Shown piece after piece: positions 1 through 64,000 of a stretch of DNA of 64,000 nucleotides. This stretch comes from a virus. Within the stretch, counting starts at the first letter, position 1, and each line of letters opens with the position of its first letter. The translations under genes and the position numbers were made by a program. The DNA is taken from IMG/VR virus record IMGVR_UViG_3300025122_005335, positions 1-64,000 of that record. One strand, given 5' to 3'. The notes beneath the pieces are model-generated. The model did not search any database, was not told the DNA's origin, and saw only the letters and a list, made by a program, of their open reading frames with translations.

Positions 1-123
1 TCTTGGACTATCCCCTTTTCCAGCAGACCTGTTAACAGGGGTAACATTTTTAGTTTTGGTTGTTGCTTTTTTGCTGGTAACCGCGGTTTTGTTGACTTTT
101 GAATAAGGAATCTTATCGCTCAT
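1..123 (-). CDS. Hypothetical basic protein, truncated by window edge
   Basis: ATG at 123 (- strand) reads MSDKIPYSKVNKTAVTSKK...AGKGDSPR and is open to the edge; TTGATT...TATAAT lies just upstream. Confidence 0.6.
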   Translation of the reverse strand, partial: MSDKIPYSKVNKTAVTSKKATTKTKNVTPVNRSAGKGDSPR

Positions 124-227
124 ATATTGTTATTATAATATTTTACCCCTAGAATCAAGTGAATACATATAACCCATTAAAAAATAAGAGAGAACTAAGG
201 AGAGAAGCCGCATTTACCTGTATTAAA

Positions 228-304
228 TGGTACTCCAGACTGGACTCGAACCAGTAACCCTCTGCTTAGAAGGCAGATGCTCTATCCAATTGAGCTACTG
301 GAGC
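228..304 (-). tRNA. tRNA-Arg(UCU)
   Basis: Reverse complement GCTCCAG...TCTGC-CTTCTAA-GCAGA...GGTTCGAGTCC...CTGGAGT-ACCA; cloverleaf with encoded CCA. Confidence 0.96.
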
Positions 305-315
305 TTCATTTAAAA

Positions 316-401
316 TGGTACCGATGGAGGGACTTGAACCCACACTTCCTAACGGAAAAGAGATTTTAAGTCTCTCGTGTCTACCATTCCACCACATCGG
401 C
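316..401 (-). tRNA. tRNA-Leu(UAA)
   Basis: Reverse complement GCCGATG...AGAGA-CTTAAAA-TCTCT, long variable arm, GGTTCAAGTCC, CATCGGT-ACCA. Confidence 0.96.
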
Positions 402-406
402 AAATT

Positions 407-637
407 CTAATCGTTTTGATTTTCAAATATATCTGCTTCCCCTATCTCAATGAAGTATAAAAGTCTTAATATTTTTTCGTTTCCAAACTGATTAAACTCC
501 TCCAGGGGGGTTTCTTTGTTGAAATAACTATGCGGTGTAGTTAAAAATTTTTCTACATATTCATCATCGATTACTGAGCAACACTCATTTACCAAATTAG
601 TAAATTGTATAAGATTTTTTTCTTTAATTTTAAGCAT
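407..637 (-). CDS. Xre/MbcA/ParS antitoxin C-terminal (toxin-binding)-like domain protein
   Basis: FLTTPHSYFNKETPLEEFNQFGNEKILRLLYFIEIG fits the WLxxPxxxLxGxxPLxxxxxxGxxxVxxLLxxIExG pattern of the DUF2384 / Xre_MbcA_ParS_C family. Confidence 0.6.
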   Translation of the reverse strand: MLKIKEKNLIQFTNLVNECCSVIDDEYVEKFLTTPHSYFNKETPLEEFNQFGNEKILRLLYFIEIGEADIFENQND

Positions 638-1430
638 TGATTTTTTTAACTAAATCTTCTATACCTTCTTCATTGGTGCGTGAAAAACAAGCAACTACGC
701 CTCTTTTTTGTACAACCTGACTGGCCATATCATTAGCAAAAAATATTGATTCCATTATACAGCCGGTTTCAAGATAGTGAAACACTAAAGCAGCTAAAAA
801 AGAATCTCCAGCACCACATAAGTCAAACACTTCAACTTGGTCTACTAAATAAACTGCACCTTTCCATCTACACCCATCTTTACCAAGTGTAACAATAAGT
901 TTTTCTTCCCAATCTTTTTCGTTTATTTTACCTTTTAAATCATTATATTCAGGTTCATTTATTTTAATTATTTTTGCTTTTTTGCAAAAATCTCCTAATA
1001 CTTTTTTTGTATCAATGAAAACGTTAGGGTTTTTTTCGCAACAAAATTGAATTAGTTCTTCAGTAACAAACCCTTTACAATAATCTGATATAACAATTGC
1101 ATCCCACTCCCCCGGTTCAAAATCATAGTTTATTACTTCAGGACTAGATCCAAAAGGTTCCGCCTTATCCCCTTCATCTACTCTTAAAAATGTATGGTTG
1201 GTTTGTTCATCAACATATCTAATTTTTGTCATTTCAGTTTCATTGAACATACAGTCGGCATCTAAACCTAATGATTTAAAATTCCTAACTACATTCCCAG
1301 CCATACCACTATCAGTAATTGTTTTGGTAGGGGAAAAAACCGGGGCTGGTACGTCCGGACACAACCGGTTTACTTTCCCGTAAATAAAAACATCCGTACA
1401 ATTATCTCCTATTACTAAAACTCGTTTCAT
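630..1430 (-). CDS. PfkB-family sugar kinase, RfaE/HldE kinase-domain-like (heptose-7-phosphate kinase)
   Basis: VLVIGD, RLCPDVPAPV, GMAGNV, ISDYCKG, KINEPE and DLCGAGDSF motifs. Confidence 0.85.
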   Translation of the reverse strand: MKRVLVIGDNCTDVFIYGKVNRLCPDVPAPVFSPTKTITDSGMAGNVVRNFKSLGLDADCMFNETEMTKIRYVDEQTNHTFLRVDEGDKAEPFGSSPEVINYDFEPGEWDAIVISDYCKGFVTEELIQFCCEKNPNVFIDTKKVLGDFCKKAKIIKINEPEYNDLKGKINEKDWEEKLIVTLGKDGCRWKGAVYLVDQVEVFDLCGAGDSFLAALVFHYLETGCIMESIFFANDMASQVVQKRGVVACFSRTNEEGIEDLVKKINA

Positions 1431-2290
1431 TAAAAATAACTTTGTTTAATTTTTCGTTTATATGAACATTCAGGCATATCGTTAACAATTTTTTCAAATT
1501 GTGGTTGTGTTATATTTCCAGCTTTATAACTTTCATACTCAATACACCCAACCATGCAATTTGTTCTATCTTGTATTGATTTAATAAACATAGTAGCAGC
1601 GAACATTTCATCTGGGTCGCCAGTATCGAACCATGCATATTTACTCTCATGTTCATTAAACCACAAAGTGCCATCGTCCATGTAACTGAGATTTAAATCA
1701 GTTATTTCTAATTCGCCTCTGTCAGATTGTTTCAATGCTAGCGCTCTTTCTCCTGCAGTATTGTCATAAAAATAAATACCAGTTACTGCTAAATTAGAAT
1801 TTGTATGTTTGGGTTTTTCTTCTATAGATATAATTTCGCTAATTTTTGTCAGTTTATTTTCTTCAACACACACTACCCCATATAGATGAGGATCTTTGAC
1901 TTTATAACCTGTTATACATGCTCCATACTCTACCGGCCAAGGGGTCTTTTTTATACCTGTAAATAAGTTGTCTCCTAAAATTAAACAAACGTCATTATCG
2001 CCTTGCCATTCTTCTGCTATAATTAACGCTTCTGCTATACCAGCTGGTTTTTTTTGAATTCTAAATGTAAAATTAATACCCAGATATTCTTTACCCAATA
2101 AATCTAAAATATGATTATATGCTACCCCATTTGTTATAATCATAATTTCTTTAATTCCCAATTTTATTAGGGTTGAAAGAGGATAATAAATTGTAGGTTT
2201 GTCGTAAATTGGGAGAAGTTGTTTAGATACAACTTTTGTGCTTGGATAAACTCTTGTCCCTGAACCCCCAGCTAAAATTATACCTTTCAT
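1430..2290 (-). CDS. rmlA: Glucose-1-phosphate thymidylyltransferase
   Basis: MKGIILAGGSGTR, SKQLLPIYDKP, LILGDN, EEKP, RGELEITD, WFDTG. Confidence 0.95.
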   Translation of the reverse strand: MKGIILAGGSGTRVYPSTKVVSKQLLPIYDKPTIYYPLSTLIKLGIKEIMIITNGVAYNHILDLLGKEYLGINFTFRIQKKPAGIAEALIIAEEWQGDNDVCLILGDNLFTGIKKTPWPVEYGACITGYKVKDPHLYGVVCVEENKLTKISEIISIEEKPKHTNSNLAVTGIYFYDNTAGERALALKQSDRGELEITDLNLSYMDDGTLWFNEHESKYAWFDTGDPDEMFAATMFIKSIQDRTNCMVGCIEYESYKAGNITQPQFEKIVNDMPECSYKRKIKQSYF

Positions 2291-2490
2291 TTTTCTTCTT
2301 CTGTTTCTTCTTTAGGTTCTTCTTTATCTCGAGCTTTAATTTTTTCTATGAGAAATTCAACCAATTGTAGTCGAGCTGCTTCTGAGGCAAAATTTATTTG
2401 TGGGTTGTTGTCGTTATATTCTTCTAATATCTTTATTAACGTAGAAGTTGTATCAAACCATTGAGCAAGTTCTTTATTGGTTATTGTCAT
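2287..2490 (-). CDS. Hypothetical protein
   Basis: 67-aa ORF overlapping the rmlA start; TATCAT 6 nt upstream of ATG. Confidence 0.6.
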   Translation of the reverse strand: MTITNKELAQWFDTTSTLIKILEEYNDNNPQINFASEAARLQLVEFLIEKIKARDKEEPKEETEEEK

Positions 2491-2513
2491 AAAACTATGA
2501 TATGGTTAAAGCC

Positions 2514-2596
2514 AAAAAAAACCATGCAGGCCCACCTATATAATAGCTACAAGTACCACCACATACATCGTAGCCCACCAAACAGCCTGCATGGTT
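2514..2596 (-). ncRNA. Candidate late small RNA (rod-like hairpin with U tail) containing an 18-codon ORF at 2536-2592
   Basis: Perfect 12-bp inverted repeat 2520-2531/2585-2596, inner stem with G.U pairs on the - strand, U-tract at 2514-2521, TAAATA at 2602-2607. Confidence 0.55.
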
Positions 2597-2600
2597 AAAG

Positions 2601-3296
2601 TTATTTATCACTGGACCAATTTTTACAATATCTTAAACTAGAAATTTTTTTCTTTTTATATGCAAGATCTTCCCATGTGTATCCGTATTTCCCATAATGC
2701 GTTAATTTTATAGTGCTATCTACATAAATTTCATACCCACATTGTTTCGCATATTTGCAAAAAGAAAAATCTTCTCCGAGATAATAATGTCTATCCCCTT
2801 CTTCCCACACGTTAGGTCTGAACCACGGATAGCTAGGGCAGTCAAAACTAGTATTACAAAGAGGTAGTTTTAATTCATCAACCATACGTGTGTATACGTC
2901 TCTTTTCGTGTATAAAAATCCAGTTGCTACACAATGTACTTCATACACACCCCCACCTTCTCCAAAAATAATTTCTTGGTCGTCGTATAAAGGATCAAAA
3001 GTCAATTCCGGGTGGCCTTTAAACGGGTAAACCCCTGCAATAATGTGTTTTTCACTATTTTGTAATTTTTTTATATCTTCTATTTCGAAATCCACATCAC
3101 CGTCTATCCATATTAATTCTTCAAAGTCTCTTTGATATATAGCGTCATAAGCCATTCTAGATCTACATTGATCAATAGCCGAATATCCGGGTGTTCGCCA
3201 CACTTCGTACCCCATTTTTTCTAATTCTCTGAGTTTGCAGTCAACATTAAAAACAATACCCCCATTACATGGTACTAATATTACTGTCTTACTCAT
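2601..3296 (-). CDS. GT-A fold glycosyltransferase (GT2-like); likely start MSKTV at 3296
   Basis: WIDGDV DxD motif, ATGFLY, GEDFSFC, LTHYG. Confidence 0.75.
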   Translation of the reverse strand: MSKTVILVPCNGGIVFNVDCKLRELEKMGYEVWRTPGYSAIDQCRSRMAYDAIYQRDFEELIWIDGDVDFEIEDIKKLQNSEKHIIAGVYPFKGHPELTFDPLYDDQEIIFGEGGGVYEVHCVATGFLYTKRDVYTRMVDELKLPLCNTSFDCPSYPWFRPNVWEEGDRHYYLGEDFSFCKYAKQCGYEIYVDSTIKLTHYGKYGYTWEDLAYKKKKISSLRYCKNWSSDK

Positions 3297-3321
3297 TGTC
3301 TTTTTACTTCCTTTTAGTATA

Positions 3322-4008
3322 TTATGTGGGTATAAGTTCATTTACGTAATGTTTATCATATAGGTAAAAAAATTTTTCTATTTGAATCGGGTGTTCGTAA
3401 TTAAGAAATTTGTTTGGGTTTATTTTAATGCCGCTTTTTTGCAAAATGTTTCCTATAGCGACATCTTCTATAGAGAATTTTTCGTACTTTTCTTTTCCTT
3501 TATAAGAAATTATAGTTTGTATTGATTTTTTACTAAAAATTACACACTCTCCTGAACAATACTGGTTTGGTAATTCACCTTGATATGCTTTTCTAATTTT
3601 ATAATTTTTTAAAGTACAAAATTTATTTCTAATTAACTCTTCATCGGTTATCAAAACCTTATTACCCACATAATCCCCGGAAATTTTGTGTTCTAAAAAG
3701 GTATCCACGTTATATAAAAATGTATCGTCATCTATTTTTAGAGCGTGAGTATAATCTTTGTTTATGATTTTTTTAAAAAAACCAAATAATTTTTTGTGTA
3801 CGTTGGAAATGTTGTCGGGTGTCTTAATATATACATCTGTATAAGATATCCCGTCTCTTTTACAGTGTACCATACGTGAAATGTTCCCACCATAGACGAA
3901 ATAAATATCCATGTTATCGGGAATATGTTTCAAATATGTATCTAAAGCTGCTAGTTTAAATCCTATATTATTTTCAAAGGTTAATATTGCTAAAGCGTAT
4001 TTCGTCAT
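3322..4008 (-). CDS. GT31/galactosyltransferase-like glycosyltransferase
   Basis: KIDDDTF, YCSGECVIFS and IEDVAIG motifs. Confidence 0.75.
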   Translation of the reverse strand: MTKYALAILTFENNIGFKLAALDTYLKHIPDNMDIYFVYGGNISRMVHCKRDGISYTDVYIKTPDNISNVHKKLFGFFKKIINKDYTHALKIDDDTFLYNVDTFLEHKISGDYVGNKVLITDEELIRNKFCTLKNYKIRKAYQGELPNQYCSGECVIFSKKSIQTIISYKGKEKYEKFSIEDVAIGNILQKSGIKINPNKFLNYEHPIQIEKFFYLYDKHYVNELIPT

Positions 4009-4885
4009 AGTTAATTTTGTTTTTTAAAAGGTCATATATGCTGCCTTTTTCTTTTGTTGGGTTGAAATTTGCAAACGTAAGTTTGGCAAAATTGAAATAG
4101 ACATTTAAAAATGTAAAAAGTTCTATTTCAGTAAAGATTCTATCATATTCGGATAAATAGTACTTTATTGCACCAATATACATTTGTTTTATTGAATGTG
4201 CCTTTCTTACAGTCAACCCTAACAAACCTGCAGATGCAGACCAATAGTCAATTTTTGTATCCCAAAATTTTTCAATGAATAATTCTGGTTCTATTCCAAC
4301 ATAAGGTAAACCTATCATAAAATTATTGGTTTTTTCGAATAATTTAAAAATATTTTTTCCTAAAGTTGGGTTAAAAATATCATTTTCGTTTTTAGGGTAG
4401 TAGTTATCCCAATTTTGTACTTTTATATCATGCCAAGTACCACCACACTCTTCGGGAATATAAGATTCGTTACTTAACCCGGCATCCATCCAGACAACTC
4501 TTTCGTATTTTAAACTAATAGCATCTAAAATATAAAATAGCTTTGCTGTTGTAAGCATAGGACTCCAACAGTAAACACCAGTTGGGTTTTTATCTATTAT
4601 TTTCTTACTATATTCAAATATTTCGTCGTAAAAGGGGTTAATATCTTTTGAAGTTTTATTAATAAATGTTGGTAAAGACTGTACTTTGTCTTTCAAAGCA
4701 TTAGTTATATCTTCTTCTACAGATTTGTTACAATAAATTAAAAGTTCTTTATCTAAATTTAAAAGACTTTTTATACCAGTAAAATAATGTTCCGGTATAA
4801 AATTTCTTGTTAATTTTGTGTCCTGACCTTCTGGTTGATAATTTTCAACCAATTCGACCGCGGTAACAATACAGTCTTTTAACAT
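3974..4885 (-). CDS. HtrL/YibB/WlaTC-like putative glycosyltransferase
   Basis: IVTA N-terminus, K-x-F-x-I/V motif, VWMDAG, FTEIE. Confidence 0.6.
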   Translation of the reverse strand: MLKDCIVTAVELVENYQPEGQDTKLTRNFIPEHYFTGIKSLLNLDKELLIYCNKSVEEDITNALKDKVQSLPTFINKTSKDINPFYDEIFEYSKKIIDKNPTGVYCWSPMLTTAKLFYILDAISLKYERVVWMDAGLSNESYIPEECGGTWHDIKVQNWDNYYPKNENDIFNPTLGKNIFKLFEKTNNFMIGLPYVGIEPELFIEKFWDTKIDYWSASAGLLGLTVRKAHSIKQMYIGAIKYYLSEYDRIFTEIELFTFLNVYFNFAKLTFANFNPTKEKGSIYDLLKNKINYDEIRFSNINL

Positions 4886-4921
4886 GAAAATATTGTAATA
4901 TATAATCTGTAAAAATCAAGG

Positions 4922-4945
4922 AAAAGGCGGCCCGTAGGCCGCCTT
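4922..4945 (-). terminator. Intrinsic terminator after hsp20
   Basis: AAGGCGGCC-cgta-GGCCGCCTT hairpin followed by a U run on the - strand. Confidence 0.8.
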
Positions 4946-4959
4946 GATAAACCTGATTA

Positions 4960-5379
4960 TTAGTCGACTTTAACGTCTATAACTTTATGTTCCTTCTCTT
5001 CTATTCGAGGAGCAGTTATAGCTAAGACACCATCGGAAAGTTTTGAAACGAATTTGTCTACATCAAAATCCGAAGGGTCCAATCGGAATGACCTTGTATA
5101 TGTTTCTTCTTTTGAACCAGTTTTAGAAGTAATGGTACGCTTAGCTTCAACATATGCAACGTTTGTATCCTCATTGTATGTAACCTTAAGGTCTTTTTTC
5201 TTCACACCCGGAAGATCAATCTCTACATGAAAGTTTTCTTTACTTTCATTGAAACGAATATTATCGTTAGAAAAAGATTCAGGTGTAAGAATGCGATCGA
5301 AATCATTAAAAATTTCGAATAATGGGCTGTACCGTCCCGCCCGTGGACTTGCTGTCAATTTAGTTAATAAGTTATTCAT
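4960..5379 (-). CDS. hsp20: Small heat-shock protein Hsp20
   Basis: VEIDLPGVKKKDLKV, YTRSFRL and LSDGVLAITAP alpha-crystallin motifs. Confidence 0.92.
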   Translation of the reverse strand: MNNLLTKLTASPRAGRYSPLFEIFNDFDRILTPESFSNDNIRFNESKENFHVEIDLPGVKKKDLKVTYNEDTNVAYVEAKRTITSKTGSKEETYTRSFRLDPSDFDVDKFVSKLSDGVLAITAPRIEEKEHKVIDVKVD

Positions 5380-5477
5380 GACAACAATATTTAATCACAC
5401 ATCCTCGAGAATTCAAGTGTTTTTCCCGCCAACCCACCTCCTTGAACCTATTGATTTATATCTCCTTCAAAATCTAT

Positions 5478-6047
5478 TTATATAAAATCGTATTTTATAA
5501 ATGTCTTATCTTGTTCATCTAGAAGATTTTCCATTTTATACGATTTACAATGCTTAAGAGTAAAACCCATATCTCTAAAAAGCATAGGTTGTAATACATA
5601 AGCGTAGTTATGTTTATTGTAAGTTAAGCGCACTTGACCATGCTTGTTAATAAACCGGAAACCTAATTTTTTATAAAATGGAATAGCGTCTTTATCACAA
5701 TACATTCTTAAAAATCTTGCAGATGAAAAAGAGTGCCTCCAGGTATGTTCTAATAGATCTTTTGCATGACCTTGTTTTCTATAATCTGTACTAGTAAAAA
5801 GTCTTTTAATGTGAAGATTATCTCCTATTACGTTATACGCGCACCCAGCTACAACATCACCTTTACCAAGATCTGATATTTTCATAATTACGTAGGCTCC
5901 TCGTTCATAATCCCACCATTGATTTTTATCCCAATAATCTAAAATATCATTCTGACAGTAGTCTTTTTCCCACCCAGACATTCTTTGTATTAATTCATTA
6001 AAGACAGTTCTTGTAGAACATAAAACATATTGATGATCTTTATCCAT
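5478..6047 (-). CDS. GNAT acetyltransferase; likely start MDKDHQ at 6047
   Basis: IKRLFTSTDYRKQGHAK motif A, AIPFYKKLGF motif B; TATAAT 7 nt upstream of 6047. Confidence 0.8.
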   Translation of the reverse strand: MDKDHQYVLCSTRTVFNELIQRMSGWEKDYCQNDILDYWDKNQWWDYERGAYVIMKISDLGKGDVVAGCAYNVIGDNLHIKRLFTSTDYRKQGHAKDLLEHTWRHSFSSARFLRMYCDKDAIPFYKKLGFRFINKHGQVRLTYNKHNYAYVLQPMLFRDMGFTLKHCKSYKMENLLDEQDKTFIKYDFI

Positions 6048-6072
6048 TCCGGTTATTATAAGATAAATCCGT

Positions 6073-7029
6073 TTATAGGTCAAGTAAAAAATTTTTAAAT
6101 GCTGCTCTTCTTTTTTTGTTAATGTGTAGGCAGTATTCGCGTTTTTTCATATCTATCTTGTCTTTTTTATGTTCTTGGATTTTTTCTTTTAATTCCTCTT
6201 CGTCAATAATAAATCCTTTTCTTAGAGGCCAAATGCCGCGCGCGGCTTCATGAAAATAATTAAATCTGTCGTCAAAGTCTACTTCTTTTACGTTTATAAA
6301 ATTTACCATATCAGGATCGATTAATTCTTCCCACATAGGGATTTTAGAGCATAGAATACTTTTTCCACAACTTAAAGATTCATACATATAGTGCCCGTGA
6401 CCTTCGTATAAAGAAGGGCATAAATGTAAATTATATGAATTTAGTATTTCATTAAGGTCCTCATCGCTAACATAATAATTAATATAATTGCATTTGGTCA
6501 AATGTGAAAATCTATTTGTACTATCAAGTACTGTAATATTTGGATTATCTATCAACATTTCTGTTCCTTTTTGAATTGAACAACCAGCAAAATGAAGTGT
6601 TTGGTTTTTTATTTTAGCTGGTCTATATCTGTCAATAGACCAAAAGGGTAAGACTATTACATTTTTAAGGTAAGGTGATAATAATTTTTTAGAATATTTC
6701 GATTTAACAATAACATAGTCATAGTAATTTTTACATTCTTTTAGATCTTCTAAATCGTTTTTACTTAACCATTCTTCATTTAGAATTAATATTTTCTTTT
6801 TTATATTGTCTGGTTTACCATGGACATTATTAAAAATACCTAAGTCTATAGATTCAGGTTGTTTAAAATCATATAAAAATCGCCCATTTTCATATTTTTT
6901 TTCATTAGTGTTTTGGCAATCTTGCATAATAACATCATATTGTTCTTTTATACAGTCAAATAGCAATTCACCATCTTTTGCATCCCCTGATCCGTTATGG
7001 TAGTAAAAGATTTTAGCTAATTTCTTCAC
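6073..7029 (-). CDS. GT-B (GT4-like) glycosyltransferase
   Basis: LHFAGxSxQKGT, CPSLYEGHGHYMYESLSCG (E-x7-E motif). Confidence 0.8.
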   Translation of the reverse strand: MKKLAKIFYYHNGSGDAKDGELLFDCIKEQYDVIMQDCQNTNEKKYENGRFLYDFKQPESIDLGIFNNVHGKPDNIKKKILILNEEWLSKNDLEDLKECKNYYDYVIVKSKYSKKLLSPYLKNVIVLPFWSIDRYRPAKIKNQTLHFAGCSIQKGTEMLIDNPNITVLDSTNRFSHLTKCNYINYYVSDEDLNEILNSYNLHLCPSLYEGHGHYMYESLSCGKSILCSKIPMWEELIDPDMVNFINVKEVDFDDRFNYFHEAARGIWPLRKGFIIDEEELKEKIQEHKKDKIDMKKREYCLHINKKRRAAFKNFLLDL

Positions 7030-8885
7030 TATGAAATCTCACAAGCCCCGCCAGCGCATGCTAATTCACCAGAAAGGACTGTATCATCAACTTTTTCTTT
7101 TACAAGAGTTAAGTCTACATTCTTTAAAGAACTAATTAATGCTTCATAAGTTTCTTTTGAGCAATCTTCAAAGGGGGCTTGTTTATATGATCCCCCTTCA
7201 TATGGTAATACAGATAACCCGTTAAATGAAGCTGTGTTTTCCCACATCCATTCACCCACATCTGTCCATTCGTGTTCTCTAATAGATATCGTTGCTGATA
7301 CATTGTGTTTGTTTGCACCTTTTCTATGACCACTTGATACCCATTCGTCAGTAATTTTTTTAATTCTAGTTAATAATTGTAAAGCTGATTCTGTTCTATA
7401 AATTGCACCGTCTGGTGCTCTTTGAGGTACACCAATGACGGCAGTGTCGTGTGGTCTAAAATATTCATCTTCTACTAGATCTCTATGATTTAGATGAAGG
7501 TAATCATAAAGTGCTTCGTTTTTACCGACACGAATTCTACGAATATAATGATCATTGTGCCATGCATGGATACCGGAAGAAGTACCCAATACTAGTGAAG
7601 TTGTACCTGCAGGTTTAACACAAGTGGTTCTTGCTGCTTCGTTTATTCCTAGAATTTTTGCAAGTCTTGAATTTTCTTTTTTGACTATTTCTGCTGTTGC
7701 TTTTAAATTTAAGCTAAGTACTGCTCCTGAACCTATACCCGTCATACTGACACCCAATAACGCATCTTTTTCTGTGTTTCTTTGCCATATAGGACGAAGA
7801 TAGTGAAAGTCTGTATATGAAGCCTGCAATGTACCGATAAATGCTGCTGCTCGAGCTCGTTCTTCGAGATCTTTTTGATCTTTTATATTACTTGCATTAA
7901 TTTCTGTGAGATTGCAGAATTGGTATGGTCTTAGCCCAATTTCACAACAAGGATTGGTACCCCAATCTTTATCATTTGAGAAATAAAATCCCGGTTCACC
8001 TGATCCAGAAGCTTCTATTCTCTTCCATAAGTTTAAAAAGTAATCTTTAGTAATTTTATGACGCATTAATACAGCTGAATTATTAGCTCTCCCTCTTTGT
8101 GCATTTTTTTCCCACCAATTACCTGCTTTACATGCAATCATTTCATCATCATCAGCAGAGAAGAGGGAAATCATAGCTGCTCTTCTTATACCACCCGCTA
8201 ATACTGCGTCAGCCATATGACACATGACATCATGACATTCAATTGACGTTAGTTTACTATTATCTTCTTTTTGTGATAAAATACCTTCTATTTTGACTAA
8301 ACATTCTCTTAATGGTTGAGGACCGGGAGCTTTACCACCCGATGTTACTAATACTGCTCCTTTAGGTCTAATATCACTATAGTCGAAACGAATTCTAGAT
8401 AACCCTTTGAAATAACATTCTAACAAAGCTTTTACTGCATCTGCCCAACCTTCAATTGAATCACCAATTAGGTACCTTCTTGTTCTTTTATCGTTTGGTT
8501 TGTTTATTTCAGGTAATTGTTCGCAATGATGTGTTTGAACCGAATAACCAACCCCTGTTCCTCCCAATAATAAGAACATTGCTTCACCAAATGAACGATA
8601 ATCGTCACAAGGTAAGTAGGCACAATTGAAAATTTTAGATGGGTTTCTATCAATAGGTGCACCTCCAAATTGAAGAGATCTCATAGAAGGTAATACCTTC
8701 TTGGCTGTCACTAGTTTATACACATCATTTATTTCATCTTTTAATTTAGGATACTTTTTAATGTGCATTTTTTTATTTCTCGAAACAATTTCATTCCATG
8801 TTTCACGTCTTTGGTGTTTTTCTAAATATTTTGCATATTTGTTATGTACTGTTATGTCTGAGAGTATTTTCGTTGAAATATCCAT
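7029..8885 (-). CDS. nrdJ: Class II (adenosylcobalamin-dependent) ribonucleoside-triphosphate reductase
   Basis: LPSMR, FNCAY, GGTGVG, TNPCCEI, CNLTE, VKPAGT and C-terminal ACAGGACEI. Confidence 0.93.
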   Translation of the reverse strand: MDISTKILSDITVHNKYAKYLEKHQRRETWNEIVSRNKKMHIKKYPKLKDEINDVYKLVTAKKVLPSMRSLQFGGAPIDRNPSKIFNCAYLPCDDYRSFGEAMFLLLGGTGVGYSVQTHHCEQLPEINKPNDKRTRRYLIGDSIEGWADAVKALLECYFKGLSRIRFDYSDIRPKGAVLVTSGGKAPGPQPLRECLVKIEGILSQKEDNSKLTSIECHDVMCHMADAVLAGGIRRAAMISLFSADDDEMIACKAGNWWEKNAQRGRANNSAVLMRHKITKDYFLNLWKRIEASGSGEPGFYFSNDKDWGTNPCCEIGLRPYQFCNLTEINASNIKDQKDLEERARAAAFIGTLQASYTDFHYLRPIWQRNTEKDALLGVSMTGIGSGAVLSLNLKATAEIVKKENSRLAKILGINEAARTTCVKPAGTTSLVLGTSSGIHAWHNDHYIRRIRVGKNEALYDYLHLNHRDLVEDEYFRPHDTAVIGVPQRAPDGAIYRTESALQLLTRIKKITDEWVSSGHRKGANKHNVSATISIREHEWTDVGEWMWENTASFNGLSVLPYEGGSYKQAPFEDCSKETYEALISSLKNVDLTLVKEKVDDTVLSGELACAGGACEIS

Positions 8886-9066
8886 CTTTGTATGTCTTAA
8901 TTTAAGCTAACAACCTTCTTTTCACACCAGGAAACACGATTTTTTTAGGGTTTTTTTGGGTAAAGTAAAGACTACCCTAGGGGTTAGCTAGTTTGAGTTA
9001 ATTTCCCTTTTGAAAATTGTTTCTATTTAATCAAAAGTGAATTTTTTGTATAGTTTTTAATAAATA

Positions 9067-9603
9067 TTATATCTCGTTTATTAAATTAGAAGTGTCACAG
9101 ACTATATAAGATGTTAAACCGGCCATTCTTTGATAAAACGGGACATCTTCATTTGCAAAAAAATCTTCACAATCAAATTTAACATTGTCTGACATATTAG
9201 AAAGACTATCAAAAGGATACAAACCTATTGAATATTTACCATAACTGCTACTAGTGCTAACATTAAACTCAGACATCATATGTCTGTAGTTATCAAAGCT
9301 CATTGTATACTTTTCTTTGTGTGATGCGTAAGCTAATTTTTTAGAAATGATTTTATATATAGCGTTTCCATTACATAACACACCATAAAAATATTTCATT
9401 TTAATACCTTCGTTAGTACGCACTAAATGTGAAAATTTTATTGGTGATATTTTTTTGTTTATAAGGAGCCTAGATTCGTCAAATTTATTTTTTATCTCAA
9501 AACCATAAAACAAAAAAGAGTAGTTTGTAAAAAATTCTGTTGATATACGGTATTTTTCATTATCTATTTTGTGTTCACTTAAGCTCGTTAGTAACGGGTT
9601 CAT
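9067..9603 (-). CDS. Hypothetical protein; start 9603 inferred from promoter spacing
   Basis: ORF with TTGACT-N16-TAATAT-N6-ATG upstream. Confidence 0.65.
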   Translation of the reverse strand: MNPLLTSLSEHKIDNEKYRISTEFFTNYSFLFYGFEIKNKFDESRLLINKKISPIKFSHLVRTNEGIKMKYFYGVLCNGNAIYKIISKKLAYASHKEKYTMSFDNYRHMMSEFNVSTSSSYGKYSIGLYPFDSLSNMSDNVKFDCEDFFANEDVPFYQRMAGLTSYIVCDTSNLINEI

Positions 9604-9633
9604 AGACATATATTAAAGTAAAAATTTAATAAG

Positions 9634-9867
9634 TCAAGATGCAGGGAACGACTTTATAATAAGAAGATTGGGTAACTTTAAAACTTTTCCTATTTTTCCT
9701 GTTGGTGTTTCTACTGTAATGGAAACTCTGTCTTTTCCCATCATAACAGGTCCTCTAATAATTTTACCACCTACTTGTCTGATAGTTTTGATAGCACCCG
9801 AATTGGTGTCGATTGTTTTTAAGGTAAACTCGTTATGTAAATCTACAGTAAGAAACTCATCAGACAT
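9634..9867 (-). CDS. Hypothetical late protein
   Basis: ORF with TAAATA-N5-ATG. Confidence 0.65.
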   Translation of the reverse strand: MSDEFLTVDLHNEFTLKTIDTNSGAIKTIRQVGGKIIRGPVMMGKDRVSITVETPTGKIGKVLKLPNLLIIKSFPAS

Positions 9868-9878
9868 AAAAGTATTTA

Positions 9879-10115
9879 TTACTTTTTAGCTTTTGATGTT
9901 TTTGTTAACTGATCTAAATGCGAAATAACTGTGTCCATTTTACCGGATAGTTCAGAAACAATTTCTTTATAGTTTTCAATAGATTGATTTAAAAAGTTAA
10001 CTGTATTTTGAGCTGTAACCAAATTATTATCAATACTTTGGATTTTTAACTCTTTTTGATCTAATTCTTTGTAAAGATCATTAATCTTCTTAATTTCGTC
10101 GCCTTCAAGTGCCAT
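9879..10115 (-). CDS. Hypothetical coiled-coil protein
   Basis: Heptad-rich 78-aa ORF. Confidence 0.6.
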   Translation of the reverse strand: MALEGDEIKKINDLYKELDQKELKIQSIDNNLVTAQNTVNFLNQSIENYKEIVSELSGKMDTVISHLDQLTKTSKAKK

Positions 10116-10141
10116 ACAATCATTTATTATCTATTAACGCC

Positions 10142-11002
10142 TTATCCAGGCTGCATCACAGGTTTTGCTGGTGCGTTGGCTTTTTTCTGTGCATCGTTTT
10201 GTTCTTTTATTTCTTGTGCTAGAGTTTTTATTTGTAATATAGATTCAACAGGGCTCATAAGGTGTAAGAAATCTGATAATGGTATGTTTAGTTTACTACA
10301 ACACAAATATTCATAGTAATACATGTTTTTTAAATCCTCACTAAAACATGCTTTTAAGAAATCAAAATTTTGTTTTGAATTAAATGAAAAATAAAAATCA
10401 ATTTCAGTTCCTTGTTCGTAAGTCCAAGAAAACAGTTTTATTTGTTTGTAGTTAGAATCACTTTTAATAGCTTTCATTATCTTTTTTGCTAATTCGACGG
10501 GTATATAGTTTAAAATTTTATCTCTCATTTCAGGTGAGGTACTATTCATGATAACCCTGTCACCTGCAATAGAGATTGAATATATTTTATCATATAACAA
10601 ATCTTTATTGCTAATTAAGTAAGGGTAACTAATTTCTACTTTTATATTATTTTCTTTATCTTCTATTTCTTTAGTTTCAGGTACATAATTTTCTATTATA
10701 GTTCTTGATACTTTGCTTAATGATATAGTGTTTTGGATATTTTCTTTACCTGCTATGATTATATTTTCACCAATTGATATAATTCTACAAGAGAGTAAAA
10801 TTAAAATTTTATCTATGTAGTTTAATGTGCATTGTGTTTTACAAATGTCTTGTACTAAAAATTCAAAATATTTACAGAGATTTTCGTTATCCTGATTCAA
10901 TGAAAATTTTAAAATATTTTTATATTCGAAGTTAGTTAGTTCTCTACACCGTACTTGTTTGTCGTTTGTAATAGTAACAGGATACATGTAAGTGTTGACC
11001 AT
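10142..11002 (-). CDS. Baseplate hub assembly protein (T4 gp26/gp51-like)
   Basis: VRCRELTNFEYKNILK...IDKILILLSCRIISIGE resembles the gp26 N-terminus; lies next to tail genes. Confidence 0.5.
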   Translation of the reverse strand: MVNTYMYPVTITNDKQVRCRELTNFEYKNILKFSLNQDNENLCKYFEFLVQDICKTQCTLNYIDKILILLSCRIISIGENIIIAGKENIQNTISLSKVSRTIIENYVPETKEIEDKENNIKVEISYPYLISNKDLLYDKIYSISIAGDRVIMNSTSPEMRDKILNYIPVELAKKIMKAIKSDSNYKQIKLFSWTYEQGTEIDFYFSFNSKQNFDFLKACFSEDLKNMYYYEYLCCSKLNIPLSDFLHLMSPVESILQIKTLAQEIKEQNDAQKKANAPAKPVMQPG

Positions 11003-11040
11003 TTATTAATAATATAATCTAGTTTGAAATAATCAATACT

Positions 11041-11916
11041 CTATTGGAAGGGTGAAATTTTAGGAATTAAGCTTTTCCAACCTTTAGAACTGATTTTGTT
11101 AATAATGTCAGGTAAAGGTAAATATAAATTATTTCTTACAGCGTAATTTGAAAATGCCCATTCTGAGGAATTAATTTCTAAAGATTCTTGATCATATGTT
11201 AAATTTTTATTACTAACTGAAGTAGGCATACAATTATAGAAGGTCCAAATTTTTCTCGGTATTTGTGCTATGTTTTGATACGTTCTAGTAAATTGTAATA
11301 GACTAATTGTAGTACCCACATTTCTTGGATCACTAGGTGGTCTTGCTACCATACCAAAATGTTCAGCTAATATTGTCCAAGGTCGAACAACAAAATCAAC
11401 AAAGCTTGTATTTGTTTCCCTAAATTGTAAAGTTAAATTACCAAATGGTTGTCTACCGGTTGATATAACGCCGGGGATAAACCCTCTCTGTTTGTCTCCA
11501 AAAATTTTATCTCTATTTACTTCTAATTGTTCTAATCCTGGTATATCCGCTCCTTGAGCAAAAATACATCCGGTTACTTTATTCAAAGGATAAGATTTTA
11601 AAATACTCACTGCTTGTGATATATCAAAGTTATGATAATTACCTTCGGTTCTTTCTAAATTTTGTATAACAGATGTTTGCAATAACGTAGGGTAATTTTC
11701 AATTAACAACATCCATTGCGTGCGCATTGGTATGGTGGTGAACCACGATTCCATTTGAGTTAAAAAATAATCTCTTGTGCTTATTAAAGGTACCCCGGGG
11801 ACGGTAAATCCAAATAATGATGTAATAGATGGTTGCGCTAAAGGGTTAGTACCTCTTAATAACGCAGACACATTATCACCAAAACCTCTAATTGCTTCTG
11901 TAAAAGGATTATTCAA
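11041..11916 (-). CDS. Tail-tube-fold baseplate protein (gp54/gp48-like)
   Basis: LTLQFRET...RPW...WTFYNCMPTSVS tube-fold pattern; late promoter; near gp19. Confidence 0.6.
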   Translation of the reverse strand: MNNPFTEAIRGFGDNVSALLRGTNPLAQPSITSLFGFTVPGVPLISTRDYFLTQMESWFTTIPMRTQWMLLIENYPTLLQTSVIQNLERTEGNYHNFDISQAVSILKSYPLNKVTGCIFAQGADIPGLEQLEVNRDKIFGDKQRGFIPGVISTGRQPFGNLTLQFRETNTSFVDFVVRPWTILAEHFGMVARPPSDPRNVGTTISLLQFTRTYQNIAQIPRKIWTFYNCMPTSVSNKNLTYDQESLEINSSEWAFSNYAVRNNLYLPLPDIINKISSKGWKSLIPKISPFQ

Positions 11917-11922
11917 TTTTAA

Positions 11923-12285
11923 TTATTTAAGTTTGTTATAAAGGGTAAGCGTACCGGAGAAAAAAAATTTTTTACTTTTATATTTTTTACATAACGATAT
12001 CCACACCCGTTGCGCATCTTCGCTTGCTTCAAAATAATCTGTTTTTAATTTACCAAACTTTTTTAATGCTTTTACGTAAAGTAATTTACCAAAACCGTTG
12101 TTTCTATATAGAAGACCTACGTGTGAAGAAATAACAAAATATTTTTTTTCTCGAGCAAAATCTATTTCTAATTTACCTATTTCGGAATTTTTATATCTGT
12201 TTACTTTTATTAGTCTAAAGTGCCAAACCTCTCCTTTGAATTTTGAAGTTACTTTTACCTTAGGTTTATTGTGCTTAACCTTCAC
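11923..12285 (-). CDS. Small basic GNAT-like protein
   Basis: YRNNGFGKLLY (RxxGxG) and SEDAQRVW. Confidence 0.5.
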   Translation of the reverse strand: MKVKHNKPKVKVTSKFKGEVWHFRLIKVNRYKNSEIGKLEIDFAREKKYFVISSHVGLLYRNNGFGKLLYVKALKKFGKLKTDYFEASEDAQRVWISLCKKYKSKKFFFSGTLTLYNKLK

Positions 12286-12318
12286 AAATACGTTTTAACA
12301 GTATATGTGTTAAATTAA

Positions 12319-12864
12319 TTAGTTTCGCTGCCAGTAATGGTAAGCCATTGTAGCTGTAAAGTTGATTTTTTGACCCGTGCCTTCTGCTATCGAATATTCG
12401 AGCGCCCCTACATTTCTAACAGATGCACCAACTAATTTATAACCTGCCACTTCCTCTAATTGTGTATCTAGTTGGACAAGATTTATAGATGCTGATTGTC
12501 TTGGAGCAAAATAGTTACCTGTGCTTGTTGCATCGTCGAAAATATCTCTTGACATATCTTCAAATTTTTGTCTTATTTGTGAGTTTTGATCACAATAGAA
12601 TGTAAGTGAATATCCTTCACTTCCTGTATATGTCACACTACCGGGGATATTAAACGATAGACCCATATAAGGTACCGCTACGTTAGTTATTGCTCTTTCC
12701 GGTAAGCTTGCTGCGGTGCAATATACTAAGTCATCTTCTTCAAATGTTGTGTCTGTGGCACCACCACCGTCTATTGATAACACTCTGAACTGAAAATCTC
12801 TTGCGAAGTCTCTTTCTGTTGCTACTCTATAAAAATCAGAAATTGTCTGTTGTACATCTGGCAT
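12319..12864 (-). CDS. Tail tube protein (gp19); start MPDVQQ at 12864
   Basis: Tube-fold motifs (ASLPER...VPYMG...PG, F-x-Y-x-YW C-terminus); directly downstream of the sheath gene; TAAATA-N5-ATG. Confidence 0.85.
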   Translation of the reverse strand: MPDVQQTISDFYRVATERDFARDFQFRVLSIDGGGATDTTFEEDDLVYCTAASLPERAITNVAVPYMGLSFNIPGSVTYTGSEGYSLTFYCDQNSQIRQKFEDMSRDIFDDATSTGNYFAPRQSASINLVQLDTQLEEVAGYKLVGASVRNVGALEYSIAEGTGQKINFTATMAYHYWQRN

Positions 12865-12887
12865 ACTAATATTTAATCCAAACAAAC

Positions 12888-12910
12888 AAAAACCCCGAAA
12901 ATTTTCGGGG
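12888..12910 (-). terminator. Intrinsic terminator between gp18 and gp19
   Basis: CCCCGAAAA/TTTTCGGGG palindrome plus U run. Confidence 0.75.
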
Positions 12911-12941
12911 CTTGTATAAGTTAGTCAAGTTAGCTTGATTA

Positions 12942-15515
12942 TTAACCAACAATTTCGCTAAAGTCTTGACCGGTTCTGGTTGCATAGAAGTTAACTAATA
13001 TGAACTCAGCTGCTCGAACTGGTTTCAAATAAATGTCAACAACTAACTCATTAGCATCAATAACTTCTGGTGTATTATTACGTTCATCACAAACAATAAG
13101 ATAATCATACAAGCCTTCATTATTTTTTGCATCTTCCATAATAGGATTAAGAACATTAAGAACGTTTGTTCTTGTAAACAACGTATTTGGTTCAAATACG
13201 AAATACTTAACTGTTTCTTTAACTCGTTTTTCGAGATATAAGAACAACCTTCTTACGTTAATTCTATCAAATGCACTTGGTTTAGTTTGTAGTGTCTTTT
13301 GACCATAAATTACAAACCCTTCACTCGGAAAGAATGCAACTGGGTTAGTATTGGTTTGATCATATATAGAATCACGTTGTTTCTGGTTCGGGTAAATTGC
13401 AACATCATTTACTGTGTCTAAAAGACCTCTTGTAAATCCGGCTGGTGCATACCATGGTGCGAAGTTGGCATCCGTTTGTGCATACTTCGCAGCCGCTAAA
13501 CCAGACATTGGTATCCATGTTTGACCAGATACTTGGTTATCAAAAACTTGTGTCCATGTAGCATAAGCTGCTGCATAGTTTGTATTAATAAGAGAATAAC
13601 AATTCTTTAAAGGCTGTAATATGTTTACCGGGAATGTATTTCCTGGTATATTAATAACCTTACTGTTTTCACCTTGAACAAATATCTGTCTAATTGGATC
13701 AGAAACATAAATGAAATCCTTTCTAGTATTTTGAGCAAACGTAATGAATTTGGTTTGAACAGAATTCCAACTAGATCTAATGGCAACTGCAAGCGGAGCA
13801 AGACTTGGTGATGTTGCTGACAACTGATTCATTCCTACTCGACTGGATCCAGGATCACCTAATGCATCTCTATCATCAAAAAACTGTGTACTGAAATTTG
13901 TATTATTTGTTGTATTATCGATCGTAGTTTGAATAGTACCTAACCCGGCTTCTGGGATGATATCAATATCAAATATGTCTTGGTTCGCTAATCTGTCAAA
14001 TACACGATCTAACTTACCTGGTATATTTCCAATAGCTTTTACATTAAGACTCGATGTTGTTGATCTGTCGTTTGTCGAATAAACGGCAGCGGGTAACATT
14101 GTTTGGAACCCCATGCCAAATGTAGTACCATATGTAAAATCTGAAGAATTTATAATATAGTTACCAGAACTAATATCTGCAACGTCTACTTGATTAAAAC
14201 CAACAATTTCTCTGTAAGCTCGAATATTACCATAATCACCTTCAGCATTATTAGTATATGTGCGGTTAATTAAACCATCATTCATTATTCTTACCTTTCT
14301 GAATGGCTCACCTGTATCGGAAAGTGTTGCACCATCATATTTTCCGGAGACGTATGGGTTAATTTTCATTGCAGTATTAACACTCTTGTTTGAGAGCTTT
14401 TGCGGTAAGTAATAACTTACAGGCTGACCTCCATTTTCGTTATTAATTTGTCTAAAGTAATCAATACTTCCAAAGTAACCTTCTTCTAATACAAAGTCTA
14501 ATTTAGTAACTTCAGGTGAAAAGACTGATGTTCTAAATTTATACAACCCATGTACAAGTGTGTCGTCAAATGCAGATGTTGCTACGTTGAATGACGTAAT
14601 TTTTTCAGTAACTTCTGAAATATTATATTCAACTGTTTCTGGCAAAATAGCAGCACTAAGTGCAAAATTTAATCTGTTGGTTGGAACCCTTGTTAGGGTA
14701 TCATATTGTACCGTTGTTAATGTTTCGTTTTTGCTTACATTAACACCACCAAAATCATCATAATTTGTAGTTGGGTATATGTTGGTGTTATCTATTAAAC
14801 CAGAATAATAACCTTCTAATTTACTATTGACTGTTGTTTTGGCGGTATTAAGCAAGATAACAGCAGCACCACCTAGATTGGTTAAATCGGTTGTTAAATT
14901 ACCTGTACTGGTTTGAGGTACACTAAACGAACCTTGCTCACCTATAGGTGAGTCTATCCATGCTATAGCAGAATCATCTAAAATAGCTTGATACTGAGCT
15001 TGAGTTAAAGTCAAGAATGTTGGTTTACCTAAAAAGTAATAAACTGTATTACCAGAAGACGCTGGTGAAAATTGTGAAACTGTTTGACCACCTGCAATGT
15101 CAATGTTGGCAGATAAAGTGTTCCACTCGCTTATGGCTGCACTACTTTCGTTGGCGAGCGCGTTTTCATATGCATCTTTGTTAATTGGTCTACCTGGGTA
15201 TACTGTGGCGAAATATTTGTTGGTGAACCCGTCACCTAAATTTACACCATATGGTAATCTGTTTACCATAATATTAGCTCTACTATTAAATGATTGAGCT
15301 ATTGTGTGGTAAAAATACCGCTCTGCGGAATTTGTAGGTTGCCCGTAAATTGATTCGAATTCTGATAAGCTCGACACCTGTATGATTTCATCACTAGGTC
15401 CTTGAGGAGAGAACCCCGCAACAAAAATTGTTGTCCCGATTTTATCAGCGCTCCTTAGAGATAAATCGACTTCATTAATTTCTACACCCGGACTTTGAAT
15501 AGTTCTTTGCGACAT
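12942..15515 (-). CDS. Contractile tail sheath protein (gp18)
   Basis: SPGVEINEVD N-terminus, PWYAPAGFTRG, GQKTLQ, SAFDRINVRRLF, FEPN, KPVRAAEFI. Confidence 0.96.
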   Translation of the reverse strand: MSQRTIQSPGVEINEVDLSLRSADKIGTTIFVAGFSPQGPSDEIIQVSSLSEFESIYGQPTNSAERYFYHTIAQSFNSRANIMVNRLPYGVNLGDGFTNKYFATVYPGRPINKDAYENALANESSAAISEWNTLSANIDIAGGQTVSQFSPASSGNTVYYFLGKPTFLTLTQAQYQAILDDSAIAWIDSPIGEQGSFSVPQTSTGNLTTDLTNLGGAAVILLNTAKTTVNSKLEGYYSGLIDNTNIYPTTNYDDFGGVNVSKNETLTTVQYDTLTRVPTNRLNFALSAAILPETVEYNISEVTEKITSFNVATSAFDDTLVHGLYKFRTSVFSPEVTKLDFVLEEGYFGSIDYFRQINNENGGQPVSYYLPQKLSNKSVNTAMKINPYVSGKYDGATLSDTGEPFRKVRIMNDGLINRTYTNNAEGDYGNIRAYREIVGFNQVDVADISSGNYIINSSDFTYGTTFGMGFQTMLPAAVYSTNDRSTTSSLNVKAIGNIPGKLDRVFDRLANQDIFDIDIIPEAGLGTIQTTIDNTTNNTNFSTQFFDDRDALGDPGSSRVGMNQLSATSPSLAPLAVAIRSSWNSVQTKFITFAQNTRKDFIYVSDPIRQIFVQGENSKVINIPGNTFPVNILQPLKNCYSLINTNYAAAYATWTQVFDNQVSGQTWIPMSGLAAAKYAQTDANFAPWYAPAGFTRGLLDTVNDVAIYPNQKQRDSIYDQTNTNPVAFFPSEGFVIYGQKTLQTKPSAFDRINVRRLFLYLEKRVKETVKYFVFEPNTLFTRTNVLNVLNPIMEDAKNNEGLYDYLIVCDERNNTPEVIDANELVVDIYLKPVRAAEFILVNFYATRTGQDFSEIVG

Positions 15516-15520
15516 ATGTA

Positions 15521-15526
15521 TATTTA
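15521..15526 (-). promoter_or_regulatory. T4-type late promoter for gp18
   Basis: CATAAATA followed by 5 nt and then ATG. Confidence 0.75.
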
Positions 15527-15574
15527 TGTTTTTTAGAGAAAGAATTTGTAAAACTTAATTTTTAATTAAATAGA

Positions 15575-16156
15575 CTACGGTTGAAGCAGCGTAGTGTAAA
15601 ATTGACTATAAGCAAAACTGAATTGGGTTTCTATTTCCCCCGGGTCTCTGTAAGAGTATTCAATACCACCTAAAAATGTAGGAAATGCCTTGGTATAATC
15701 AAATTGAGCAACTCTTTTATTATATTCATCTAAGGCATATATGGTAAAATCAGCCATATATTCGTTCTCTACAACAGCGCGTTTTTTATATTCTTCATCT
15801 GGGTTAAAATACCCCTTTCTATCGTCTTGCAATTTATCTAGCCACTTGTAAATAAACCAATAATTGTTAAATCTATTATCAATAGTAAATTTAACATTGA
15901 CAGGCGGGTAAACAGGTCTATTATGGCTTGTGACATTCAATGTTTGACCTGAATATCTTGCTTCTACGTTGGGTATAGAAACCGGTGGGACGACACCACC
16001 AAATATTGAAAATTGTATACTATCTGGATCAACTAAAGTGTTTTTTCGAGCTAACTCAGATACGTCTTCTTTTAAGAATTTAGGAGTGGGGATAACTAGA
16101 ATAAATTTATCCTTTCTTTCCTTGTTAAAAGGAGACTGGTTATAGTTCACAGGCAT
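15575..16156 (-). CDS. Tail tube terminator / tail completion protein (gp3-like)
   Basis: VNVKFTIDNRFNNYWFIYKWL, AFPTFLGGIEY; late promoter. Confidence 0.7.
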   Translation of the reverse strand: MPVNYNQSPFNKERKDKFILVIPTPKFLKEDVSELARKNTLVDPDSIQFSIFGGVVPPVSIPNVEARYSGQTLNVTSHNRPVYPPVNVKFTIDNRFNNYWFIYKWLDKLQDDRKGYFNPDEEYKKRAVVENEYMADFTIYALDEYNKRVAQFDYTKAFPTFLGGIEYSYRDPGEIETQFSFAYSQFYTTLLQP

Positions 16157-16161
16157 TAATA

Positions 16162-17904
16162 CTATTTATTCAACCCTAAATCACTAATAGGGGCATAAGA
16201 TCTTTGCGTTTGGAAATCACCAGCATTAACCCAACCACGCGATTTCATAACTCCTAGCTCGGCGTTATTTTCCATATCAAATTTTTCATTAAAAACCACT
16301 GTATCCAATTCTGCTTCTTCTATGTTTTCACTTAACCAGTTTTTTTGTAATGGTGTATGGATACCATAATCATATCTTTTTAATTCAGCTGGTCTTCCAT
16401 TATCATCTTGTCGTAATACTTCATAATATCTTTGTACTACTTCGTTGTCTAATACCATTAATGCCCAACCTAAAGCCATTACCCTATCATCTAGCATATT
16501 AATACCCGGTTTGGCGGCCCATTTACCATTTGGATATTTTACGAAGTTTTTAATTTCAATAAGCGTTTCAATCTCTCTAATATTAACCGCTTTTAATTCA
16601 TTTACAAAATATCTCATATTTGTAATACATCTATATTTTGTATTTGTATGTGCTAAAACACCGACTTTATTATTTTTTATTTTTCCTTGATTCACCCCGT
16701 ATGTTACAACATTGGCATAACGTAAATTAAAATATAATTGTTCGACAACTTGAGCACCACAGTTATTTCTTTCTATTAAAGCAGGTGGTGAACCCCATTG
16801 TAATAAAATTTCGTATAATTTTTGTGTGAAATGAAAAGGGTTAATTTCAGTACTATGATATACGGCTACTTGTTCTATATTTGTTAGGTCTTTTAAATCT
16901 AGTATTTGTATAACACTGGCATTTTGTCCTAATCCTTCAGCAATATCAACACCAACAACATATATACCATGGTCATCTGGTTCTCTCCATATTCTGTAAT
17001 GTTCTTCTTCCATGATAATTTTAGGCTTTACACAATTAATTTTTAAAAATTCAAAAATTTCTTCATTAATTGCCATTTCCCCTGTTGATAAAAATTCACA
17101 ACCAAATTCTTGATCGAAAGCTTCTTGGCTTCCAATTGTACGCATTGTTTCAATTTGCCATTTTTCGTCTCTACCGGGGATTTCATTCCATAGAATTCTA
17201 TCAAACCCCCAACCATTAGTTTCTTCTATAGCACCATTCCATATTTTGTAAAAAAGATTATCTGTTCCATTAGCAGTTGATGCTATAAAAACTTTTGATT
17301 TTTTAGAAGAAGAAATTACAGGGTAAACAGATTTCCAAAAAGATTCAACTAAGTGAGGTTCAATAAATGCCAACTCATCAAGAACTAATACGTTAATAGA
17401 TTGACCACGTGCTGCTGTTCCAGTGGTGGTGCTGATACCAATTGTTGTACCATTTGTAAATTTTAAAGATTCTTTACCATATTCACTTACACCGGGTTTT
17501 AACCAGTTTGGTAGCTCTTCGTATGCCATTCTTATTCTAGAAAATATTTCTTTTGCAGTACCTTCTTTATTAGCTACAATTAATATACGTTGATCATTAT
17601 TAAAACAAGCATGCCATAAAGTATAAATTGTCATCATTGTGGTTTTACCAATTTGTCGTGATGCTAATAATATAAAGAAGCGATTATCTCTCATCTTTCT
17701 TAAAGATCGTTTCTGGCATGAGTGTAAACTTATTTTTTCTCGTCCTCTATCTAAGTTTACTATGTAAAAGAAGTTTTCAGCAAAATAAAGCAAATTTTGT
17801 GTTGCTTTTTTGAGCTCTTTTAACATCTTCGGCGTCCATTCGAATTTTGAATTTTCAGTAGGGAGGTTAGGGTTGCCTAGATAGTAATCTCTTTTATTTT
17901 CCAT
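16162..17904 (-). CDS. Terminase large subunit (gp17)
   Basis: YLGNPNL, ASRQIGKTT (Walker A), LVLDELAF (Walker B), STANG, FDQEFGC, GVDIAEG and DDRVMAL nuclease motifs. Confidence 0.96.
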   Translation of the reverse strand: MENKRDYYLGNPNLPTENSKFEWTPKMLKELKKATQNLLYFAENFFYIVNLDRGREKISLHSCQKRSLRKMRDNRFFILLASRQIGKTTMMTIYTLWHACFNNDQRILIVANKEGTAKEIFSRIRMAYEELPNWLKPGVSEYGKESLKFTNGTTIGISTTTGTAARGQSINVLVLDELAFIEPHLVESFWKSVYPVISSSKKSKVFIASTANGTDNLFYKIWNGAIEETNGWGFDRILWNEIPGRDEKWQIETMRTIGSQEAFDQEFGCEFLSTGEMAINEEIFEFLKINCVKPKIIMEEEHYRIWREPDDHGIYVVGVDIAEGLGQNASVIQILDLKDLTNIEQVAVYHSTEINPFHFTQKLYEILLQWGSPPALIERNNCGAQVVEQLYFNLRYANVVTYGVNQGKIKNNKVGVLAHTNTKYRCITNMRYFVNELKAVNIREIETLIEIKNFVKYPNGKWAAKPGINMLDDRVMALGWALMVLDNEVVQRYYEVLRQDDNGRPAELKRYDYGIHTPLQKNWLSENIEEAELDTVVFNEKFDMENNAELGVMKSRGWVNAGDFQTQRSYAPISDLGLNK

Positions 17905-17912
17905 TACACCAT

Positions 17913-17937
17913 TATTTAAACCAGTATCGTATAAATA
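17913..17937. promoter_or_regulatory. Back-to-back late promoters for gp17 (-) and the 17943 gene (+)
   Basis: TTAAATA on - at 17913-17919; TATAAATA on + at 17930-17937, 5 nt before ATG. Confidence 0.75.
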
Positions 17938-17942
17938 TAAAC

Positions 17943-19226
17943 ATGAACGCAGGGAAAAATCGTAAAAGAGATTTAGAACTTTTAAGTGAGGTGTATTCAG
18001 AAGCTATGGGTTACGCCGGTGGCCGTGGATCTGTTAATACTCAACCAGGTGCGGGTGGTACCGGAGATTACGATGATAGCACAGGGCAGATTACACAACG
18101 TGCTGAAGACCAAAACCCTTTAGAAAATCCGTTTGGAGAGAGTGAGGAGACATACGAAGGTGAAGAAGAGAGCCAACAACGAAGAGCTGCGAGGCAATTG
18201 GAAGACGAGGGTTATACCGGAGGCAGGGCAGACAATAAAGGCAATTTGATATATAATAAAGGCACTTCGCATGCTCGAGTAGATACAGATGGGCAAATTA
18301 ACGGCCAACCAGCGCAAGAGTTTTTTAGAGGAACCGGTACAGAAGATGCAGAAGATTTTGGAAGCCCTAATTCAAATAGATCAGGTTGGGGAAGTGATGC
18401 TTTTTCACACCCGGGTAGCAATGAGACAACTGATGAAGATGAAGGGGGAATAATGGGTATAGATGATTGTGAAGATGAACCAGGTAAAATAGATGTAGTT
18501 ATAAACCCAGCATCAGCGCACGGTATAAGAGATATTCTTAAAAATATTTTTAGTAAGGATGATGAAGATCAAGAAGATGATGATTGGATGGATGAGGAAC
18601 CACCGGGGCTCAAATACGGCGTCGGTTCTGAAGAACCGGAAGGAATGAAGCATTATGATGATGCTGCACAAGCTCATAAAGCAGATGAAAGAGAAAATAG
18701 AAAAAATCTTCGCGCTCAAAATAGAATTGCTAAAAAATATGGTTTTAATCCTGACGAAAATGCTGAAGATACAGACGAATATGATACAAATCTTTTTAAA
18801 CATCTTGATAAACGAAATACAGATGAGGCTGAGAAACAAGGTTTTGATCCAGGTTTAAAGAATGTTCGTCATAGTGATGAAGATGAAGTTGATCGAGAGG
18901 GAAGATATAAAGAACGTTGGGGTAAAGATCTAGACGACGAAAAAGATCGCGAAGGTAGTTCAAACGCTGGTGAATATACAAACGTAGATAAAGACGAATT
19001 TTGTGGACCATCTGGTGGTGCCGCAGATGGGACATACCCTGTTAATACAAGAAAAAGAGCAGAAGCTGCTAAACGGTTAGCGCATAATGCGCCAGACCCA
19101 GATGGAATAAAAAGATGCGCTGATAGAGCATTAGCTAAAGATTCTTATTATTCTTCTAAAGGTGATAGAGCAATGACTCAAATAACTGAATCATATGAGC
19201 AAGTTTTAAAAAATGGCTTACTATAA
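17943..19226 (+). CDS. Acidic, modular putative virion/internal head protein
   Basis: Late promoter; D/E/G-rich; N-terminus MNAGKNRKRDL shared with the 19706 ORF. Confidence 0.6.
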   Translation: MNAGKNRKRDLELLSEVYSEAMGYAGGRGSVNTQPGAGGTGDYDDSTGQITQRAEDQNPLENPFGESEETYEGEEESQQRRAARQLEDEGYTGGRADNKGNLIYNKGTSHARVDTDGQINGQPAQEFFRGTGTEDAEDFGSPNSNRSGWGSDAFSHPGSNETTDEDEGGIMGIDDCEDEPGKIDVVINPASAHGIRDILKNIFSKDDEDQEDDDWMDEEPPGLKYGVGSEEPEGMKHYDDAAQAHKADERENRKNLRAQNRIAKKYGFNPDENAEDTDEYDTNLFKHLDKRNTDEAEKQGFDPGLKNVRHSDEDEVDREGRYKERWGKDLDDEKDREGSSNAGEYTNVDKDEFCGPSGGAADGTYPVNTRKRAEAAKRLAHNAPDPDGIKRCADRALAKDSYYSSKGDRAMTQITESYEQVLKNGLL

Positions 19227-19695
19227 ATCAAAAGGTGATAGAACAATGACCGACTTATGCGAAGCATATAGTCAAATAGTCGGTGAGCGAGAAATTGTAA
19301 ACGAAAGAACGATAGCATCTTATGAAGGTGGTACCGAACGTCCGGTAGTTCAAGAAGTTCTTGGTGCTTTAGCTGGTGCTGCTGCTACAGGTGCTGCTTC
19401 AGCTTTAGGTGGTAAGGCCATGGATGCTATTACAGGAAATGAAGACCAAGAAGGCCCAGTGCAAGACTTTGAAGTTGGTTCATTTGTTAAGATTGATGAT
19501 AGTCAAGGCGGTGGTTCAGGTGAGATAGTTGACATTTCAACAACAGAACCGGAGATGTATTGGATAGAAACAGATGACGATTCAACAAATGTTAGAGTAC
19601 ATAGAGATTTTCTAACGATTTCAAAAACAATTGCCGATGAAACGCGTCCAGAAGATGAACCCGGTCAATGGACCGCCGGAAGAACAGGACTATAA
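19213..19695 (+). CDS. Putative virion protein with a KOW/SH3-like C-terminal segment
   Basis: FEVGSFVKI...GEIVDI pattern; N-terminus duplicates the C-terminus of the upstream ORF. Confidence 0.55.
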   Translation: MAYYKSKGDRTMTDLCEAYSQIVGEREIVNERTIASYEGGTERPVVQEVLGALAGAAATGAASALGGKAMDAITGNEDQEGPVQDFEVGSFVKIDDSQGGGSGEIVDISTTEPEMYWIETDDDSTNVRVHRDFLTISKTIADETRPEDEPGQWTAGRTGL

Positions 19696-19705
19696 ATAAA
19701 ATTTT

Positions 19706-20806
19706 ATGAACGCAGGAAAAAATAGAAAAAGAGACCTAACTCAAATAGAAGAGGCTTATGAGGCTGTTGTAGGTAACCCCCCTGGTAAAGCTGCACACAA
19801 GCAGCAACTTAAGCCGGGTAAACCTATTAACAGAACATATGAACGCGCCGGTAAAAAAGTTAAGGTAAAGGGTGGTAACACTGACATACCTGCTGAAAAA
19901 CCGGATGGTTATCAAGGATTTGTCCATGACAACTCAGGACCTAACGGTGCAGACAATTTTAAAAGCACAGAATTAGATCCCGACAACCCAAAAGTTAAGT
20001 TAGATAACGAGTATGATGTTACAGAGTTATCAGATGAAGGTGCTGATCTTTATTTTAAGTCTGAAAATGAAAAAATTAACAAAGAGAGTATAAATACTAA
20101 TATGGCTAAGAAAAGATCTATTTTTGACCGTTTATACGAAGAAGTTATTGATGATGAGCAGATCGATGCTGTAGAATTAGGTATTGATACAGATGTTGTT
20201 GATGATGTTGACGTTGAAGACGAAGACACAGTTACTATAACAATTCCGAAAGAACTTGCACATCATTTACATGACGCATTAATGGACGTTATGGACGCTG
20301 CTGATGATATCGAAGATGTCGAGGATGACCTCGGTGACGAAGATGATTGGGACGGCGATGAGGATGCAGAAGAAACTGCGAATCAGAAGACCTATGGTGG
20401 TAACAAGGGTGATGATCCACGACACTTTGATCGTAAAACAGGTCGTAAGACCCAAGATAAAGATTACGAGGGTGAAGAGGAAGAAGAAAATTTCAATTAC
20501 TTTGGTGAAGAGATCGAAGCCGAGATTCTTGGAACACCTTTAGTCAATCAGAAGGAAGGTAACCCAACACCAGTAACTGGTAGCGCCAACGTTGTTCACA
20601 CTCAGTATACATCCAAAGTCGGAAGTAAAGAGGGTGACGGCAAAAGCGGTATTAAATTAGATCCTGAAGGTACTGATGAAGGAACACCTTTAGTTAACCA
20701 GAAGAAGGGTAACGCAATGTCAGTAAAAGGAAAATCTAATGTTGTTAAGAGCAAGATTAAGGGTGGCGGTAAAGGCGACCAAGAGTTCTTTCAGAAGAAC
20801 AGCTAA
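19706..20806 (+). CDS. Acidic putative head/core protein with a nested internal start at 20102
   Basis: TATAAATA at 19691-19698; two GTPLVNQKxGN...NVV repeats; internal TATAAATA-N5-ATG. Confidence 0.6.
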   Translation: MNAGKNRKRDLTQIEEAYEAVVGNPPGKAAHKQQLKPGKPINRTYERAGKKVKVKGGNTDIPAEKPDGYQGFVHDNSGPNGADNFKSTELDPDNPKVKLDNEYDVTELSDEGADLYFKSENEKINKESINTNMAKKRSIFDRLYEEVIDDEQIDAVELGIDTDVVDDVDVEDEDTVTITIPKELAHHLHDALMDVMDAADDIEDVEDDLGDEDDWDGDEDAEETANQKTYGGNKGDDPRHFDRKTGRKTQDKDYEGEEEEENFNYFGEEIEAEILGTPLVNQKEGNPTPVTGSANVVHTQYTSKVGSKEGDGKSGIKLDPEGTDEGTPLVNQKKGNAMSVKGKSNVVKSKIKGGGKGDQEFFQKNS

Positions 20807-20825
20807 TAAAAAATAGATATATTCT

Positions 20826-20851
20826 AAAGCCCCCGAAGGGGGCTTTTTTTT
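20826..20851 (+). terminator. Intrinsic terminator
   Basis: AAAGCCCCC-gaa-GGGGGCTTTTTTTT. Confidence 0.9.
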
Positions 20852-20865
20852 GCTTAAATATTAAC

Positions 20866-21282
20866 GTGAGCTTTGTTAAGTTTTTTACTGAAGGTGATGT
20901 TTCGAATTTTTGGTCACGAAAACCTAATACTGTGCGGAAATCCCCGGAGTGGTATCATCGAAATCGATATAATCTTGCTTCTACACAAAGTAGAGAACAG
21001 AAAGACGTGGTAGATGACCCAGCTAATAGAAAACATGCTCGAACAGTACCCGAATACAAGACAGAAAACATGAGTTTACCGGATGCCTATAAAGCTATAA
21101 AGAGTCAAGGTGGTCCAAAATCGATTCCAATAGGGTATTCAAATGTACGTCAATTAATGCAAAGATTTGGTATAAATCCCAGAAAGGTTATGGTTGGTAA
21201 GCCTGTGAGATTAAAAAATACAGGTGTTGCAATTGATTATAGACCAAACAATACGTTTCATTTAGTAAGAACAGGAAGATAA
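20866..21282 (+). CDS. Hypothetical late protein
   Basis: TAAATA-N5-GTG; MSFVKFFTE N-terminus. Confidence 0.6.
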   Translation: MSFVKFFTEGDVSNFWSRKPNTVRKSPEWYHRNRYNLASTQSREQKDVVDDPANRKHARTVPEYKTENMSLPDAYKAIKSQGGPKSIPIGYSNVRQLMQRFGINPRKVMVGKPVRLKNTGVAIDYRPNNTFHLVRTGR

Positions 21283-22169
21283 TGGCTATTAATATGGACA
21301 GATATAAGGGTATTAACCAAATTATGCCCAAATTTTTGCCTGGTGTACCTACTCCCGATCCTAGTGAGCCGGGTTCTATATACCCGGGTCCAAAACCATA
21401 TAATCAATGTTTTAGATTTACTAATAAAGCAAATAATGCATGTGAAAGAATTGTTATTGACAATTGGTGGGAAGAAATAATTGCATTATTTGGTCAAATT
21501 GTAACGTATTGGCAGAACCCTTATCAGACATTATCTGCTGATGGTCTCCCTAAGGGAGCTATTAACTTAGAGGGTGGTGGCCCTGGTAATATATATGGTG
21601 AAGAACCTACTAAGATCTTTAAAGATCCTAAGAACATAATTATAGCAGTTGAACTAAATGAAAATGCAGTAGTTTTACAAAAATATGGTTTTGATTCTGA
21701 TGATGAATTAACAGCTTATGTACATATTAGTGCATTTTATAATGAATTTGGCTGGTTACAAGAACCTAAAGCAGGTGATGTGTTTGAATTAACAGAATAT
21801 GGAGATGACAGACCTTATCCTCGAACTGGTAAGAAATTTGAAATAACTGAAAGACTGGACGAAGACGTTGCTAGGATAAATCCATTAGCAGGTCATTATG
21901 TGTGGATGATAAAAGCTAAACGTTATGATTATAGTTTTGAGCCTGGGTTGAGTGCTGAAGGTGGTAGCCAACAAGTGTACGATGATAAATTTTCTGGTCG
22001 TTTGGCTGACGGAGAGAACCCAAGATCATCACCTAAGAGTTATGAAGGTGATCTTGAACAACTATCTAAAGCCATATTTGATTATTCTGGTTTCGATTAT
22101 GACGACGTTTATGGGGGATATGGTAATACTGAAAATCCTGAGTCGGGGCCGTTCGGGCCTGGCTCTTAA
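21282..22169 (+). CDS. Neck / head-closure protein (gp14-like)
   Basis: IYGEEP, KYGFDSDDE, PKAGDV...KFEIT...YVWMIKAKRYDYS. Confidence 0.75.
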   Translation: MAINMDRYKGINQIMPKFLPGVPTPDPSEPGSIYPGPKPYNQCFRFTNKANNACERIVIDNWWEEIIALFGQIVTYWQNPYQTLSADGLPKGAINLEGGGPGNIYGEEPTKIFKDPKNIIIAVELNENAVVLQKYGFDSDDELTAYVHISAFYNEFGWLQEPKAGDVFELTEYGDDRPYPRTGKKFEITERLDEDVARINPLAGHYVWMIKAKRYDYSFEPGLSAEGGSQQVYDDKFSGRLADGENPRSSPKSYEGDLEQLSKAIFDYSGFDYDDVYGGYGNTENPESGPFGPGS

Positions 22170-22477
22170 CTTCTAGATCGTTCATAGAAACTAGAATAAT
22201 CTGGAAGCGCTTCTCCTTTAATTTTTGCAATAAACTCGTCTGCTTCACGACAACTTTCAAACTCTTCTACTACTATAGAACCATCACTACCTTTAAACGT
22301 GTAATTTACGCTTTTGTCTTGCTTTTTTATAAAAGATAAAGTGTATACCACTTCTTCCATTAACCCCCTAGTTGGGGCTCTTTTAGTCATTACTTGTTTC
22401 CCCGGAATAGTTGGTCCCCCTATTCGGACACCACCAGATCTGGGTATATGTATTACTGTATTAAGAATGTAATGCAT
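22166..22477 (-). CDS. Hypothetical protein
   Basis: ORF within an overlapping - strand operon. Confidence 0.6.
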   Translation of the reverse strand: MHYILNTVIHIPRSGGVRIGGPTIPGKQVMTKRAPTRGLMEEVVYTLSFIKKQDKSVNYTFKGSDGSIVVEEFESCREADEFIAKIKGEALPDYSSFYERSRS

Positions 22478-22742
22478 CTTCTTGATATATAAATTCTTTA
22501 ACGTTTCTTGCTGGGATTTTTACATCTCCCATTTTGTAATTTAAATATACCGATTCATACATTTCAGATATATAATTTTTAAAAGCTAATGGTTTTATCC
22601 ATGAATTATTCTTATTGACATCCATTCCCAATTTTTCTGCTTTGGCGGAAACATAATTAACTGCGTCAAATAAACATAACCACCTTGAAGTTTCTTCATC
22701 AGACATTTCATCAAGCATTTTTTTCTTTGATAATTGTTGCAT
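22461..22742 (-). CDS. Hypothetical protein
   Basis: ORF within an overlapping - strand operon. Confidence 0.6.
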   Translation of the reverse strand: MQQLSKKKMLDEMSDEETSRWLCLFDAVNYVSAKAEKLGMDVNKNNSWIKPLAFKNYISEMYESVYLNYKMGDVKIPARNVKEFIYQEDALHS

Positions 22743-23097
22743 ACCCTTCTATTATAGATGAAATCCGTCCAGCGTCAAATGTAAAATTACTTAATTTAGT
22801 ATTTTTAATTGCGTTTTCTATTACTTGTATATTTAACTTTAAAATGTTATGGTTGCTTTTTATATTTTTAGAATTTTGTTCCAAAATATCATCAAATATT
22901 GTACGAATTAAATTTTCTAGAATTTTGTCTTTGTTTTTGGCATCAAGAGTTGCTTTGGCTGCCATTATTCCTCTAGTGTAAGAATTCCTATACGGTGTAT
23001 CTTCGTAACGTTCTTTCGTGGTTTCAACTGCTACTGGTGGAATTAGTGTATTAGTTTGTTCGTTATATTCTAGTTTCTCGTTATTCATAGTCTTCAT
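22711..23097 (-). CDS. Hypothetical protein
   Basis: ORF within an overlapping - strand operon. Confidence 0.6.
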   Translation of the reverse strand: MKTMNNEKLEYNEQTNTLIPPVAVETTKERYEDTPYRNSYTRGIMAAKATLDAKNKDKILENLIRTIFDDILEQNSKNIKSNHNILKLNIQVIENAIKNTKLSNFTFDAGRISSIIEGYATIIKEKNA

Positions 23098-23506
23098 TGG
23101 TTACAAAGTTGTGTTTTTCAAATGGGTCACCTTCTATAGGTGTTGTTTTTAGAAATGTCTTTGTACCTATATATATTTTTATACCAATGTTACATTTAGG
23201 GCATTCATATTCATTATCCTCTGATACAACTATAGGTACAAACGCGGGGGTATTACAAGTTTCCACAGGACAAATTACTTCCAACCCTTGTTTTGTAAAT
23301 TCTTTTATACGTTCGTTCTCTAAAGTTCTAAACTCTACTTCCAATTTTGATTTATTCCATCTAGTAAAAAGATCATATACAATAAACTGCAATAATATGG
23401 ATAAACCAAAAACAGCCCAGAAGTTTAAACCTAAAAAATAGCAGCAACCACCAATAAACGCACTAATAACAAATACTATAGTAAGGGATTTAACAATTTG
23501 TAACAC
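23081..23506 (-). CDS. Two-TM membrane protein with a C-terminal Zn-ribbon
   Basis: Two hydrophobic N-terminal segments; CPVETC...CPKC; TTGATA-N16-TATAAT-N6-GTG. Confidence 0.7.
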   Translation of the reverse strand: MLQIVKSLTIVFVISAFIGGCCYFLGLNFWAVFGLSILLQFIVYDLFTRWNKSKLEVEFRTLENERIKEFTKQGLEVICPVETCNTPAFVPIVVSEDNEYECPKCNIGIKIYIGTKTFLKTTPIEGDPFEKHNFVTNEDYE

Positions 23507-23536
23507 GTAATTATTATATGAAAATAATTCAAGATA

Positions 23537-23899
23537 TCAACTTTGTTGATCAATGTTTCTTGTGTAACCAGCTTCTTTTCCGAGCTTACTTATATACTGT
23601 CTAGACACCCCTAAATCTCTTGCAATATCAGTATATTTTTCACCTGATTCAATTCTTCTCATTATATTCTCGATTTTTTCTGGATTAACTGCACCCGGGC
23701 GTCGACCTCTTGGGTGGGTAACACCCTGGGAATCTGCTATTTTTTTGACAAGCCATGGTGATAAAAAGAAATCATTAGCTATTTTAGCAAATGTATCTCC
23801 ACCAGCAATTCTAACATTAATAGCTTTTATTAAATCAGGTGACAATTTTTTTGAACCTAGCGGTCGTGCCATCTCATTAAAGTAAGTTACAAATGACAT
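23537..23899 (-). CDS. Tandem helix-turn-helix DNA-binding protein
   Basis: GDTFAKIANDFFLSPWLVKKI and GEKYTDIARDLGVSRQYISKL; PRGRRPG linker. Confidence 0.8.
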   Translation of the reverse strand: MSFVTYFNEMARPLGSKKLSPDLIKAINVRIAGGDTFAKIANDFFLSPWLVKKIADSQGVTHPRGRRPGAVNPEKIENIMRRIESGEKYTDIARDLGVSRQYISKLGKEAGYTRNIDQQS

Positions 23900-24378
23900 T
23901 ACTTAGGTAACTTGTTTATTGCTTGAGAACCACCAGCGTCTGGTGGAGCAGTTGGTGCACCAGTACTATTATCGTCTATTTCGGGACCTTCACTTTGATA
24001 AGGTTTCCTTTGAACTATAACATCTAAATTATTGGTCATAGACTCAATAATATTTTTTATTTTTTTACATTTTTTAATAAACCCATCTAAACTTGCTGCA
24101 GCATTTTCGCTTTCAAAAACAACAGGATTTTGTTTTGTTTGCATTGCTTTTGCTTGCACGTTATCAGCAGCTAGATATAACCCGCCAAGATCTTCAACTA
24201 TATGAGTTAAAGGAAAGGGTAACTGTAAGGGAGCTCTATCATTTTCATTTCTACCAGATGCTTGTAATAAATCTGCTACCGTGACATGAGAGGCTTTTTG
24301 TTCTCGAGTAGCAATACCTCTCACCCACTTATTATACATTTTTATTTGATCTTCTTCTAAAAGTTTTTTACTACCCAT
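23899..24378 (-). CDS. Hypothetical late protein
   Basis: TATAAATA-N5-ATG. Confidence 0.6.
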   Translation of the reverse strand: MGSKKLLEEDQIKMYNKWVRGIATREQKASHVTVADLLQASGRNENDRAPLQLPFPLTHIVEDLGGLYLAADNVQAKAMQTKQNPVVFESENAAASLDGFIKKCKKIKNIIESMTNNLDVIVQRKPYQSEGPEIDDNSTGAPTAPPDAGGSQAINKLPK

Positions 24379-24410
24379 ATTAATATTTATAAAAAAGCAT
24401 AAATATATAC

Positions 24411-24842
24411 ATGAGCTTTTTCGGTAAACATTTTGTTAGATTGTTAGAACAAGAAGAAATAGAAGATACAGTAACAATTACTGACACAGAAGCTATGGAG
24501 ACACAGTTAGATCCAGGCACAGAAGTAACAGATTATGAAGTGGATGCACCAACTCTAGACGGTGGTGAAATTACAGCACAGAGTAATGCAGCACAAGCCA
24601 GAGAATTAGTAGACATCATTGCCGCTATGGAAGAATTTACTAATTATCTTAATAGTGAAAAAGCTGATTCAGTTCAATCTCTCCTTCATGCAGCTAGTTG
24701 TGATACGCTTTTTAATAAAATTGCAGGTGCTGAAACTAAGAAGATAGCGAGAGTTGCAATGGAGTTAAGTTCACTAATTGAAAATCTTAAAGGGTATCTA
24801 CATACTGTAGAAACAGGTCCAGGTGCCGGGCAAGCGCGTTAA
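24411..24842 (+). CDS. Hypothetical acidic late protein
   Basis: CATAAATA-N5-ATG, divergent from the 24378 gene. Confidence 0.65.
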   Translation: MSFFGKHFVRLLEQEEIEDTVTITDTEAMETQLDPGTEVTDYEVDAPTLDGGEITAQSNAAQARELVDIIAAMEEFTNYLNSEKADSVQSLLHAASCDTLFNKIAGAETKKIARVAMELSSLIENLKGYLHTVETGPGAGQAR

Positions 24843-25876
24843 TTTATTTGAGACATCAGAACTTTACCCTTCAATCCTGAATGCGAGTGTTCGTCAATAA
24901 AGGTTGTAGGGATTTGATTTGTTTTAAGCCCCATTGCAATATCATTAAAATCTTTATATTTTGTACCTAATTTTTTTGGCCAAATGAACACTTTATGTCC
25001 TTGATCTAATAAAATCGAAGTTTTGTTTTTTGCAGCTTGATCTTTCCATTGCGAATCTAACACTATTATTTTTTTGTGTAATGGAAATGCTTTGAGTTGG
25101 TTATGTTGAAGTTTTGTATACAAACTATCACTATTTTCAGTGATACCAGCTACTGCTACACCGTTAGAAACAAAGCATGCATCAATAGGGCCTTCAAAAA
25201 TATAAATTGTGTCTTCTTTATCTGTTACCTGGTTAATATTAAAAATACTTTTTTCGCTTCTTATTTTAGATAGATATTTTGGGCTGTAAGAATGGTCTGT
25301 AAAAATTAATGTTCTTGTTTGATAATGAATTATTTTGTTGTTTGTATCATAGAACGGTACAACTAATCTATTTTTGTGTGTTTTATCTTTTAAAGAAATA
25401 TATAAAGCTTTTGGTTTGTTTATTGCTGTATCTAATTTTCGATTATTGATATAGTGCAATGCTTGCTTTATAATATTATTTCCTTTGTAATATTCGATTT
25501 GATTTTCGTCAAATAAATTAATACTATCTTCAGGTAATTTTTGTTTTAATATTTTTTCTACAAAAGTGTTTATTTGCTGTTCTTGATTAATATCTTTTGG
25601 TAATATATCAAATTCTTTACTTTCTTCTAATAATTTTTCATATGTTTCTCCAGATACCTCAATTATCCAATTTAAAGGACTTGAATGCCACCCACAATTG
25701 TGACAATGAAAATAGTTATCTTTTACTACGTAAAATAATCGTCGTTTTCTTCCCCAAGATTTACCTTCTCTACATACCGGGCAACCACCTTGATAGGTTT
25801 TAGCTAGTCTATTATACTTAGGTCTCCCTGCATATTGATAAAATTTTTGTACTATATATGCCTCTGGTAACACCAT
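24839..25876 (-). CDS. DNA primase (gp61)
   Basis: CPVC...HCHNCG Zn finger, RLVVPFY, PKY, FEGPIDA TOPRIM, KDFND. Confidence 0.93.
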   Translation of the reverse strand: MVLPEAYIVQKFYQYAGRPKYNRLAKTYQGGCPVCREGKSWGRKRRLFYVVKDNYFHCHNCGWHSSPLNWIIEVSGETYEKLLEESKEFDILPKDINQEQQINTFVEKILKQKLPEDSINLFDENQIEYYKGNNIIKQALHYINNRKLDTAINKPKALYISLKDKTHKNRLVVPFYDTNNKIIHYQTRTLIFTDHSYSPKYLSKIRSEKSIFNINQVTDKEDTIYIFEGPIDACFVSNGVAVAGITENSDSLYTKLQHNQLKAFPLHKKIIVLDSQWKDQAAKNKTSILLDQGHKVFIWPKKLGTKYKDFNDIAMGLKTNQIPTTFIDEHSHSGLKGKVLMSQIN

Positions 25877-25893
25877 ACCAAAGATATTATATA

Positions 25894-26100
25894 TTACTTC
25901 TGCACGTCTTCAATGGAAACAATTCCTTTTCTTATAAATGCACCACTTGCTGGGTCAATCCAATGAGCTTCTGTATAAATTTTACCGCCTCTTTCTATTT
26001 TATGAATACGAGGAAAACACGACTCACCAGATATTGGGCTAGCGATTGGAACTGCTCTAACCATTTGCATATTGTTAATGTTGTTATTCTGTTGTAGCAT
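25894..26100 (-). CDS. Hypothetical protein
   Basis: 68-aa ORF with upstream TAAATA. Confidence 0.6.
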   Translation of the reverse strand: MLQQNNNINNMQMVRAVPIASPISGESCFPRIHKIERGGKIYTEAHWIDPASGAFIRKGIVSIEDVQK

Positions 26101-27025
26101 ATCTGTTGTTTATATATTTATTATTTAATAGATTGACTTTATCTACAAGTTCTTGGATAATATCAGTTGAAAAGAATGAGTTAACCCATTTGTCTCTATT
26201 TGTTACTATACCGTCGATTCCCAATTCACAACACCTATTAAAGAATTTGGTTGAATCTTTTTTTGGCATACCCTGTTGTAATTGTTCCTTGTATGAAATT
26301 TCTTCTTCTTTATAGTATCTCCACCCATATTGTAGATCCATCATGTCATGATTGTGTTCGTAGACTTTAAAGTTTTCTTTTGTTAAAATTTGATCCCAAT
26401 GTGGTGTCTTGTTGTATTTTTCCAATAACTTTATCGCTCTTTTATGACCTATTTTTGGTAATCCTTTTATATTATCACTGTTATCACCAATAATAGATTT
26501 GTAATCTAAAAAGTTTTGAAGAGATACCCCTTTAGTGAAGTTCTCAAAGTTTTCTTTTGTTATTGCTGCTTTTTGGATAGGGTTAAAAACCAGAGTATCC
26601 TGATCGATAAGTTGATACAAATCTTTGTCTACTGTAATAATTTGTTTCTTTCCATGTAACACTTCTGTTAACCAACTTATAACGTCATCAGCTTCTAACC
26701 TATATGGGTATATACTCTTTATTCCTAAGTGATCCATTAATTCTCTCAACGTTTCATCATTTTTGTGAGCTTCTTTAGCTACTTCACCGTCTCTATTGCT
26801 CTTATAGTTTCCTTTTGATGTGGTTTTTCTGAAATTAGATGAAGGATATAGGAGTTTTTTATCCCATGCTGCATATATATGATCAGGTTTAAATTTATCT
26901 ACATAAGATTTGACTGATCTTAAAAACATTAAGGTGGCCATATTAATATTACCGTCTTTTATGTTTTTGTTTACCCAGAAAATTCTATAGAGTAAATTAT
27001 TTGCGTCTAGAATAAGATTTTTCAT
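26084..27025 (-). CDS. 5'-3' exonuclease / RNase H (FEN family)
   Basis: LILDANN, YKSNR, EADDVI, TVDKDLYQL, GDNSDNIKG. Confidence 0.92.
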   Translation of the reverse strand: MKNLILDANNLLYRIFWVNKNIKDGNINMATLMFLRSVKSYVDKFKPDHIYAAWDKKLLYPSSNFRKTTSKGNYKSNRDGEVAKEAHKNDETLRELMDHLGIKSIYPYRLEADDVISWLTEVLHGKKQIITVDKDLYQLIDQDTLVFNPIQKAAITKENFENFTKGVSLQNFLDYKSIIGDNSDNIKGLPKIGHKRAIKLLEKYNKTPHWDQILTKENFKVYEHNHDMMDLQYGWRYYKEEEISYKEQLQQGMPKKDSTKFFNRCCELGIDGIVTNRDKWVNSFFSTDIIQELVDKVNLLNNKYINNRYATTE

Positions 27026-27218
27026 TCTTTTTACCCTTTCTATTATTAGATTTGTTGTTACCCTTATCAGAAAGTATAAAAAGTCTTTCTTTTACCGCTT
27101 TTTTCACCTTAGTTTTAGTGTTCGTAGAAGCAAATTCATACTTCGCAAATTTTTCAACTAATGTATCGATTTCTTTTTCGTTTTTTGCTTTGAGGATCGT
27201 GTCTCTTAACGAATTCAT
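26997..27218 (-). CDS. Hypothetical basic protein; start ATG at 27218
   Basis: Perfect TTGACA-N16-TATAAT-N6-ATG upstream. Confidence 0.65.
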   Translation of the reverse strand: MNSLRDTILKAKNEKEIDTLVEKFAKYEFASTNTKTKVKKAVKERLFILSDKGNNKSNNRKGKKNEKSYSRRK

Positions 27219-27224
27219 ACCCAA

Positions 27225-27252
27225 ATTATAGAGTATCTATATAGGATGTCAA
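27225..27252 (-). promoter_or_regulatory. Consensus sigma70-type promoter with 16-bp spacer
   Basis: TTGACA TCCTATATAGATACTC TATAAT on the - strand. Confidence 0.85.
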
Positions 27253-27261
27253 CTAACTTTG

Positions 27262-27552
27262 TTAATTTGTTGCTTCATATTGAGCTTTAATAACGTTATA
27301 TACAGCTTTGGGTAGAACTTCTACAAAGTCTACTATTCCTTCTTTTAGACCGCTTTCAAAATCGTTTTTAGGTACTTCTATTTTTTGATTATGGGGTATT
27401 GTTAAAAATATATGTTTTTCGGGGGTAGTAAGTATATAAGCGCAAAAATGACCAGCATAATCACCATTTTTTATAGCATATAAATATCTAGGTTTGGGTT
27501 TTTTGGTATTTCTTATAATATTCGATAATTTCATTCCATTCATTCCTATCAT
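27262..27552 (-). CDS. Hypothetical protein (start uncertain)
   Basis: ORF overlapping the rmlB end. Confidence 0.6.
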   Translation of the reverse strand: MIGMNGMKLSNIIRNTKKPKPRYLYAIKNGDYAGHFCAYILTTPEKHIFLTIPHNQKIEVPKNDFESGLKEGIVDFVEVLPKAVYNVIKAQYEATN

Positions 27553-28429
27553 TTATACTTCTTTTTGCAGAAAACCCTAAGTCTTTTATTTTATTAAAAT
27601 TTAATGCATATCTATAATCATGACCAGGTCTATCAGTAATGTATTTAATTTTAGCAGAAGTATCCGTATATTTAGCAATCATTTTTGCTATTTCATTGTT
27701 TGATATTTCTTCTCCTGTCCCGATATTGTAAACTTCTCCTGACTTTCCCTTTTCAGAAACTAATATAATACCTTCAGCATGATCTTCTGCATGTATCCAT
27801 TCACGTACATTATTACCGTCACCGTAAATTGAAATTTCTTTATCGTTTATTGCTGAAAAAATAGATTTTGGTAGTAACTTCTCTGCATGTTGACCTATTC
27901 CAAAATTATTACAACAACGGGTAACTCGAATATCCATTCCATATGTCTTACAAAATGACAATGCAATCAAATCTGAGCTAGCTTTTGAAGCTGAATAGGG
28001 TGAATTTGGTTTTAAAGGTTCATTTTCGTCCCAACTTTCAAGATTACCCGTTAATGCACCGTATACTTCATCGGTGGATACATGAACTACTGGCTTGTTA
28101 TATTGTTTTGCTAAGTTCAATACGTTCATTGTACCTATTATATTGGTATGGGCAAATATATTAGGGTCTGAAATGCTATTATCTACGTGAGATTCAGCTG
28201 CTAAGTGAAATATTTTGTCAAATTTATGAATTCTGAAGACACTTCCTAACATTTTCTCATCTAATATGTCACCCTTTATATTCCAGGTGTTTGGAACTGA
28301 CTTTTTATCTACATACTCACACGCGTATGTTTGTTTGTCATAAACAATTGAATTATATCCTCTTTTTTTGAGGCTTCTTATTAGGTGACCACCAATAAAC
28401 CCATAACCACCTGTAACTAAAACATTCAT
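27488..28429 (-). CDS. rmlB: dTDP-glucose 4,6-dehydratase
   Basis: VTGGYGFIG, HLAAESHVDNSI, HVSTDEVYG, PYSASKA, REWIH, DRPGHDYRY. Confidence 0.95.
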   Translation of the reverse strand: MNVLVTGGYGFIGGHLIRSLKKRGYNSIVYDKQTYACEYVDKKSVPNTWNIKGDILDEKMLGSVFRIHKFDKIFHLAAESHVDNSISDPNIFAHTNIIGTMNVLNLAKQYNKPVVHVSTDEVYGALTGNLESWDENEPLKPNSPYSASKASSDLIALSFCKTYGMDIRVTRCCNNFGIGQHAEKLLPKSIFSAINDKEISIYGDGNNVREWIHAEDHAEGIILVSEKGKSGEVYNIGTGEEISNNEIAKMIAKYTDTSAKIKYITDRPGHDYRYALNFNKIKDLGFSAKRSINDRNEWNEIIEYYKKYQKTQT

Positions 28430-29439
28430 ATATCTTTATCACCTAATTGAATAATGCTTTCTTCTTGTCCTTTTTTATCTGCTATGTAACTTTTAACGGT
28501 TTTATCTAAAAATTCTTTATCAACAGTTGTAAATTTGTGTAAGTTCAAATCAGAAGCTATCTTATTTGACAAAATACAATTACTTCTTTTAGCTACTGTA
28601 ATATTTTCTTTATAAAATTGTTCTTCAGAATAAAAAGTAATGTCATGTAACTTCCAATCCTTAGGTAACAGATTATTTTCGATTAATTGTTCTTTATTGT
28701 CATCAAAAACTTCAAATAACTCTTTGGAACTAAAAGTACCGCTACTTACTACGTTGTATATACCAAATGGTGGCGGTTGAATCAACATATTATAGACAAA
28801 ATTGAACAAATCATACAAATATGTTAAACTATTTGGTTCAGTTAAGATTTTTTTATAGCCTAACATTTTTGAAATAACGTTTTTTGGGTGATATATTTCA
28901 CCAAAAGGCATTCTTATACGCAAATTATAACAATTAAAGCTACTTGTTAAGCTTAATTCACCGGCATGTTTTGTTTTACTGTACCAAGATGAATCTGGTT
29001 CAAATAATCCAAAATTTGGTACAACTTCTTCATCATATCCAGATTTATCATCATTATACCCCGTAAAAATACAACCCGAAGAAATATTAACAAATGAAGG
29101 TATATTATTTGCTTGAGCTGCTGAAGCTAACGTTGTAGGTAGTACTGAATTTAAAAGCCACACTAGTTCTTTTTCTTTTTCTGCATCATCAACGTTTTTT
29201 TCTCCTGTATAACCAGAACAATTAATAATAGCATCAAAAGATGTGCCTTCGCTGTTATAATTAGTTAAAAAATCTAAGAATAAATTATAATCTCTATAAT
29301 TTATTTGTTCGCTAGAAATTGCATGTACTTCAAAATTTTCGTCTGCAGCTAAAAAATTACTAAGTTGGGATCCAATAAATCCCTTTCCTACAATTAGTAC
29401 TTTTGTAATCGGTGAATTTAATTCGGAATTTTCGCTCAT
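28426..29439 (-). CDS. NRS/ER-type bifunctional 3,5-epimerase/4-reductase (RmlD-like SDR)
   Basis: GKGFIG, SSGCIF, PNF, YSKTK, LRIRMP and PNSLT motifs typical of NRS/ER. Confidence 0.75.
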   Translation of the reverse strand: MSENSELNSPITKVLIVGKGFIGSQLSNFLAADENFEVHAISSEQINYRDYNLFLDFLTNYNSEGTSFDAIINCSGYTGEKNVDDAEKEKELVWLLNSVLPTTLASAAQANNIPSFVNISSGCIFTGYNDDKSGYDEEVVPNFGLFEPDSSWYSKTKHAGELSLTSSFNCYNLRIRMPFGEIYHPKNVISKMLGYKKILTEPNSLTYLYDLFNFVYNMLIQPPPFGIYNVVSSGTFSSKELFEVFDDNKEQLIENNLLPKDWKLHDITFYSEEQFYKENITVAKRSNCILSNKIASDLNLHKFTTVDKEFLDKTVKSYIADKKGQEESIIQLGDKDI

Positions 29440-29480
29440 AAAGATATTTTAATATTAATCCTATTGAGTTCCACCTGATA

Positions 29481-30239
29481 TTACCAGTATGTGATATTTA
29501 AATGGTTTGCTATACCGTATATTGTAGTATGAACAGGTTTGTCTATTACTTTTCTTATATGTTCTAAGTGAGGAGAGCTAGTTTCTTCACTTGCTACAAT
29601 ATATCCATGTTGGCCTTTAGTAAAAACATTGTCGATATACCATTTTCTTACATTGACGTTTAATTCATCCCAAGCAAAAGCAGAAATTACTAAATCATAT
29701 TTGTCTTTTACTTCATCATCAACAGAAATATTATAATTACCTAGATATTTTTTAACTAATTTAATTACATTTGGGTGATCGTAGTCATAATATGATTTTA
29801 TATCGCAATATTGACTTAATAATAAGAGCAACCCACCGTACCCTCCTCCGATTTCAACAATACTTGTTGGTTTGCAATTTGATAATATGTCACCCACTTG
29901 TTTTAAATAGCGAAGCGTTGATGGATCAATTGAAATCTTTTCATTATTGTTTCTATTAAAAAAATTTCCTTTAAATTTACGAGATGAGCTAATAAATTCA
30001 TCCCCTCCCAGCTTATCATTAATTAGATAACGGTTATCTTTTAATAATTCAGGATAATGTGTTTCTATATGACGTAAATATAAAGAACCCCTTTGTTTAT
30101 CGACGTGACTTAAAATTGTTGTGTATTCACCTGAAATTTTAAATCTAGAAAACACTTTTTCATTTTCTGAAGCTTGTTTACATATGTCGTAATACAGTTT
30201 TGCTTCTCGTTCTTCTACTACCCAAACACGGTTACCCAT
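29481..30239 (-). CDS. Putative sugar O-methyltransferase
   Basis: PSTLRY, IVEIGGGYGG SAM motif, YDLVISAFAWDEL. Confidence 0.75.
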   Translation of the reverse strand: MGNRVWVVEEREAKLYYDICKQASENEKVFSRFKISGEYTTILSHVDKQRGSLYLRHIETHYPELLKDNRYLINDKLGGDEFISSSRKFKGNFFNRNNNEKISIDPSTLRYLKQVGDILSNCKPTSIVEIGGGYGGLLLLLSQYCDIKSYYDYDHPNVIKLVKKYLGNYNISVDDEVKDKYDLVISAFAWDELNVNVRKWYIDNVFTKGQHGYIVASEETSSPHLEHIRKVIDKPVHTTIYGIANHLNITYW

Positions 30240-30253
30240 AAACGTATTATATA

Positions 30254-30598
30254 TTATTCTAAGCTAGGTCCACCCATGGGACCAAACTGACTCATAACCA
30301 CTTTGTGTAACAAGTTGCATAAAGCATCATGTTGCATGTTATTAGTATGAATCATCTTTACTACACCGTTTCCATTTATATCATAACCAAGCATAATACA
30401 ACAATCCATATATTCTTTTAATATCCTATCGAGTTCTTTGTGATTAGAAAGCTTTCTTTGGTTTTCTGCTGTAAATTTTCTACTTACTAATGTTTCAAAT
30501 GCTTGCTTAATTTCTTTTTCAGAAAGGTCTTCTAGGGCCTTCTGCTTAGGTGCCGGTGTTGGTGACGGTGGCGTACCATTATCTTGTTTTGTGCTCAT
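30254..30598 (-). CDS. Hypothetical protein
   Basis: ORF in operon downstream of gp45. Confidence 0.6.
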   Translation of the reverse strand: MSTKQDNGTPPSPTPAPKQKALEDLSEKEIKQAFETLVSRKFTAENQRKLSNHKELDRILKEYMDCCIMLGYDINGNGVVKMIHTNNMQHDALCNLLHKVVMSQFGPMGGPSLE

Positions 30599-30929
30599 TT
30601 TTCTTTTTATAGTAAGGTGATAACTTGTTATTATTATTTACGCCCCAACTAACAATTAATTGTTCAATTACGGATTCCATCGATGGTGTATATAATTTAA
30701 AATTAGTAGGTATATTAATTCCACCATCGCTAAATTCAAAAACAGTATCAAAATCACTGTCGTAATTACTGTAACACGTACAAAAAATAGATTCTTCTCC
30801 GGGATTTATTAAAATTACCCATCTTCTTTTATCGTTTTTATCAAAATCGTTAAAAACGTCTAGTATGATAAACCCGTTGTCTCTTAATCTTTTTTTAAAG
30901 TAACCACATGTTTTAAGTTTATTTTTCAT
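30579..30929 (-). CDS. Hypothetical protein
   Basis: ORF abutting gp45. Confidence 0.6.
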   Translation of the reverse strand: MKNKLKTCGYFKKRLRDNGFIILDVFNDFDKNDKRRWVILINPGEESIFCTCYSNYDSDFDTVFEFSDGGINIPTNFKLYTPSMESVIEQLIVSWGVNNNNKLSPYYKKKNEHKTR

Positions 30930-31649
30930 CTATACTTGAAGCCCAGGGACGATATATTTTAACATTACATTATCACTTGACACTTCAAAAGTACTTAGTC
31001 CTTGTTCTGTATTAATCCTTACTATAATTTCATTTTGATTTGTACTAGCTAACAAACGAACAATATCAAAATGTATCGGGAAGCTAAGATTGTCTGCATC
31101 TGTTTCATCACAAACTTTTATTGAATAACTATCGACAGAAGAATTAGACCTGTCTGTAATTTCAGCAAATATTTCTCCGTTGTCAATATTAAAATATAAT
31201 TTTTCCGACTCAGCTACAAAAGCAGCTCCTTTAGCTAGTTCGCTAATTTTAGACGAATTAATTTTAAATTCGATATTAAATGGTAGATTTAAAATCTTTT
31301 GTACACTTAATTTTGGAGCTTGAATAATATTATCATCTAAAAAATGATATTTAAATCGCAATTGCTTATCCTTATATGATATACAATTTTCTTTATATTG
31401 TAATTTTACTTCACTTAGTTCAATAAATGATAAAATCTTTTCTAATTTTCTTACGTTAGGTATATTTAAAATTAAATTGTTTTCTACTTCCAAATTATAT
31501 GATGCATATACTATCAACCCTTGCTCATTGTTTGTAATGCACTCTAGTTTATTGTTTTTACTTTTAATAATAATAGCTTCAGTCAATGCACTTATCGGAC
31601 GCAAATAATCTGTAACAAATTGATTTTTATTTTTGATGTTTATGATCAT
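30930..31649 (-). CDS. Sliding clamp (gp45-like)
   Basis: Size (239 aa), two-domain beta-rich clamp pattern, C-terminal LKYIV; near gp32. Confidence 0.75.
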   Translation of the reverse strand: MIINIKNKNQFVTDYLRPISALTEAIIIKSKNNKLECITNNEQGLIVYASYNLEVENNLILNIPNVRKLEKILSFIELSEVKLQYKENCISYKDKQLRFKYHFLDDNIIQAPKLSVQKILNLPFNIEFKINSSKISELAKGAAFVAESEKLYFNIDNGEIFAEITDRSNSSVDSYSIKVCDETDADNLSFPIHFDIVRLLASTNQNEIIVRINTEQGLSTFEVSSDNVMLKYIVPGLQV

Positions 31650-31683
31650 ACCTAATTATAGATACTCCTTTAAGAAGAACAAC

Positions 31684-32169
31684 TTACTTTTTTTCTTGCA
31701 AAAGATTTGCAATTTTATTTACTTTAGCTTCTATGTCAGATAATCTGTTAAAAATATCTTGTGCAGTAGCAGAATTATCAAAATTAAATTCAAATTGATT
31801 TGGATCGTGTTGGGTGGTTTCAGCCACGGGTTGAGGTTGGTGTTGTTGGTGGGGTTGACCCATTTGGGGTTGCATTTGAGGATTACCCACCAAGTTTAGA
31901 ATATCTCTATCCATCACCTCTTTGTTTATTTGTTTTGCTTTTAACCCTGAAGACTGTTCAATAATATTTGAGTTTACTTCATTAAGTTCATTATGCATTG
32001 CACCGAACATACCCCTAATGGCCATTGCATCCTCCATAGGATTACCCTGAGAGCTTTCGCTCTCAGGGTTATAATTTGGATCCAACCCAGCGCTATAATT
32101 TACATCTGTACGTTTCGGTTGAGCGTGCGGATCCGGACCTTGTCCTACAGGCTGTTGGGGTTGTTCCAT
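31684..32169 (-). CDS. Q/P-rich hypothetical protein
   Basis: Low-complexity ORF with DPNQFEFNF motif and C-terminal coiled coil; coupled to the gp32 stop. Confidence 0.6.
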   Translation of the reverse strand: MEQPQQPVGQGPDPHAQPKRTDVNYSAGLDPNYNPESESSQGNPMEDAMAIRGMFGAMHNELNEVNSNIIEQSSGLKAKQINKEVMDRDILNLVGNPQMQPQMGQPHQQHQPQPVAETTQHDPNQFEFNFDNSATAQDIFNRLSDIEAKVNKIANLLQEKK

Positions 32170-33026
32170 TATTCGATATTGTCTAAGCTATTCAACAAAC
32201 TTGCAATATCATCGTCGTCCTCGTCACCGTCATCATCTCCGGTTTTGTCAGCCGGCTTATCGGGTTCTGGTGCCGTCTCAAGAACTTTTGTTGATGTTTG
32301 TTGGGTATTAGCACTTTCATCAGTACTTATACAGAAGAAATGTTCGTTCAACAATTCTTTTAGTTCATCATAGCTCTTTACTGTAAAGACTGTTTCAAGG
32401 TCTGTCATGGCTTCATACAGTTCTTTTGCCTTTTTAGTGTCAACACCTTCAACTGCCTTAGGCATCCCAAATTTAGATGATACATATGTTGGGAAATCAC
32501 CTTGCTTTTCAACTTTGATACGAAAGTCGACACCATTTTTACTTAAATCAAAGATACGAGGACCTAACTCTTCGGCCTCCTCACCTTGCATAGCTTCCAT
32601 GACGACTTTATGTAACTGTCTTCCAAAGCGCAACAACTTAATTGTGCCATTATTGTCAGGGTTAACTGGGTCATTAATGACATAAACGTTAACTAACCAA
32701 TTTTCACGCCGTAAAATTGATTTAGCCTTCTCTTTTTCTTCTAGAGTACCTGTCTTAGTGATGCGATAACGTGTTTCACCAATAGGATCACGTTCACCCC
32801 ACGTTTGAGGACTGATTTGATTAATGTATTGGCCTGTAGCAAATGAAGTCCACCCATGTGTATAGTAATGGAAAAATGTTTTGCTTGGGTCTTTTATGTT
32901 AGGCAACAAACGCACTGTGTACGTATTACCAACTTCTGTACGCAAAAACTGAGAACGATTGGAATTCCCTCCGTCCTTAGTCATTTCGGTTTTTATGCTT
33001 TCAAATAATGATTTAATATCTGTCAT
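32169..33026 (-). CDS. Single-stranded DNA-binding protein (gp32)
   Basis: VRLLP, HGW, NVYVINDPVNPDNNG, IFDL, YVSSKF and an acidic C-terminal tail. Confidence 0.9.
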   Translation of the reverse strand: MTDIKSLFESIKTEMTKDGGNSNRSQFLRTEVGNTYTVRLLPNIKDPSKTFFHYYTHGWTSFATGQYINQISPQTWGERDPIGETRYRITKTGTLEEKEKAKSILRRENWLVNVYVINDPVNPDNNGTIKLLRFGRQLHKVVMEAMQGEEAEELGPRIFDLSKNGVDFRIKVEKQGDFPTYVSSKFGMPKAVEGVDTKKAKELYEAMTDLETVFTVKSYDELKELLNEHFFCISTDESANTQQTSTKVLETAPEPDKPADKTGDDDGDEDDDDIASLLNSLDNIE

Positions 33027-33119
33027 TTTAATTTTTATTAGTTATTTTTAATTTTTGTTCGTATGGTAACACTGTTACCGTTACTTCCATTATTATATAT
33101 TATCCGACAATAGAATCAA
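33027..33119 (-). promoter_or_regulatory. gp32 promoter and structured, A/U-rich leader (candidate autoregulatory operator)
   Basis: TTGATT-N16-TATAAT, hairpin GGTAAC-agt-GTTACC, then AAAAATTAAAA repeats before ATG. Confidence 0.6.
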
Positions 33120-33762
33120 CTTTATTTTTACAGTGATTTACCACTTTTTCAAAAAATAATTTGGTTTCTTTCTTTTTATTGTAGAATTTTACTCGATGCT
33201 GACTAATATCTGCTATAACATCTTTGAGCATGAAATTTAATATATCTTTGTCATGGCTTTTTAGTTGTTTTTCGAAATTCTCGTACATAAACAGTAGATA
33301 TATGGAAACATTTCCGGATTTAAGGTGAGAACAGAATATATTCAGGTTATCTGTGGGGTTTTCCTTATATGAAACGTAATTATGGAACGTAATCTTGTTT
33401 TCTATGCAATATCGGGTTATAAACAATGCGGATTCTTGAAAGAACTGTTTTGTTTCTTGGGAATTTATATCTTGCTTGTTAAGCTTATTGATATAATCGA
33501 AATATAGCTTACATGCCTTTAAAGATGTATAAAATTTTAGATCTAAACTTGGTTTGTCGGTGTATACTTCATAAGGTGCCTTAAAAAACGTCTCTACGTT
33601 TATGTGATTATGCTTATTAAAAAACTGAGCAAGTTTTTTGCAAAACATTTGTTTGTCTTCAGTAAGATTTTCGAAATTGTTCCTAAATTTGTATGGTTTA
33701 TTTTGTATTACTCTAGAAACTTTAAGGTGTATATTGTAAATTAGCTTTTCAAATTCAGTCAC
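33100..33762 (-). CDS. Helicase loader (gp59-like)
   Basis: Size, position immediately upstream of gp32 as in T4, N-terminal Y-x-x-x-K...YKF...KKLA pattern. Confidence 0.55.
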   Translation of the reverse strand: MTEFEKLIYNIHLKVSRVIQNKPYKFRNNFENLTEDKQMFCKKLAQFFNKHNHINVETFFKAPYEVYTDKPSLDLKFYTSLKACKLYFDYINKLNKQDINSQETKQFFQESALFITRYCIENKITFHNYVSYKENPTDNLNIFCSHLKSGNVSIYLLFMYENFEKQLKSHDKDILNFMLKDVIADISQHRVKFYNKKKETKLFFEKVVNHCKNKVDSIVG

Positions 33763-33783
33763 CTACTCATTATAACACATTTC

Positions 33784-34077
33784 TCACATAATCAATTTCT
33801 TTTTGTTGCTGTTTATGTATTTCATAATGTATTTACTTTTATGAAGTGACGGATCATAGTGTAAAAACAGCCGTACCATTTCAAAATCAGTGTCAACGTC
33901 TATTATTTCCTTAAACAACGTACGTAATTTAGAGTCTTTTAATAAAAGAATAAAGATATTGGGTAAATTTACTTTTTTGTTGTTAATTATGGAAATAAAA
34001 GAACAGAACCCCATAAAAGCATGGGCCGTTTCTTTACTTCTTGTCGATTCTACGGGATTGTGGTCTTCGTTTTTCAT
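33784..34077 (-). CDS. Hypothetical protein
   Basis: ORF overlapping the DHH gene end. Confidence 0.6.
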   Translation of the reverse strand: MKNEDHNPVESTRSKETAHAFMGFCSFISIINNKKVNLPNIFILLLKDSKLRTLFKEIIDVDTDFEMVRLFLHYDPSLHKSKYIMKYINSNKKKLIM

Positions 34078-34976
34078 AGTCCCGCTGGTTTAAACAGTTT
34101 TGTAAACTTTAAAAGTGTTTCGTTTATTTTTCCTCCTGCTGAGTCGGTATGACCACCACCATTACAAAGCTTTGATGCTAATTTGTTTAAATTTGTTTTT
34201 TCGCCAGGTTTTTTCCTAAAACTGACTGATTTTGATTTACAATTAATGATAAACACAATATCAGCCTTGTGGATTTTCAGTAACCCCGATGCTACTTCGT
34301 TAATATTATGGTCACACATACAAGATATAACCTTTTTCTGGTTTCCATCAATATTTGTTGTTAGTGTAAATACGTCACATTCTTGTAAAAACGATTTTAT
34401 TTTTCGATTTGCAAGAGTAATCATGTTTTTCTGAAACAATGTAAACTCTTTGAACCCTTCTTTAAACTCTTCAACAAACTTCTGCACTCTATTACCTGTA
34501 TAACTCCACAAAACTTGATTAAGCCCAATACTTTCTTTTAAAGCTAACTTATATGAATCGTAATCATTTACTAGCTCAATTAATTTAGCTTTTTGTTTGT
34601 TTAATTTGGAACTTGTACTTTTGTCCTTACAAAGAAGGTGTTTTAATACTAACTTTGTAGTAGAAGGGTAGTTACTATCTAATATTAATTGTGGTTTTCC
34701 AAAGTTAACATAGCTGTCTTTACCATTATGGTGGTCAATAACAATAATATTTTTGTAATTAAGTATGTCACTGTGTTCACTTACATTTAAATCACAAATA
34801 TATATGTTATCGTATTCGGAAATTTTATTATTGGTTAAAAAATTTAGAAAATCTTCTCTAAAGTTTTTGTGTGTAGTTGTCTTATAGGGGGATTCACCTA
34901 ATAACCACCCCAACACCATTAAACTACCCACACCGTCTAAATCCGAATCAGTAAATACGTAATTTTTACTGTTCAT
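34074..34976 (-). CDS. DHH/DHHA1 phosphoesterase (NrnA/NrnB-like)
   Basis: DSDLDG, ICDL, IDHH, SVSFR, GGGHTDSAGG. Confidence 0.88.
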   Translation of the reverse strand: MNSKNYVFTDSDLDGVGSLMVLGWLLGESPYKTTTHKNFREDFLNFLTNNKISEYDNIYICDLNVSEHSDILNYKNIIVIDHHNGKDSYVNFGKPQLILDSNYPSTTKLVLKHLLCKDKSTSSKLNKQKAKLIELVNDYDSYKLALKESIGLNQVLWSYTGNRVQKFVEEFKEGFKEFTLFQKNMITLANRKIKSFLQECDVFTLTTNIDGNQKKVISCMCDHNINEVASGLLKIHKADIVFIINCKSKSVSFRKKPGEKTNLNKLASKLCNGGGHTDSAGGKINETLLKFTKLFKPAGL

Positions 34977-35006
34977 TGTTAATAATTAGTAAATTTTTCA
35001 TCATTC

Positions 35007-36338
35007 TCAACTATTTGCTAAGGCTTCTATTGAATTCATTACATCTTGAGTTGAATTGTTTATGTCACCTTGATCACCGTCTGTTATAGTTAGTGTTGGG
35101 TAGTGTATACTTAGTTCGGTGGCACCATAGTTAGCTCCAAACCGGTTTTTCATAACACCAAGCCTAATTTGATCTAACCCCCTATCTTCTTCATCTTGAT
35201 AAATAGAAAATATTGCATCTGCAGTCATGGCGAGCCCCATACTTTCACCTATTGTGTCTAATCCCGGGTCTTGAGTATCATATCCCGACCTATTTAACTG
35301 TGTGGCAGTAATAATAGGGCAGTTATGGGTATAAGATAACGCTCTAACTTGTTCAGTAGCATATTTTACCCTTTCATAACTATTATTACCAATTGGTGAG
35401 TGCATTAGGTTAACATAATCAAGAACAAAAGCATCAATTTTAATTCCTTTCTGTTTTACCTTTTTCATAAATGCTCCCAACTGTGAAGCTGTAATGGTAC
35501 TAGGTGGAAATTCTTTAATCAAAATTTTACCCTTAGGGTTTGATGTAACTTGTTCTTTTAACTTGTTTCTTAGTTCAGGAATTTCTAGTCTTAAGCTGTT
35601 TATTTCAATTCCTGTTAAATTACCAGCTAACCGTCTAGCATACATGAATTCACTCATTTCTAGTGATACTACTAACACCGTTTTTCCTTGTTTTGCTATG
35701 TTTACTGCTATGTTACCCAAAAAAACCGATTTACCGACATTAGTTTCACCTGCGAACACATATATTGCTCTACCATTTTCTAGGAATCCCCCATCTAACT
35801 TATCATCTACCCACCCCCACCCGGAAGATATCGTGGGTTCTTCAATTTGGAGATTATCAATTAACTTTTCGTGGTCTAAAATAAGGTCTAGACCTAAATC
35901 TACTGATAAATTTATACCACAACACTGTTCAAACTTGTCAAATATAATAGTAGGCTCTACTTTACCTTTACTACAGTCATCCGCTACTTCAAGCATTGTA
36001 TGATACACGGCTTTTTCTTTTAGAAACCGTTCTGTATTAGCATACAATTCATCTTCATTATAATTTTTATCTAATTTTTCAATTTTTAGTAGCGTTTCTT
36101 TTAAGTTTACTTTTAGTTCTTGTGTAATACAATAAGAAGCAATTTCTGTAGCAGAAGGAATAGTTTGTCTCTTAATAAAAAACGCTTTTATAATGCTAAT
36201 AATGCTTTTAAAGTGTTTATTAGTAAAATATACTGGTTGAATATGGTCTATTATTGATCCCAAATATCTAGAATCAGTAAAACTTTTATACAATACTACA
36301 TTCTCATAGTAATCTAAATCTAACGATTTGTCCGACAT
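35007..36338 (-). CDS. Replicative DnaB-like helicase (gp41)
   Basis: AGETNVGKS, SLEM, IKEFP, LDYVNL, TATQLNR, KNRFG. Confidence 0.95.
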   Translation of the reverse strand: MSDKSLDLDYYENVVLYKSFTDSRYLGSIIDHIQPVYFTNKHFKSIISIIKAFFIKRQTIPSATEIASYCITQELKVNLKETLLKIEKLDKNYNEDELYANTERFLKEKAVYHTMLEVADDCSKGKVEPTIIFDKFEQCCGINLSVDLGLDLILDHEKLIDNLQIEEPTISSGWGWVDDKLDGGFLENGRAIYVFAGETNVGKSVFLGNIAVNIAKQGKTVLVVSLEMSEFMYARRLAGNLTGIEINSLRLEIPELRNKLKEQVTSNPKGKILIKEFPPSTITASQLGAFMKKVKQKGIKIDAFVLDYVNLMHSPIGNNSYERVKYATEQVRALSYTHNCPIITATQLNRSGYDTQDPGLDTIGESMGLAMTADAIFSIYQDEEDRGLDQIRLGVMKNRFGANYGATELSIHYPTLTITDGDQGDINNSTQDVMNSIEALANS

Positions 36339-36353
36339 ATAAACCAGTATAGA

Positions 36354-37436
36354 CTATATACTTGAATGATCAACAAGCGATTCTTGGTTGATTTGATCCC
36401 AAATCCAATCGTACGTCTGTTGTATGCCTTTAATAAGAGGATAGTGTGGTGACCAATCGAGTTTTTCTTGAATAAGTTTGTTGTCACTATTTCTGCCTCT
36501 TACTCCTAGTGGCCCTTCAATATATTTTCTACCTAATTTTTTACCGGCTACGGTTTCTGCAGTTTCTACTAATGCGTTAATAGTCACCATTTCATCTGAT
36601 CCTAAATTTACTGGACCTGACCAGTCTGACTCCATCAATTTTCTTATACCATTAATACATTCATCTATATATAGAAAGGAACGTGTTTGTGTACCGTCAC
36701 CCCATATTTCGATATCTTCGCCTTCTTTGGCTAACGCCACTTTTCTGCAAATAGCAGCTGGAGCTTTTTCTCTACCACCTTTCCACGTACCTTTAGGACC
36801 ATAAATGTTATGAAATCTAGCAATACGAACAGGTATATTGTAATTTCGTTCATATGCTAGATAGAGCCTTTCGGAAAATAACTTCTCCCAACCGTATTCG
36901 CTATCAGGTGCAGCAGGGTATGCTGAACTTTCTTCACAATTAGGATTATCAGCATCTAATTGATTGTGTTCAGGGTACATACATGCAGAACTGCTATAAA
37001 AAATCTTAGTTGTTACCTGTTCATATGGCATAACTCGAGAATCATTATACCAGGGGGTTTTAACAAATTGGTTAAGCCGGTTGATTGCATCTAGGATATG
37101 TAAATTAATAGTTGCTGAGTTTCTCATAACGTTTGCATCATGCTCACCGGTAAAAATATACCCGGCACCACCCATATCAGCAGCTAGCTGATATATTTCA
37201 TCAAATTGCCCTTGATATTGTTTCGGTACTGTACCATAATAGCTCCCTGTTCTAATACATCTTTCAACTATATCTTTTTCTGTTAAATCCCCTGTAATAA
37301 ATTCATCGGCTTCTGATTTTCCGTAATCTGGGTGTTTAAGATCTACACCACGTACCCAATAACCTTCTTTTTTAAGCCTACTTACAAGATGGTTACCAAT
37401 AAACCCACCTGCTCCACATACTAAAGCTGTCTTCAT
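36354..37436 (-). CDS. NAD-dependent epimerase, GDP-mannose 3,5-epimerase-like
   Basis: GAGGFIG, LAADMGGAG, YSSSACMYP, YGWEK, GGREKAPAAICRK, GVRGRNSDN. Confidence 0.9.
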   Translation of the reverse strand: MKTALVCGAGGFIGNHLVSRLKKEGYWVRGVDLKHPDYGKSEADEFITGDLTEKDIVERCIRTGSYYGTVPKQYQGQFDEIYQLAADMGGAGYIFTGEHDANVMRNSATINLHILDAINRLNQFVKTPWYNDSRVMPYEQVTTKIFYSSSACMYPEHNQLDADNPNCEESSAYPAAPDSEYGWEKLFSERLYLAYERNYNIPVRIARFHNIYGPKGTWKGGREKAPAAICRKVALAKEGEDIEIWGDGTQTRSFLYIDECINGIRKLMESDWSGPVNLGSDEMVTINALVETAETVAGKKLGRKYIEGPLGVRGRNSDNKLIQEKLDWSPHYPLIKGIQQTYDWIWDQINQESLVDHSSI

Positions 37437-37466
37437 ACAACTATTATATTATTTTAAATTTAGATA

Positions 37467-38066
37467 TCAACTAAATTTTGTAGAAGCAATCATTACATGA
37501 TCAGGAGTAGCAGTAGATATAAATTCAAATTTATAATCTGGGTTTATATCTTTTAATTTATTTTTAACAAGTGGTATTTCAGAAGCTCGTAGAAATGTTG
37601 GTATATCATCCATAATAATTGTACTTGTTTTATTTTTAAATAACGTTTTTATAAGATCTAATTCTTCATTTAAAGGTATACCACCACCTTCGTCATGTGC
37701 ATCGAGCCAAAAAGTAGCATCGGTATCAATTTTAGGTAGTAATTTTGTTAAAAATTGTACTGAACTACACTTATAAATCTCAACACACTCGGGTTTAACA
37801 ATTTTATCATTATCAACCATTTCACTAATGAGATTGCTACAATAATCTACCCTATATCCAAATATATCACATGAATAAAGTTTTGTATAACCAGCATTAA
37901 TAGCGCTAGTTAAACCAATACCTTTGTGACACCCTGTCTCTATAAAAGTGTTGCTTTCAGATTTATATTTTTTAAAAAAATCAAATTGTTTTTTGTTATT
38001 ATCCTCTAATGTTTCTCTATAATCGTTCATATTAATTAAAAATTGCAAAGGGGTTACTATCTTCAA
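37467..38066 (-). CDS. Class I SAM methyltransferase-like protein
   Basis: FIETG...G, FWLDAH and IMDD motifs. Confidence 0.6.
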   Translation of the reverse strand: MKIVTPLQFLINMNDYRETLEDNNKKQFDFFKKYKSESNTFIETGCHKGIGLTSAINAGYTKLYSCDIFGYRVDYCSNLISEMVDNDKIVKPECVEIYKCSSVQFLTKLLPKIDTDATFWLDAHDEGGGIPLNEELDLIKTLFKNKTSTIIMDDIPTFLRASEIPLVKNKLKDINPDYKFEFISTATPDHVMIASTKFS

Positions 38067-38706
38067 ATTTTACTATTTCAATAACCCCATATCCTGGATT
38101 ATGTTTACTAGCATATCTTTCAAAGAACATTTGATATGCCCACCCATCAAGTAGTGGTTTGCTACCTTCAAATTGTACAGATGAAAATGTGTCTCCTTTT
38201 GTAAATAATGTACTGCCGTTTTTGGTTAAAAAAAGCTTACTATTTTCTTCATCCCATACCCAACATGCATGAGTCCCCTTAAATGCTGAAAATGTTTCAT
38301 AAAATATTTCATGATCTTCTTCAGGTGGAATCGGTAATAGGTCTAATTGTTCCATATATGCTGCTATATATGAACTATCTACTTCTTTGGTATCTGTTGA
38401 TTCTACCACTTCTGTATAATTCGTAAGAACCCCATTGTGAGCAACATACCACCTACCATAATGAAATGGATGTGAAGTATTTTCACTATATTTTCTAACT
38501 GAGTTAGTTGGAGCTTGATCATGTGCAAGATAATAATCCCAATCTTCTTGATATAGTAAGTCTAAATCTACTAATTTGTTTTTAAAAACAAATATATCAT
38601 GATTTTTTATACCGCAAAAGCTGAAAGCAAACCCACCTCGATCTTTATTGAGTTCATATAATTTAATAAATTCTTCTCGAGATGCTGTACCATAAATTGC
38701 GCACAT
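38032..38706 (-). CDS. Class II (Ntn) glutamine amidotransferase, stand-alone
   Basis: MCAIYG catalytic Cys2, RG, HDQAPT, SHPF, HNGVL, VDS. Confidence 0.85.
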   Translation of the reverse strand: MCAIYGTASREEFIKLYELNKDRGGFAFSFCGIKNHDIFVFKNKLVDLDLLYQEDWDYYLAHDQAPTNSVRKYSENTSHPFHYGRWYVAHNGVLTNYTEVVESTDTKEVDSSYIAAYMEQLDLLPIPPEEDHEIFYETFSAFKGTHACWVWDEENSKLFLTKNGSTLFTKGDTFSSVQFEGSKPLLDGWAYQMFFERYASKHNPGYGVIEIVKFEDSNPFAIFN

Positions 38707-38743
38707 ATGTTTATATTATATAGTATTGAATAAATATTTCAAT

Positions 38744-39295
38744 ATGAAAGATCAGGATACCCAATTTCTTTATGAATCTTATCAAAAAACAATAATAGAA
38801 GGTCGGAAAAAACAATTTACAGATAGGGTAAGAAAAACCTTGGTAGATCCGGATACTGGTGAAGAAAGAAAAGAGTCTTATTATGAAATGATGATGAGGA
38901 TAAAGGGTATCCGAGGTGGTGGTGGAGCAAGAAGTAGAGCTACTAGATTCAAAAAAGCAGTATCTAAAGATAAAGTTGCTTTAGGAAAACGTAAATTTAA
39001 GGTTGCAGACAAGGCTTACGAAACACCATTAAAAGGTTTACAAAAAAATGTAGTAAGTTTTGTAGAGATTAGGCCCTCTACTGCAAAAGAAATTTTAGAT
39101 TTTTTATCAAAAATAGAAGATAAAAAAGAAGCAGAGAGAGTTCTAAAAGATATGATCTTAGACGGGTTTTTAGATGAAGTTTTTAAAGATGAAGAAGCCC
39201 CAGAACCTGAAGTGGATCCTGATAAATTAGGTGAAATTGAAGCGTTTCATGATCCTGCTGGCCCTGAAGCCGTTGATGATTTAGAAGATTATTGA
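38744..39295 (+). CDS. Late protein with a winged-helix-like segment; start 38744
   Basis: TAAATA-N7-ATG; MKDQDTQFLYESY tag; STAKEILDFL...AERVLKDMILDGFL. Confidence 0.6.
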   Translation: MKDQDTQFLYESYQKTIIEGRKKQFTDRVRKTLVDPDTGEERKESYYEMMMRIKGIRGGGGARSRATRFKKAVSKDKVALGKRKFKVADKAYETPLKGLQKNVVSFVEIRPSTAKEILDFLSKIEDKKEAERVLKDMILDGFLDEVFKDEEAPEPEVDPDKLGEIEAFHDPAGPEAVDDLEDY

Positions 39296-39939
39296 AAAAA
39301 TTCCATATTGTGTTCTTTAGCATCTGGCATATCGTTATATCGGCCTTCATATTCAAAATTACACTCTAAATCAATATTACTTGCAAATAATGTTCCTGGG
39401 TTTATAGTGGGCCAGGTGTCGTAAACAAATTCAAAGTTTTTATTTACAAAATCTAAGAGCCAAGGTTTAAATCTATGCATATGCTCACTATCATGTAATA
39501 TTATACAATCACATCTACCCGCCGATTCTTTAACCCAATTAGCTCTATTATCATAACCACCTGTATCAACAAAAATTAAATCGTAAAAACTTTCTATTTT
39601 TTTATAGTATGGTGTACCTTTAACAAAAATACTTTGAGTTTCTAAAGTAATTTTATAATTTTCATTTTCATATTTTTTCTTCATATTGTCATACCAATAT
39701 GCTGGTGGGCTATTAAAATACTCAATACCCCAAACTTTTGCTTTACCGTTTTTTGTTAGATAACAAAAATAACTACTGCTACCATCACCGGTTCCACATT
39801 CTAAAATATTAAGTTTTTGATTGTTTTTATTTTTATATAAAAATTCTACAATATACTTTAAAAAGGGTATATGAGAAGAATATGCAGTATTGTTTGCATA
39901 ACCGGTTTTTGATAATTCTTCTTTGTTAAAAACATGCAT
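39289..39939 (-). CDS. Class I SAM-dependent methyltransferase-like protein
   Basis: ILECGTGDGSS, YDLIFVD, ILHDSE. Confidence 0.7.
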   Translation of the reverse strand: MHVFNKEELSKTGYANNTAYSSHIPFLKYIVEFLYKNKNNQKLNILECGTGDGSSSYFCYLTKNGKAKVWGIEYFNSPPAYWYDNMKKKYENENYKITLETQSIFVKGTPYYKKIESFYDLIFVDTGGYDNRANWVKESAGRCDCIILHDSEHMHRFKPWLLDFVNKNFEFVYDTWPTINPGTLFASNIDLECNFEYEGRYNDMPDAKEHNMEFFQ

Positions 39940-40733
39940 TAAGGGCCCCTAGTGCCTTCTCTACTTAAAAACACTTCTTCTGGGAAAGGGACACATTTGT
40001 TTTGTTTCCAAAATTCTGTTAAATCTTGGTTATATGGTTGAGGGTCAATATAACCTGCATCGGCAAACCCTTTAATTCTTAAACTACTGCTTGGGGTTGA
40101 TGCATCAGCAATTTCGTCACCACTATAACAGGTGTATGTATATTTGTAATCAACTTTACTTGATGCTCCATACTCTACAATTGCTTTTTTGTCCATTGCT
40201 AAAAGAGGACACATAAGTTTGATTTGTTCTTTTCTATTCAAATCGATTAATGCTTGAAATTGCTCCCTAAATTGTTCACTACCATCCCAATAACCAGCAA
40301 GACTATCTACTTGAGTTGCTCCATGATATACGGTATCGGCACCAATTGATTCAGCATGTGCACATGCAATAGATAAAAATATTTGATTTCTAAATGGAAC
40401 ATAACTTACTGGTTGTGCTTCACCTATCATATCTTTTACATCTGGATTTTCTATTTCTTCATTAGTTAGTGAACTGGTTGTTATTAGTTCTTTCAAAAAG
40501 GTTACATCTATAATTTTATGATATATTTTTGTATCTTCAAAATTATGACTAAAACTTACCAGTTTAGCATGTTCAATTTGAATTTTAGCACATTCTATTT
40601 CACGTTTATGACGTTGGCCATAATCGAAAGTAATGCAATGTAATTCTCCTGAATTAAATTGAGCCATTCTTAGCATTGCAGCACTATCCATACCACCACT
40701 AAAAATCATTACACTTTTGTTTTTGTTAGACAT
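39939..40733 (-). CDS. queC: 7-cyano-7-deazaguanine synthase (Zn-site variant)
   Basis: FSGGMDS, FDYGQRH, SSLT, YVPFRNQIFLSIA, PLL...K, TYTCY. Confidence 0.9.
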   Translation of the reverse strand: MSNKNKSVMIFSGGMDSAAMLRMAQFNSGELHCITFDYGQRHKREIECAKIQIEHAKLVSFSHNFEDTKIYHKIIDVTFLKELITTSSLTNEEIENPDVKDMIGEAQPVSYVPFRNQIFLSIACAHAESIGADTVYHGATQVDSLAGYWDGSEQFREQFQALIDLNRKEQIKLMCPLLAMDKKAIVEYGASSKVDYKYTYTCYSGDEIADASTPSSSLRIKGFADAGYIDPQPYNQDLTEFWKQNKCVPFPEEVFLSREGTRGP

Positions 40734-40751
40734 AACTATATGATATAATAG

Positions 40752-42356
40752 TTACCAATGTTTACCATAATAAAAATCTTCAATTATGAGATAATCCATT
40801 TGCGTTGATTCTAACACTTTAACAGCATCAGAAATTGTATTTAGAATAGGTTTACCGGCAATGTTAAATGAAGTATTCAATAACACCCCATGACCGGCAT
40901 GTTTATTAAATTGAGTTAACAAATCATATAGCCATTCATTTTGTTCTCTTGTTACTGTTTGTACTCTGGCAGTACCATCTATATGTGTGATGGAAGATAA
41001 TTTTTTTCTCCACTCTTTTTTTACTTTAGGACAATAAAGCATGTGTTTGGATTCCTCTTCCCATTCAAAATATTTGGATACATCTTCTAATCTTACAACA
41101 GGTGCAAATGGCCTGTACCATTCTCTATTTTTAACTTTAAAATTTAAAATATCTTTCATTTCAGGAAAAGCCGGGTTACAAAAAATAGATCTGTTACCTA
41201 ATGCTCTTGGCCCGTGTTCACATCTCCCTCTTGCGCAACCAAAAATTTTCCCGTTTGCTAATTCAGATGCTATAATACTAAGATCAACAGGTTTTGCAGA
41301 GTTACTTTCTATCCAAGCTGGGTAAGTGTTTATATCTAATAGTTCAGTACCACCGTAAGTTATATCTATTGGGGTCGCCGGTTTATTAAACCCGGCTAAT
41401 AACCCTAAAGCAATACCACAATCATTAGTATTAGGAGCAACAAAACTTGGTCTTTCAGGAAACATTTCTTTTATTTTTGTAGCAAGTAGAATATTAAGTC
41501 CACACCCACCTGTTATAATAATAGGTAAATCTTTATACTTTTCGATGTAAGGCATAGCTACTTCGAAAAAACAATCTTCGAAAGCTTGTTGTGATGTTGC
41601 TGCTACGTCCCAGCTAATTTCCTTTTCTAAACGTTTATTATCATCAAAAACTAAATTACAATTTTTCCCAATTATATCGGTTAATTTTCTAACGTAGTCT
41701 TCACCGTCTGGTTTTGCATAATAAAATTCTTTAAAATAAGGTAACCAGTCTTTTCTTACTTTACCGTAATTACAAAGACCCATAATTTTACCACTATAAA
41801 CTAAATTACCATCTGATATCCATTCTTGTTTAATATCTGGACAATAGTGAGCAAAACACATATATGGGAAACCGAAATCATGATCATAGTTATGACGGTC
41901 TGCAGGGTTGGTTTTATCTAAATAGCTTACACCGTCTTTTCTATCAGCTGTAAAAATATTAAAAAAGCCATCATTACCACCACCATCAAAACTAAAAATT
42001 ATTGCTTTTGAAAAATTAGATTGATAAAATGACCCACTAGCGTGTGCATGGTGATGCCAGCCTTCTAAAACATTTTTAGCAGGTATAAAATCTTTATAGC
42101 TGTAAGTTATATCATTATGCACACACTCTGTATTGATGTGTAATAGATTATCAAAAGGTGGTTCGTACCCTAATTCTTTTTCAATATATTGCAATATTGC
42201 ATAGACAGCTTCTTCTCTATTTGCTAGAGGTTTATATTGAGCTAACCCAATATTTTTTATGTTAAAAAATCGTTCAAATTCTATAACATAATATTCGCCG
42301 TTATCTTCAAGTACAATTGCTCCGTTATGCGAACCATAAATCGCAATATTAGCCAT
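40752..42356 (-). CDS. Carbamoyltransferase (NodU/CmcH family)
   Basis: ERF, HHHAHA, DGGG, GKIMGL, GGCGLN, EHGPRALGNRS, REWYRPFAP, HIDGTARVQTV, LNTSFN. Confidence 0.93.
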   Translation of the reverse strand: MANIAIYGSHNGAIVLEDNGEYYVIEFERFFNIKNIGLAQYKPLANREEAVYAILQYIEKELGYEPPFDNLLHINTECVHNDITYSYKDFIPAKNVLEGWHHHAHASGSFYQSNFSKAIIFSFDGGGNDGFFNIFTADRKDGVSYLDKTNPADRHNYDHDFGFPYMCFAHYCPDIKQEWISDGNLVYSGKIMGLCNYGKVRKDWLPYFKEFYYAKPDGEDYVRKLTDIIGKNCNLVFDDNKRLEKEISWDVAATSQQAFEDCFFEVAMPYIEKYKDLPIIITGGCGLNILLATKIKEMFPERPSFVAPNTNDCGIALGLLAGFNKPATPIDITYGGTELLDINTYPAWIESNSAKPVDLSIIASELANGKIFGCARGRCEHGPRALGNRSIFCNPAFPEMKDILNFKVKNREWYRPFAPVVRLEDVSKYFEWEEESKHMLYCPKVKKEWRKKLSSITHIDGTARVQTVTREQNEWLYDLLTQFNKHAGHGVLLNTSFNIAGKPILNTISDAVKVLESTQMDYLIIEDFYYGKHW

Positions 42357-42363
42357 AATGTTT

Positions 42364-43449
42364 TTATTTACCGTACTTATAGGCAGATTTCAACTTTTTA
42401 TCCAACTCAGGAATAATGAATTTTTCCCAAAGATCTATATCTTTTTTCCAAGTTTTATAGTAACCGATTTTATCTCCCGCTTTGAATTTATCATCCTTAC
42501 TCTCCATACCTATTTGATAGGTACTACCTGTCTGCGTTAGTATCCCATGATTAACAGCCATGTCTCGTAACCCGCTATACCTATCTAAGCCAGTTTTAAA
42601 ATTGAGGTAAATTTCAGCCTGTAAAAATGGTGGTACAAATCGATTTTTTGTGGTTAAAAATCTTAATGTAGCACCCGAGTAGTTGCGAGCTTCTGCTAGA
42701 ATCTCGTCATCTTCATTAGAAGCGTCTTGTCTTTCTTTTTTATTAGCCAATTGTACTAGTACACTAGCCATATACTGTGGGCCGCTTCCACCGGAAGCTG
42801 TTTTTACTAGGGTAGGGTGTAAAGCACCTGGGTTGTCATATGTATGATTACTAAACAAAATTGTCGTACCAGATAGACCAGCTTTATATGTAAGTATTCT
42901 CATCATAGATTTGAGTTGTTTAGCTCTTAGCCCCATATCCATGGCACTTTTATCTTTTGCTGCATCTTCTACTTCTTTTTGTGATGCTAAATTACCTAAA
43001 GAATCAATACTTATAATAAATTTTCCTTGTAACCCCTTTTCAATAATGCTGTCTAATAAAGCCACAACTTGATTTCGGCATTGCTCAACGGTATATACAG
43101 GGACGTATTTTGTTTTAGTTGCATCTAACCCTACCCCTTCTGAGCTTTCTTTATCTACGGCAAATTCGGTATCAAATATAATAGGGTGCAAACCCATTTT
43201 TTGAGCATTACCTAAAATCTTATTAATAATGTATGTTTTGCCAGATTGTGAAGGCCCTGAAAACCCAACCAACCTTCCTTTCGGTACCCCACCTTCACGA
43301 CACGAACCACCAATGATTGCATTCAATGCATAACACCCTGTATCATACCAAGTATCCACATTTGATAGTGCATTTTCACTCAAATATGTCGCTTCAGGAT
43401 TTAATTTATTTAAACTTGCAAATACGCTTTCTATATCATCTTTAGCCAT
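42364..43449 (-). CDS. uvsX: RecA-like recombinase
   Basis: DTGCYALN, GPSQSGKT, FDTE, IDSLGNL, DMGLRAK, NHTY, KNRF. Confidence 0.92.
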   Translation of the reverse strand: MAKDDIESVFASLNKLNPEATYLSENALSNVDTWYDTGCYALNAIIGGSCREGGVPKGRLVGFSGPSQSGKTYIINKILGNAQKMGLHPIIFDTEFAVDKESSEGVGLDATKTKYVPVYTVEQCRNQVVALLDSIIEKGLQGKFIISIDSLGNLASQKEVEDAAKDKSAMDMGLRAKQLKSMMRILTYKAGLSGTTILFSNHTYDNPGALHPTLVKTASGGSGPQYMASVLVQLANKKERQDASNEDDEILAEARNYSGATLRFLTTKNRFVPPFLQAEIYLNFKTGLDRYSGLRDMAVNHGILTQTGSTYQIGMESKDDKFKAGDKIGYYKTWKKDIDLWEKFIIPELDKKLKSAYKYGK

Positions 43450-43485
43450 TCACATATTATAATTTATAATACATTATTTTCAAGT

Positions 43486-43511
43486 AAAAAAAAGCGCCCT
43501 TTCGGGCGCTT
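43486..43511 (-). terminator. Intrinsic terminator
   Basis: GCGCCC-GAAA-GGGCGC followed by U8 on the - strand. Confidence 0.88.
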
Positions 43512-43524
43512 ACCAACATTTTAA

Positions 43525-43893
43525 TTAATCATCAAACAATTTTACCACCTCAGGTTCGTCGGGTGTATCCGTATCCACCTGAGCGTCGGGTGCAGTAAGG
43601 GTTGTTATAATCGTATCATATTGGGTTTTTAGTTTACCGTCTAAATGATCAGCACAGTCACTATCCACTATAGTGGCTTTATTGAACGTCCAGGTTGTAC
43701 CGGCATCTCGTCCTTCGGGGGTTAGAAATTCTCTAAAAAACATGGGCACTGTTTGTACTTGAAGTTGACTTTGTTCATTAGGCTGTACAAAAATGGTACA
43801 AGGGTTTTTAATTTTTAAAGCTGTATCTGTGTCTTCCACCACTTCACCGATAATGGTACGCCCGACTGAATCTACAAAAATCTTAAGGTTCAT
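43525..43893 (-). CDS. Hypothetical protein (Sm-like beta pattern)
   Basis: TIIGEV...KIKNP pattern seen in T4-like phage small proteins. Confidence 0.55.
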   Translation of the reverse strand: MNLKIFVDSVGRTIIGEVVEDTDTALKIKNPCTIFVQPNEQSQLQVQTVPMFFREFLTPEGRDAGTTWTFNKATIVDSDCADHLDGKLKTQYDTIITTLTAPDAQVDTDTPDEPEVVKLFDD

Positions 43894-43922
43894 AACAATA
43901 TTTTATTTTAATCTAAATTAAA

Positions 43923-44483
43923 TCAACTAGTAATTATTCTGTCGTCATACTCAATAACTCCTTTATCATCACGATACTTCGCAATCTCATTACCACGATA
44001 GTCCCAAAAGTTCTTATGCTCAGCATCAGAAATAGAATCTTTGTAACAGTCTGTAAAACAATTAGGAGTCTCATACAATCTAATATGATCAATCCACAAG
44101 TGCTGATATGGAGCAAACAAAATATTTTGAGCTAGGAACACTTCTTTAACTAAATTCTCTACTGATGGGTTACAATATTCTTCACCACCACTTAGTGACA
44201 TTTTATACAACTTACTATCTACACTAGCAGCGGCATCAATTAAAAGAGTATCTTTAGGATTTAAAATAGCTCCATGATCTAAAATATCATCAATCCATTG
44301 ACAACCTACACGCTTAATCTCTTTAAAATCAATAGCGTAACCAATATCTTCCATCTGACTAAAACCAAATGTTAATTCAAATAGGTACGTATGCCCATGC
44401 ACATTAAAACATTTCATACGCTCATTCATCACTCGATGCATTGAATCAAATGTCCCTTTTCTTGTTATTGTTTGTTTACTCAT
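43923..44483 (-). CDS. queD: 6-carboxy-5,6,7,8-tetrahydropterin synthase
   Basis: FDSMHR, CFNVHGHTY (CxxxHGH), IDF, LDH, NPSVEN, LYETP; overlaps the gp43 stop. Confidence 0.9.
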   Translation of the reverse strand: MSKQTITRKGTFDSMHRVMNERMKCFNVHGHTYLFELTFGFSQMEDIGYAIDFKEIKRVGCQWIDDILDHGAILNPKDTLLIDAAASVDSKLYKMSLSGGEEYCNPSVENLVKEVFLAQNILFAPYQHLWIDHIRLYETPNCFTDCYKDSISDAEHKNFWDYRGNEIAKYRDDKGVIEYDDRIITS

Positions 44484-47070
44484 TTTCTGCTAAAATACTA
44501 AATAAGTCGCACTGTACTGCTTGATTGGGTAAATAACATTTCCAATTTACCGCATTATAAAATCTTTCTAAAGGTGTAAAAATTAATTTTTCGTATATTT
44601 TGTCGTAGTTAGGTTTAAAATATTCATCAAATTCTTTTGGCCATTCATATTTGTATGCTATAGCATCAATATTATACCTATTTGGTTTTTTAATGTAAAA
44701 ATACCTCACTTTATCCCCTGATGCAATGCTTTCATACTTTTTATCAAGCTTATGTAATTTTAGCATTTTATTATAAAAATATGCTGCTTTACAATGTATA
44801 GGCATACCTTTAACTGTTTTCATTCCATCACATTGTCCCGCGTATTTTTCGTATCCTCTAATACCCATAACTGTTGCTATTTCTGTAATAGGTAATGATT
44901 TGAATTTTTCATACACTTCAGCCATAGCTTCATTTGTTTTTTGATAATCTTGCGTTTTAAGCATTATTTGTATGACATTTTTCATATATGGTTTTAATGA
45001 ATTAGGTAATGTTGTTCTAACTACTTCTACCCCCGTATATTTTGTTTTGTTTATTTTTGCACCTTCATCATCCAAAATATTCATCACATATCTTTTTTTC
45101 TGCAAAAACACACCCACTTCTCCAATACATTCTCGTTTAAACAAAAATCTACAATCTTTACTATTAAACGTTTTTTTACCCCACTTTATAATTTCATGAT
45201 TTAGATACTTTACTAACTCAATTTCCATTTTATAAATGTCATCATGAACTTCCCCTTTTTCGTTTTTAAAGTTTAAACCTAAATGTTTAATCAAAAGTTC
45301 AATTGATGCATATGATGAATCTGTATCATTGTAGATAATTGGATCATTTGCTTTCAACTCTTTGTCACTCAACCCAGTTTTGTTTTTAATATAGTTTCTG
45401 ATAATTATATTACTTTGTTTGATTACTGCTTGCCCTGTTAGTGTTACTGATGATGCAATATCATCATCACCAACTGGTGCGTTTTTATTCCCAAAGTAAC
45501 CGTATATTGAGTTAATTAAAATTTTAATTGTAAGTTGTTTTGTACCTAAACGCTGTACATCGACCCCGGTTTCCTCATAGTCCGGATCTCTTTTTTTCAT
45601 TACTGCATGTTTCTTTTTTAGTTCAACATATTCATCTTTTACTACTAACCGTTTACTATAGTAGTAATCTAAAATTTCTGGAATAATTCCCTTTTCTTGT
45701 TGATGAAATACAATATTTGCTTTTGATATTGTTAACTTATAATCTTTTACCATTTTTATGAATTTAGGTATTGTAAATTCCTTTACTTTACCGTTTACCA
45801 TTTCCATCACCACTTGATTGTCAGTTTTTTCTAAAATTTTTCCAACTTTAGTTTCTGGTGATAAGTTTAATGATATCATTACATTTGGGTATAGACTGTT
45901 TGCATCAAATGATAAAATGTAATTTTGAAACCCTTGTTGTGGTTCACTAACATATGCACCCGGGTTCTTACCAGTATCCTGACCTCTGATAAATGTAGGT
46001 ATGATTTGTTGTTTGTGTCTTGCTCGTATACAAAATGCCCCGTTGATTACAGATAGTGCCCCCATTGCTGCATCAAATGTAACACACCCAACATATGCTA
46101 ACATTCGTATTAAACCCAAATATTGTAATTTTATTTCTAATTTTACTAACAAGTTTACATCCTGAATATTATAATCAATAAATTTGTTCCAATCTTTATC
46201 AGATAATGTTGCAAGATCCATTCCTTCAAATTCTACTTTTCGTTCACCTAATTCTTGTTCCCCAATTGCATCTAGTTTATATGATTCTCTCAAAGGTGCA
46301 AATTTTTTGTATATATCCAAATAATCTAACAAAGCAATACCTTCAATATACCACCTTATTTGTTGTCTACCAAAAGCACCTTGAAGACTTCTATAATATA
46401 CATTTTTTACAGGAGATAATCTTTTCATCTGTTCTTCACCCATAATTCTTTCACATCTTTTAACAATATAAGGAATGTCAAAAAATTCAGAGTTCCAGCC
46501 ACTTAAAATATCTGGATAGTCATTTTCTAAATAATCTAAAAATTTACTAAACAATACTCTTTCTGTTTCGCAGTAAGTATATTTTAAATTTTTCCTACCC
46601 TTACCTGTATATTCTTTGGTACCCCAAGTATAAAATTTATTTTTCAAATTATCATAAACCGTTATGACATTTATTGGGTGGTTGGCATTTTCAATATTAG
46701 GAAACCCATCAGGTGAATAAGTTTCAATATCCAATAACAACATTTTTATGGGATGTTTTGTAAATTCATCTGTCTCGTTTACTTGCCAAAAATTATCTAA
46801 CAAAAATTGTTGTTTGATTGGTAAATTTTCAAACAATCTTTTAATTTGATTGTTTCTAATAAATTGTCTTCTTTCTGATTCTCTTTTAAATGTAACCTTT
46901 CTTAGAGGGCTTTTGAATATAGACGTTGCATTTGAATGTCGTTTGTCTTTTGGTTCAATATACAAATATGGGTTATAACTTTGAATTACTTCAATTCTTT
47001 TTCCATCTTCATCCCAAGTAAACAGTCTCATTTGTTCTTGAGAAGGTTCATAAACTACATTCCTATACAT
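44476..47070 (-). CDS. Family B DNA polymerase (gp43)
   Basis: DIET, GWNSEFFD and YNIQD exonuclease motifs; DANSLYP, KILINSIYG, YNDTDS, KKRY. Confidence 0.96.
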   Translation of the reverse strand: MYRNVVYEPSQEQMRLFTWDEDGKRIEVIQSYNPYLYIEPKDKRHSNATSIFKSPLRKVTFKRESERRQFIRNNQIKRLFENLPIKQQFLLDNFWQVNETDEFTKHPIKMLLLDIETYSPDGFPNIENANHPINVITVYDNLKNKFYTWGTKEYTGKGRKNLKYTYCETERVLFSKFLDYLENDYPDILSGWNSEFFDIPYIVKRCERIMGEEQMKRLSPVKNVYYRSLQGAFGRQQIRWYIEGIALLDYLDIYKKFAPLRESYKLDAIGEQELGERKVEFEGMDLATLSDKDWNKFIDYNIQDVNLLVKLEIKLQYLGLIRMLAYVGCVTFDAAMGALSVINGAFCIRARHKQQIIPTFIRGQDTGKNPGAYVSEPQQGFQNYILSFDANSLYPNVMISLNLSPETKVGKILEKTDNQVVMEMVNGKVKEFTIPKFIKMVKDYKLTISKANIVFHQQEKGIIPEILDYYYSKRLVVKDEYVELKKKHAVMKKRDPDYEETGVDVQRLGTKQLTIKILINSIYGYFGNKNAPVGDDDIASSVTLTGQAVIKQSNIIIRNYIKNKTGLSDKELKANDPIIYNDTDSSYASIELLIKHLGLNFKNEKGEVHDDIYKMEIELVKYLNHEIIKWGKKTFNSKDCRFLFKRECIGEVGVFLQKKRYVMNILDDEGAKINKTKYTGVEVVRTTLPNSLKPYMKNVIQIMLKTQDYQKTNEAMAEVYEKFKSLPITEIATVMGIRGYEKYAGQCDGMKTVKGMPIHCKAAYFYNKMLKLHKLDKKYESIASGDKVRYFYIKKPNRYNIDAIAYKYEWPKEFDEYFKPNYDKIYEKLIFTPLERFYNAVNWKCYLPNQAVQCDLFSILAENE

Positions 47071-47118
47071 GTGAGTTAATTATAGTTTACTCTTCAAATA
47101 TTTCAAGTAAATAATACT

Positions 47119-47988
47119 ATGAATGAAGGTCTGCTAGAAGGATTAAAAGAAATACCCAAAATAATAAACTTTACTTGGAAAGATAAAAATATTAGGGATA
47201 ATAAACACCCGGTTATACAGAATGGGTTAAAAAGGATGATTGAGATAAATCCGGATTGGGATGTTGTAATTAGTGATGACGATGATATAGAAAAGTATCT
47301 AAAAGAAAACTTGTCTTTAAAAAACTATACTGATATTAAAGATAGACACGTTGTTGAAAAAACAGATTTGTGGAGACTTGTAAAGTTATACAATGAAGGA
47401 GGGGTATATCACGATTTGGACAGATATTGTAATATTCCTATGAATTCAATTATTACAAAAAATGTAAAATTTGTTTTACCAACACATGAAGATTATGGGT
47501 TTACTCACTGCTTTATGGCTACATCACCTGAAAATCCTATATTTTTAAAAGCCATTCATGATAATATTAAAAAAAGAAAAGATTTAGGAAGCAAAGAAAT
47601 GGTAAATAAGGTATTGATATTGGGTGCAGTTACTTGGTGTGAAACCGTTTTTAATACTCTTTTTGATTATACAGATTATTCATACTATGAAGAAAATAAT
47701 GGTGTAGATTGGAGGATGATGGAGGATGATATCAGACAACCACTACATGCATGTAAATACACAACAACTTATAGAGAAGTACCCTGGAATTTCACCATGA
47801 CATTTTGTCTTAGTGCTGATAAAGGGTTAAAACCTGCAGGTGCTTTTGAAGTTAGTAAAAAAATTGCAAAGCAAGAAAATGGTGAATTTTTAACTTACGA
47901 TCAACAAGAATTGTTTTATGACTATAGACGTGACTTCTATAATACTTTTAAAATTAAACATTGGGCAAAAGAGAATAAGATCCATTAA
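47119..47988 (+). CDS. GT32 / DxD sugar-binding glycosyltransferase (OCH1-like)
   Basis: IPKIINFTW, NPDW, KTDLWR, GGVYHDLD; TAAATA-N5-ATG. Confidence 0.85.
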   Translation: MNEGLLEGLKEIPKIINFTWKDKNIRDNKHPVIQNGLKRMIEINPDWDVVISDDDDIEKYLKENLSLKNYTDIKDRHVVEKTDLWRLVKLYNEGGVYHDLDRYCNIPMNSIITKNVKFVLPTHEDYGFTHCFMATSPENPIFLKAIHDNIKKRKDLGSKEMVNKVLILGAVTWCETVFNTLFDYTDYSYYEENNGVDWRMMEDDIRQPLHACKYTTTYREVPWNFTMTFCLSADKGLKPAGAFEVSKKIAKQENGEFLTYDQQELFYDYRRDFYNTFKIKHWAKENKIH

Positions 47989-49214
47989 ATTTTATTCTCT
48001 TTTAATGAGTTGAGGTGTTTGCGTTCTGGTGCACCATGTGGAAATTTATATGATTCATAGAATTTTCCTATGTTTTGTGGTTTTTCTAAAAATCTAGATT
48101 CAGCAAAGTTTCTACCCTTTACAGATTCTTGAATAAATCTTCTTTCATCTTTCAAAACGAGGTTGATTTGATCGATCATTTCATCACCTGTTTTAAATTT
48201 AATGGGTGCATTTTCATATGTACAAATATCTTGACAAGCAATTGGTAGACCATAGCAACTTGACTCTAAATGTTTTAGATCGCTCTTAGATTTGTTGAAG
48301 TTATTATCAATTAATGGGGCCACCATCATATTACCATTTAAAGTATAAACTTTTTCCGGATAATCGAATAACTCACACCATGGGTGATATTCTATTTTAC
48401 CGGTTTGTACTAAATCTACTAAATTACGCGGTATAGCTCCTAAAAATACCCACTGATAGTCTTTTATTGTCTTTCTAATAACGTCATTAACATGGTGGAA
48501 GTCATCTTTACCTTTTACTCTGTTATCTACATCAATGTGTGCACCCGATCCAGACCAGATAACTCTAGGTTTGTGTTTATTACGTTCATAATCTCTTTCG
48601 ATTTTGTCTCTGTTATAAAAATTACCCATCCAAAATTTAGGAACATAATTCGGTATAACTGTTATCTTAGCATTATCTAACTTAGATGAATAATAGTCTT
48701 TCATAAACTTGCATGTTACTGTCATTTCATCGCAAAGTTCCATAATTTCTTGGATGCCTTCGCGAATTTCGTCGTCTGTAAAAGCAAATTTATATTTGTT
48801 GTAGTCAGGTATATCTTCTCTAAATGCTAAATCGTCGATTTCATAAATTAATCTAAAACCTACTTGAGATGAAATTTCTTTTAGGTACTTTACAAACTTT
48901 CTTTGGTCGGGTGAAGCTTGTCGTTGAACTTTGATTGATTCTGTATTTCTGTAATGTTGTGGGTCGATTGTCATACAGGTAGAGGTGTGTACCATGCATT
49001 TACCGCTTGCATTTAGTAAGTATTCGGGCCATATAATTCTCCAAAAACCACATCCACCGTAATCGGCGACATAATTCATAAAACGAGAAACAGGTGCAGG
49101 TTGATTATCTACAGGTATAGGGTTAGGTTGTTTAGTTTGTAGAGCAAAATTAGATTGATATGGGTTTGATTTTGCAAAAGGTTGACCACCTTGCATAAAT
49201 GGTGATTGAAACAT
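47985..49214 (-). CDS. GT-B-like glycosyltransferase
   Basis: DYGGCGFWR, YEIDD, VIPNY, WSGSGAH, APLIDNNFNKSKSDLKHLE. Confidence 0.75.
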   Translation of the reverse strand: MFQSPFMQGGQPFAKSNPYQSNFALQTKQPNPIPVDNQPAPVSRFMNYVADYGGCGFWRIIWPEYLLNASGKCMVHTSTCMTIDPQHYRNTESIKVQRQASPDQRKFVKYLKEISSQVGFRLIYEIDDLAFREDIPDYNKYKFAFTDDEIREGIQEIMELCDEMTVTCKFMKDYYSSKLDNAKITVIPNYVPKFWMGNFYNRDKIERDYERNKHKPRVIWSGSGAHIDVDNRVKGKDDFHHVNDVIRKTIKDYQWVFLGAIPRNLVDLVQTGKIEYHPWCELFDYPEKVYTLNGNMMVAPLIDNNFNKSKSDLKHLESSCYGLPIACQDICTYENAPIKFKTGDEMIDQINLVLKDERRFIQESVKGRNFAESRFLEKPQNIGKFYESYKFPHGAPERKHLNSLKENKI

Positions 49215-49236
49215 GTTTGATTTATTTACTTACGTG

Positions 49237-51051
49237 TTAGTCTTTATCAATTTCTGTATACTTAACTCTTCGAGTAATTCCATTGCTTTTTTCCAGATAT
49301 ATTACTTCACCTGTAGCAGCTTTAACACTTTCTTTCCTATGACTAATAACATATACACATTCCTTATATTTTTCTACTCTTTCTCTTAAAATAGATGTGA
49401 CTAAATCTACCCCTCTTTCATCTAGACTACTATCAAATAGTTCATCATAGATACTAAAGTTAAACGTTACGTCTCCTTGAAGTCTTCTAATATCCATGAA
49501 AGCAAACAAGCATGCTAAATCGATATTTTTTCTTTCTGCACCCGAAAAATTAAAATAAGAACAGAGTTTATTTTTTTCATTTATAATTTGTTCTTCAAAA
49601 TATTCATTGAAAATACAAATACAATTACTGTCCATCTTTTTTAAATAATAAGCAAGTTTTTGATTGAAGACGTGTAAAATTTGTTTTACAATATATGATT
49701 TCACACCTTCTTCTGATACAATATATTTTACAACATCAAACATGTTAATTTTCTTTTTAACTGTTTCGAGTTTTGATTTTATCTCTTTAACTTTGTTATT
49801 GTAATTGGTAATTATGGTATCTAAATTTGTATCTTCTGAATCTAATTCTTTTATATCAACCTTTAGTTGATCTTGCCAATCGAGAAGTTGCTTTGCTTTT
49901 TGTTTTAGAAGTTTTTGATTGGTTAATTCATCATTACCTCGTTTAATTTTTTTACGAAGTTTGTTAATACCCCTATTCAGTTTGTCTTCGTCAGAAACCA
50001 CCGAATTATAATCTTTAGTAAATGTTTTAATTTCGGATTCAACATCGTCTATACTTTTATTAGTTATTTTTATTTCATTTTTTATATGGTCTTTATCGTC
50101 GTTATCGATTTGACGTAAACAAGTGGGGCATATTTCTTCGTTTGTACCTATTTTTACTAAATTTGATTTTAATTGGTTGCGTGAAGCTTTTAGTTCACTT
50201 ATTTTATCTCTTTTTACGGTTTTTATTTTATCTAAATCTTTTAATTTATGTTCAAACTTGGAAATAAGTTTTTCATTTTCTTCAATTATTATATCTTTTA
50301 TGTTCAATAACTTATTTTTTATTTCTAAAAGTTCGTGTTCATTATTTTTTTGGCGGGTTTTATATTTTTCTTTTTTATTTTTACGTTCTTCTACTATTTG
50401 TATTTTTTGATCTTTAAAATTATCTAAAGAAGTAACATTTTCATCAAACCTAGTTGATTCTATATCAAAATCTTTTTTGGTTTCATTATAATCGTTTCTT
50501 AAATGTGAAATCATGTCACCAAAAATTTGTAAATTGAAAATACCTTCTATAAATTTTCGTTTTTCTACCTTCTTCTTAGCCATAAACGGTATAGTATTGT
50601 TTACAGTCATAATAACACAATTTTGAAAAACATCCTCACTACAATAAATTAGATCTTTAATAAATTCGTTTGTATTAATAATTGAATCTCTTGTTATGTC
50701 TTGTTCATTTTTGTAAATGTAGCATTTTGACGGGGAAAGGGTTCTATTAATGGAATACGAATTGGTTTCCTGTGGGGTAACAACTTTGAAATTTATAAGT
50801 ACCGAACATGTAGTGTTAGTAAGATTGTTAGGTATGAGTTCTTTCTTTAAATCTCTTAAAGTGGAGCCAAATATAACAAAATTAATTGCATCAGCTATTG
50901 TACTTTTACCTACACCGTTTCTTCTGTCTTCTTTATCTTTATTAGAACCCGTAATAATATTAAACCCGCAATTGAACTTTACCTTTACTGGGTCATTACC
51001 TACTGAGAGAAAATTTTGAATAGTAACATCTTCGAAGAAGATTTGCTTCAT
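49237..51051 (-). CDS. Rad50/SbcC-like recombination ATPase (gp46)
   Basis: NFLSVGN, NGVGKST, CPTC hook, FSGAE signature, DELFDSSLD, ISH. Confidence 0.95.
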   Translation of the reverse strand: MKQIFFEDVTIQNFLSVGNDPVKVKFNCGFNIITGSNKDKEDRRNGVGKSTIADAINFVIFGSTLRDLKKELIPNNLTNTTCSVLINFKVVTPQETNSYSINRTLSPSKCYIYKNEQDITRDSIINTNEFIKDLIYCSEDVFQNCVIMTVNNTIPFMAKKKVEKRKFIEGIFNLQIFGDMISHLRNDYNETKKDFDIESTRFDENVTSLDNFKDQKIQIVEERKNKKEKYKTRQKNNEHELLEIKNKLLNIKDIIIEENEKLISKFEHKLKDLDKIKTVKRDKISELKASRNQLKSNLVKIGTNEEICPTCLRQIDNDDKDHIKNEIKITNKSIDDVESEIKTFTKDYNSVVSDEDKLNRGINKLRKKIKRGNDELTNQKLLKQKAKQLLDWQDQLKVDIKELDSEDTNLDTIITNYNNKVKEIKSKLETVKKKINMFDVVKYIVSEEGVKSYIVKQILHVFNQKLAYYLKKMDSNCICIFNEYFEEQIINEKNKLCSYFNFSGAERKNIDLACLFAFMDIRRLQGDVTFNFSIYDELFDSSLDERGVDLVTSILRERVEKYKECVYVISHRKESVKAATGEVIYLEKSNGITRRVKYTEIDKD

Positions 51052-51073
51052 AAAATATAATTATACGTATATC

Positions 51074-51832
51074 CTATGAGGATCTACTTTTATTTTTTAG
51101 TTTTTGTATGATATCTTTTTTAGAAAAAACATCAATTAAATCTTTTATTTCACATTTGGTTTTCATATAAAAGACTTTCATACCTCTTAATACTCTCTCT
51201 TCTAGATCGTCTTTATATCTTTCCACGTGATCATGAAATATTATTTTATTTTCTACAGATGTTACGTGTGGAAACCAAAGAAACGGTGTGGATAAGTTTT
51301 TTTGTGATATTCTGTACGATAAATCTGACCACTCCATTGCAGCTCTATACCTTTCATCAAAAAATCCCACTTTCTTAAAAATATCTTTATGTAAATAAAC
51401 TAAATTAGCAGCGGTTCCATAATTTAATGTTAGTGTATTGTCTCCTAAGTCTATAGTTAGTCGTGTATTTTCATCTAACCCTCTTGGATCATCTTCATTA
51501 TCACAAAAATATAAAGCTTTTAACTTTGTTTTATTGGCAACGTCTATGTAATCTTGGAAAACACTGTCATCAATTATTTCTACTGTATCATTTATTATAA
51601 AAACGTGTTCAATAGTTTCATCTTTTAGTAGTTCCCTAATTCCCATATTGTAACAAGCACTTGGGTACTTGGTATACGTGGGACTTATGTATTTTTTTAC
51701 GGACTTGTTAAAATCAGTTTTTTTACCGTCGTTCACAACAACGGTTTTGTCTAAAACCGGTGTGAGCCCCCTTAAACACTTTTTTAATTGAGAACCACCT
51801 AATGTTAAAACAACTATTCCTATTCCTTGCAT
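51074..51832 (-). CDS. GT2-like glycosyltransferase (possibly degenerate)
   Basis: VVVNDG, YNMGIR, FIIND, VGFFDERY. Confidence 0.7.
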   Translation of the reverse strand: MQGIGIVVLTLGGSQLKKCLRGLTPVLDKTVVVNDGKKTDFNKSVKKYISPTYTKYPSACYNMGIRELLKDETIEHVFIINDTVEIIDDSVFQDYIDVANKTKLKALYFCDNEDDPRGLDENTRLTIDLGDNTLTLNYGTAANLVYLHKDIFKKVGFFDERYRAAMEWSDLSYRISQKNLSTPFLWFPHVTSVENKIIFHDHVERYKDDLEERVLRGMKVFYMKTKCEIKDLIDVFSKKDIIQKLKNKSRSS

Positions 51833-52881
51833 TGTTTATATAAATCTACTGTATATTCTATTACTTCTTTTTTGTTGTTAACGTCTAACATGTTTATAAA
51901 ATTGGTAATTGCTGTTTGATAATCTACACCCGAGTATTCGTACTCTAATTCACCTTCTACAGAAAATTTATTGTAATTAATTTCGTAATCAACAGTAATT
52001 GTGAAGGGTTTTAGGTTGTTTAAACATATCATGATGATATCTAAGTCGTCTGCTTGTACGTTTTTATCAATAACCAACTTTATTATATTGCCCTTTATTA
52101 ATTTTCTTAGTTCAGGGGTTATACCATCGAAGGAAATAAGCTCACTTAGTAATATTTTTTTGTGTTTTGGCGATACCGTGTTTTTATAAAAAACAGGTTC
52201 TTGTATTTTATCAAAATCCAAAATATAGAACCCTTTTTCGCTTTCTGCATCTCCAAAATCCATTTGGAATGGGTTACCTAGGTAAAGAATTTTACCATCT
52301 TTAAATTTACGTTCATCTTTTAAGTGAAAGTGCCCTGTAATTACCATTTTTGATTTTTTTAATAGAGAATGGGGGTTATCTCCACTGTCACATACCTTAA
52401 AATTGTTCATTTTAAAATTTTCTAGCTCAAAATGGCCAAATATAAGATCAGATTTTGGTATTTTTTTAATTTGTTCGCCCCAGGGTACAAAAGTTATTGT
52501 TTTATTGTGAATTTCTTCTGTGTGTAGCTTGTCAATAACGCTTATATTATTCCAACCATTCAATAATGACAGTGAATTAACGCAACTAGTATCTTTATAA
52601 TAGCAGTCGTGGTTACCGGTGATCATTACGATGTTATAATCCTTTAATATATCAAAAAATTGTTTTGCAATTTGTAGACTGTTAACAGCTATTTCATCTC
52701 TGTAGTGAAATAGATCACCACAAATCATAATATCTTTTATTTTTAATTTTTTTAAGTTTTTATCTAACCATTTACCCCAATCAAGCAGAATTTTATGCCA
52801 ATTACTCTTGTTTTGGTGGATTCCTAAATGTATGTCTGATATGCAACAAATTTTTGATTGTTTGAAATTTATAGTAACCAC
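51820..52881 (-). CDS. Mre11/SbcD-like nuclease (gp47)
   Basis: SDIHLG, GDLF, GNHD, GHFE, GHFH, YLGNP. Confidence 0.95.
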   Translation of the reverse strand: MVTINFKQSKICCISDIHLGIHQNKSNWHKILLDWGKWLDKNLKKLKIKDIMICGDLFHYRDEIAVNSLQIAKQFFDILKDYNIVMITGNHDCYYKDTSCVNSLSLLNGWNNISVIDKLHTEEIHNKTITFVPWGEQIKKIPKSDLIFGHFELENFKMNNFKVCDSGDNPHSLLKKSKMVITGHFHLKDERKFKDGKILYLGNPFQMDFGDAESEKGFYILDFDKIQEPVFYKNTVSPKHKKILLSELISFDGITPELRKLIKGNIIKLVIDKNVQADDLDIIMICLNNLKPFTITVDYEINYNKFSVEGELEYEYSGVDYQTAITNFINMLDVNNKKEVIEYTVDLYKQCKE

Positions 52882-52906
52882 TTTAAATATAATATATTAA
52901 TTACAA

Positions 52907-53914
52907 ATGAGTACAACCCTTGTTACAGCAATTTATTATGGAGAAAGAGAAGGTGAGTTTGGAGGTCGGTGTTGGCAAGAGCAATACTATTTTTCTTCTT
53001 TTCAAAACATTTATAATTTTAACTTACCCACAGTAGTTTTTTGCGATAAGCGCGGCTATGAGAAAATTTTAAAATATTTTGACTACTTAGATTATATTGG
53101 TATTCCAAATAAATGGACAATCATTGTAAGCGAATTAGGAGACTTTAAATTTAAAGATATTATAGGTTCACATAGAACTAGAGTTATTGAGTGGGAAAAG
53201 AAACAAACAGAAATAAGAAAAAAAGAAAACCCTGACGAACCTGGATTTTTTCATGCTCGTTGTGAAATACTTTGTCACAGAAAACTTTATTTTGTAAAAG
53301 AAGTAGCAGAAAAGAACCCGTTTAATACGGATAATTTTGTATGGGTTGATTCCGGGTGCACCCATTGGGGATTAAACCCACATAGTTTAGGTGGTGTGGA
53401 AATTAATAACTTTTTTAACAAAAAACATTATTACCCATACAATAAAAACAACGTGTTTACACCTGATGTGGGTAAAGGTATAGACAATTTAATTACTAAG
53501 CACAAATTTGTTGAAACCAAACATGGTAATCTTTGGTATAATTTACACCACGTTAAGCTTTTGTCAAAACTATTAGAAACAGATTATGGTTTTGAAGAAT
53601 CAAACAGTCATCTAATACACCAATTAGTTGGTGGTGTGATAGGAATTCACCCTAGTGAGTTTAAACCGTTATTTGATTTCTACGAAAAGGCTTTATTACT
53701 TTTAACTAGTACAGAACCACCTAACACGGACTTTTTTACAGAAGAAATTATTTTATCAGCTTACTATAAAATAAGAAATCAGTTTACGTTAGATTTTGAG
53801 GAATGGAACCATGATGTAAAAAGCGACCCAAGTTGGGTTGATTTCGGTGATGAAGACCGAACACGGGTAAAGTGTTTTTACAAAGTATGGGACGAGTTTA
53901 AACAATTCGCGTAA
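52907..53914 (+). CDS. HtrL/YibB/WlaTC-like putative glycosyltransferase
   Basis: TLVTA, KLYFV, NPFNTDNFVWVDSG, GGVIG, FTEEIIL. Confidence 0.7.
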   Translation: MSTTLVTAIYYGEREGEFGGRCWQEQYYFSSFQNIYNFNLPTVVFCDKRGYEKILKYFDYLDYIGIPNKWTIIVSELGDFKFKDIIGSHRTRVIEWEKKQTEIRKKENPDEPGFFHARCEILCHRKLYFVKEVAEKNPFNTDNFVWVDSGCTHWGLNPHSLGGVEINNFFNKKHYYPYNKNNVFTPDVGKGIDNLITKHKFVETKHGNLWYNLHHVKLLSKLLETDYGFEESNSHLIHQLVGGVIGIHPSEFKPLFDFYEKALLLLTSTEPPNTDFFTEEIILSAYYKIRNQFTLDFEEWNHDVKSDPSWVDFGDEDRTRVKCFYKVWDEFKQFA

Positions 53915-54400
53915 TCAATTATAATAGGCCTCATTTTCGTCCGTGGGTTTAACATAAACTGTTGTTTGTGCGTTTTGGCCATCGTTTAACGACTCTTCGT
54001 AAATTCTTTCTTTATATTCATTAAGAGCTTCATGGTGTCGTTTTTCTTTTTTAATTCGATTAATAAATGCATGAAACGCAATTGTAGTAAAATATGAAAA
54101 AGGATTGTATTTGTTACCATTTGAATCTGTTGCTTCTAAATTGAATTTTTTATTGAAAAGAGCTGTAAACATTTTTACAACTGCATCACCGATCATTTCA
54201 TCTTTGTAGCTATAATTTATAAAATTAGGCGCATAACTTAAACCGTGAGCAATTTTTGTTATCATTTCACCAAGCTCATTTCCACATACGTCGGTTTTAT
54301 AATAAGTTGCAATTGCTTCTTTGAATTCTTTTGAATTAACGTAATGTTCTTTACTTTTAGGTTTAATTTTAACGCCGTTTTTAGGTTTTTTTGCTTGCAT
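53915..54400 (-). CDS. Late-transcription sigma factor (gp55)
   Basis: HYVNSKEF, NFINYSYKDEMIGDA, NPFSYFTTIAFHAFINRIKKEK. Confidence 0.93.
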   Translation of the reverse strand: MQAKKPKNGVKIKPKSKEHYVNSKEFKEAIATYYKTDVCGNELGEMITKIAHGLSYAPNFINYSYKDEMIGDAVVKMFTALFNKKFNLEATDSNGNKYNPFSYFTTIAFHAFINRIKKEKRHHEALNEYKERIYEESLNDGQNAQTTVYVKPTDENEAYYN

Positions 54401-54444
54401 GGCTATCTTTAATTATAATATTGTTATGTATAAGTTCAACACTA

Positions 54445-55881
54445 TCATTCGTATAAATCTTTTATTTTTACACATATGTTTTCTTGTGTATATAAATCTA
54501 TTCTTTTATCGGAATGAACTTCACCATACCGCAACTGGTCTGCAATATCAACTATAGTTAATTTGTTTTTGCTTTCGTGCAAACGAAGTCCACGACCGAT
54601 CGACTGTAAGATTTTAATTTTAGCTTTACCGCCACTAGCAAAAACAATGTAATGTAAATTATTGATACTGATACCAGTAGAGAAAATCCTGCTAATAGCA
54701 ATACAAATAATATTATCATCCCGCTCAATAAGTTTTTTAACTTTATCACGCTCTTCAACATCTACTTCTCCTCTTATAAAATATATTTTTTTTTCTTTAT
54801 CGTTATTACTTAGTTCTTTGTAAAGTGCTTCTCCATGTCTTATATAATCTACTAAAATTAGAGAATTGTTTTTTACGCCTGTTGTAAGTTTTTTTATTAT
54901 ATTATTTCGAAATACGTTTTCGAAAAGAAATTCAAATTCTTGTCTATATCTTTCACCTGGGTCTGATATATCGATAGAATACTTGGGTCGTTGTTTGTAA
55001 TGTAATCTCACTACTTGTGCAACAGCATTAGTAACAAAATTTTCTATACGAAGTTCATAACTCTTTTTTTGGTATATAACTGGACCAATTTTACCTATTA
55101 TGTTCCACTGATCTGAATTATTATCTGGTAACGTTCCTGTAAATCCAAACTTATTTTCTGTTCTTATATTTTTTATAATTTTGTTTACTTTATTTGACCT
55201 TCTTACTTTATGACACTCATCAATTACTAATATATCTACGTGTTCTACCCAGTCTAAATTTGTTTTTTCGCTTTGTAAAATACCTAAATTAGCAATAATA
55301 ACATTATTTGTTAGATCAACGGGTGAGTTACCGGTCCATTTACCGACTGAAAATGAAACATTATACTTTTTAAAATCATTGAACGTTTGATTTACTAATC
55401 CTAAATCGGGAACTATAACTAAAACTTTCCACGTGTCTTTATTCACTTCTTGGTAGATTCTTTCCAGCATACTAGCCATGGCTAATGTCTTACCACCAGC
55501 AGTTGCTAACATAACAACACCTCTTCCTTTATCTAAACACTCATTTACAATTTCTTTTTGATAATCTCTTAATTGTAAAGAAAGTTTACCATTACCACCA
55601 TGAAGTATTTGAGGTTTAATAATTTCTTTAATACTATTTTCTAGATGTATTTTATCTGAAGGAAATTCTTTTTTAATAAATTGAATTATATTAGCTGTAA
55701 GACCAACTTCATATTTACCCGCGGGGGTTATAACATAAGTTCTTGCAGGCATATATCTACCATACCTTCTAGCAAATCTAGCACCCTCATTTTCAAAAGA
55801 GAAATGTTCTCTTATTATGTTAAGGTTATCTGTTTTTAGAAAAGCTTGACGTTTTCTTTTATCGTAGTGAAATACTACCAT
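54445..55881 (-). CDS. uvsW: SF2 DNA helicase
   Basis: LRDYQ, ATAGGKT, DECH, GFTGT, FSTGISI, LQSIGRGLR. Confidence 0.93.
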   Translation of the reverse strand: MVVFHYDKRKRQAFLKTDNLNIIREHFSFENEGARFARRYGRYMPARTYVITPAGKYEVGLTANIIQFIKKEFPSDKIHLENSIKEIIKPQILHGGNGKLSLQLRDYQKEIVNECLDKGRGVVMLATAGGKTLAMASMLERIYQEVNKDTWKVLVIVPDLGLVNQTFNDFKKYNVSFSVGKWTGNSPVDLTNNVIIANLGILQSEKTNLDWVEHVDILVIDECHKVRRSNKVNKIIKNIRTENKFGFTGTLPDNNSDQWNIIGKIGPVIYQKKSYELRIENFVTNAVAQVVRLHYKQRPKYSIDISDPGERYRQEFEFLFENVFRNNIIKKLTTGVKNNSLILVDYIRHGEALYKELSNNDKEKKIYFIRGEVDVEERDKVKKLIERDDNIICIAISRIFSTGISINNLHYIVFASGGKAKIKILQSIGRGLRLHESKNKLTIVDIADQLRYGEVHSDKRIDLYTQENICVKIKDLYE

Positions 55882-55927
55882 TACATTGATTGTAAAATAT
55901 TTACCGTGTTTTTCAAGATAAATATTT

Positions 55928-55965
55928 AAAAAAATACCCCCGTCTACGAATAGACGGGGTGTTTT
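55928..55965 (-). terminator. Intrinsic terminator (possibly bidirectional)
   Basis: CCCCGTCTA-cgaa-TAGACGGGG (UUCG loop on -), flanked by A and T runs. Confidence 0.85.
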
Positions 55966-55986
55966 AGAATTGTTAGAAGATTATAA

Positions 55987-56277
55987 TTATTTAACTTCCC
56001 AACTCAATCCATTTGTCCATTTAAGAACGTGATTAAGTATCCACGCATAAACCCAGCCACCTAACCACCCAGCAATACCAAATCCGACAATACTCGGTAT
56101 AGTACTTGTAACAGTCTCTCCTATTGTATGTACGGCTCCATCGACGTCACCTAATGTACCAGCAGCAAGCAATGCTAACACTGGTAAAACAATGACCTTT
56201 ACAGCTCCGGTGAATGCGCCCAGCAAACCGACTACATTTGCTACGGACAGCACTCCAACTTTAGTTAATTTCTTCAT
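55987..56277 (-). CDS. Small membrane protein (DUF3566-like)
   Basis: KVGVLSVA N-terminus, two TM segments, C-terminal N...GLSWEV; late promoter. Confidence 0.6.
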   Translation of the reverse strand: MKKLTKVGVLSVANVVGLLGAFTGAVKVIVLPVLALLAAGTLGDVDGAVHTIGETVTSTIPSIVGFGIAGWLGGWVYAWILNHVLKWTNGLSWEVK

Positions 56278-56306
56278 TACCGTTTATTTAAGCGAAACCC
56301 CTTCAT

Positions 56307-56549
56307 TTATTTGCTATACCCACCACGTATTTTCTTTAATTCCTTATGGATTTCGAAAATAACCAACAGTAATTCAGCGTAAATGCGACAAACAATAGGA
56401 CCACCTATAGCAATAGCTAACCCCTCGAGTAAACCAGCAGTAAAGGCTGTAAATAACCCAACAATAATAGCAACAACGGCCCCAATATAAGAGATTATCT
56501 TTAAGATCCCGGGAGTGATCATGTATTCGTAATTTAAGAATGCTTTCAT
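56307..56549 (-). CDS. Small membrane protein (DUF4282-like)
   Basis: FLNYEYMITPGILKI...RIYAELLLVIFEI; late promoter. Confidence 0.7.
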   Translation of the reverse strand: MKAFLNYEYMITPGILKIISYIGAVVAIIVGLFTAFTAGLLEGLAIAIGGPIVCRIYAELLLVIFEIHKELKKIRGGYSK

Positions 56550-56617
56550 GAAAATTATTTATTGATATGCTCCAAAAATTTATATTAATAATAAGGCTCT
56601 TGGGAGACTCCCAGTAA

Positions 56618-57442
56618 TTATTCAGGTAACTCTTCTTTGGACAAATTACCACCAAATTGTTCATATTCTGGTGTGGTAATATCGATATTGTCTTTTGCTA
56701 ACATTTTTTTAAAATAATCAATGTATAATCTATCAAATAACCCCCATCTCACAAGTTCTACGTATTGAATTAACGGTGAATCAGTTTGATCTTCTTCTCT
56801 AGTTAAAAATGTACCACCTTTACCTTGTCTACAAGCAACGTAATTCCATTTTTTAGAATATTTCCTTAAGTCTTCATCTGTTTCTAATACCCACCCAGAA
56901 AAATCACCCTCTTTACTCTTTAAAAGTTCGATAAATCTATCTTTATTCCATATTGCTGCTTGAAGAGAGTTCCGATATTCGTTATTATTAGATATTCTCC
57001 CAAAATTTGTATTATTAATAGGGCCTTCGGAGACTCCCAATAATGGTAAGTCAGGCCCTGGCATTGATACACAACGCATTTTTGTTATATCGTTCCTTTC
57101 CATGTAGTTTAGTGCATGGTAAAAGTTATTTGATTCTACAGGATTAACTATTATTTGGTCTTCCACCATGAATAACACATATTTTGTTGTAATTTTCTTT
57201 AACCCTTCTAAGACCATGGGCTTAAAATGGGTGGCATTTTCATCCCATTCAACGTTTGTAACAACGCAGTTTACGTTTTTGCTTTTAAAGTTTTGCTTGT
57301 TGCTTATTGTATACACTTCATATGGGCATTTCCAATTTTTCTTGTGGTAAAAGTCCCATATCTTAAGAATAGGTTGGTAAGTATCAGAACTTAATACTAA
57401 AATAGAACAATCAAAGTTGGGTTTCATATAAGCATAGTTCAT
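56618..57442 (-). CDS. Putative GT-A glycosyltransferase
   Basis: ILVLSSDTY, YVLFMVEDQ, SLQAAIWNK. Confidence 0.6.
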   Translation of the reverse strand: MNYAYMKPNFDCSILVLSSDTYQPILKIWDFYHKKNWKCPYEVYTISNKQNFKSKNVNCVVTNVEWDENATHFKPMVLEGLKKITTKYVLFMVEDQIIVNPVESNNFYHALNYMERNDITKMRCVSMPGPDLPLLGVSEGPINNTNFGRISNNNEYRNSLQAAIWNKDRFIELLKSKEGDFSGWVLETDEDLRKYSKKWNYVACRQGKGGTFLTREEDQTDSPLIQYVELVRWGLFDRLYIDYFKKMLAKDNIDITTPEYEQFGGNLSKEELPE

Positions 57443-58142
57443 CTAGGCTTCCTACAACATGTTGTTTTTCATGTTGTTTAAATTTATAGTCATATATTAT
57501 ATATTGTCTATCTAACAAATCATTATACGTTAAAGATACATATATTTCATCTTCACCCACACTATTTGGCCATGTATATCCTTTTTTTCTTGCATTAATG
57601 AAAGAACTAAAAAATAAATCGGGTGATTTCCAATAATGTGTACCGATGAGACCGTGGTTTGATATAACTTGCTTTTCTGTAAAGTTGGTTGCAATAGATT
57701 GTTGGGTGGTTGCAATGTAACTATAGTGTGGATCACATGTGTTGACTGTTATAACTGCTCCATCCGGGTCTTTTTCTTTTAAAAATTTTAAAAATCTTTC
57801 GGGTTCCCAATCTAATATTTGGTCTACGTTTGTTTGTAGTAGTGGTTTTGAATCATCTATAAATCCTTTTATTTTATATAGTGTTTCTGCAGGGCCACTA
57901 GTTACTTCATCTATAATTTGTATTTTAGCATCGGGACAAAAGTCAGTTATATGGTTATATGCACCGTATTTTTCTTCGTGTTCCTTTAATACAATAAAAT
58001 AATACGTTCCTGGTAACCCAATACTTTCGTAAGCTCTTTGGACCATTGATTTACCTTGTATATCTATAAAAGGTTTGGGGGTATCGATTCCTACTTCTTT
58101 AAAAGCTGAACTTTTACCAGCCATAGGTATAACAATGTTCAT
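57411..58142 (-). CDS. Sugar nucleotidyltransferase-like protein; start MNIVIPMAG at 58142
   Basis: IPMAG, PKPFI, GPAET, NVDQ, YSY, EKQVIS, EIYVS. Confidence 0.8.
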   Translation of the reverse strand: MNIVIPMAGKSSAFKEVGIDTPKPFIDIQGKSMVQRAYESIGLPGTYYFIVLKEHEEKYGAYNHITDFCPDAKIQIIDEVTSGPAETLYKIKGFIDDSKPLLQTNVDQILDWEPERFLKFLKEKDPDGAVITVNTCDPHYSYIATTQQSIATNFTEKQVISNHGLIGTHYWKSPDLFFSSFINARKKGYTWPNSVGEDEIYVSLTYNDLLDRQYIIYDYKFKQHEKQHVVGSLDELCLYETQL

Positions 58143-58143
58143 T

Positions 58144-58626
58144 TTATGATTTAATAGTGTTTTTAATATATTCAAATAGGTGAGCTGCAACACCACCACC
58201 ACCGTTTACAGGTAAGACACAAGAAATTTTTTGTATTTCGGATATCGCATCTTTAGGACAAAAAGCATAACCAACTTCTTTCATAATATCTAAGTCTTGT
58301 ATATCATCTCCTACAAAAGCCACGTCTTGTTTAGGTGTATTATACTCAAAACATATGTCATTGAGTTTGGTTACTTTGTTTTCACCGTTTCTGTGTACAA
58401 CATTAAGCATTTCAAATTTCCTTCTTTTAGCAAATCCTGGATTTATGTCTAAACTTCCTGTAAACAAGGCTACTTTAATTGAAAGTTCATTATAAAAGCG
58501 TCTTAATGCTGTAATATCTTTTTGATTATATCTTTTCCACAGTACTTCTCCTTCTTGGTTATATGCTGCGGTACCATCTGTTAATACCCCATCAATATCA
58601 AATAAAATTAGTCTTAAGTCGTTCAT
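58144..58626 (-). CDS. KdsC-like HAD phosphatase
   Basis: FDIDGVLTDG, K, FVGDDIQD, GGGGVA. Confidence 0.85.
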   Translation of the reverse strand: MNDLRLILFDIDGVLTDGTAAYNQEGEVLWKRYNQKDITALRRFYNELSIKVALFTGSLDINPGFAKRRKFEMLNVVHRNGENKVTKLNDICFEYNTPKQDVAFVGDDIQDLDIMKEVGYAFCPKDAISEIQKISCVLPVNGGGGVAAHLFEYIKNTIKS

Positions 58627-59021
58627 TGAGTTTCTAATTTTTGTATTTCAATAATATTTCTAATATCAAAACCAATTGAACTCAAAATTCTTTCTACTCT
58701 TTCAAGATAATCAATTAAAAGCAGGTTTTCTTCAATTTCTGAATTGATATTTTTTATAAAATCGGAATTTTCAGCAACCTTTTCGGCTGCTGGTGTTGAA
58801 AGCCTAACATTACTTTGTTCTTGTATTTTTTTTGTAACTTCAACTAACCTATCCTTCTTTTTCTTTCTTAAAATATTGACTTCATGTTTATGTCTCATTA
58901 ATCTTCCAACCCATATGTGTCTTCTACCAGGTAATTGTAATTGAACGTCTTTCAAGTTAAATTCATCAATAGATAAATGTTCAACAAGTTCTTTTGAATA
59001 GGTTTCTAATATATCAGACAT
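58623..59021 (-). CDS. uvsY: Recombination mediator
   Basis: L-x-IDE, P-x-x-x-H-x-W, helical body, GFDIRNIIE C-terminus. Confidence 0.75.
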   Translation of the reverse strand: MSDILETYSKELVEHLSIDEFNLKDVQLQLPGRRHIWVGRLMRHKHEVNILRKKKKDRLVEVTKKIQEQSNVRLSTPAAEKVAENSDFIKNINSEIEENLLLIDYLERVERILSSIGFDIRNIIEIQKLETQ

Positions 59022-59052
59022 TTAATTAAATATTATCACATATTTACAATAG

Positions 59053-59613
59053 ATGTCAATATATAAAAACGCATTTTTAAAGGCTTTGTTACTAGATGAT
59101 GGTAATGTGGCTGGTTCTGGTGGTGCTTTAGGTGATTGGACACAATCTCACTTTTCTGGAGACTTTTATGCCCCGGGTGATGCTAGAAGGCCTTTTGGTA
59201 TGGGTGCAATGCAAAGAAGGGCCGGTACTAGTAAGAAGAAAAAAAAGAAAAAGAAAAAGAAGGGTAAGAAGAAAAAGTCTACAATAAAAGAATATAGAAA
59301 TATTGAACCTACGGGTGATGGAGGGCAACCTCAGATTAGCCCCGAAACACAGGAATTACTTACTATAGTAAAAGAAACTAGGACCTCTGCAGAATTTGGT
59401 CTAGCAGAATATAAAGTAGCAGAAATTTGGAACGGGTGGGGTGACGAACTTCAAAAAAAAATTAAACGTGAAATACATGCAATTAATGGACCACATATGG
59501 GAACTTCAGAGGAAGACATTCTTTTATTGCTTATACGTCTAGCTGAAAAAAAATCAGAAGATGATGAAGGGGATATTGATCCAAACGGTGGTTGGGGTGG
59601 TTTGTCCATATAA
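59053..59613 (+). CDS. Hypothetical protein with a poly-lysine tract
   Basis: GDFYAPGDARRP followed by KKKKKKKKKKGKKKK. Confidence 0.6.
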   Translation: MSIYKNAFLKALLLDDGNVAGSGGALGDWTQSHFSGDFYAPGDARRPFGMGAMQRRAGTSKKKKKKKKKKGKKKKSTIKEYRNIEPTGDGGQPQISPETQELLTIVKETRTSAEFGLAEYKVAEIWNGWGDELQKKIKREIHAINGPHMGTSEEDILLLLIRLAEKKSEDDEGDIDPNGGWGGLSI

Positions 59614-59627
59614 ATTAATTAAATTTT

Positions 59628-60041
59628 TTGGTGGATAACTACGGTCACTGGACTTATAATCTCGAAGAGAAAGAGATACCCGACACCTTCTACGGTTTTA
59701 TTTACCAGATAACGAATACAACTAACGACAGGAAATATATTGGTAAAAAACAATCAACTACAATTCTAAAACGACCACCTCTTAAGGGTAGAAAAAACAA
59801 AAGGCATGTGGTTAAGGAAACAGATTGGAAAATATATACTGGTTCATCAGATAAGTTAAATGAAGACATTCAAAAGTTAGGTAAAGACAAGTTTAAGTTT
59901 GAAATACTGAGATTCTGTCAAAGTAAAAGTGAACTTGCGTATTATGAAGCAAAAATGCAATTTGATAAAGATGTCTTATTAAAAGAAGATTATTACAACG
60001 GTATTATTAACTTAAGATTGGGTAAAATAAAAAAAACTTGA
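59628..60041 (+). CDS. GIY-YIG endonuclease-like protein
   Basis: GFIYQITN...YIGKK, YTGSS, FEIL, YYEAK, YYNG. Confidence 0.8.
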   Translation: MVDNYGHWTYNLEEKEIPDTFYGFIYQITNTTNDRKYIGKKQSTTILKRPPLKGRKNKRHVVKETDWKIYTGSSDKLNEDIQKLGKDKFKFEILRFCQSKSELAYYEAKMQFDKDVLLKEDYYNGIINLRLGKIKKT

Positions 60042-60071
60042 TTTCATACGTAACTATTTTAATATGACTTT

Positions 60072-60641
60072 GTGAGACTTAGCTTACCAGAATACAATAT
60101 TGTATTAATTGACTTCCAAGACATACATAAAAAATATGAAAAGGATTTATTGGATGATATTCACAATTATCAATTGATGGACAGCTTGGTAGAGTCTCAA
60201 TTTATTAATAAAGACATAAAAAAGTTGTTATTTCATCATACCATAAAGAATTGCGTAGAATATATTAATAAAGTTAATTCAAAGAATAAGGTGGTATTAT
60301 ACTTTAACAATACTCAGTTTTATGAAAGCGAAATTTTAAAATATATCGATGAAAGAGATTATTTAAAACTAATTACAAACCTATTACTTAAAATACGTAA
60401 TTTATTACCAATAAAAACAGTAATTTCACATAGAAGTTTGATGTTCTTCAAAGAGTTAATAAAAAAAGATGATGGAAGAGCAAAAGGAACCGTATTAAAA
60501 ATATATTCTACGTTGCAAAAATTTAAAATAGAGAATTTTACATTTGCCAGGGTTAAGAAGTTTGCTAAAAAATATGATTTGACCTTTTTATCGAACGAAT
60601 ATTTTAATAATATTAAAACTAAGCAGCTTCTTTTTAAATGA
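60072..60641 (+). CDS. Hypothetical protein, possible degenerate T4 RNase H/PIN-like fold
   Basis: IVLIDF...LLFHHTI...KVVLYFN; TTGATT-N16-TAATAT-N6-GTG. Confidence 0.55.
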   Translation: MRLSLPEYNIVLIDFQDIHKKYEKDLLDDIHNYQLMDSLVESQFINKDIKKLLFHHTIKNCVEYINKVNSKNKVVLYFNNTQFYESEILKYIDERDYLKLITNLLLKIRNLLPIKTVISHRSLMFFKELIKKDDGRAKGTVLKIYSTLQKFKIENFTFARVKKFAKKYDLTFLSNEYFNNIKTKQLLFK

Positions 60642-60658
60642 TAGAATAAATATAAGAA

Positions 60659-61078
60659 ATGAAATTTGATCGTGCTATAGCCGAAGGGTTTTCTACATAC
60701 GTAAAAGAGGATAAAGATCGAAAAGGAACCATTTCATTAAAAGATGCTGAAGAAATTAAAGACTTAGCATATGCAATATTGGGTCTTAAAGATGAATTAG
60801 GTTCTGACTATAGAGATCTAACATCAAAAGCAGCTAGAGTTTTGGTTCCTATTGAAATGATGCTAAGATATTCAGGTGAAGAAGATGAAGAGCTGACATC
60901 TCCTGGTGGTGATACAGATAAACAAGAGCAACAAGATTTCGAATCGGTGAATCCGGATGAATTGGCGTCTAAGTTAGCTGAAACTGATCCAGACGTTCAA
61001 CAAGCAATGGATAATCAAAAGAAGGCGGTTATAGATAATATTGATCAACATACAGCTGAAATAAAAAAGGGATTCTAA
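60659..61078 (+). CDS. Hypothetical acidic late protein
   Basis: TAAATA upstream; MKFDRAIAE N-terminus. Confidence 0.6.
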   Translation: MKFDRAIAEGFSTYVKEDKDRKGTISLKDAEEIKDLAYAILGLKDELGSDYRDLTSKAARVLVPIEMMLRYSGEEDEELTSPGGDTDKQEQQDFESVNPDELASKLAETDPDVQQAMDNQKKAVIDNIDQHTAEIKKGF

Positions 61079-61080
61079 TA

Positions 61081-61455
61081 ATGAAGATACATAGTAAATT
61101 TTTCACATTAATAAAAAAGAAACGCGAAGTTTTAAAAGAGCAAATGCCAATGGCACCCCCACCTGCTGCACCTGCTGCGCCCCCCGCACCTGCAGCTCCT
61201 GGTACAGAAACCGTAACTGATACAGAAACTGTTGATATTCAAGAACCGGAACCCGAATTTAAAGAATTAACACCTGAAGGTGAAGTAGAGTTAATTAGAT
61301 TAATTAGAAAAGCATTAGTATTAGAGCCTACTGAAGGTACAATTCCCCCTAAAATTCTAGATGAAGAAATCAATGAAAATAATGGCCGGGTAATGTTAGC
61401 AAGAATGAAAGAATTTTTAAATACATATTCTGATGATCCCGATATTAACTACTAA
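61081..61455 (+). CDS. Hypothetical late protein with a Pro/Ala linker
   Basis: PPPAAPAAPPAPAAPG. Confidence 0.6.
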   Translation: MKIHSKFFTLIKKKREVLKEQMPMAPPPAAPAAPPAPAAPGTETVTDTETVDIQEPEPEFKELTPEGEVELIRLIRKALVLEPTEGTIPPKILDEEINENNGRVMLARMKEFLNTYSDDPDINY

Positions 61456-62987
61456 TGAAAAAAAACAAGAAAAAGTTTAAAACATTAACTGAATTATATG
61501 GTCAGATAAATCAAAAGTTGCCGCCTCTACGGAGACAAGCTATTTTGATGAATGAATGGACAATAACAGCTTCTGACGAGGTAGGTGGGGTGGTTGATTT
61601 AGGGGATGTTGATGAAAAATTTTACAACCGGTTAAGAAAAGATATAATAAACCATCGTGGTGGTGCAAAAGATCTTATAGATAAACTAGTTGCTGGTGGT
61701 AACTGGGCTTCAGGCATGCCTAATCGTGAATACCAATCTAAAATTCTTTTACCGGTACATGAACTTTGCACCGGTAAAGACGATCTAGTTCAAGAGGTTG
61801 ATATTGATGGTTTAAAAAATCTAATAAAGGATAAAAAATCCTTAACTGGGTTTCGTGATGATTTAATAGAAGCAATTGATAAAAATACGGCTTTTAATTT
61901 TAATAGTTCTTTAGAAGAAGCTGCTAGAACAGCATTTATAGGTGATGTGCCCGGATTAGTATCTGAATTATTTGCATTAGATTATCAACAGTCAGGTGTT
62001 TCTGTAGGGAAGGGGGAATTAGTAGCTACATTATTTTCTAATGCTGTAAAAGGAAAAAGTGGTGATTTATATATTGATGGCTTAGGTGATGTTGAGGTAA
62101 AAGGTACTAAAGGTCGTCCCGGTAAGACGGGTGGTACAGCACACAGTGCTATGAAAGAGTTACCACGAATGCTTAAAGATAGAGGGCATGATGTATTTAC
62201 TGGGAAAGAAAAACAAAAATATCTTGTTAATCTTACTAGTGCTATAAATGAATTGCGATCATATATTAAAATTCAAATAGAAAAAAACGAAGCTGAAGTG
62301 GGTAATAATCTTATAGAATTGGCAAACTATATCAAGGAGTTTACCGCCCCAGAAAATCTAGAAAACATAACATATGAAGAGTTATTTAATGGATTTAAAC
62401 TTAATGCAGCAAGCAGTTTAAATTCTTCTGGGCTTACAGGCCAACAACTAAAAGCTTCACATAATAAACTAGGAAAGTTAACTAAGGCATATCAAGATTA
62501 TATAAGATCAAGAGAAACAATATTAACACCTGACCAAGAATCTTATTCATGGGGCGACATAGTTAAACAATATTTCCTCAGCGATTGGGGATTATCAAAA
62601 GATGCCTTGATTGATGGTTTTGTTGTTTTAGCTAATGAAAAAGAAGAATCTTTTAATGTAGGAGAATTAAGAGAAGCTTTAGATGTAATTTTAGATAAAG
62701 ATACTCGAAAGGGTTTATTAGGACCAGCTGGTAAAAAAATTCTTTCAGCTATTATTGGTACTATTCATTCTGTATTATATCAGAACTACGAAGATTTTAA
62801 AGTTATGTTATTGGTAAATTCTACTACACACCAAGCACTACCGTTAACTTATGAAGGGGATAACTTAACAGAAAGAATGATTAATCATTATGATACAATT
62901 TCATCTTTAGTAGATGGTAATCGATTGAGAATTACATTATCTTTAGACTCCAGAAATAAAGGTTTAAGCTTTGAATTTATTGAGTGA
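61455..62987 (+). CDS. PD-(D/E)XK nuclease-like protein
   Basis: GKGELVATLF...GDLYIDGLGDVEVKG. Confidence 0.6.
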   Translation: MKKNKKKFKTLTELYGQINQKLPPLRRQAILMNEWTITASDEVGGVVDLGDVDEKFYNRLRKDIINHRGGAKDLIDKLVAGGNWASGMPNREYQSKILLPVHELCTGKDDLVQEVDIDGLKNLIKDKKSLTGFRDDLIEAIDKNTAFNFNSSLEEAARTAFIGDVPGLVSELFALDYQQSGVSVGKGELVATLFSNAVKGKSGDLYIDGLGDVEVKGTKGRPGKTGGTAHSAMKELPRMLKDRGHDVFTGKEKQKYLVNLTSAINELRSYIKIQIEKNEAEVGNNLIELANYIKEFTAPENLENITYEELFNGFKLNAASSLNSSGLTGQQLKASHNKLGKLTKAYQDYIRSRETILTPDQESYSWGDIVKQYFLSDWGLSKDALIDGFVVLANEKEESFNVGELREALDVILDKDTRKGLLGPAGKKILSAIIGTIHSVLYQNYEDFKVMLLVNSTTHQALPLTYEGDNLTERMINHYDTISSLVDGNRLRITLSLDSRNKGLSFEFIE

Positions 62988-64000
62988 TGAAATTTGAACA
63001 CGAATTAATATTTGAAAAATATACTAATAGGGTATTAGTTAATGAAGGTGGTGCTGCCGGCCACATGTTACACCCTTTTGACTTACCTGATGTAACTTCA
63101 GGTGATACGTTGATAGACAAATTTAAAGAAACTGTTCGTATTTTAGATGATGTCGGTGGTTCAATAAAAATAGATGGTACTAACGTAAGCTTTAAATTAG
63201 TAACGGGGGACAATGGCGTTAAACAATTTGCTTTAGACAGAGGTTCCATGTCCGAGTTAGATGTAAATGGTGTAACAATAGAAAAGTTACCAGAGCGTTT
63301 TCTCCCTCAAGGTGGTACACCACATGGCATGGTTGCTGCAGGTAGAACGTTGTTAACTATTATGAACCAGTCATTACCGTATATAAGTGATGAATTAAGA
63401 AAGTTAGGATTATGGGAAGACCCTACAAAGTTTATTAATGCTGAATTTGTACAAGGCACTACTAATGTAGTTGAGTATGATAAAGACTTTTTAGCATTTC
63501 ATGGTATAAATCAATTTTTAGAAAAACACAATCGTCAAGGGGAATTAGTTCGTCCTGGTTTGGAAAGGGAACAAATTGTAGACCCTGTTACAGGTCAAGT
63601 AAAATTAGAAAAGGGGGGCTCTAAAGCTGTACCTTATAGTCAAGAAGCTTTAGATCAATTAGCTGAGCAAGTTAAACCAATAGCAAAAAATTATAATTTT
63701 GAGATTCTTACAAAAGCAACAGTAAAGAAAAAAGGTCACCCCAACTTTAATACCCCTTTAAGTCAAAACGTATCAATAAAAATTTCGGATAAAGAAGAAG
63801 AAACCGACCCTACAACAGGCGAAACAAGAATAATAACGAATGAAGAAGTTATAACCCAGCCTTTAAGAAAGTGGTTAGATAGTGCTGTTAACCCTAGAGA
63901 TTATATGCTTACTACTACAAGTGGTAGAAAAGAAAGAGCAGTAGGTAAGACAAATTATTTAGATGTTATTGATAGTGTTACGACCGGTAAACCACTAAAC
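62987..64000 (+). CDS. GGAAGHMxHPFD-family protein with a KxDG ligase-like motif, truncated by window edge
   Basis: ATG overlaps the previous TGA; MKFEHELIFEKY...NEGGAAGHMLHPFD...SIKIDGTN; open to the end of the window. Confidence 0.7.
   Translation, partial: MKFEHELIFEKYTNRVLVNEGGAAGHMLHPFDLPDVTSGDTLIDKFKETVRILDDVGGSIKIDGTNVSFKLVTGDNGVKQFALDRGSMSELDVNGVTIEKLPERFLPQGGTPHGMVAAGRTLLTIMNQSLPYISDELRKLGLWEDPTKFINAEFVQGTTNVVEYDKDFLAFHGINQFLEKHNRQGELVRPGLEREQIVDPVTGQVKLEKGGSKAVPYSQEALDQLAEQVKPIAKNYNFEILTKATVKKKGHPNFNTPLSQNVSIKISDKEEETDPTTGETRIITNEEVITQPLRKWLDSAVNPRDYMLTTTSGRKERAVGKTNYLDVIDSVTTGKPLN

Follow-up and report, generated by a model that had tools for sequence, protein, structure and literature searches.

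The DNA analysed here (the window) comprises positions 1-64,000 of an IMG/VR viral record of 80 kb, whose completeness is estimated at 38%. Its source phage is a deeply branching T4-like myovirus of an uncultured, marine lineage. The window carries structural genes for the tail sheath and tail tubes and also encodes UvsY, while the family-B DNA polymerase of the phage is only ~31% identical to its best cyanophage and marine-virus hits. INPHARED holds no isolate of the lineage; the phages collected there gave no DNA match to the locus described below and no match to the small protein encoded downstream of it. Also encoded are a sliding clamp that is gp45-like and a late sigma factor that is gp55-like (Table 1); T4-type late-transcription machinery is therefore present.

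The element studied here occupies a 110-nt gap that separates two minus-strand genes, with sugar-gene modules on both sides. A preliminary description of this DNA had seen on the minus strand TAAATA 5 nt ahead of a perfect 12-bp closing stem, a run of U after that stem, an inner hairpin, three GGUGG words, an 18-aa reading frame with its AUG inside the closing stem, and a 10-nt direct repeat; all of these are present (Table 1). The promoter-like motif reads in full GATAAATA, the arms of the closing stem (P1) are separated by 53 nt, a run of eight T comes after the G in the 3′ arm, and the inner hairpin has the form GGCUACGA-U-GUAU-(GUGGUG)-GUAC-UUGUAGCU. The segment had also been called much more GC-rich than its flanks, and here the enrichment stood while the wording was mildly overstated (G+C 0.42 in 2500-2599, against ~0.28-0.33 in the flanks). 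When both strands were folded, the minus strand gave a minimum free energy of -36.5 kcal/mol (z = -4.0; 1 of 200 shuffles folds equally well) and the plus strand a weaker -25.1 kcal/mol. Seven of the 28 pairs in the window copy are G.U. The predicted RNA would run from 2596 to about 2514, a length of 83 nt.

Table 1. Positions of the element, its parts and the genes referred to in the text (window numbering).
Feature	Position	Strand	Remarks
246-aa upstream gene	2601-3341	-	sole family match is an uncharacterised PHROG; follows a Galactosyl_T gene
Late-promoter motif GATAAATA	2609-2602	-	T4 type, NATAAATA; overlaps the TAA stop (2603-2601) of the 246-aa gene
Predicted transcription start, +1	2596	-	first paired base of P1; placed by motif spacing
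P1 5′ arm AACCAUGCAGGC	2585-2596	-	perfect inverted repeat with the 3′ arm; holds the AUG of the 18-aa frame
18-aa reading frame MQAVWWATMYVVVLVAII	2536-2592	-	from the preliminary description; not conserved
P1a 5′ side UUUG	2579-2582	-	pairs with UAGG at 2535-2538; RNAalifold consensus
Inner hairpin P2 + P3	2545-2575	-	P2 is GGCUACGA with UUGUAGCU, then a bulged U; P3 is GUAU with GUAC
Hexaloop GUGGUG	2557-2562	-	caps P3
P1 3′ arm GCCUGCAUGGUU	2520-2531	-	3′ half is (A/T)TGGTT
Terminator U tail	2514-2519	-	eight U consecutive, two of them paired in P1
10-nt direct repeat	2502-2511 and 2591-2600		
-10-like hexamer TATCAT	2497-2502	-	6 nt ahead of the 67-aa gene, whose ATG is at 2490
67-aa downstream gene	2287-2490	-	followed by NTP_transferase and PfkB kinase genes
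gp45-like sliding clamp	30930-31649	-	phrog_223
gp55-like late sigma factor	53915-54400	-	phrog_234, E = 1e-28

Recurrence of the element and conservation of its fold

A first relative of the locus (L005) was reached through a neighbouring protein that is 90% identical; a 24-nt string from the core then led to three further IMG/VR contigs, and an exact 20-nt core seed from the centre of the hairpin to 16 metagenome loci. The sample considered below comprises 16 distinct 120-nt variants from ocean metagenomes, representing 11 distinct RNAs. As the exact 20-nt seed spans P3 and the inner half of P2, the invariance of these parts is partly by construction. Searching IMG/VR with an exact-stem pattern gave no match, and a seed-free, protein-based scan of IMG/VR recovered only the same four contigs. 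Seed-independent patterns run against GTDB genomes and IMG/VR returned, beyond the known contigs, only chance matches that were all rejected by the covariance model, and gave no hint of a host. The covariance model R1 itself found one copy in each of three viral records, every other match scoring ≤17 bits. Scanning Rfam 15 with E up to 10 yielded chance matches only, the best of them being an animal microRNA model with E = 0.45 and 19.8 bits, where the gathering threshold is 80; no riboswitch, leader or phage-associated family was matched. ARAGORN found no tRNA at the site.

The element keeps the same junction in all loci, and the small downstream gene is linked to it in every locus that reaches far enough. 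Its immediate upstream neighbour is the 246-aa gene or, where this is absent, a 228-aa galactosyltransferase homologue. The 246-aa gene comes and goes (window, 2601-3341, versus loci L007, L008, L011, L012, L015, L017 and L022), L010 is without the downstream NTP_transferase gene and L015 has an extra 73-aa gene; the RNA element marks a gene-flux junction, like the PeSL cassettes in T4-type coliphages.

Pairing is preserved throughout the sample. In alignment A1 of the 16 variants all 374 cells of the 24 counted pairs are standard pairs, and the same is true for all 438 cells of a wider pair set. Five P1 pairs are changed on both sides with pairing kept (U-A/A-U, G-C/U.G, A-U/G-C, C-G/U-A and C-G/U-A/U.G). 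None of 500 shuffles reached the observed pairing values, a control in which the partners were slid brought pairing down to 28-45%, and RNAalifold independently gave P1, P1a, P2 and P3. In P1a, a G-to-A change in L005 and L016 converts G.U to A-U, while the changes in outer P2 are solely one-sided, wobble-compatible transitions (A-U to G.U, C-G to U.G). The compensatory changes probably amount to only ~5-6 independent events because the variants are related.

G.U pairs make up 104 of the 438 cells, and on the opposite strand only 76% of the cells would pair, with 24% broken. The quarter of cells that are G.U and the 76% figure together place the constraint on minus-strand RNA (or a single strand) and not on duplex DNA, in agreement with the strand-specific G.U pairing noted earlier from the window copy. 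Mean nucleotide identity across the RNA is 0.89 (0.86 outside the seed), whereas the adjacent gene reaches 0.72 over its first 144 nt and the spacer 0.62; among the more distant loci, identity of the neighbouring proteins falls to 42-68%. The contig of one relative has no listed differences in 2512-2599 and 15 in 2355-2492, a match made via shared words and hence non-independent evidence. That the structure is more than chance is upheld by its recurrence with compensatory changes in 16 distinct variants, and we conclude with high confidence that the element is a conserved structured RNA.

Promoter and terminator signals around the element

The motif ATAAATA is invariant in 16 of 16 variants while the bases surrounding it vary, and it is invariant with either of the two upstream genes; its position relative to the upstream stop codon differs among variants, the motif either overlapping the stop or lying 9-10 nt beyond it. 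Five nucleotides separate it from the first stem base (A or G) in 11 of the 11 variants measured, and this spacing is found also in L010, despite 2 extra base pairs at the foot of its stem. In the numbering of T4 late promoters the first base of the motif is -13 and its last A is -6 (PMC2988020), which with the fixed 5-nt spacing puts the predicted +1 exactly on the first paired base. There are 21 ATAAATA sites in the window, 11 of which sit 5-7 nt before an ATG; the tail sheath gene, the tail tube gene and about nine others carry the motif 5 nt ahead of their ATG. TATAAATA is under-represented in the window (6 found versus 16 expected). This arrangement suggests that the phage uses T4-type late promoters yielding leaderless mRNAs. 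The element has the geometry of a late gene, with the stem replacing the ATG, and none of the orphan ATAAATA sites at 5475, 9060, 27480 and 55918 has a comparably stable fold downstream.

Two further observations concern transcription and translation elsewhere in the window. A perfect TATAAATA at 27479-27486(+) is intergenic and opposes the neighbouring minus-strand genes, with no plus-strand gene for 11 kb; transcription from it would run antisense to the gene at 27488-28429, and the initial 109 nt of such an RNA fold unremarkably (z = -1.1). The phage also appears to be almost wholly leaderless, with late genes in the form ATAAATA-N5-ATG and many early genes in the form TTGAnn-N17-TATAAT-N6-7-ATG; examples are found at 15516-15527(-), 17931-17945(+), 24384-24390(-), 44476-47112(-) and 26997-27260(-). 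An SD-like word occurs in only 4 of 77 crude gene calls, which together with the leaderless layout suggests that translation in the host starts independently of SD pairing.

At the 3′ end of the element, a P1 of 12-14 bp is followed by a run of 6-8 U in every variant. Again in every variant, a hexamer TAT(A/C/T)AT and, 6-7 nt after it, the ATG of the small gene come next, and this -10-like sequence is likely to be the early promoter of a leaderless mRNA. The (A/T)TGGTT in the P1 3′ arm, 16-17 nt from the hexamer, would be in the position of a -35 box; if the 3′ arm is read in this way, the conservation of P1 could partly serve the downstream promoter. Judged by these motifs, the element fills the terminator slot of a terminator-promoter cassette with a PeSL-like layout.

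The downstream protein is 53-74 aa long in relatives; its model is a hairpin of two helices, predicted with confidence (pLDDT 83), and its acidic tail, also rich in lysine, varies in length. Its relatives fall into 34 clusters, all of the same lineage and on contigs of up to 221 kb; searches with the protein gave no family or sequence match, and no PDB structure match below E = 3.9. A Rop-like RNA-binding role is unsupported (Rop at rank 11, E = 7.3, with no sequence match). A type III toxin-antitoxin layout of RNA, terminator and protein was also considered for the locus and dropped, there being no tandem repeats and the protein being far too small.

The position of these signals raises the possibility that the element is merely an unusually long intrinsic terminator and insulator, and a 3′-end stabiliser, of the glycosyltransferase operon that has become fused to the next early promoter, ATAAATA then not working as the promoter of a separate RNA. 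The stem and its U run stand exactly between two co-oriented gene modules, the -10-like box 6 nt before the next ATG completes a terminator-then-promoter layout that recurs in the window, and genes are gained and lost on both sides of the element as at the PeSL cassettes of T4-type phages (PMC2839356). However, the ordinary terminators of the source phage are hairpins of only ~20-30 nt, whereas the interior of the element alone is 53 nt, structured and highly conserved, and termination needs no interior of this size that is conserved above the adjacent coding sequence. In six other terminator-like hairpins inspected in the window, GC stems of 8-11 bp carry loops of 3-4 nt, and ATAAATA precedes none of them; an explanation confined to termination thus leaves unaccounted for a motif that is invariant and held at a fixed spacing in several upstream contexts. 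We consider it unlikely. Separately, a GC-rich hairpin at 55928-55969, bordered on each side by runs of A and T, resembles a terminator working in both directions where convergent or divergent units meet.

A less probable explanation, and in our estimation a poor one, is that the element acts in cis as a 5′ leader or attenuator: transcripts starting late at 2596 would end at the U run or else continue into the small, nucleotidyltransferase and kinase genes, with a factor or ligand bound by the interior setting the ratio. The anatomy does resemble that of a riboswitch or attenuator, in that a promoter leads directly into a conserved structured domain closed by a terminator stem, and the downstream genes (NTP_transferase, PfkB) make activated sugar. 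However, no conserved antiterminator pairing was found. The preliminary description had offered the 10-nt repeat as an alternative partner for the 3′ arm that would free the AUG in a read-through transcript; this pairing was dropped, since the complement is only 6 nt and confined to the subgroup of the window, the repeat being degenerate or absent in other subgroups. The downstream gene, moreover, has its own -10-like box at the usual leaderless spacing of this phage, and the Rfam scan described above, with E up to 10, gave no riboswitch or leader for the element.

Reading frames within the element

The 18-aa frame had been put forward as a conformationally gated membrane peptide of the ibs kind, and the relatives do not support this. 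It is intact in 2 of the 16 variants, namely the window and L023. Two more (L005 and L016) have a stop at codon 5, in L005 through a TGG-to-TAG change that keeps both stems via G.U-compatible changes; one (L024) is frameshifted; in three (L011, L012 and L021) the frame is lengthened to 31-39 aa; and the remaining eight have no ATG. These eight read AAG or AAT in its place, while a matching change in the 3′ arm preserves the stem, and the substitution therefore obeys pairing and not coding. A comparison of stem covariation with codon conservation in homologues had been suggested as a check, and its outcome is that pairing is kept and the frame is lost, with substitutions following base-pairing rules.

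An inner frame (MYVVVLVA...) opens at an AUG within P2/P3 that is itself base-paired, and its first eight codons are present in all variants, by construction because they lie inside the search seed. From there on its length ranges from 9 to 78 aa and its C-termini are unrelated among variants. In one subgroup the inner frame runs into the next gene. Public gene calls of 78-88 aa (L015:3217-3460(-) and the proteins P0028 and P0038) begin inside the RNA (MYVVVLVAFVGWPAWFF...) and continue in frame into the downstream gene; these fused calls are most likely an annotation artefact of the open G/U-rich frame of the RNA. The hydrophobic character of the peptides results from G/U-rich codons (GUN, UUN, UGG, GGN), and the hydrophobic mini-ORF of the window is probably a by-product of G/U-rich sequence.

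It is accordingly very improbable that either frame encodes a small hydrophobic membrane peptide acting like a type I toxin or in lysis timing: an 18-aa frame open in two variants, an inner AUG with eight codons in all 16 and the frame fusions made by gene callers speak for it, but these are set against the loss of the outer frame in most variants, the seed-bound origin and erratic length of the inner one with its paired AUG, substitutions that track base-pairing instead of codons, and a hydrophobicity that is expected of any translated G/U-rich RNA.

A candidate late RNA and its comparison with known systems

We propose, with a probability of roughly 0.6, that the element specifies a non-coding RNA of its own, made late, and serves in addition as the terminator of the upstream operon. 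This corresponds to the unannotated late phage small RNA of ~80 nt that the preliminary description had named as one of its two possibilities, and it draws on the covariation, the invariant and correctly spaced late-promoter motif and the terminator, the promoter being recognised at the level of motifs. A gp55-type sigma factor with RNA polymerase would recognise (N)ATAAATA late in infection and initiation would take place 6 nt after the motif, on the first base of the 12-14-bp P1. In the RNA, P1 would enclose the weak P1a helix, a G-rich internal loop (GGUGGG) and the P2/P3 hairpin with its GUGGUG loop. The product would be a small non-coding RNA of about 80-84 nt, self-terminating because P1 and the U run together form an intrinsic terminator, and having both ends paired or nearly so would suit a stable RNA. 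The same hairpin would also terminate early and middle transcripts coming from the upstream glycosyltransferase genes, and the next gene would restart from its own -10 box, 6 nt ahead of the ATG. Transcription of the element, the ends and timing of its RNA and any function in trans are in this proposal predictions drawn from the fold and the flanking motifs.

Since the best-conserved unpaired parts of the RNA are two G/U-rich loops, its most likely mode of action would be to bind a protein or an RNA partner rich in C/A. An antisense target for the apical region was searched for within the window and none was found. The sole further site of similar sequence is a 14-nt string equal to the apical region (TGTGGTGGTACTTG) at 4434-4447(-), inside a 303-aa gene; it is of the same sense and non-complementary, and is probably a coincidence.

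Far more tentatively, the element may represent a new structured RNA family of an abundant, uncultured lineage of ~221-kb marine T4-like phages, produced late and in large amounts, whose GGUGGG and GUGGUG loops would sequester a factor, so that it would serve as a decoy rather than as a terminator. Its partner would be a host or phage protein or a C/A-rich RNA end such as the 3′ terminus of tRNA, and the decoy RNA may work together with the always-linked gene for the two-helix protein downstream.

To our knowledge very few non-coding RNAs of T4-like phages have been described, and the uncultured marine lineages dominant in ocean viromes have contributed almost none. The clean anatomy of the element, with its late promoter, covarying fold and terminator, makes it directly testable. 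The locus also illustrates that a neat hydrophobic mini-ORF in a G/U-rich RNA can be a by-product of composition, and that public gene calls have taken part of an RNA for protein.

Among known systems, the type I toxin mRNAs of the ibs/Sib kind share with the window copy alone an 18-aa hydrophobic frame and an AUG sequestered in a stem. They differ in that the frame of the element is not conserved and that no antisense partner or ribosome-binding signal is evident at the locus; membership of this class fails on its defining feature.

The PeSL (promoter-early stem-loop) cassettes of T4-type phages (Arbiol et al., 2010; PMC2839356) resemble the element in lying at a site of gene flux and may resemble it in the tight joining of a stem-loop terminator to a sigma-70-like promoter of the next small gene. 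At the level of motifs the putative early promoter is represented at the element by TAT(A/C/T)AT in all variants, with (A/T)TGGTT, which overlaps P1, as its only candidate -35. A single genome, however, contains numerous similar PeSLs, between which recombination takes place (PMC2839356), whereas the element is single-copy in each of the three viral records, three times longer than the other terminators of its phage and preceded by a late promoter motif.

With intrinsic terminators the element has in common a stem of 12-14 bp, rich in G+C, and a tract of 6-8 U after it, 3′ of a gene and at the end of an operon. It differs from them in having a structured 53-nt interior in place of a 3-8-nt loop, and in being constrained above the level of the neighbouring coding DNA; a simple short-loop hairpin with an unconstrained interior is not what the 16 variants present.

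Stand-alone small RNAs with their own promoter and intrinsic terminator are known from phages, examples being OOP of lambda and Sar of P22. The element is a long rod with conserved G/U-rich loops and a T4-late-type promoter motif; in these respects it differs from them, as it does in having no sequence or Rfam kinship and no complementary target in the window. With them it shares a compact unit of ~80 nt in a phage genome, made up of promoter, hairpin and terminator and free of any conserved reading frame.

Follow-up and report, generated by a model that had tools for sequence, protein, structure and literature searches.

The nearest precedents for promoters abutting start codons are Thermus phage phiYS40 and the Deinococcus-Thermus genomes; for T4-type phages we found no published description of such a layout. 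Most middle and late transcripts of phiYS40 are leaderless (Sevostyanova et al. 2007, summarised in PMC3594737), and a "-10 region adjacent to ORF" architecture characterizes Deinococcus-Thermus and Actinobacteria (PMC12340547; GeneMarkS-2 group C, PMC6028130). The late promoter of T4, TATAAATA, lies at -13 to -6 (PMC1524935), and late transcription employs the gp55 sigma factor, gp33 and the gp45 clamp (PMC1524935, PMC2988020).

The source of the present contig is an uncultured marine T4-like phage, roughly equidistant from every cultured group. It shares with T4 the core box (A)TAAATA, without a -35 element, upstream of virion and packaging genes, together with gp55 and gp45 homologues; unlike T4, where the box mostly lies 10-30 nt before the start and is followed by a Shine-Dalgarno (SD) site, here it lies 5-8 nt away and no SD is present. 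It resembles phiYS40, a lytic phage, in that its messages would mostly lack a leader, but the lineages are unrelated and the host of phiYS40 is a thermophile from a phylum rich in leaderless genes. Leaderlessness in phiYS40, moreover, goes with middle and late expression and with an IF2/IF3 shift, whereas here host-type early promoters are predicted to yield leaderless messages too. In Deinococcus-Thermus and Actinobacteria the remaining genes use SD sites and promoters often lack a -35 element, whereas here no gene uses SD and TTGAnn at 16-nt spacing is common; the 33% GC of the phage and its second, phage-specific box class are further differences. The Pelagibacter phage HTVC008M is likewise marine, T4-like and of similar GC, and it shares both box types, early and late; its major virion and replication genes, however, carry leaders and AAGGAG-type SD sites. 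Flavobacterium johnsoniae also lacks SD, favours A at -3 and has unfolded internal-gene starts, but most of its mRNAs have leaders (longer than 10 nt in 87%), and it uses TAnnTTTG promoters rather than the TTGACA/TATAAT type found here (PMC6847099).

Genome

The contig (IMG/VR record IMGVR_UViG_3300025122_005335, the window above being its first 64,000 nt) was analysed whole, as 80,050 bp of 33% GC with 107 ORF-called genes; it represents part of the phage genome. Judged by large terminase and sheath, HTVC008M is the nearest relative in culture (36-41% identity). Homologues of the gp55 late sigma factor and the gp45 clamp are present. With start codons set by an ORF rule and a box-aware refinement that biases them slightly toward boxes, a promoter box ends 5-9 nt before the start codon of 55 of the 107 genes (51%). 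These begin with ATG (45), GTG (7) or TTG (3), the last being poor for leaderless initiation.

Promoter boxes

All 16 early-type and 12 late-type sites listed in a preliminary description were recovered with their positions and spacings (28/28). Whole-contig distance histograms bore out an enrichment of TAAATA and strict TATAAT boxes just before starts. When the 40 nt nearest each start were dinucleotide-shuffled 1000 times for comparison, TAAATA was found 5-8 nt upstream of the start in 23 genes (shuffled 1.4 +/- 1.2, maximum 8), while every other 5-nt distance bin held 0-3 genes; 23 of its 111 genome-wide copies thus occupy a zone in which 0.3% are expected by chance. Matches of at least 5/6 to TATAAT ended 5-9 nt upstream in 24 genes (shuffled 8.7 +/- 2.7, maximum 18), and neither observed count was reached in any of the 1000 shuffles. 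The preliminary description had defined the early box as TAnnnT, and on that definition alone its claim would have failed, there being no enrichment at 5-9 nt (31 genes versus 24.4 +/- 4.3, with 29 and 35 in neighbouring bins). Sites from a generic sigma-70 scan were likewise no commoner than in shuffles (92 versus 89.4). The signal comes from the stricter boxes, from their -35 partner and from where they sit. Because loose -10-like words are common throughout DNA of 33% GC, some individual early boxes, above all those without a -35 partner, may be due to chance.

Early-type sites and mixed divergent pairs
2488..2502, minus: early-type box TATCAT-N6-ATG
4883..4919, minus: early promoter TTGATT-N16-TACAAT-N6-ATG
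9601..9637, minus: early promoter TTGACT-N16-TAATAT-N6-ATG; 9603 start supported by the L013 orthologue
11000..11036, minus: early promoter TTGATT-N16-TATTAT-N6-ATG; weak baseplate-hub family match
22740..22778, minus: early promoter TTGACG-N16-TATAAT-N8-ATG; 11/12 to consensus
23504..23540, minus: early promoter TTGATA-N16-TATAAT-N6-GTG; six variant upstream regions of orthologues retain GTG and N6
25874..25913, minus: early promoter TTGAAG-N16-TATAAT-N9-ATG, primase
27216..27252, minus: early promoter TTGACA-N16-TATAAT-N6-ATG; 12/12 to consensus
29437..29451, minus: early-type box TAAAAT-N6-ATG
30237..30251, minus: early-type box TATAAT-N6-ATG
31647..31682, minus: early promoter TTGTTC-N16-TATAAT-N5-ATG, gp45 sliding clamp
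33760..33795, minus: early promoter TTGATT-N15-TATAAT-N6-GTG
36336..36373, minus: early promoter TTGATC-N16-TATACT-N7-ATG, gp41-type helicase
37434..37470, minus: early promoter TTGATA-N16-TATAAT-N6-ATG, sugar epimerase
38704..38746, divergent pair: TTGAAA-N16-TATAAT-N8-ATG (minus) and TAAATA-N7-ATG (plus)
40731..40745, minus: early-type box TATCAT-N6-ATG, QueC
43447..43483, minus: early promoter TTGAAA-N16-TATAAT-N6-ATG, UvsX
43891..43926, minus: early promoter TTGATT-N15-TAAAAT-N6-ATG
47068..47121, divergent pair, 48-nt intergenic: TTGAAA-N16-TATAAT-N8-ATG (gp43 DNA polymerase, minus) and TAAATA-N5-ATG (plus)
51049..51065, minus: early-type box TATAAT-N8-ATG, gp46-like
52879..52916, divergent pair, 25-nt intergenic: TATTAT-N7-GTG (gp47-like, minus) and TATATT-N8-ATG (plus)
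53915..54439, minus: gp55 late sigma homologue, TTGAAC-N16-TATAAT-N11-ATG; short-leader exception
55879..55916, minus: early promoter TTGAAA-N16-TACAAT-N7-ATG, UvsW-like helicase
59019..59059, minus: TTGACA-N18-TAATAT-N8-ATG; weaker fit
60038..60074, plus: early promoter TTGATT-N16-TAATAT-N6-GTG

Late-box sites
5377..5393, minus: late box TAAATA-N8-ATG
9865..9878, minus: late box TAAATA-N5-ATG
11914..11929, minus: late box TAAATA-N7-TTG; GTG or ATG at N6-7 in relatives
12862..12913, minus: terminator (12913-12890), then late box TAAATA-N5-ATG; tail tube gene
15513..15526, minus: late box ATAAATA-N5-ATG; tail sheath gene
16154..16168, minus: late box TAAATA-N6-ATG; second tail-tube-like gene
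17902..17945, both strands: divergent late pair, 38-nt intergenic; TAAATA-N8-ATG, large terminase (minus) and TATAAATA-N5-ATG, 427-aa gene (plus)
19693..19708, plus: late box TAAATA-N7-ATG
20826..20868, plus: terminator (20826-20846), then late box TAAATA-N5-GTG
24376..24413, both strands: divergent late pair, each TAAATA-N5-ATG, 32-nt intergenic; N5 kept in all relatives
42354..42370, minus: TAAATA-N8-ATG, carbamoyltransferase; class uncertain
49212..49228, minus: TAAATA-N8-ATG, glycosyltransferase; class uncertain
56275..56290, minus: late box TAAATA-N7-ATG
60647..60661, plus: late box TAAATA-N6-ATG

The -10 hexamer of a promoter occupies positions -12 to -7. The expected transcription start was taken as the 7th base after this hexamer, or the 6th after TAAATA; the spacings peak at 5 nt for the late box (11 genes) and 6 nt for the early box (16 genes), so that the predicted +1 falls on the start codon. 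A purine occurs at this position in 47 of 55 genes (spacer letters are 49% purine), including 21 of the 28 in which +1 lies outside the start codon. In 13 box genes a leader of 2-3 nt, rather than none, is predicted; gp55 has a spacing of 11 nt, and the ribonucleotide reductase gene an upstream gap of 181 nt. TTGA peaks 30-33 nt from starts, and 13 of the 45 genome-wide copies of TTGAnn-N16-TAnnnT end 6-9 nt before a start. Of the five sites between 9 and 29 kb that score at least 11/12 against the consensus, three adjoin a start.

In IMG/VR relatives with large terminases 60-99% identical, box and spacing are retained although the letters of the spacer differ, and 44-59% of genes are box-adjacent; among 13 variant upstream regions of sheath-gene orthologues, 12 retain N5.

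Absence of Shine-Dalgarno sites

Whatever the class of start, SD words are depleted in front of it (2-6%), and GGAG, GAGG and AGGA are rarer there than in coding controls. Pairing with the anti-SD at -6 kcal/mol or better is seen at 2% of starts and 7% of internal controls. The absence of SD, as first proposed, is therefore confirmed and more pronounced than had been stated. Three equally AT-rich phages were run through the same script: box-adjacent genes and SD sites amounted to 48% and 6% in this contig, 4% and 42% in T4, 6% and 36% in P-SSM4, and 10% and 36% in HTVC008M. The earlier contrast with T4 holds, TAAATA lying mostly 10-30 nt from starts in that phage. The sequences thus show directly how the layout is built, its statistics, how it is conserved and how it differs from T4, a cyanophage and a pelagiphage.

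Probable leaderless first genes and coupled internal genes

Since a promoter box stands 5-9 nt before about half of the genes and SD is absent, the start codon is probably where most messages begin. The genome would be organised as many short transcription units, in which host-type promoters (TTGAnn-N16-TATAAT) would drive replication, recombination and nucleotide-sugar genes, and T4-type late promoters, presumably read by the gp55 homologue with the gp45 clamp, would drive virion and packaging genes. Transcription is expected to start with the start codon itself or 1-3 nt upstream; promoters so placed would make first-gene mRNAs leaderless or nearly so, and the 5'-terminal AUG or GUG would presumably be bound by 70S ribosomes with initiator tRNA. 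Genes further down each unit lack SD sites too and start on or beside the preceding stop, where the sequence is rich in A and weakly folded, an arrangement suggestive of termination-reinitiation coupling. Most other genes had been said to overlap or abut the previous stop; 33 genes indeed start -20 to +8 nt from it, most commonly at -1 or -4. We thus consider it probable, judging from the DNA, that first-gene mRNAs of both temporal classes carry leaders of 0-3 nt and that internal genes are translated by SD-free coupling. That both classes begin with the start codon or close beside it is supported by every DNA-level test run, with +1 as a predicted position. The sole metatranscriptome containing the phage holds 130-244-nt contigs, all inside genes. 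What we infer is where the 5' ends lie, how ribosomes bind, and that the host natively translates mRNA that is SD-less and leaderless.

It is unlikely that the boxes are instead AT-rich, SD-independent translation-initiation elements on leadered mRNAs transcribed from well upstream. FCB-group bacteria have a non-SD motif (GeneMarkS-2 "group B"), with the AT-rich Bacteroidetes motif close to starts (PMC6028130); SD is as scarce in a Bacteroidetes phage (7% in Cellulophaga phi38:1), and internal genes here show the A at -3 and unfolded start regions reported for Flavobacterium (PMC6847099). Such elements should, however, precede internal genes too, whereas boxes are found at 2 of the 37 genes lying within 5 nt of an upstream same-strand gene and at 53 of the 69 others (Fisher p = 2e-13). 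Nor would they need TTGAnn exactly 16 nt upstream, as 13 early-box genes have, or form two sequence classes that track gene function: wherever a replication or recombination gene has a strict box (primase, gp45, gp41, UvsX, gp43, gp46, gp47, UvsW), that box is of the early type, and both tail tube genes, the sheath and the large terminase have late boxes. They would not directly follow intrinsic terminators, as in the terminator-box-ATG packing at 12913-12862 and 20826-20868, or fill divergent intergenic regions of 25-48 nt. Divergent genes lie 17-68 nt apart, with a box at 19 of 24, and this packing leaves no room for leaders.

Quite unlikely, too, is an SD-using host in which the phage actively shifts translation toward leaderless and SD-less mRNA, favouring its own messages, for example by altering initiation factors or that end of 16S rRNA which carries the anti-SD. 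The precedent is phiYS40, upon whose infection IF2 rises and IF3 falls (PMC3594737), and the early promoters are of the sigma-70 type, as in SD-using Proteobacteria. Yet the early genes would be leaderless too and hence translated before any phage factor exists, and cultured control phages show substantial SD usage where the host is thought to use SD. The search for translation factors covered ribosomal protein S21 and RegA: using HTVC008M copies as tblastn queries, we found neither on the 80 kb, in which many genes are unannotated. The suggestion that the phage bypasses or disables SD-dependent initiation gained no support.

A reading in which the boxes are genuine promoters but translation starts further into the called genes, leaving ordinary leaders cut from the called coding sequence, is very unlikely. 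Starts were assigned by rule, and a few genes have in-frame alternatives close by (9609/9603, 12885/12864, 27224/27218, 38726/38744). However, PHROG/Pfam matches start within residues 1-14 of each called protein (residue 2 in the terminase, 5 in the tail tube, 3 in the hub, 1 in the epimerase and 4 in UvsX), orthologues in relatives align from residue 1 with the same start codon, and no SD precedes alternative starts, the best of four candidates still giving 6%. A chance by-product of AT-rich intergenic DNA, which the shuffle-level frequencies of TAnnnT and loose sigma-70 matches might suggest, is scarcely credible, being rejected for the strict boxes by the shuffles, by conservation of position and spacing across relatives, and by the absence of the pattern from the three control phages.

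Host

In its absence of SD the phage resembles a Bacteroidetes phage, but its early promoters are of the sigma-70 type, and the Bacteroidetes promoter motif TAnnTTTG is not enriched on the contig. If, as proposed, first-gene mRNAs are leaderless from the early genes onward, the host must translate such mRNAs unaided at infection, and it is reasonable to regard the layout as a constraint on the host lineage.

General features and affiliation

The window covers the initial 64 kb of a phage contig of 80,050 bp with a GC content of 32.6%. Identity of the tail sheath to its counterparts in Vibrio phage nt-1 and Pelagibacter phage HTVC008M is 36-41%; the large terminase matches those of T4-like phages of rhizobia, pelagibacter and Acinetobacter at 33-37%, and the DNA polymerase matches cyanomyophage polymerases at about 31%. 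Since homologues of gp55, gp43, gp46, gp47, UvsW, gp45, gp41, primase, UvsX and gp32 are also found, we regard it as a distant, uncultured T4-like phage. A Far-T4 affiliation was rejected. With the first 50 kb of Rhodothermus phage RM378, to our knowledge the one member of that group in culture, the contig has no more in common than ribonucleotide reductase, the C-terminal part of the sheath and some weakly matching stretches of polymerase; it stands nearer to HTVC008M. There are 29 related IMG/VR contigs, with large terminases 60-99% identical, and 19 DNA runs with marine or hydrothermal-vent metagenome labels contain 50% or more of the words sampled from 12-21.9 kb.

The only Rfam matches are two tRNA genes, and no riboswitch was matched in the few long upstream gaps. 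The following features are found in the window:

228-401, minus strand: tRNA genes Arg(TCT) and Leu(TAA), reading A/T-ending codons
630-4885, 27488-29439, 36354-44483 and 47985-49214: stretches rich in sugar-nucleotide and 7-deazaguanine genes

The former set comprises a PfkB kinase, an RmlA-like nucleotidyltransferase, dehydratases/epimerases and glycosyltransferases, and the latter QueC, PTPS/QueD, an amidotransferase and a NodU-type carbamoyltransferase. Together these gene sets suggest modification of DNA or of surface sugars.

Promoter boxes adjoining start codons

Inspection of the 45 nt before each start recovered all 28 of the boxes described previously, at the spacings claimed. Gene calling was neutral: in every ORF of 60 aa or longer the first ATG, GTG or TTG was taken as the start, and ORFs were picked greedily, giving 107 genes and a coding density of 97% on the 80,050-bp contig. 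In the distance histograms 12 of 17 upstream copies of TATAAT, the early box, lie 5-9 nt from a start, as do 23 of 34 copies of TAAATA, the late box, at 5-8 nt (mode 5). The bipartite form TTGA-N16-18-TAnnnT is found at 6-9 nt in 15 of 19 upstream copies, and TTGA alone peaks at 30-33 nt. Over both strands of the genome, 23 of 111 TAAATA copies and 13 of 45 copies of TTGAnn-N16-TAnnnT stand at the start-adjacent distance, where about 0.3% would be expected by chance in each case.

For the null model the proximal 40 nt were shuffled 1000 times with their dinucleotides preserved. TAAATA is start-adjacent in 23 genes against 1.4 ± 1.2 in the shuffles (maximum 8), and TATAAT with at least a 5/6 match in 24 genes against 8.7 ± 2.7 (maximum 18). 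The enrichment expected at 5-9 nt was therefore upheld for TAAATA and strict TATAAT, but not for loose TAnnnT, with 31 genes against 24.4 ± 4.3. A generic sigma-70 scan likewise gave no excess (92 sites against 89.4 in shuffles) and discriminates poorly in AT-rich DNA. The box-on-start pattern is real, and its signal is carried by the stricter forms of the boxes, by their -35 partner and by position, not by TAnnnT.

Classes of gene by start context
Box-adjacent: 55 genes (31 early-type, 24 late-type), after start refinement
Coupled: 33 genes, start -20 to +8 nt from the upstream stop, mostly -1 and -4
Other: 19 genes, several with slightly degenerate boxes (9603, 60072, 34976, 59021) or 11-nt spacing (gp55)

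Box-adjacent genes thus make up 55 of the 107, with modal spacings of 6 nt for the early box and 5 nt for the late box.

Absence of Shine-Dalgarno sites

GGAG, GAGG, AGGA and cores shorter than these occur less often at -20 to -3 than in coding controls, and an anti-SD duplex of -6 kcal/mol or better is found at 2% of starts and 7% of controls. The G content at -13 to -5 falls to 4-10%. The depletion covers all starts, including those of the 33 coupled genes. SD-core depletion and weak anti-SD pairing thus confirm the reported lack of SD sites before starts.

A occupies -3 in 61% of the coupled starts and -1 in 64%, and their surroundings (-20 to +20) fold more weakly than gene interiors (-1.6 vs -3.4 kcal/mol, p = 1e-5). 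Such features would fit termination-reinitiation, or SD-free initiation at unstructured sites. They resemble the start-region features seen by ribosome profiling in Flavobacterium johnsoniae (PMC6847099).

Evidence that the boxes are promoters

Six independent lines, all read from DNA, indicate that the boxes are probably promoters. The first is the bipartite structure of the early promoters, with a fixed 16-nt spacer; among consensus matches of at least 11/12 within 9-29 kb, three of the five best abut starts. Second, early boxes precede the genes for primase, clamp, helicase, UvsX, polymerase, gp46/47 and UvsW, and late boxes those for both tail-tube proteins, sheath and large terminase.

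The third line bears on the alternative that the boxes are non-SD ribosome-binding motifs. Boxes are found at 2 of 37 internal genes and 53 of 69 others (p = 2e-13). The non-SD motifs of GeneMarkS-2 group B behave in the opposite manner, being expected at internal genes too (PMC6028130), so that the avoidance of internal genes is contrary to what a ribosome-binding motif should show.

Fourth, the two best intrinsic terminators run straight into TAAATA-N5-start (12913-12862 and 20826-20868), and divergent genes lie only 17-68 nt apart with a box at 19 of 24. The fifth line is the spacing itself. The T4 late box TATAAATA spans -13 to -6 (PMC1524935), from which a 5-nt spacer would place +1 on the start codon; a -10 hexamer needs 6 nt for the same result, and the spacings seen most often are 5 and 6. 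With spacers of other lengths a purine is still found at the predicted +1 in 21 of 28 cases, against 49% purine among spacer letters.

The sixth line is conservation: across relatives the box and its distance persist and the spacer letters differ. Sheath orthologues have CATAAATA followed by TACAT, TCAAT, TCGAT, TGTAT or CATAT and then ATG. The N5 spacer is preserved on both sides of the divergent pair at 24378/24411, and TATAAT-N6-GTG at 23506 in six variants. Among the relatives 44-59% of genes are box-adjacent and 0-18% have an SD site. The sister group L027/L028, with a large terminase 60% identical, uses TAAGTA/TAAATA boxes likewise; judged from L027, this sister clade (39.5% GC) seems to have both TAAGTA and TAAATA as late boxes, in most cases at 5-6 nt before ATG. 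Its terminase and sheath genes have leaders of 17-24 nt without SD, and therefore SD-independence is not simply a result of the absent leader.

Three further sites were noted in the window:

15897-15924, plus strand: 11/12 sigma-70 site, antisense in a tail-tube gene
25446-25474, plus strand: 11/12 sigma-70 site, antisense in the primase gene
8886-9066, minus strand: 181-nt gene-free stretch upstream of the ribonucleotide reductase gene

The antisense sites could be antisense promoters or chance matches. In the 181-nt gap TAAATA lies about 125 nt from the ATG, the start itself has no box, and Rfam gave no match; the gap may represent one of the few long leaders, or encode a small RNA.

Late transcription and comparison with cultured phages

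Two components of the T4-type late system are present:

54035-54361, minus strand: gp55-family late sigma factor, 42% identity, E = 9e-22 (tblastn, HTVC008M gp55 as query)
30930-31649: gp45 sliding clamp, phrog_223 (DNA polymerase processivity factor), E = 1e-13

The box (T)ATAAATA, without a -35 element, is found upstream of the two tail tube, sheath and large terminase genes, and is kept in relatives. Control phages were processed by the same script as the contig.

Box-adjacent genes and SD sites (-6 kcal/mol or better)
T4: 4% box-adjacent, SD 42%, TAAATA mostly 10-30 nt from starts
Prochlorococcus phage P-SSM4: 6% box-adjacent, SD 36%
HTVC008M: 10% box-adjacent, SD 36%
Phage contig: 48% box-adjacent, SD 6%

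Direct reading reveals AAGGAG sites before the sheath, portal, capsid and clamp genes of HTVC008M. A minority of the genes of this phage (50001-100000) are box-adjacent, such as GAATAAATAAACAT-ATG at 25559 and TGATATAATGTAAGT-ATG at 26476, scattered among mostly SD-led ones, so that a cultured relative has the layout too, if infrequently. RM378 (bases 1-50000) has at least eight genes with TTATTTAA(A/T) 4-7 nt before ATG and no SD, including a 2421-nt ORF at 17847; others have a clear GGAGG. One class of RM378 genes seems to have a comparable arrangement of box and start.

Probable leaderless messages

On the DNA evidence we consider it well supported, and probable, that mRNAs of both temporal classes begin at or next to the start codon. 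Sequence features expected of leaderless genes, namely a -10 element about 6-8 nt from the start (modes here 6 nt early and 5 nt late), an SD-free spacer and an ATG or GTG start (52 of the 55 box genes), are found. The preliminary description of leaderless translation thus agrees with box spacing, lack of SD and start codons, the 5′ ends being those predicted from box spacing. Of four RNA runs only X20, a hydrothermal-vent metatranscriptome, contained phage sequence, as at least eight short contig pieces inside the sheath gene and the genes at 19213-20806, without readable 5′ ends. Contigs identical to the phage (14357-14633, 19391-19541 and 20238-20723) show its presence in an RNA library and do not prove transcription.

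Leaderless first genes with a -10 element adjoining the ORF are established in Deinococcus-Thermus and Actinobacteria (PMC12340547, PMC6028130). In these GeneMarkS-2 group C bacteria leadered and internal genes use SD, whereas no gene here does. The middle and late mRNAs of Thermus phage phiYS40 are mostly leaderless (review PMC3594737). A switch of that kind, from leadered early to leaderless later messages, was not seen: early boxes are no less often start-adjacent than late boxes (31 vs 24). The predicted leaderless state of both temporal classes sets this phage apart from phiYS40, and the absence of SD use from group C bacteria. Our literature search on leaderless T4-like phages, cyanophages and marine phages yielded nothing beyond citations of the GeneMarkS-2 paper, and no description of the box-on-start layout in T4-type phages was found.

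Host and translation initiation

It is plausible that the promoter layout constrains the host lineage; the further proposal that the phage disables SD-dependent initiation is unsupported. A Bacteroidetes host would agree with the SD-free starts, as Cellulophaga phage phi38:1, which infects this phylum, has SD at 7%. Bacteroidetes-type expression combines sigma-ABfr promoters, which carry TAnnTTTG, with leadered, SD-less mRNA, and the contig has canonical -35/-10 elements, a type reportedly not expressed in Bacteroidetes (PMC6847099). Only 4 of 143 genome-wide copies of the -7 element TAnnTTTG lie within 80 nt upstream of genes, with neither enrichment nor a preferred position, and the bipartite form (TTTG near -33 plus TAnnTTTG) is never upstream of a gene on the contig; power is low, the Cellulophaga phage control also having few. 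For a published T4-like genome, prediction of a Bacteroidetes host rests on Bacteroidetes homologues for only 6.3% and 0.4% of its genes (Table 2, PMC7198788).

A large terminase search of one genome for each of 185,579 species gave no host match. Homologues of the RmlB-like auxiliary gene, 26-43% identical, are scattered over Actinobacteria, Acidobacteria, Armatimonadota, Elusimicrobia, archaea and others, and therefore give no donor signal. The combination of SD-free initiation and canonical -35/-10 promoters is absent from the cultured T4-like controls that we ran. We offer only tentatively, as a rather doubtful proposal, that the clade infects an abundant marine bacterium with SD-free ribosome initiation and a canonical -35/-10 polymerase, and that the phage has dispensed with 5′ leaders in almost every unit of both classes.

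Significance

T4 serves as the textbook model for gene expression in phages, and few marine phages are commoner than its relatives. If the whole clade lacks leader and SD in both the early and late programmes, the translational controls that act in the leader and SD region of T4 cannot act likewise. Software that relies on a ribosome-binding site to call genes will place starts wrongly in such genomes, as the first-start rule did at 9603, 12864, 27218 and 38744. In practical terms the layout gives very compact promoter-plus-start modules, and the spacing signature could aid host assignment of uncultured phages. Should the marine-host proposal be true, promoter-to-start spacing would be a host-lineage marker readable in viromes, and the clade would represent a natural T4-type system of near-exclusive 70S leaderless initiation and SD-free reinitiation.
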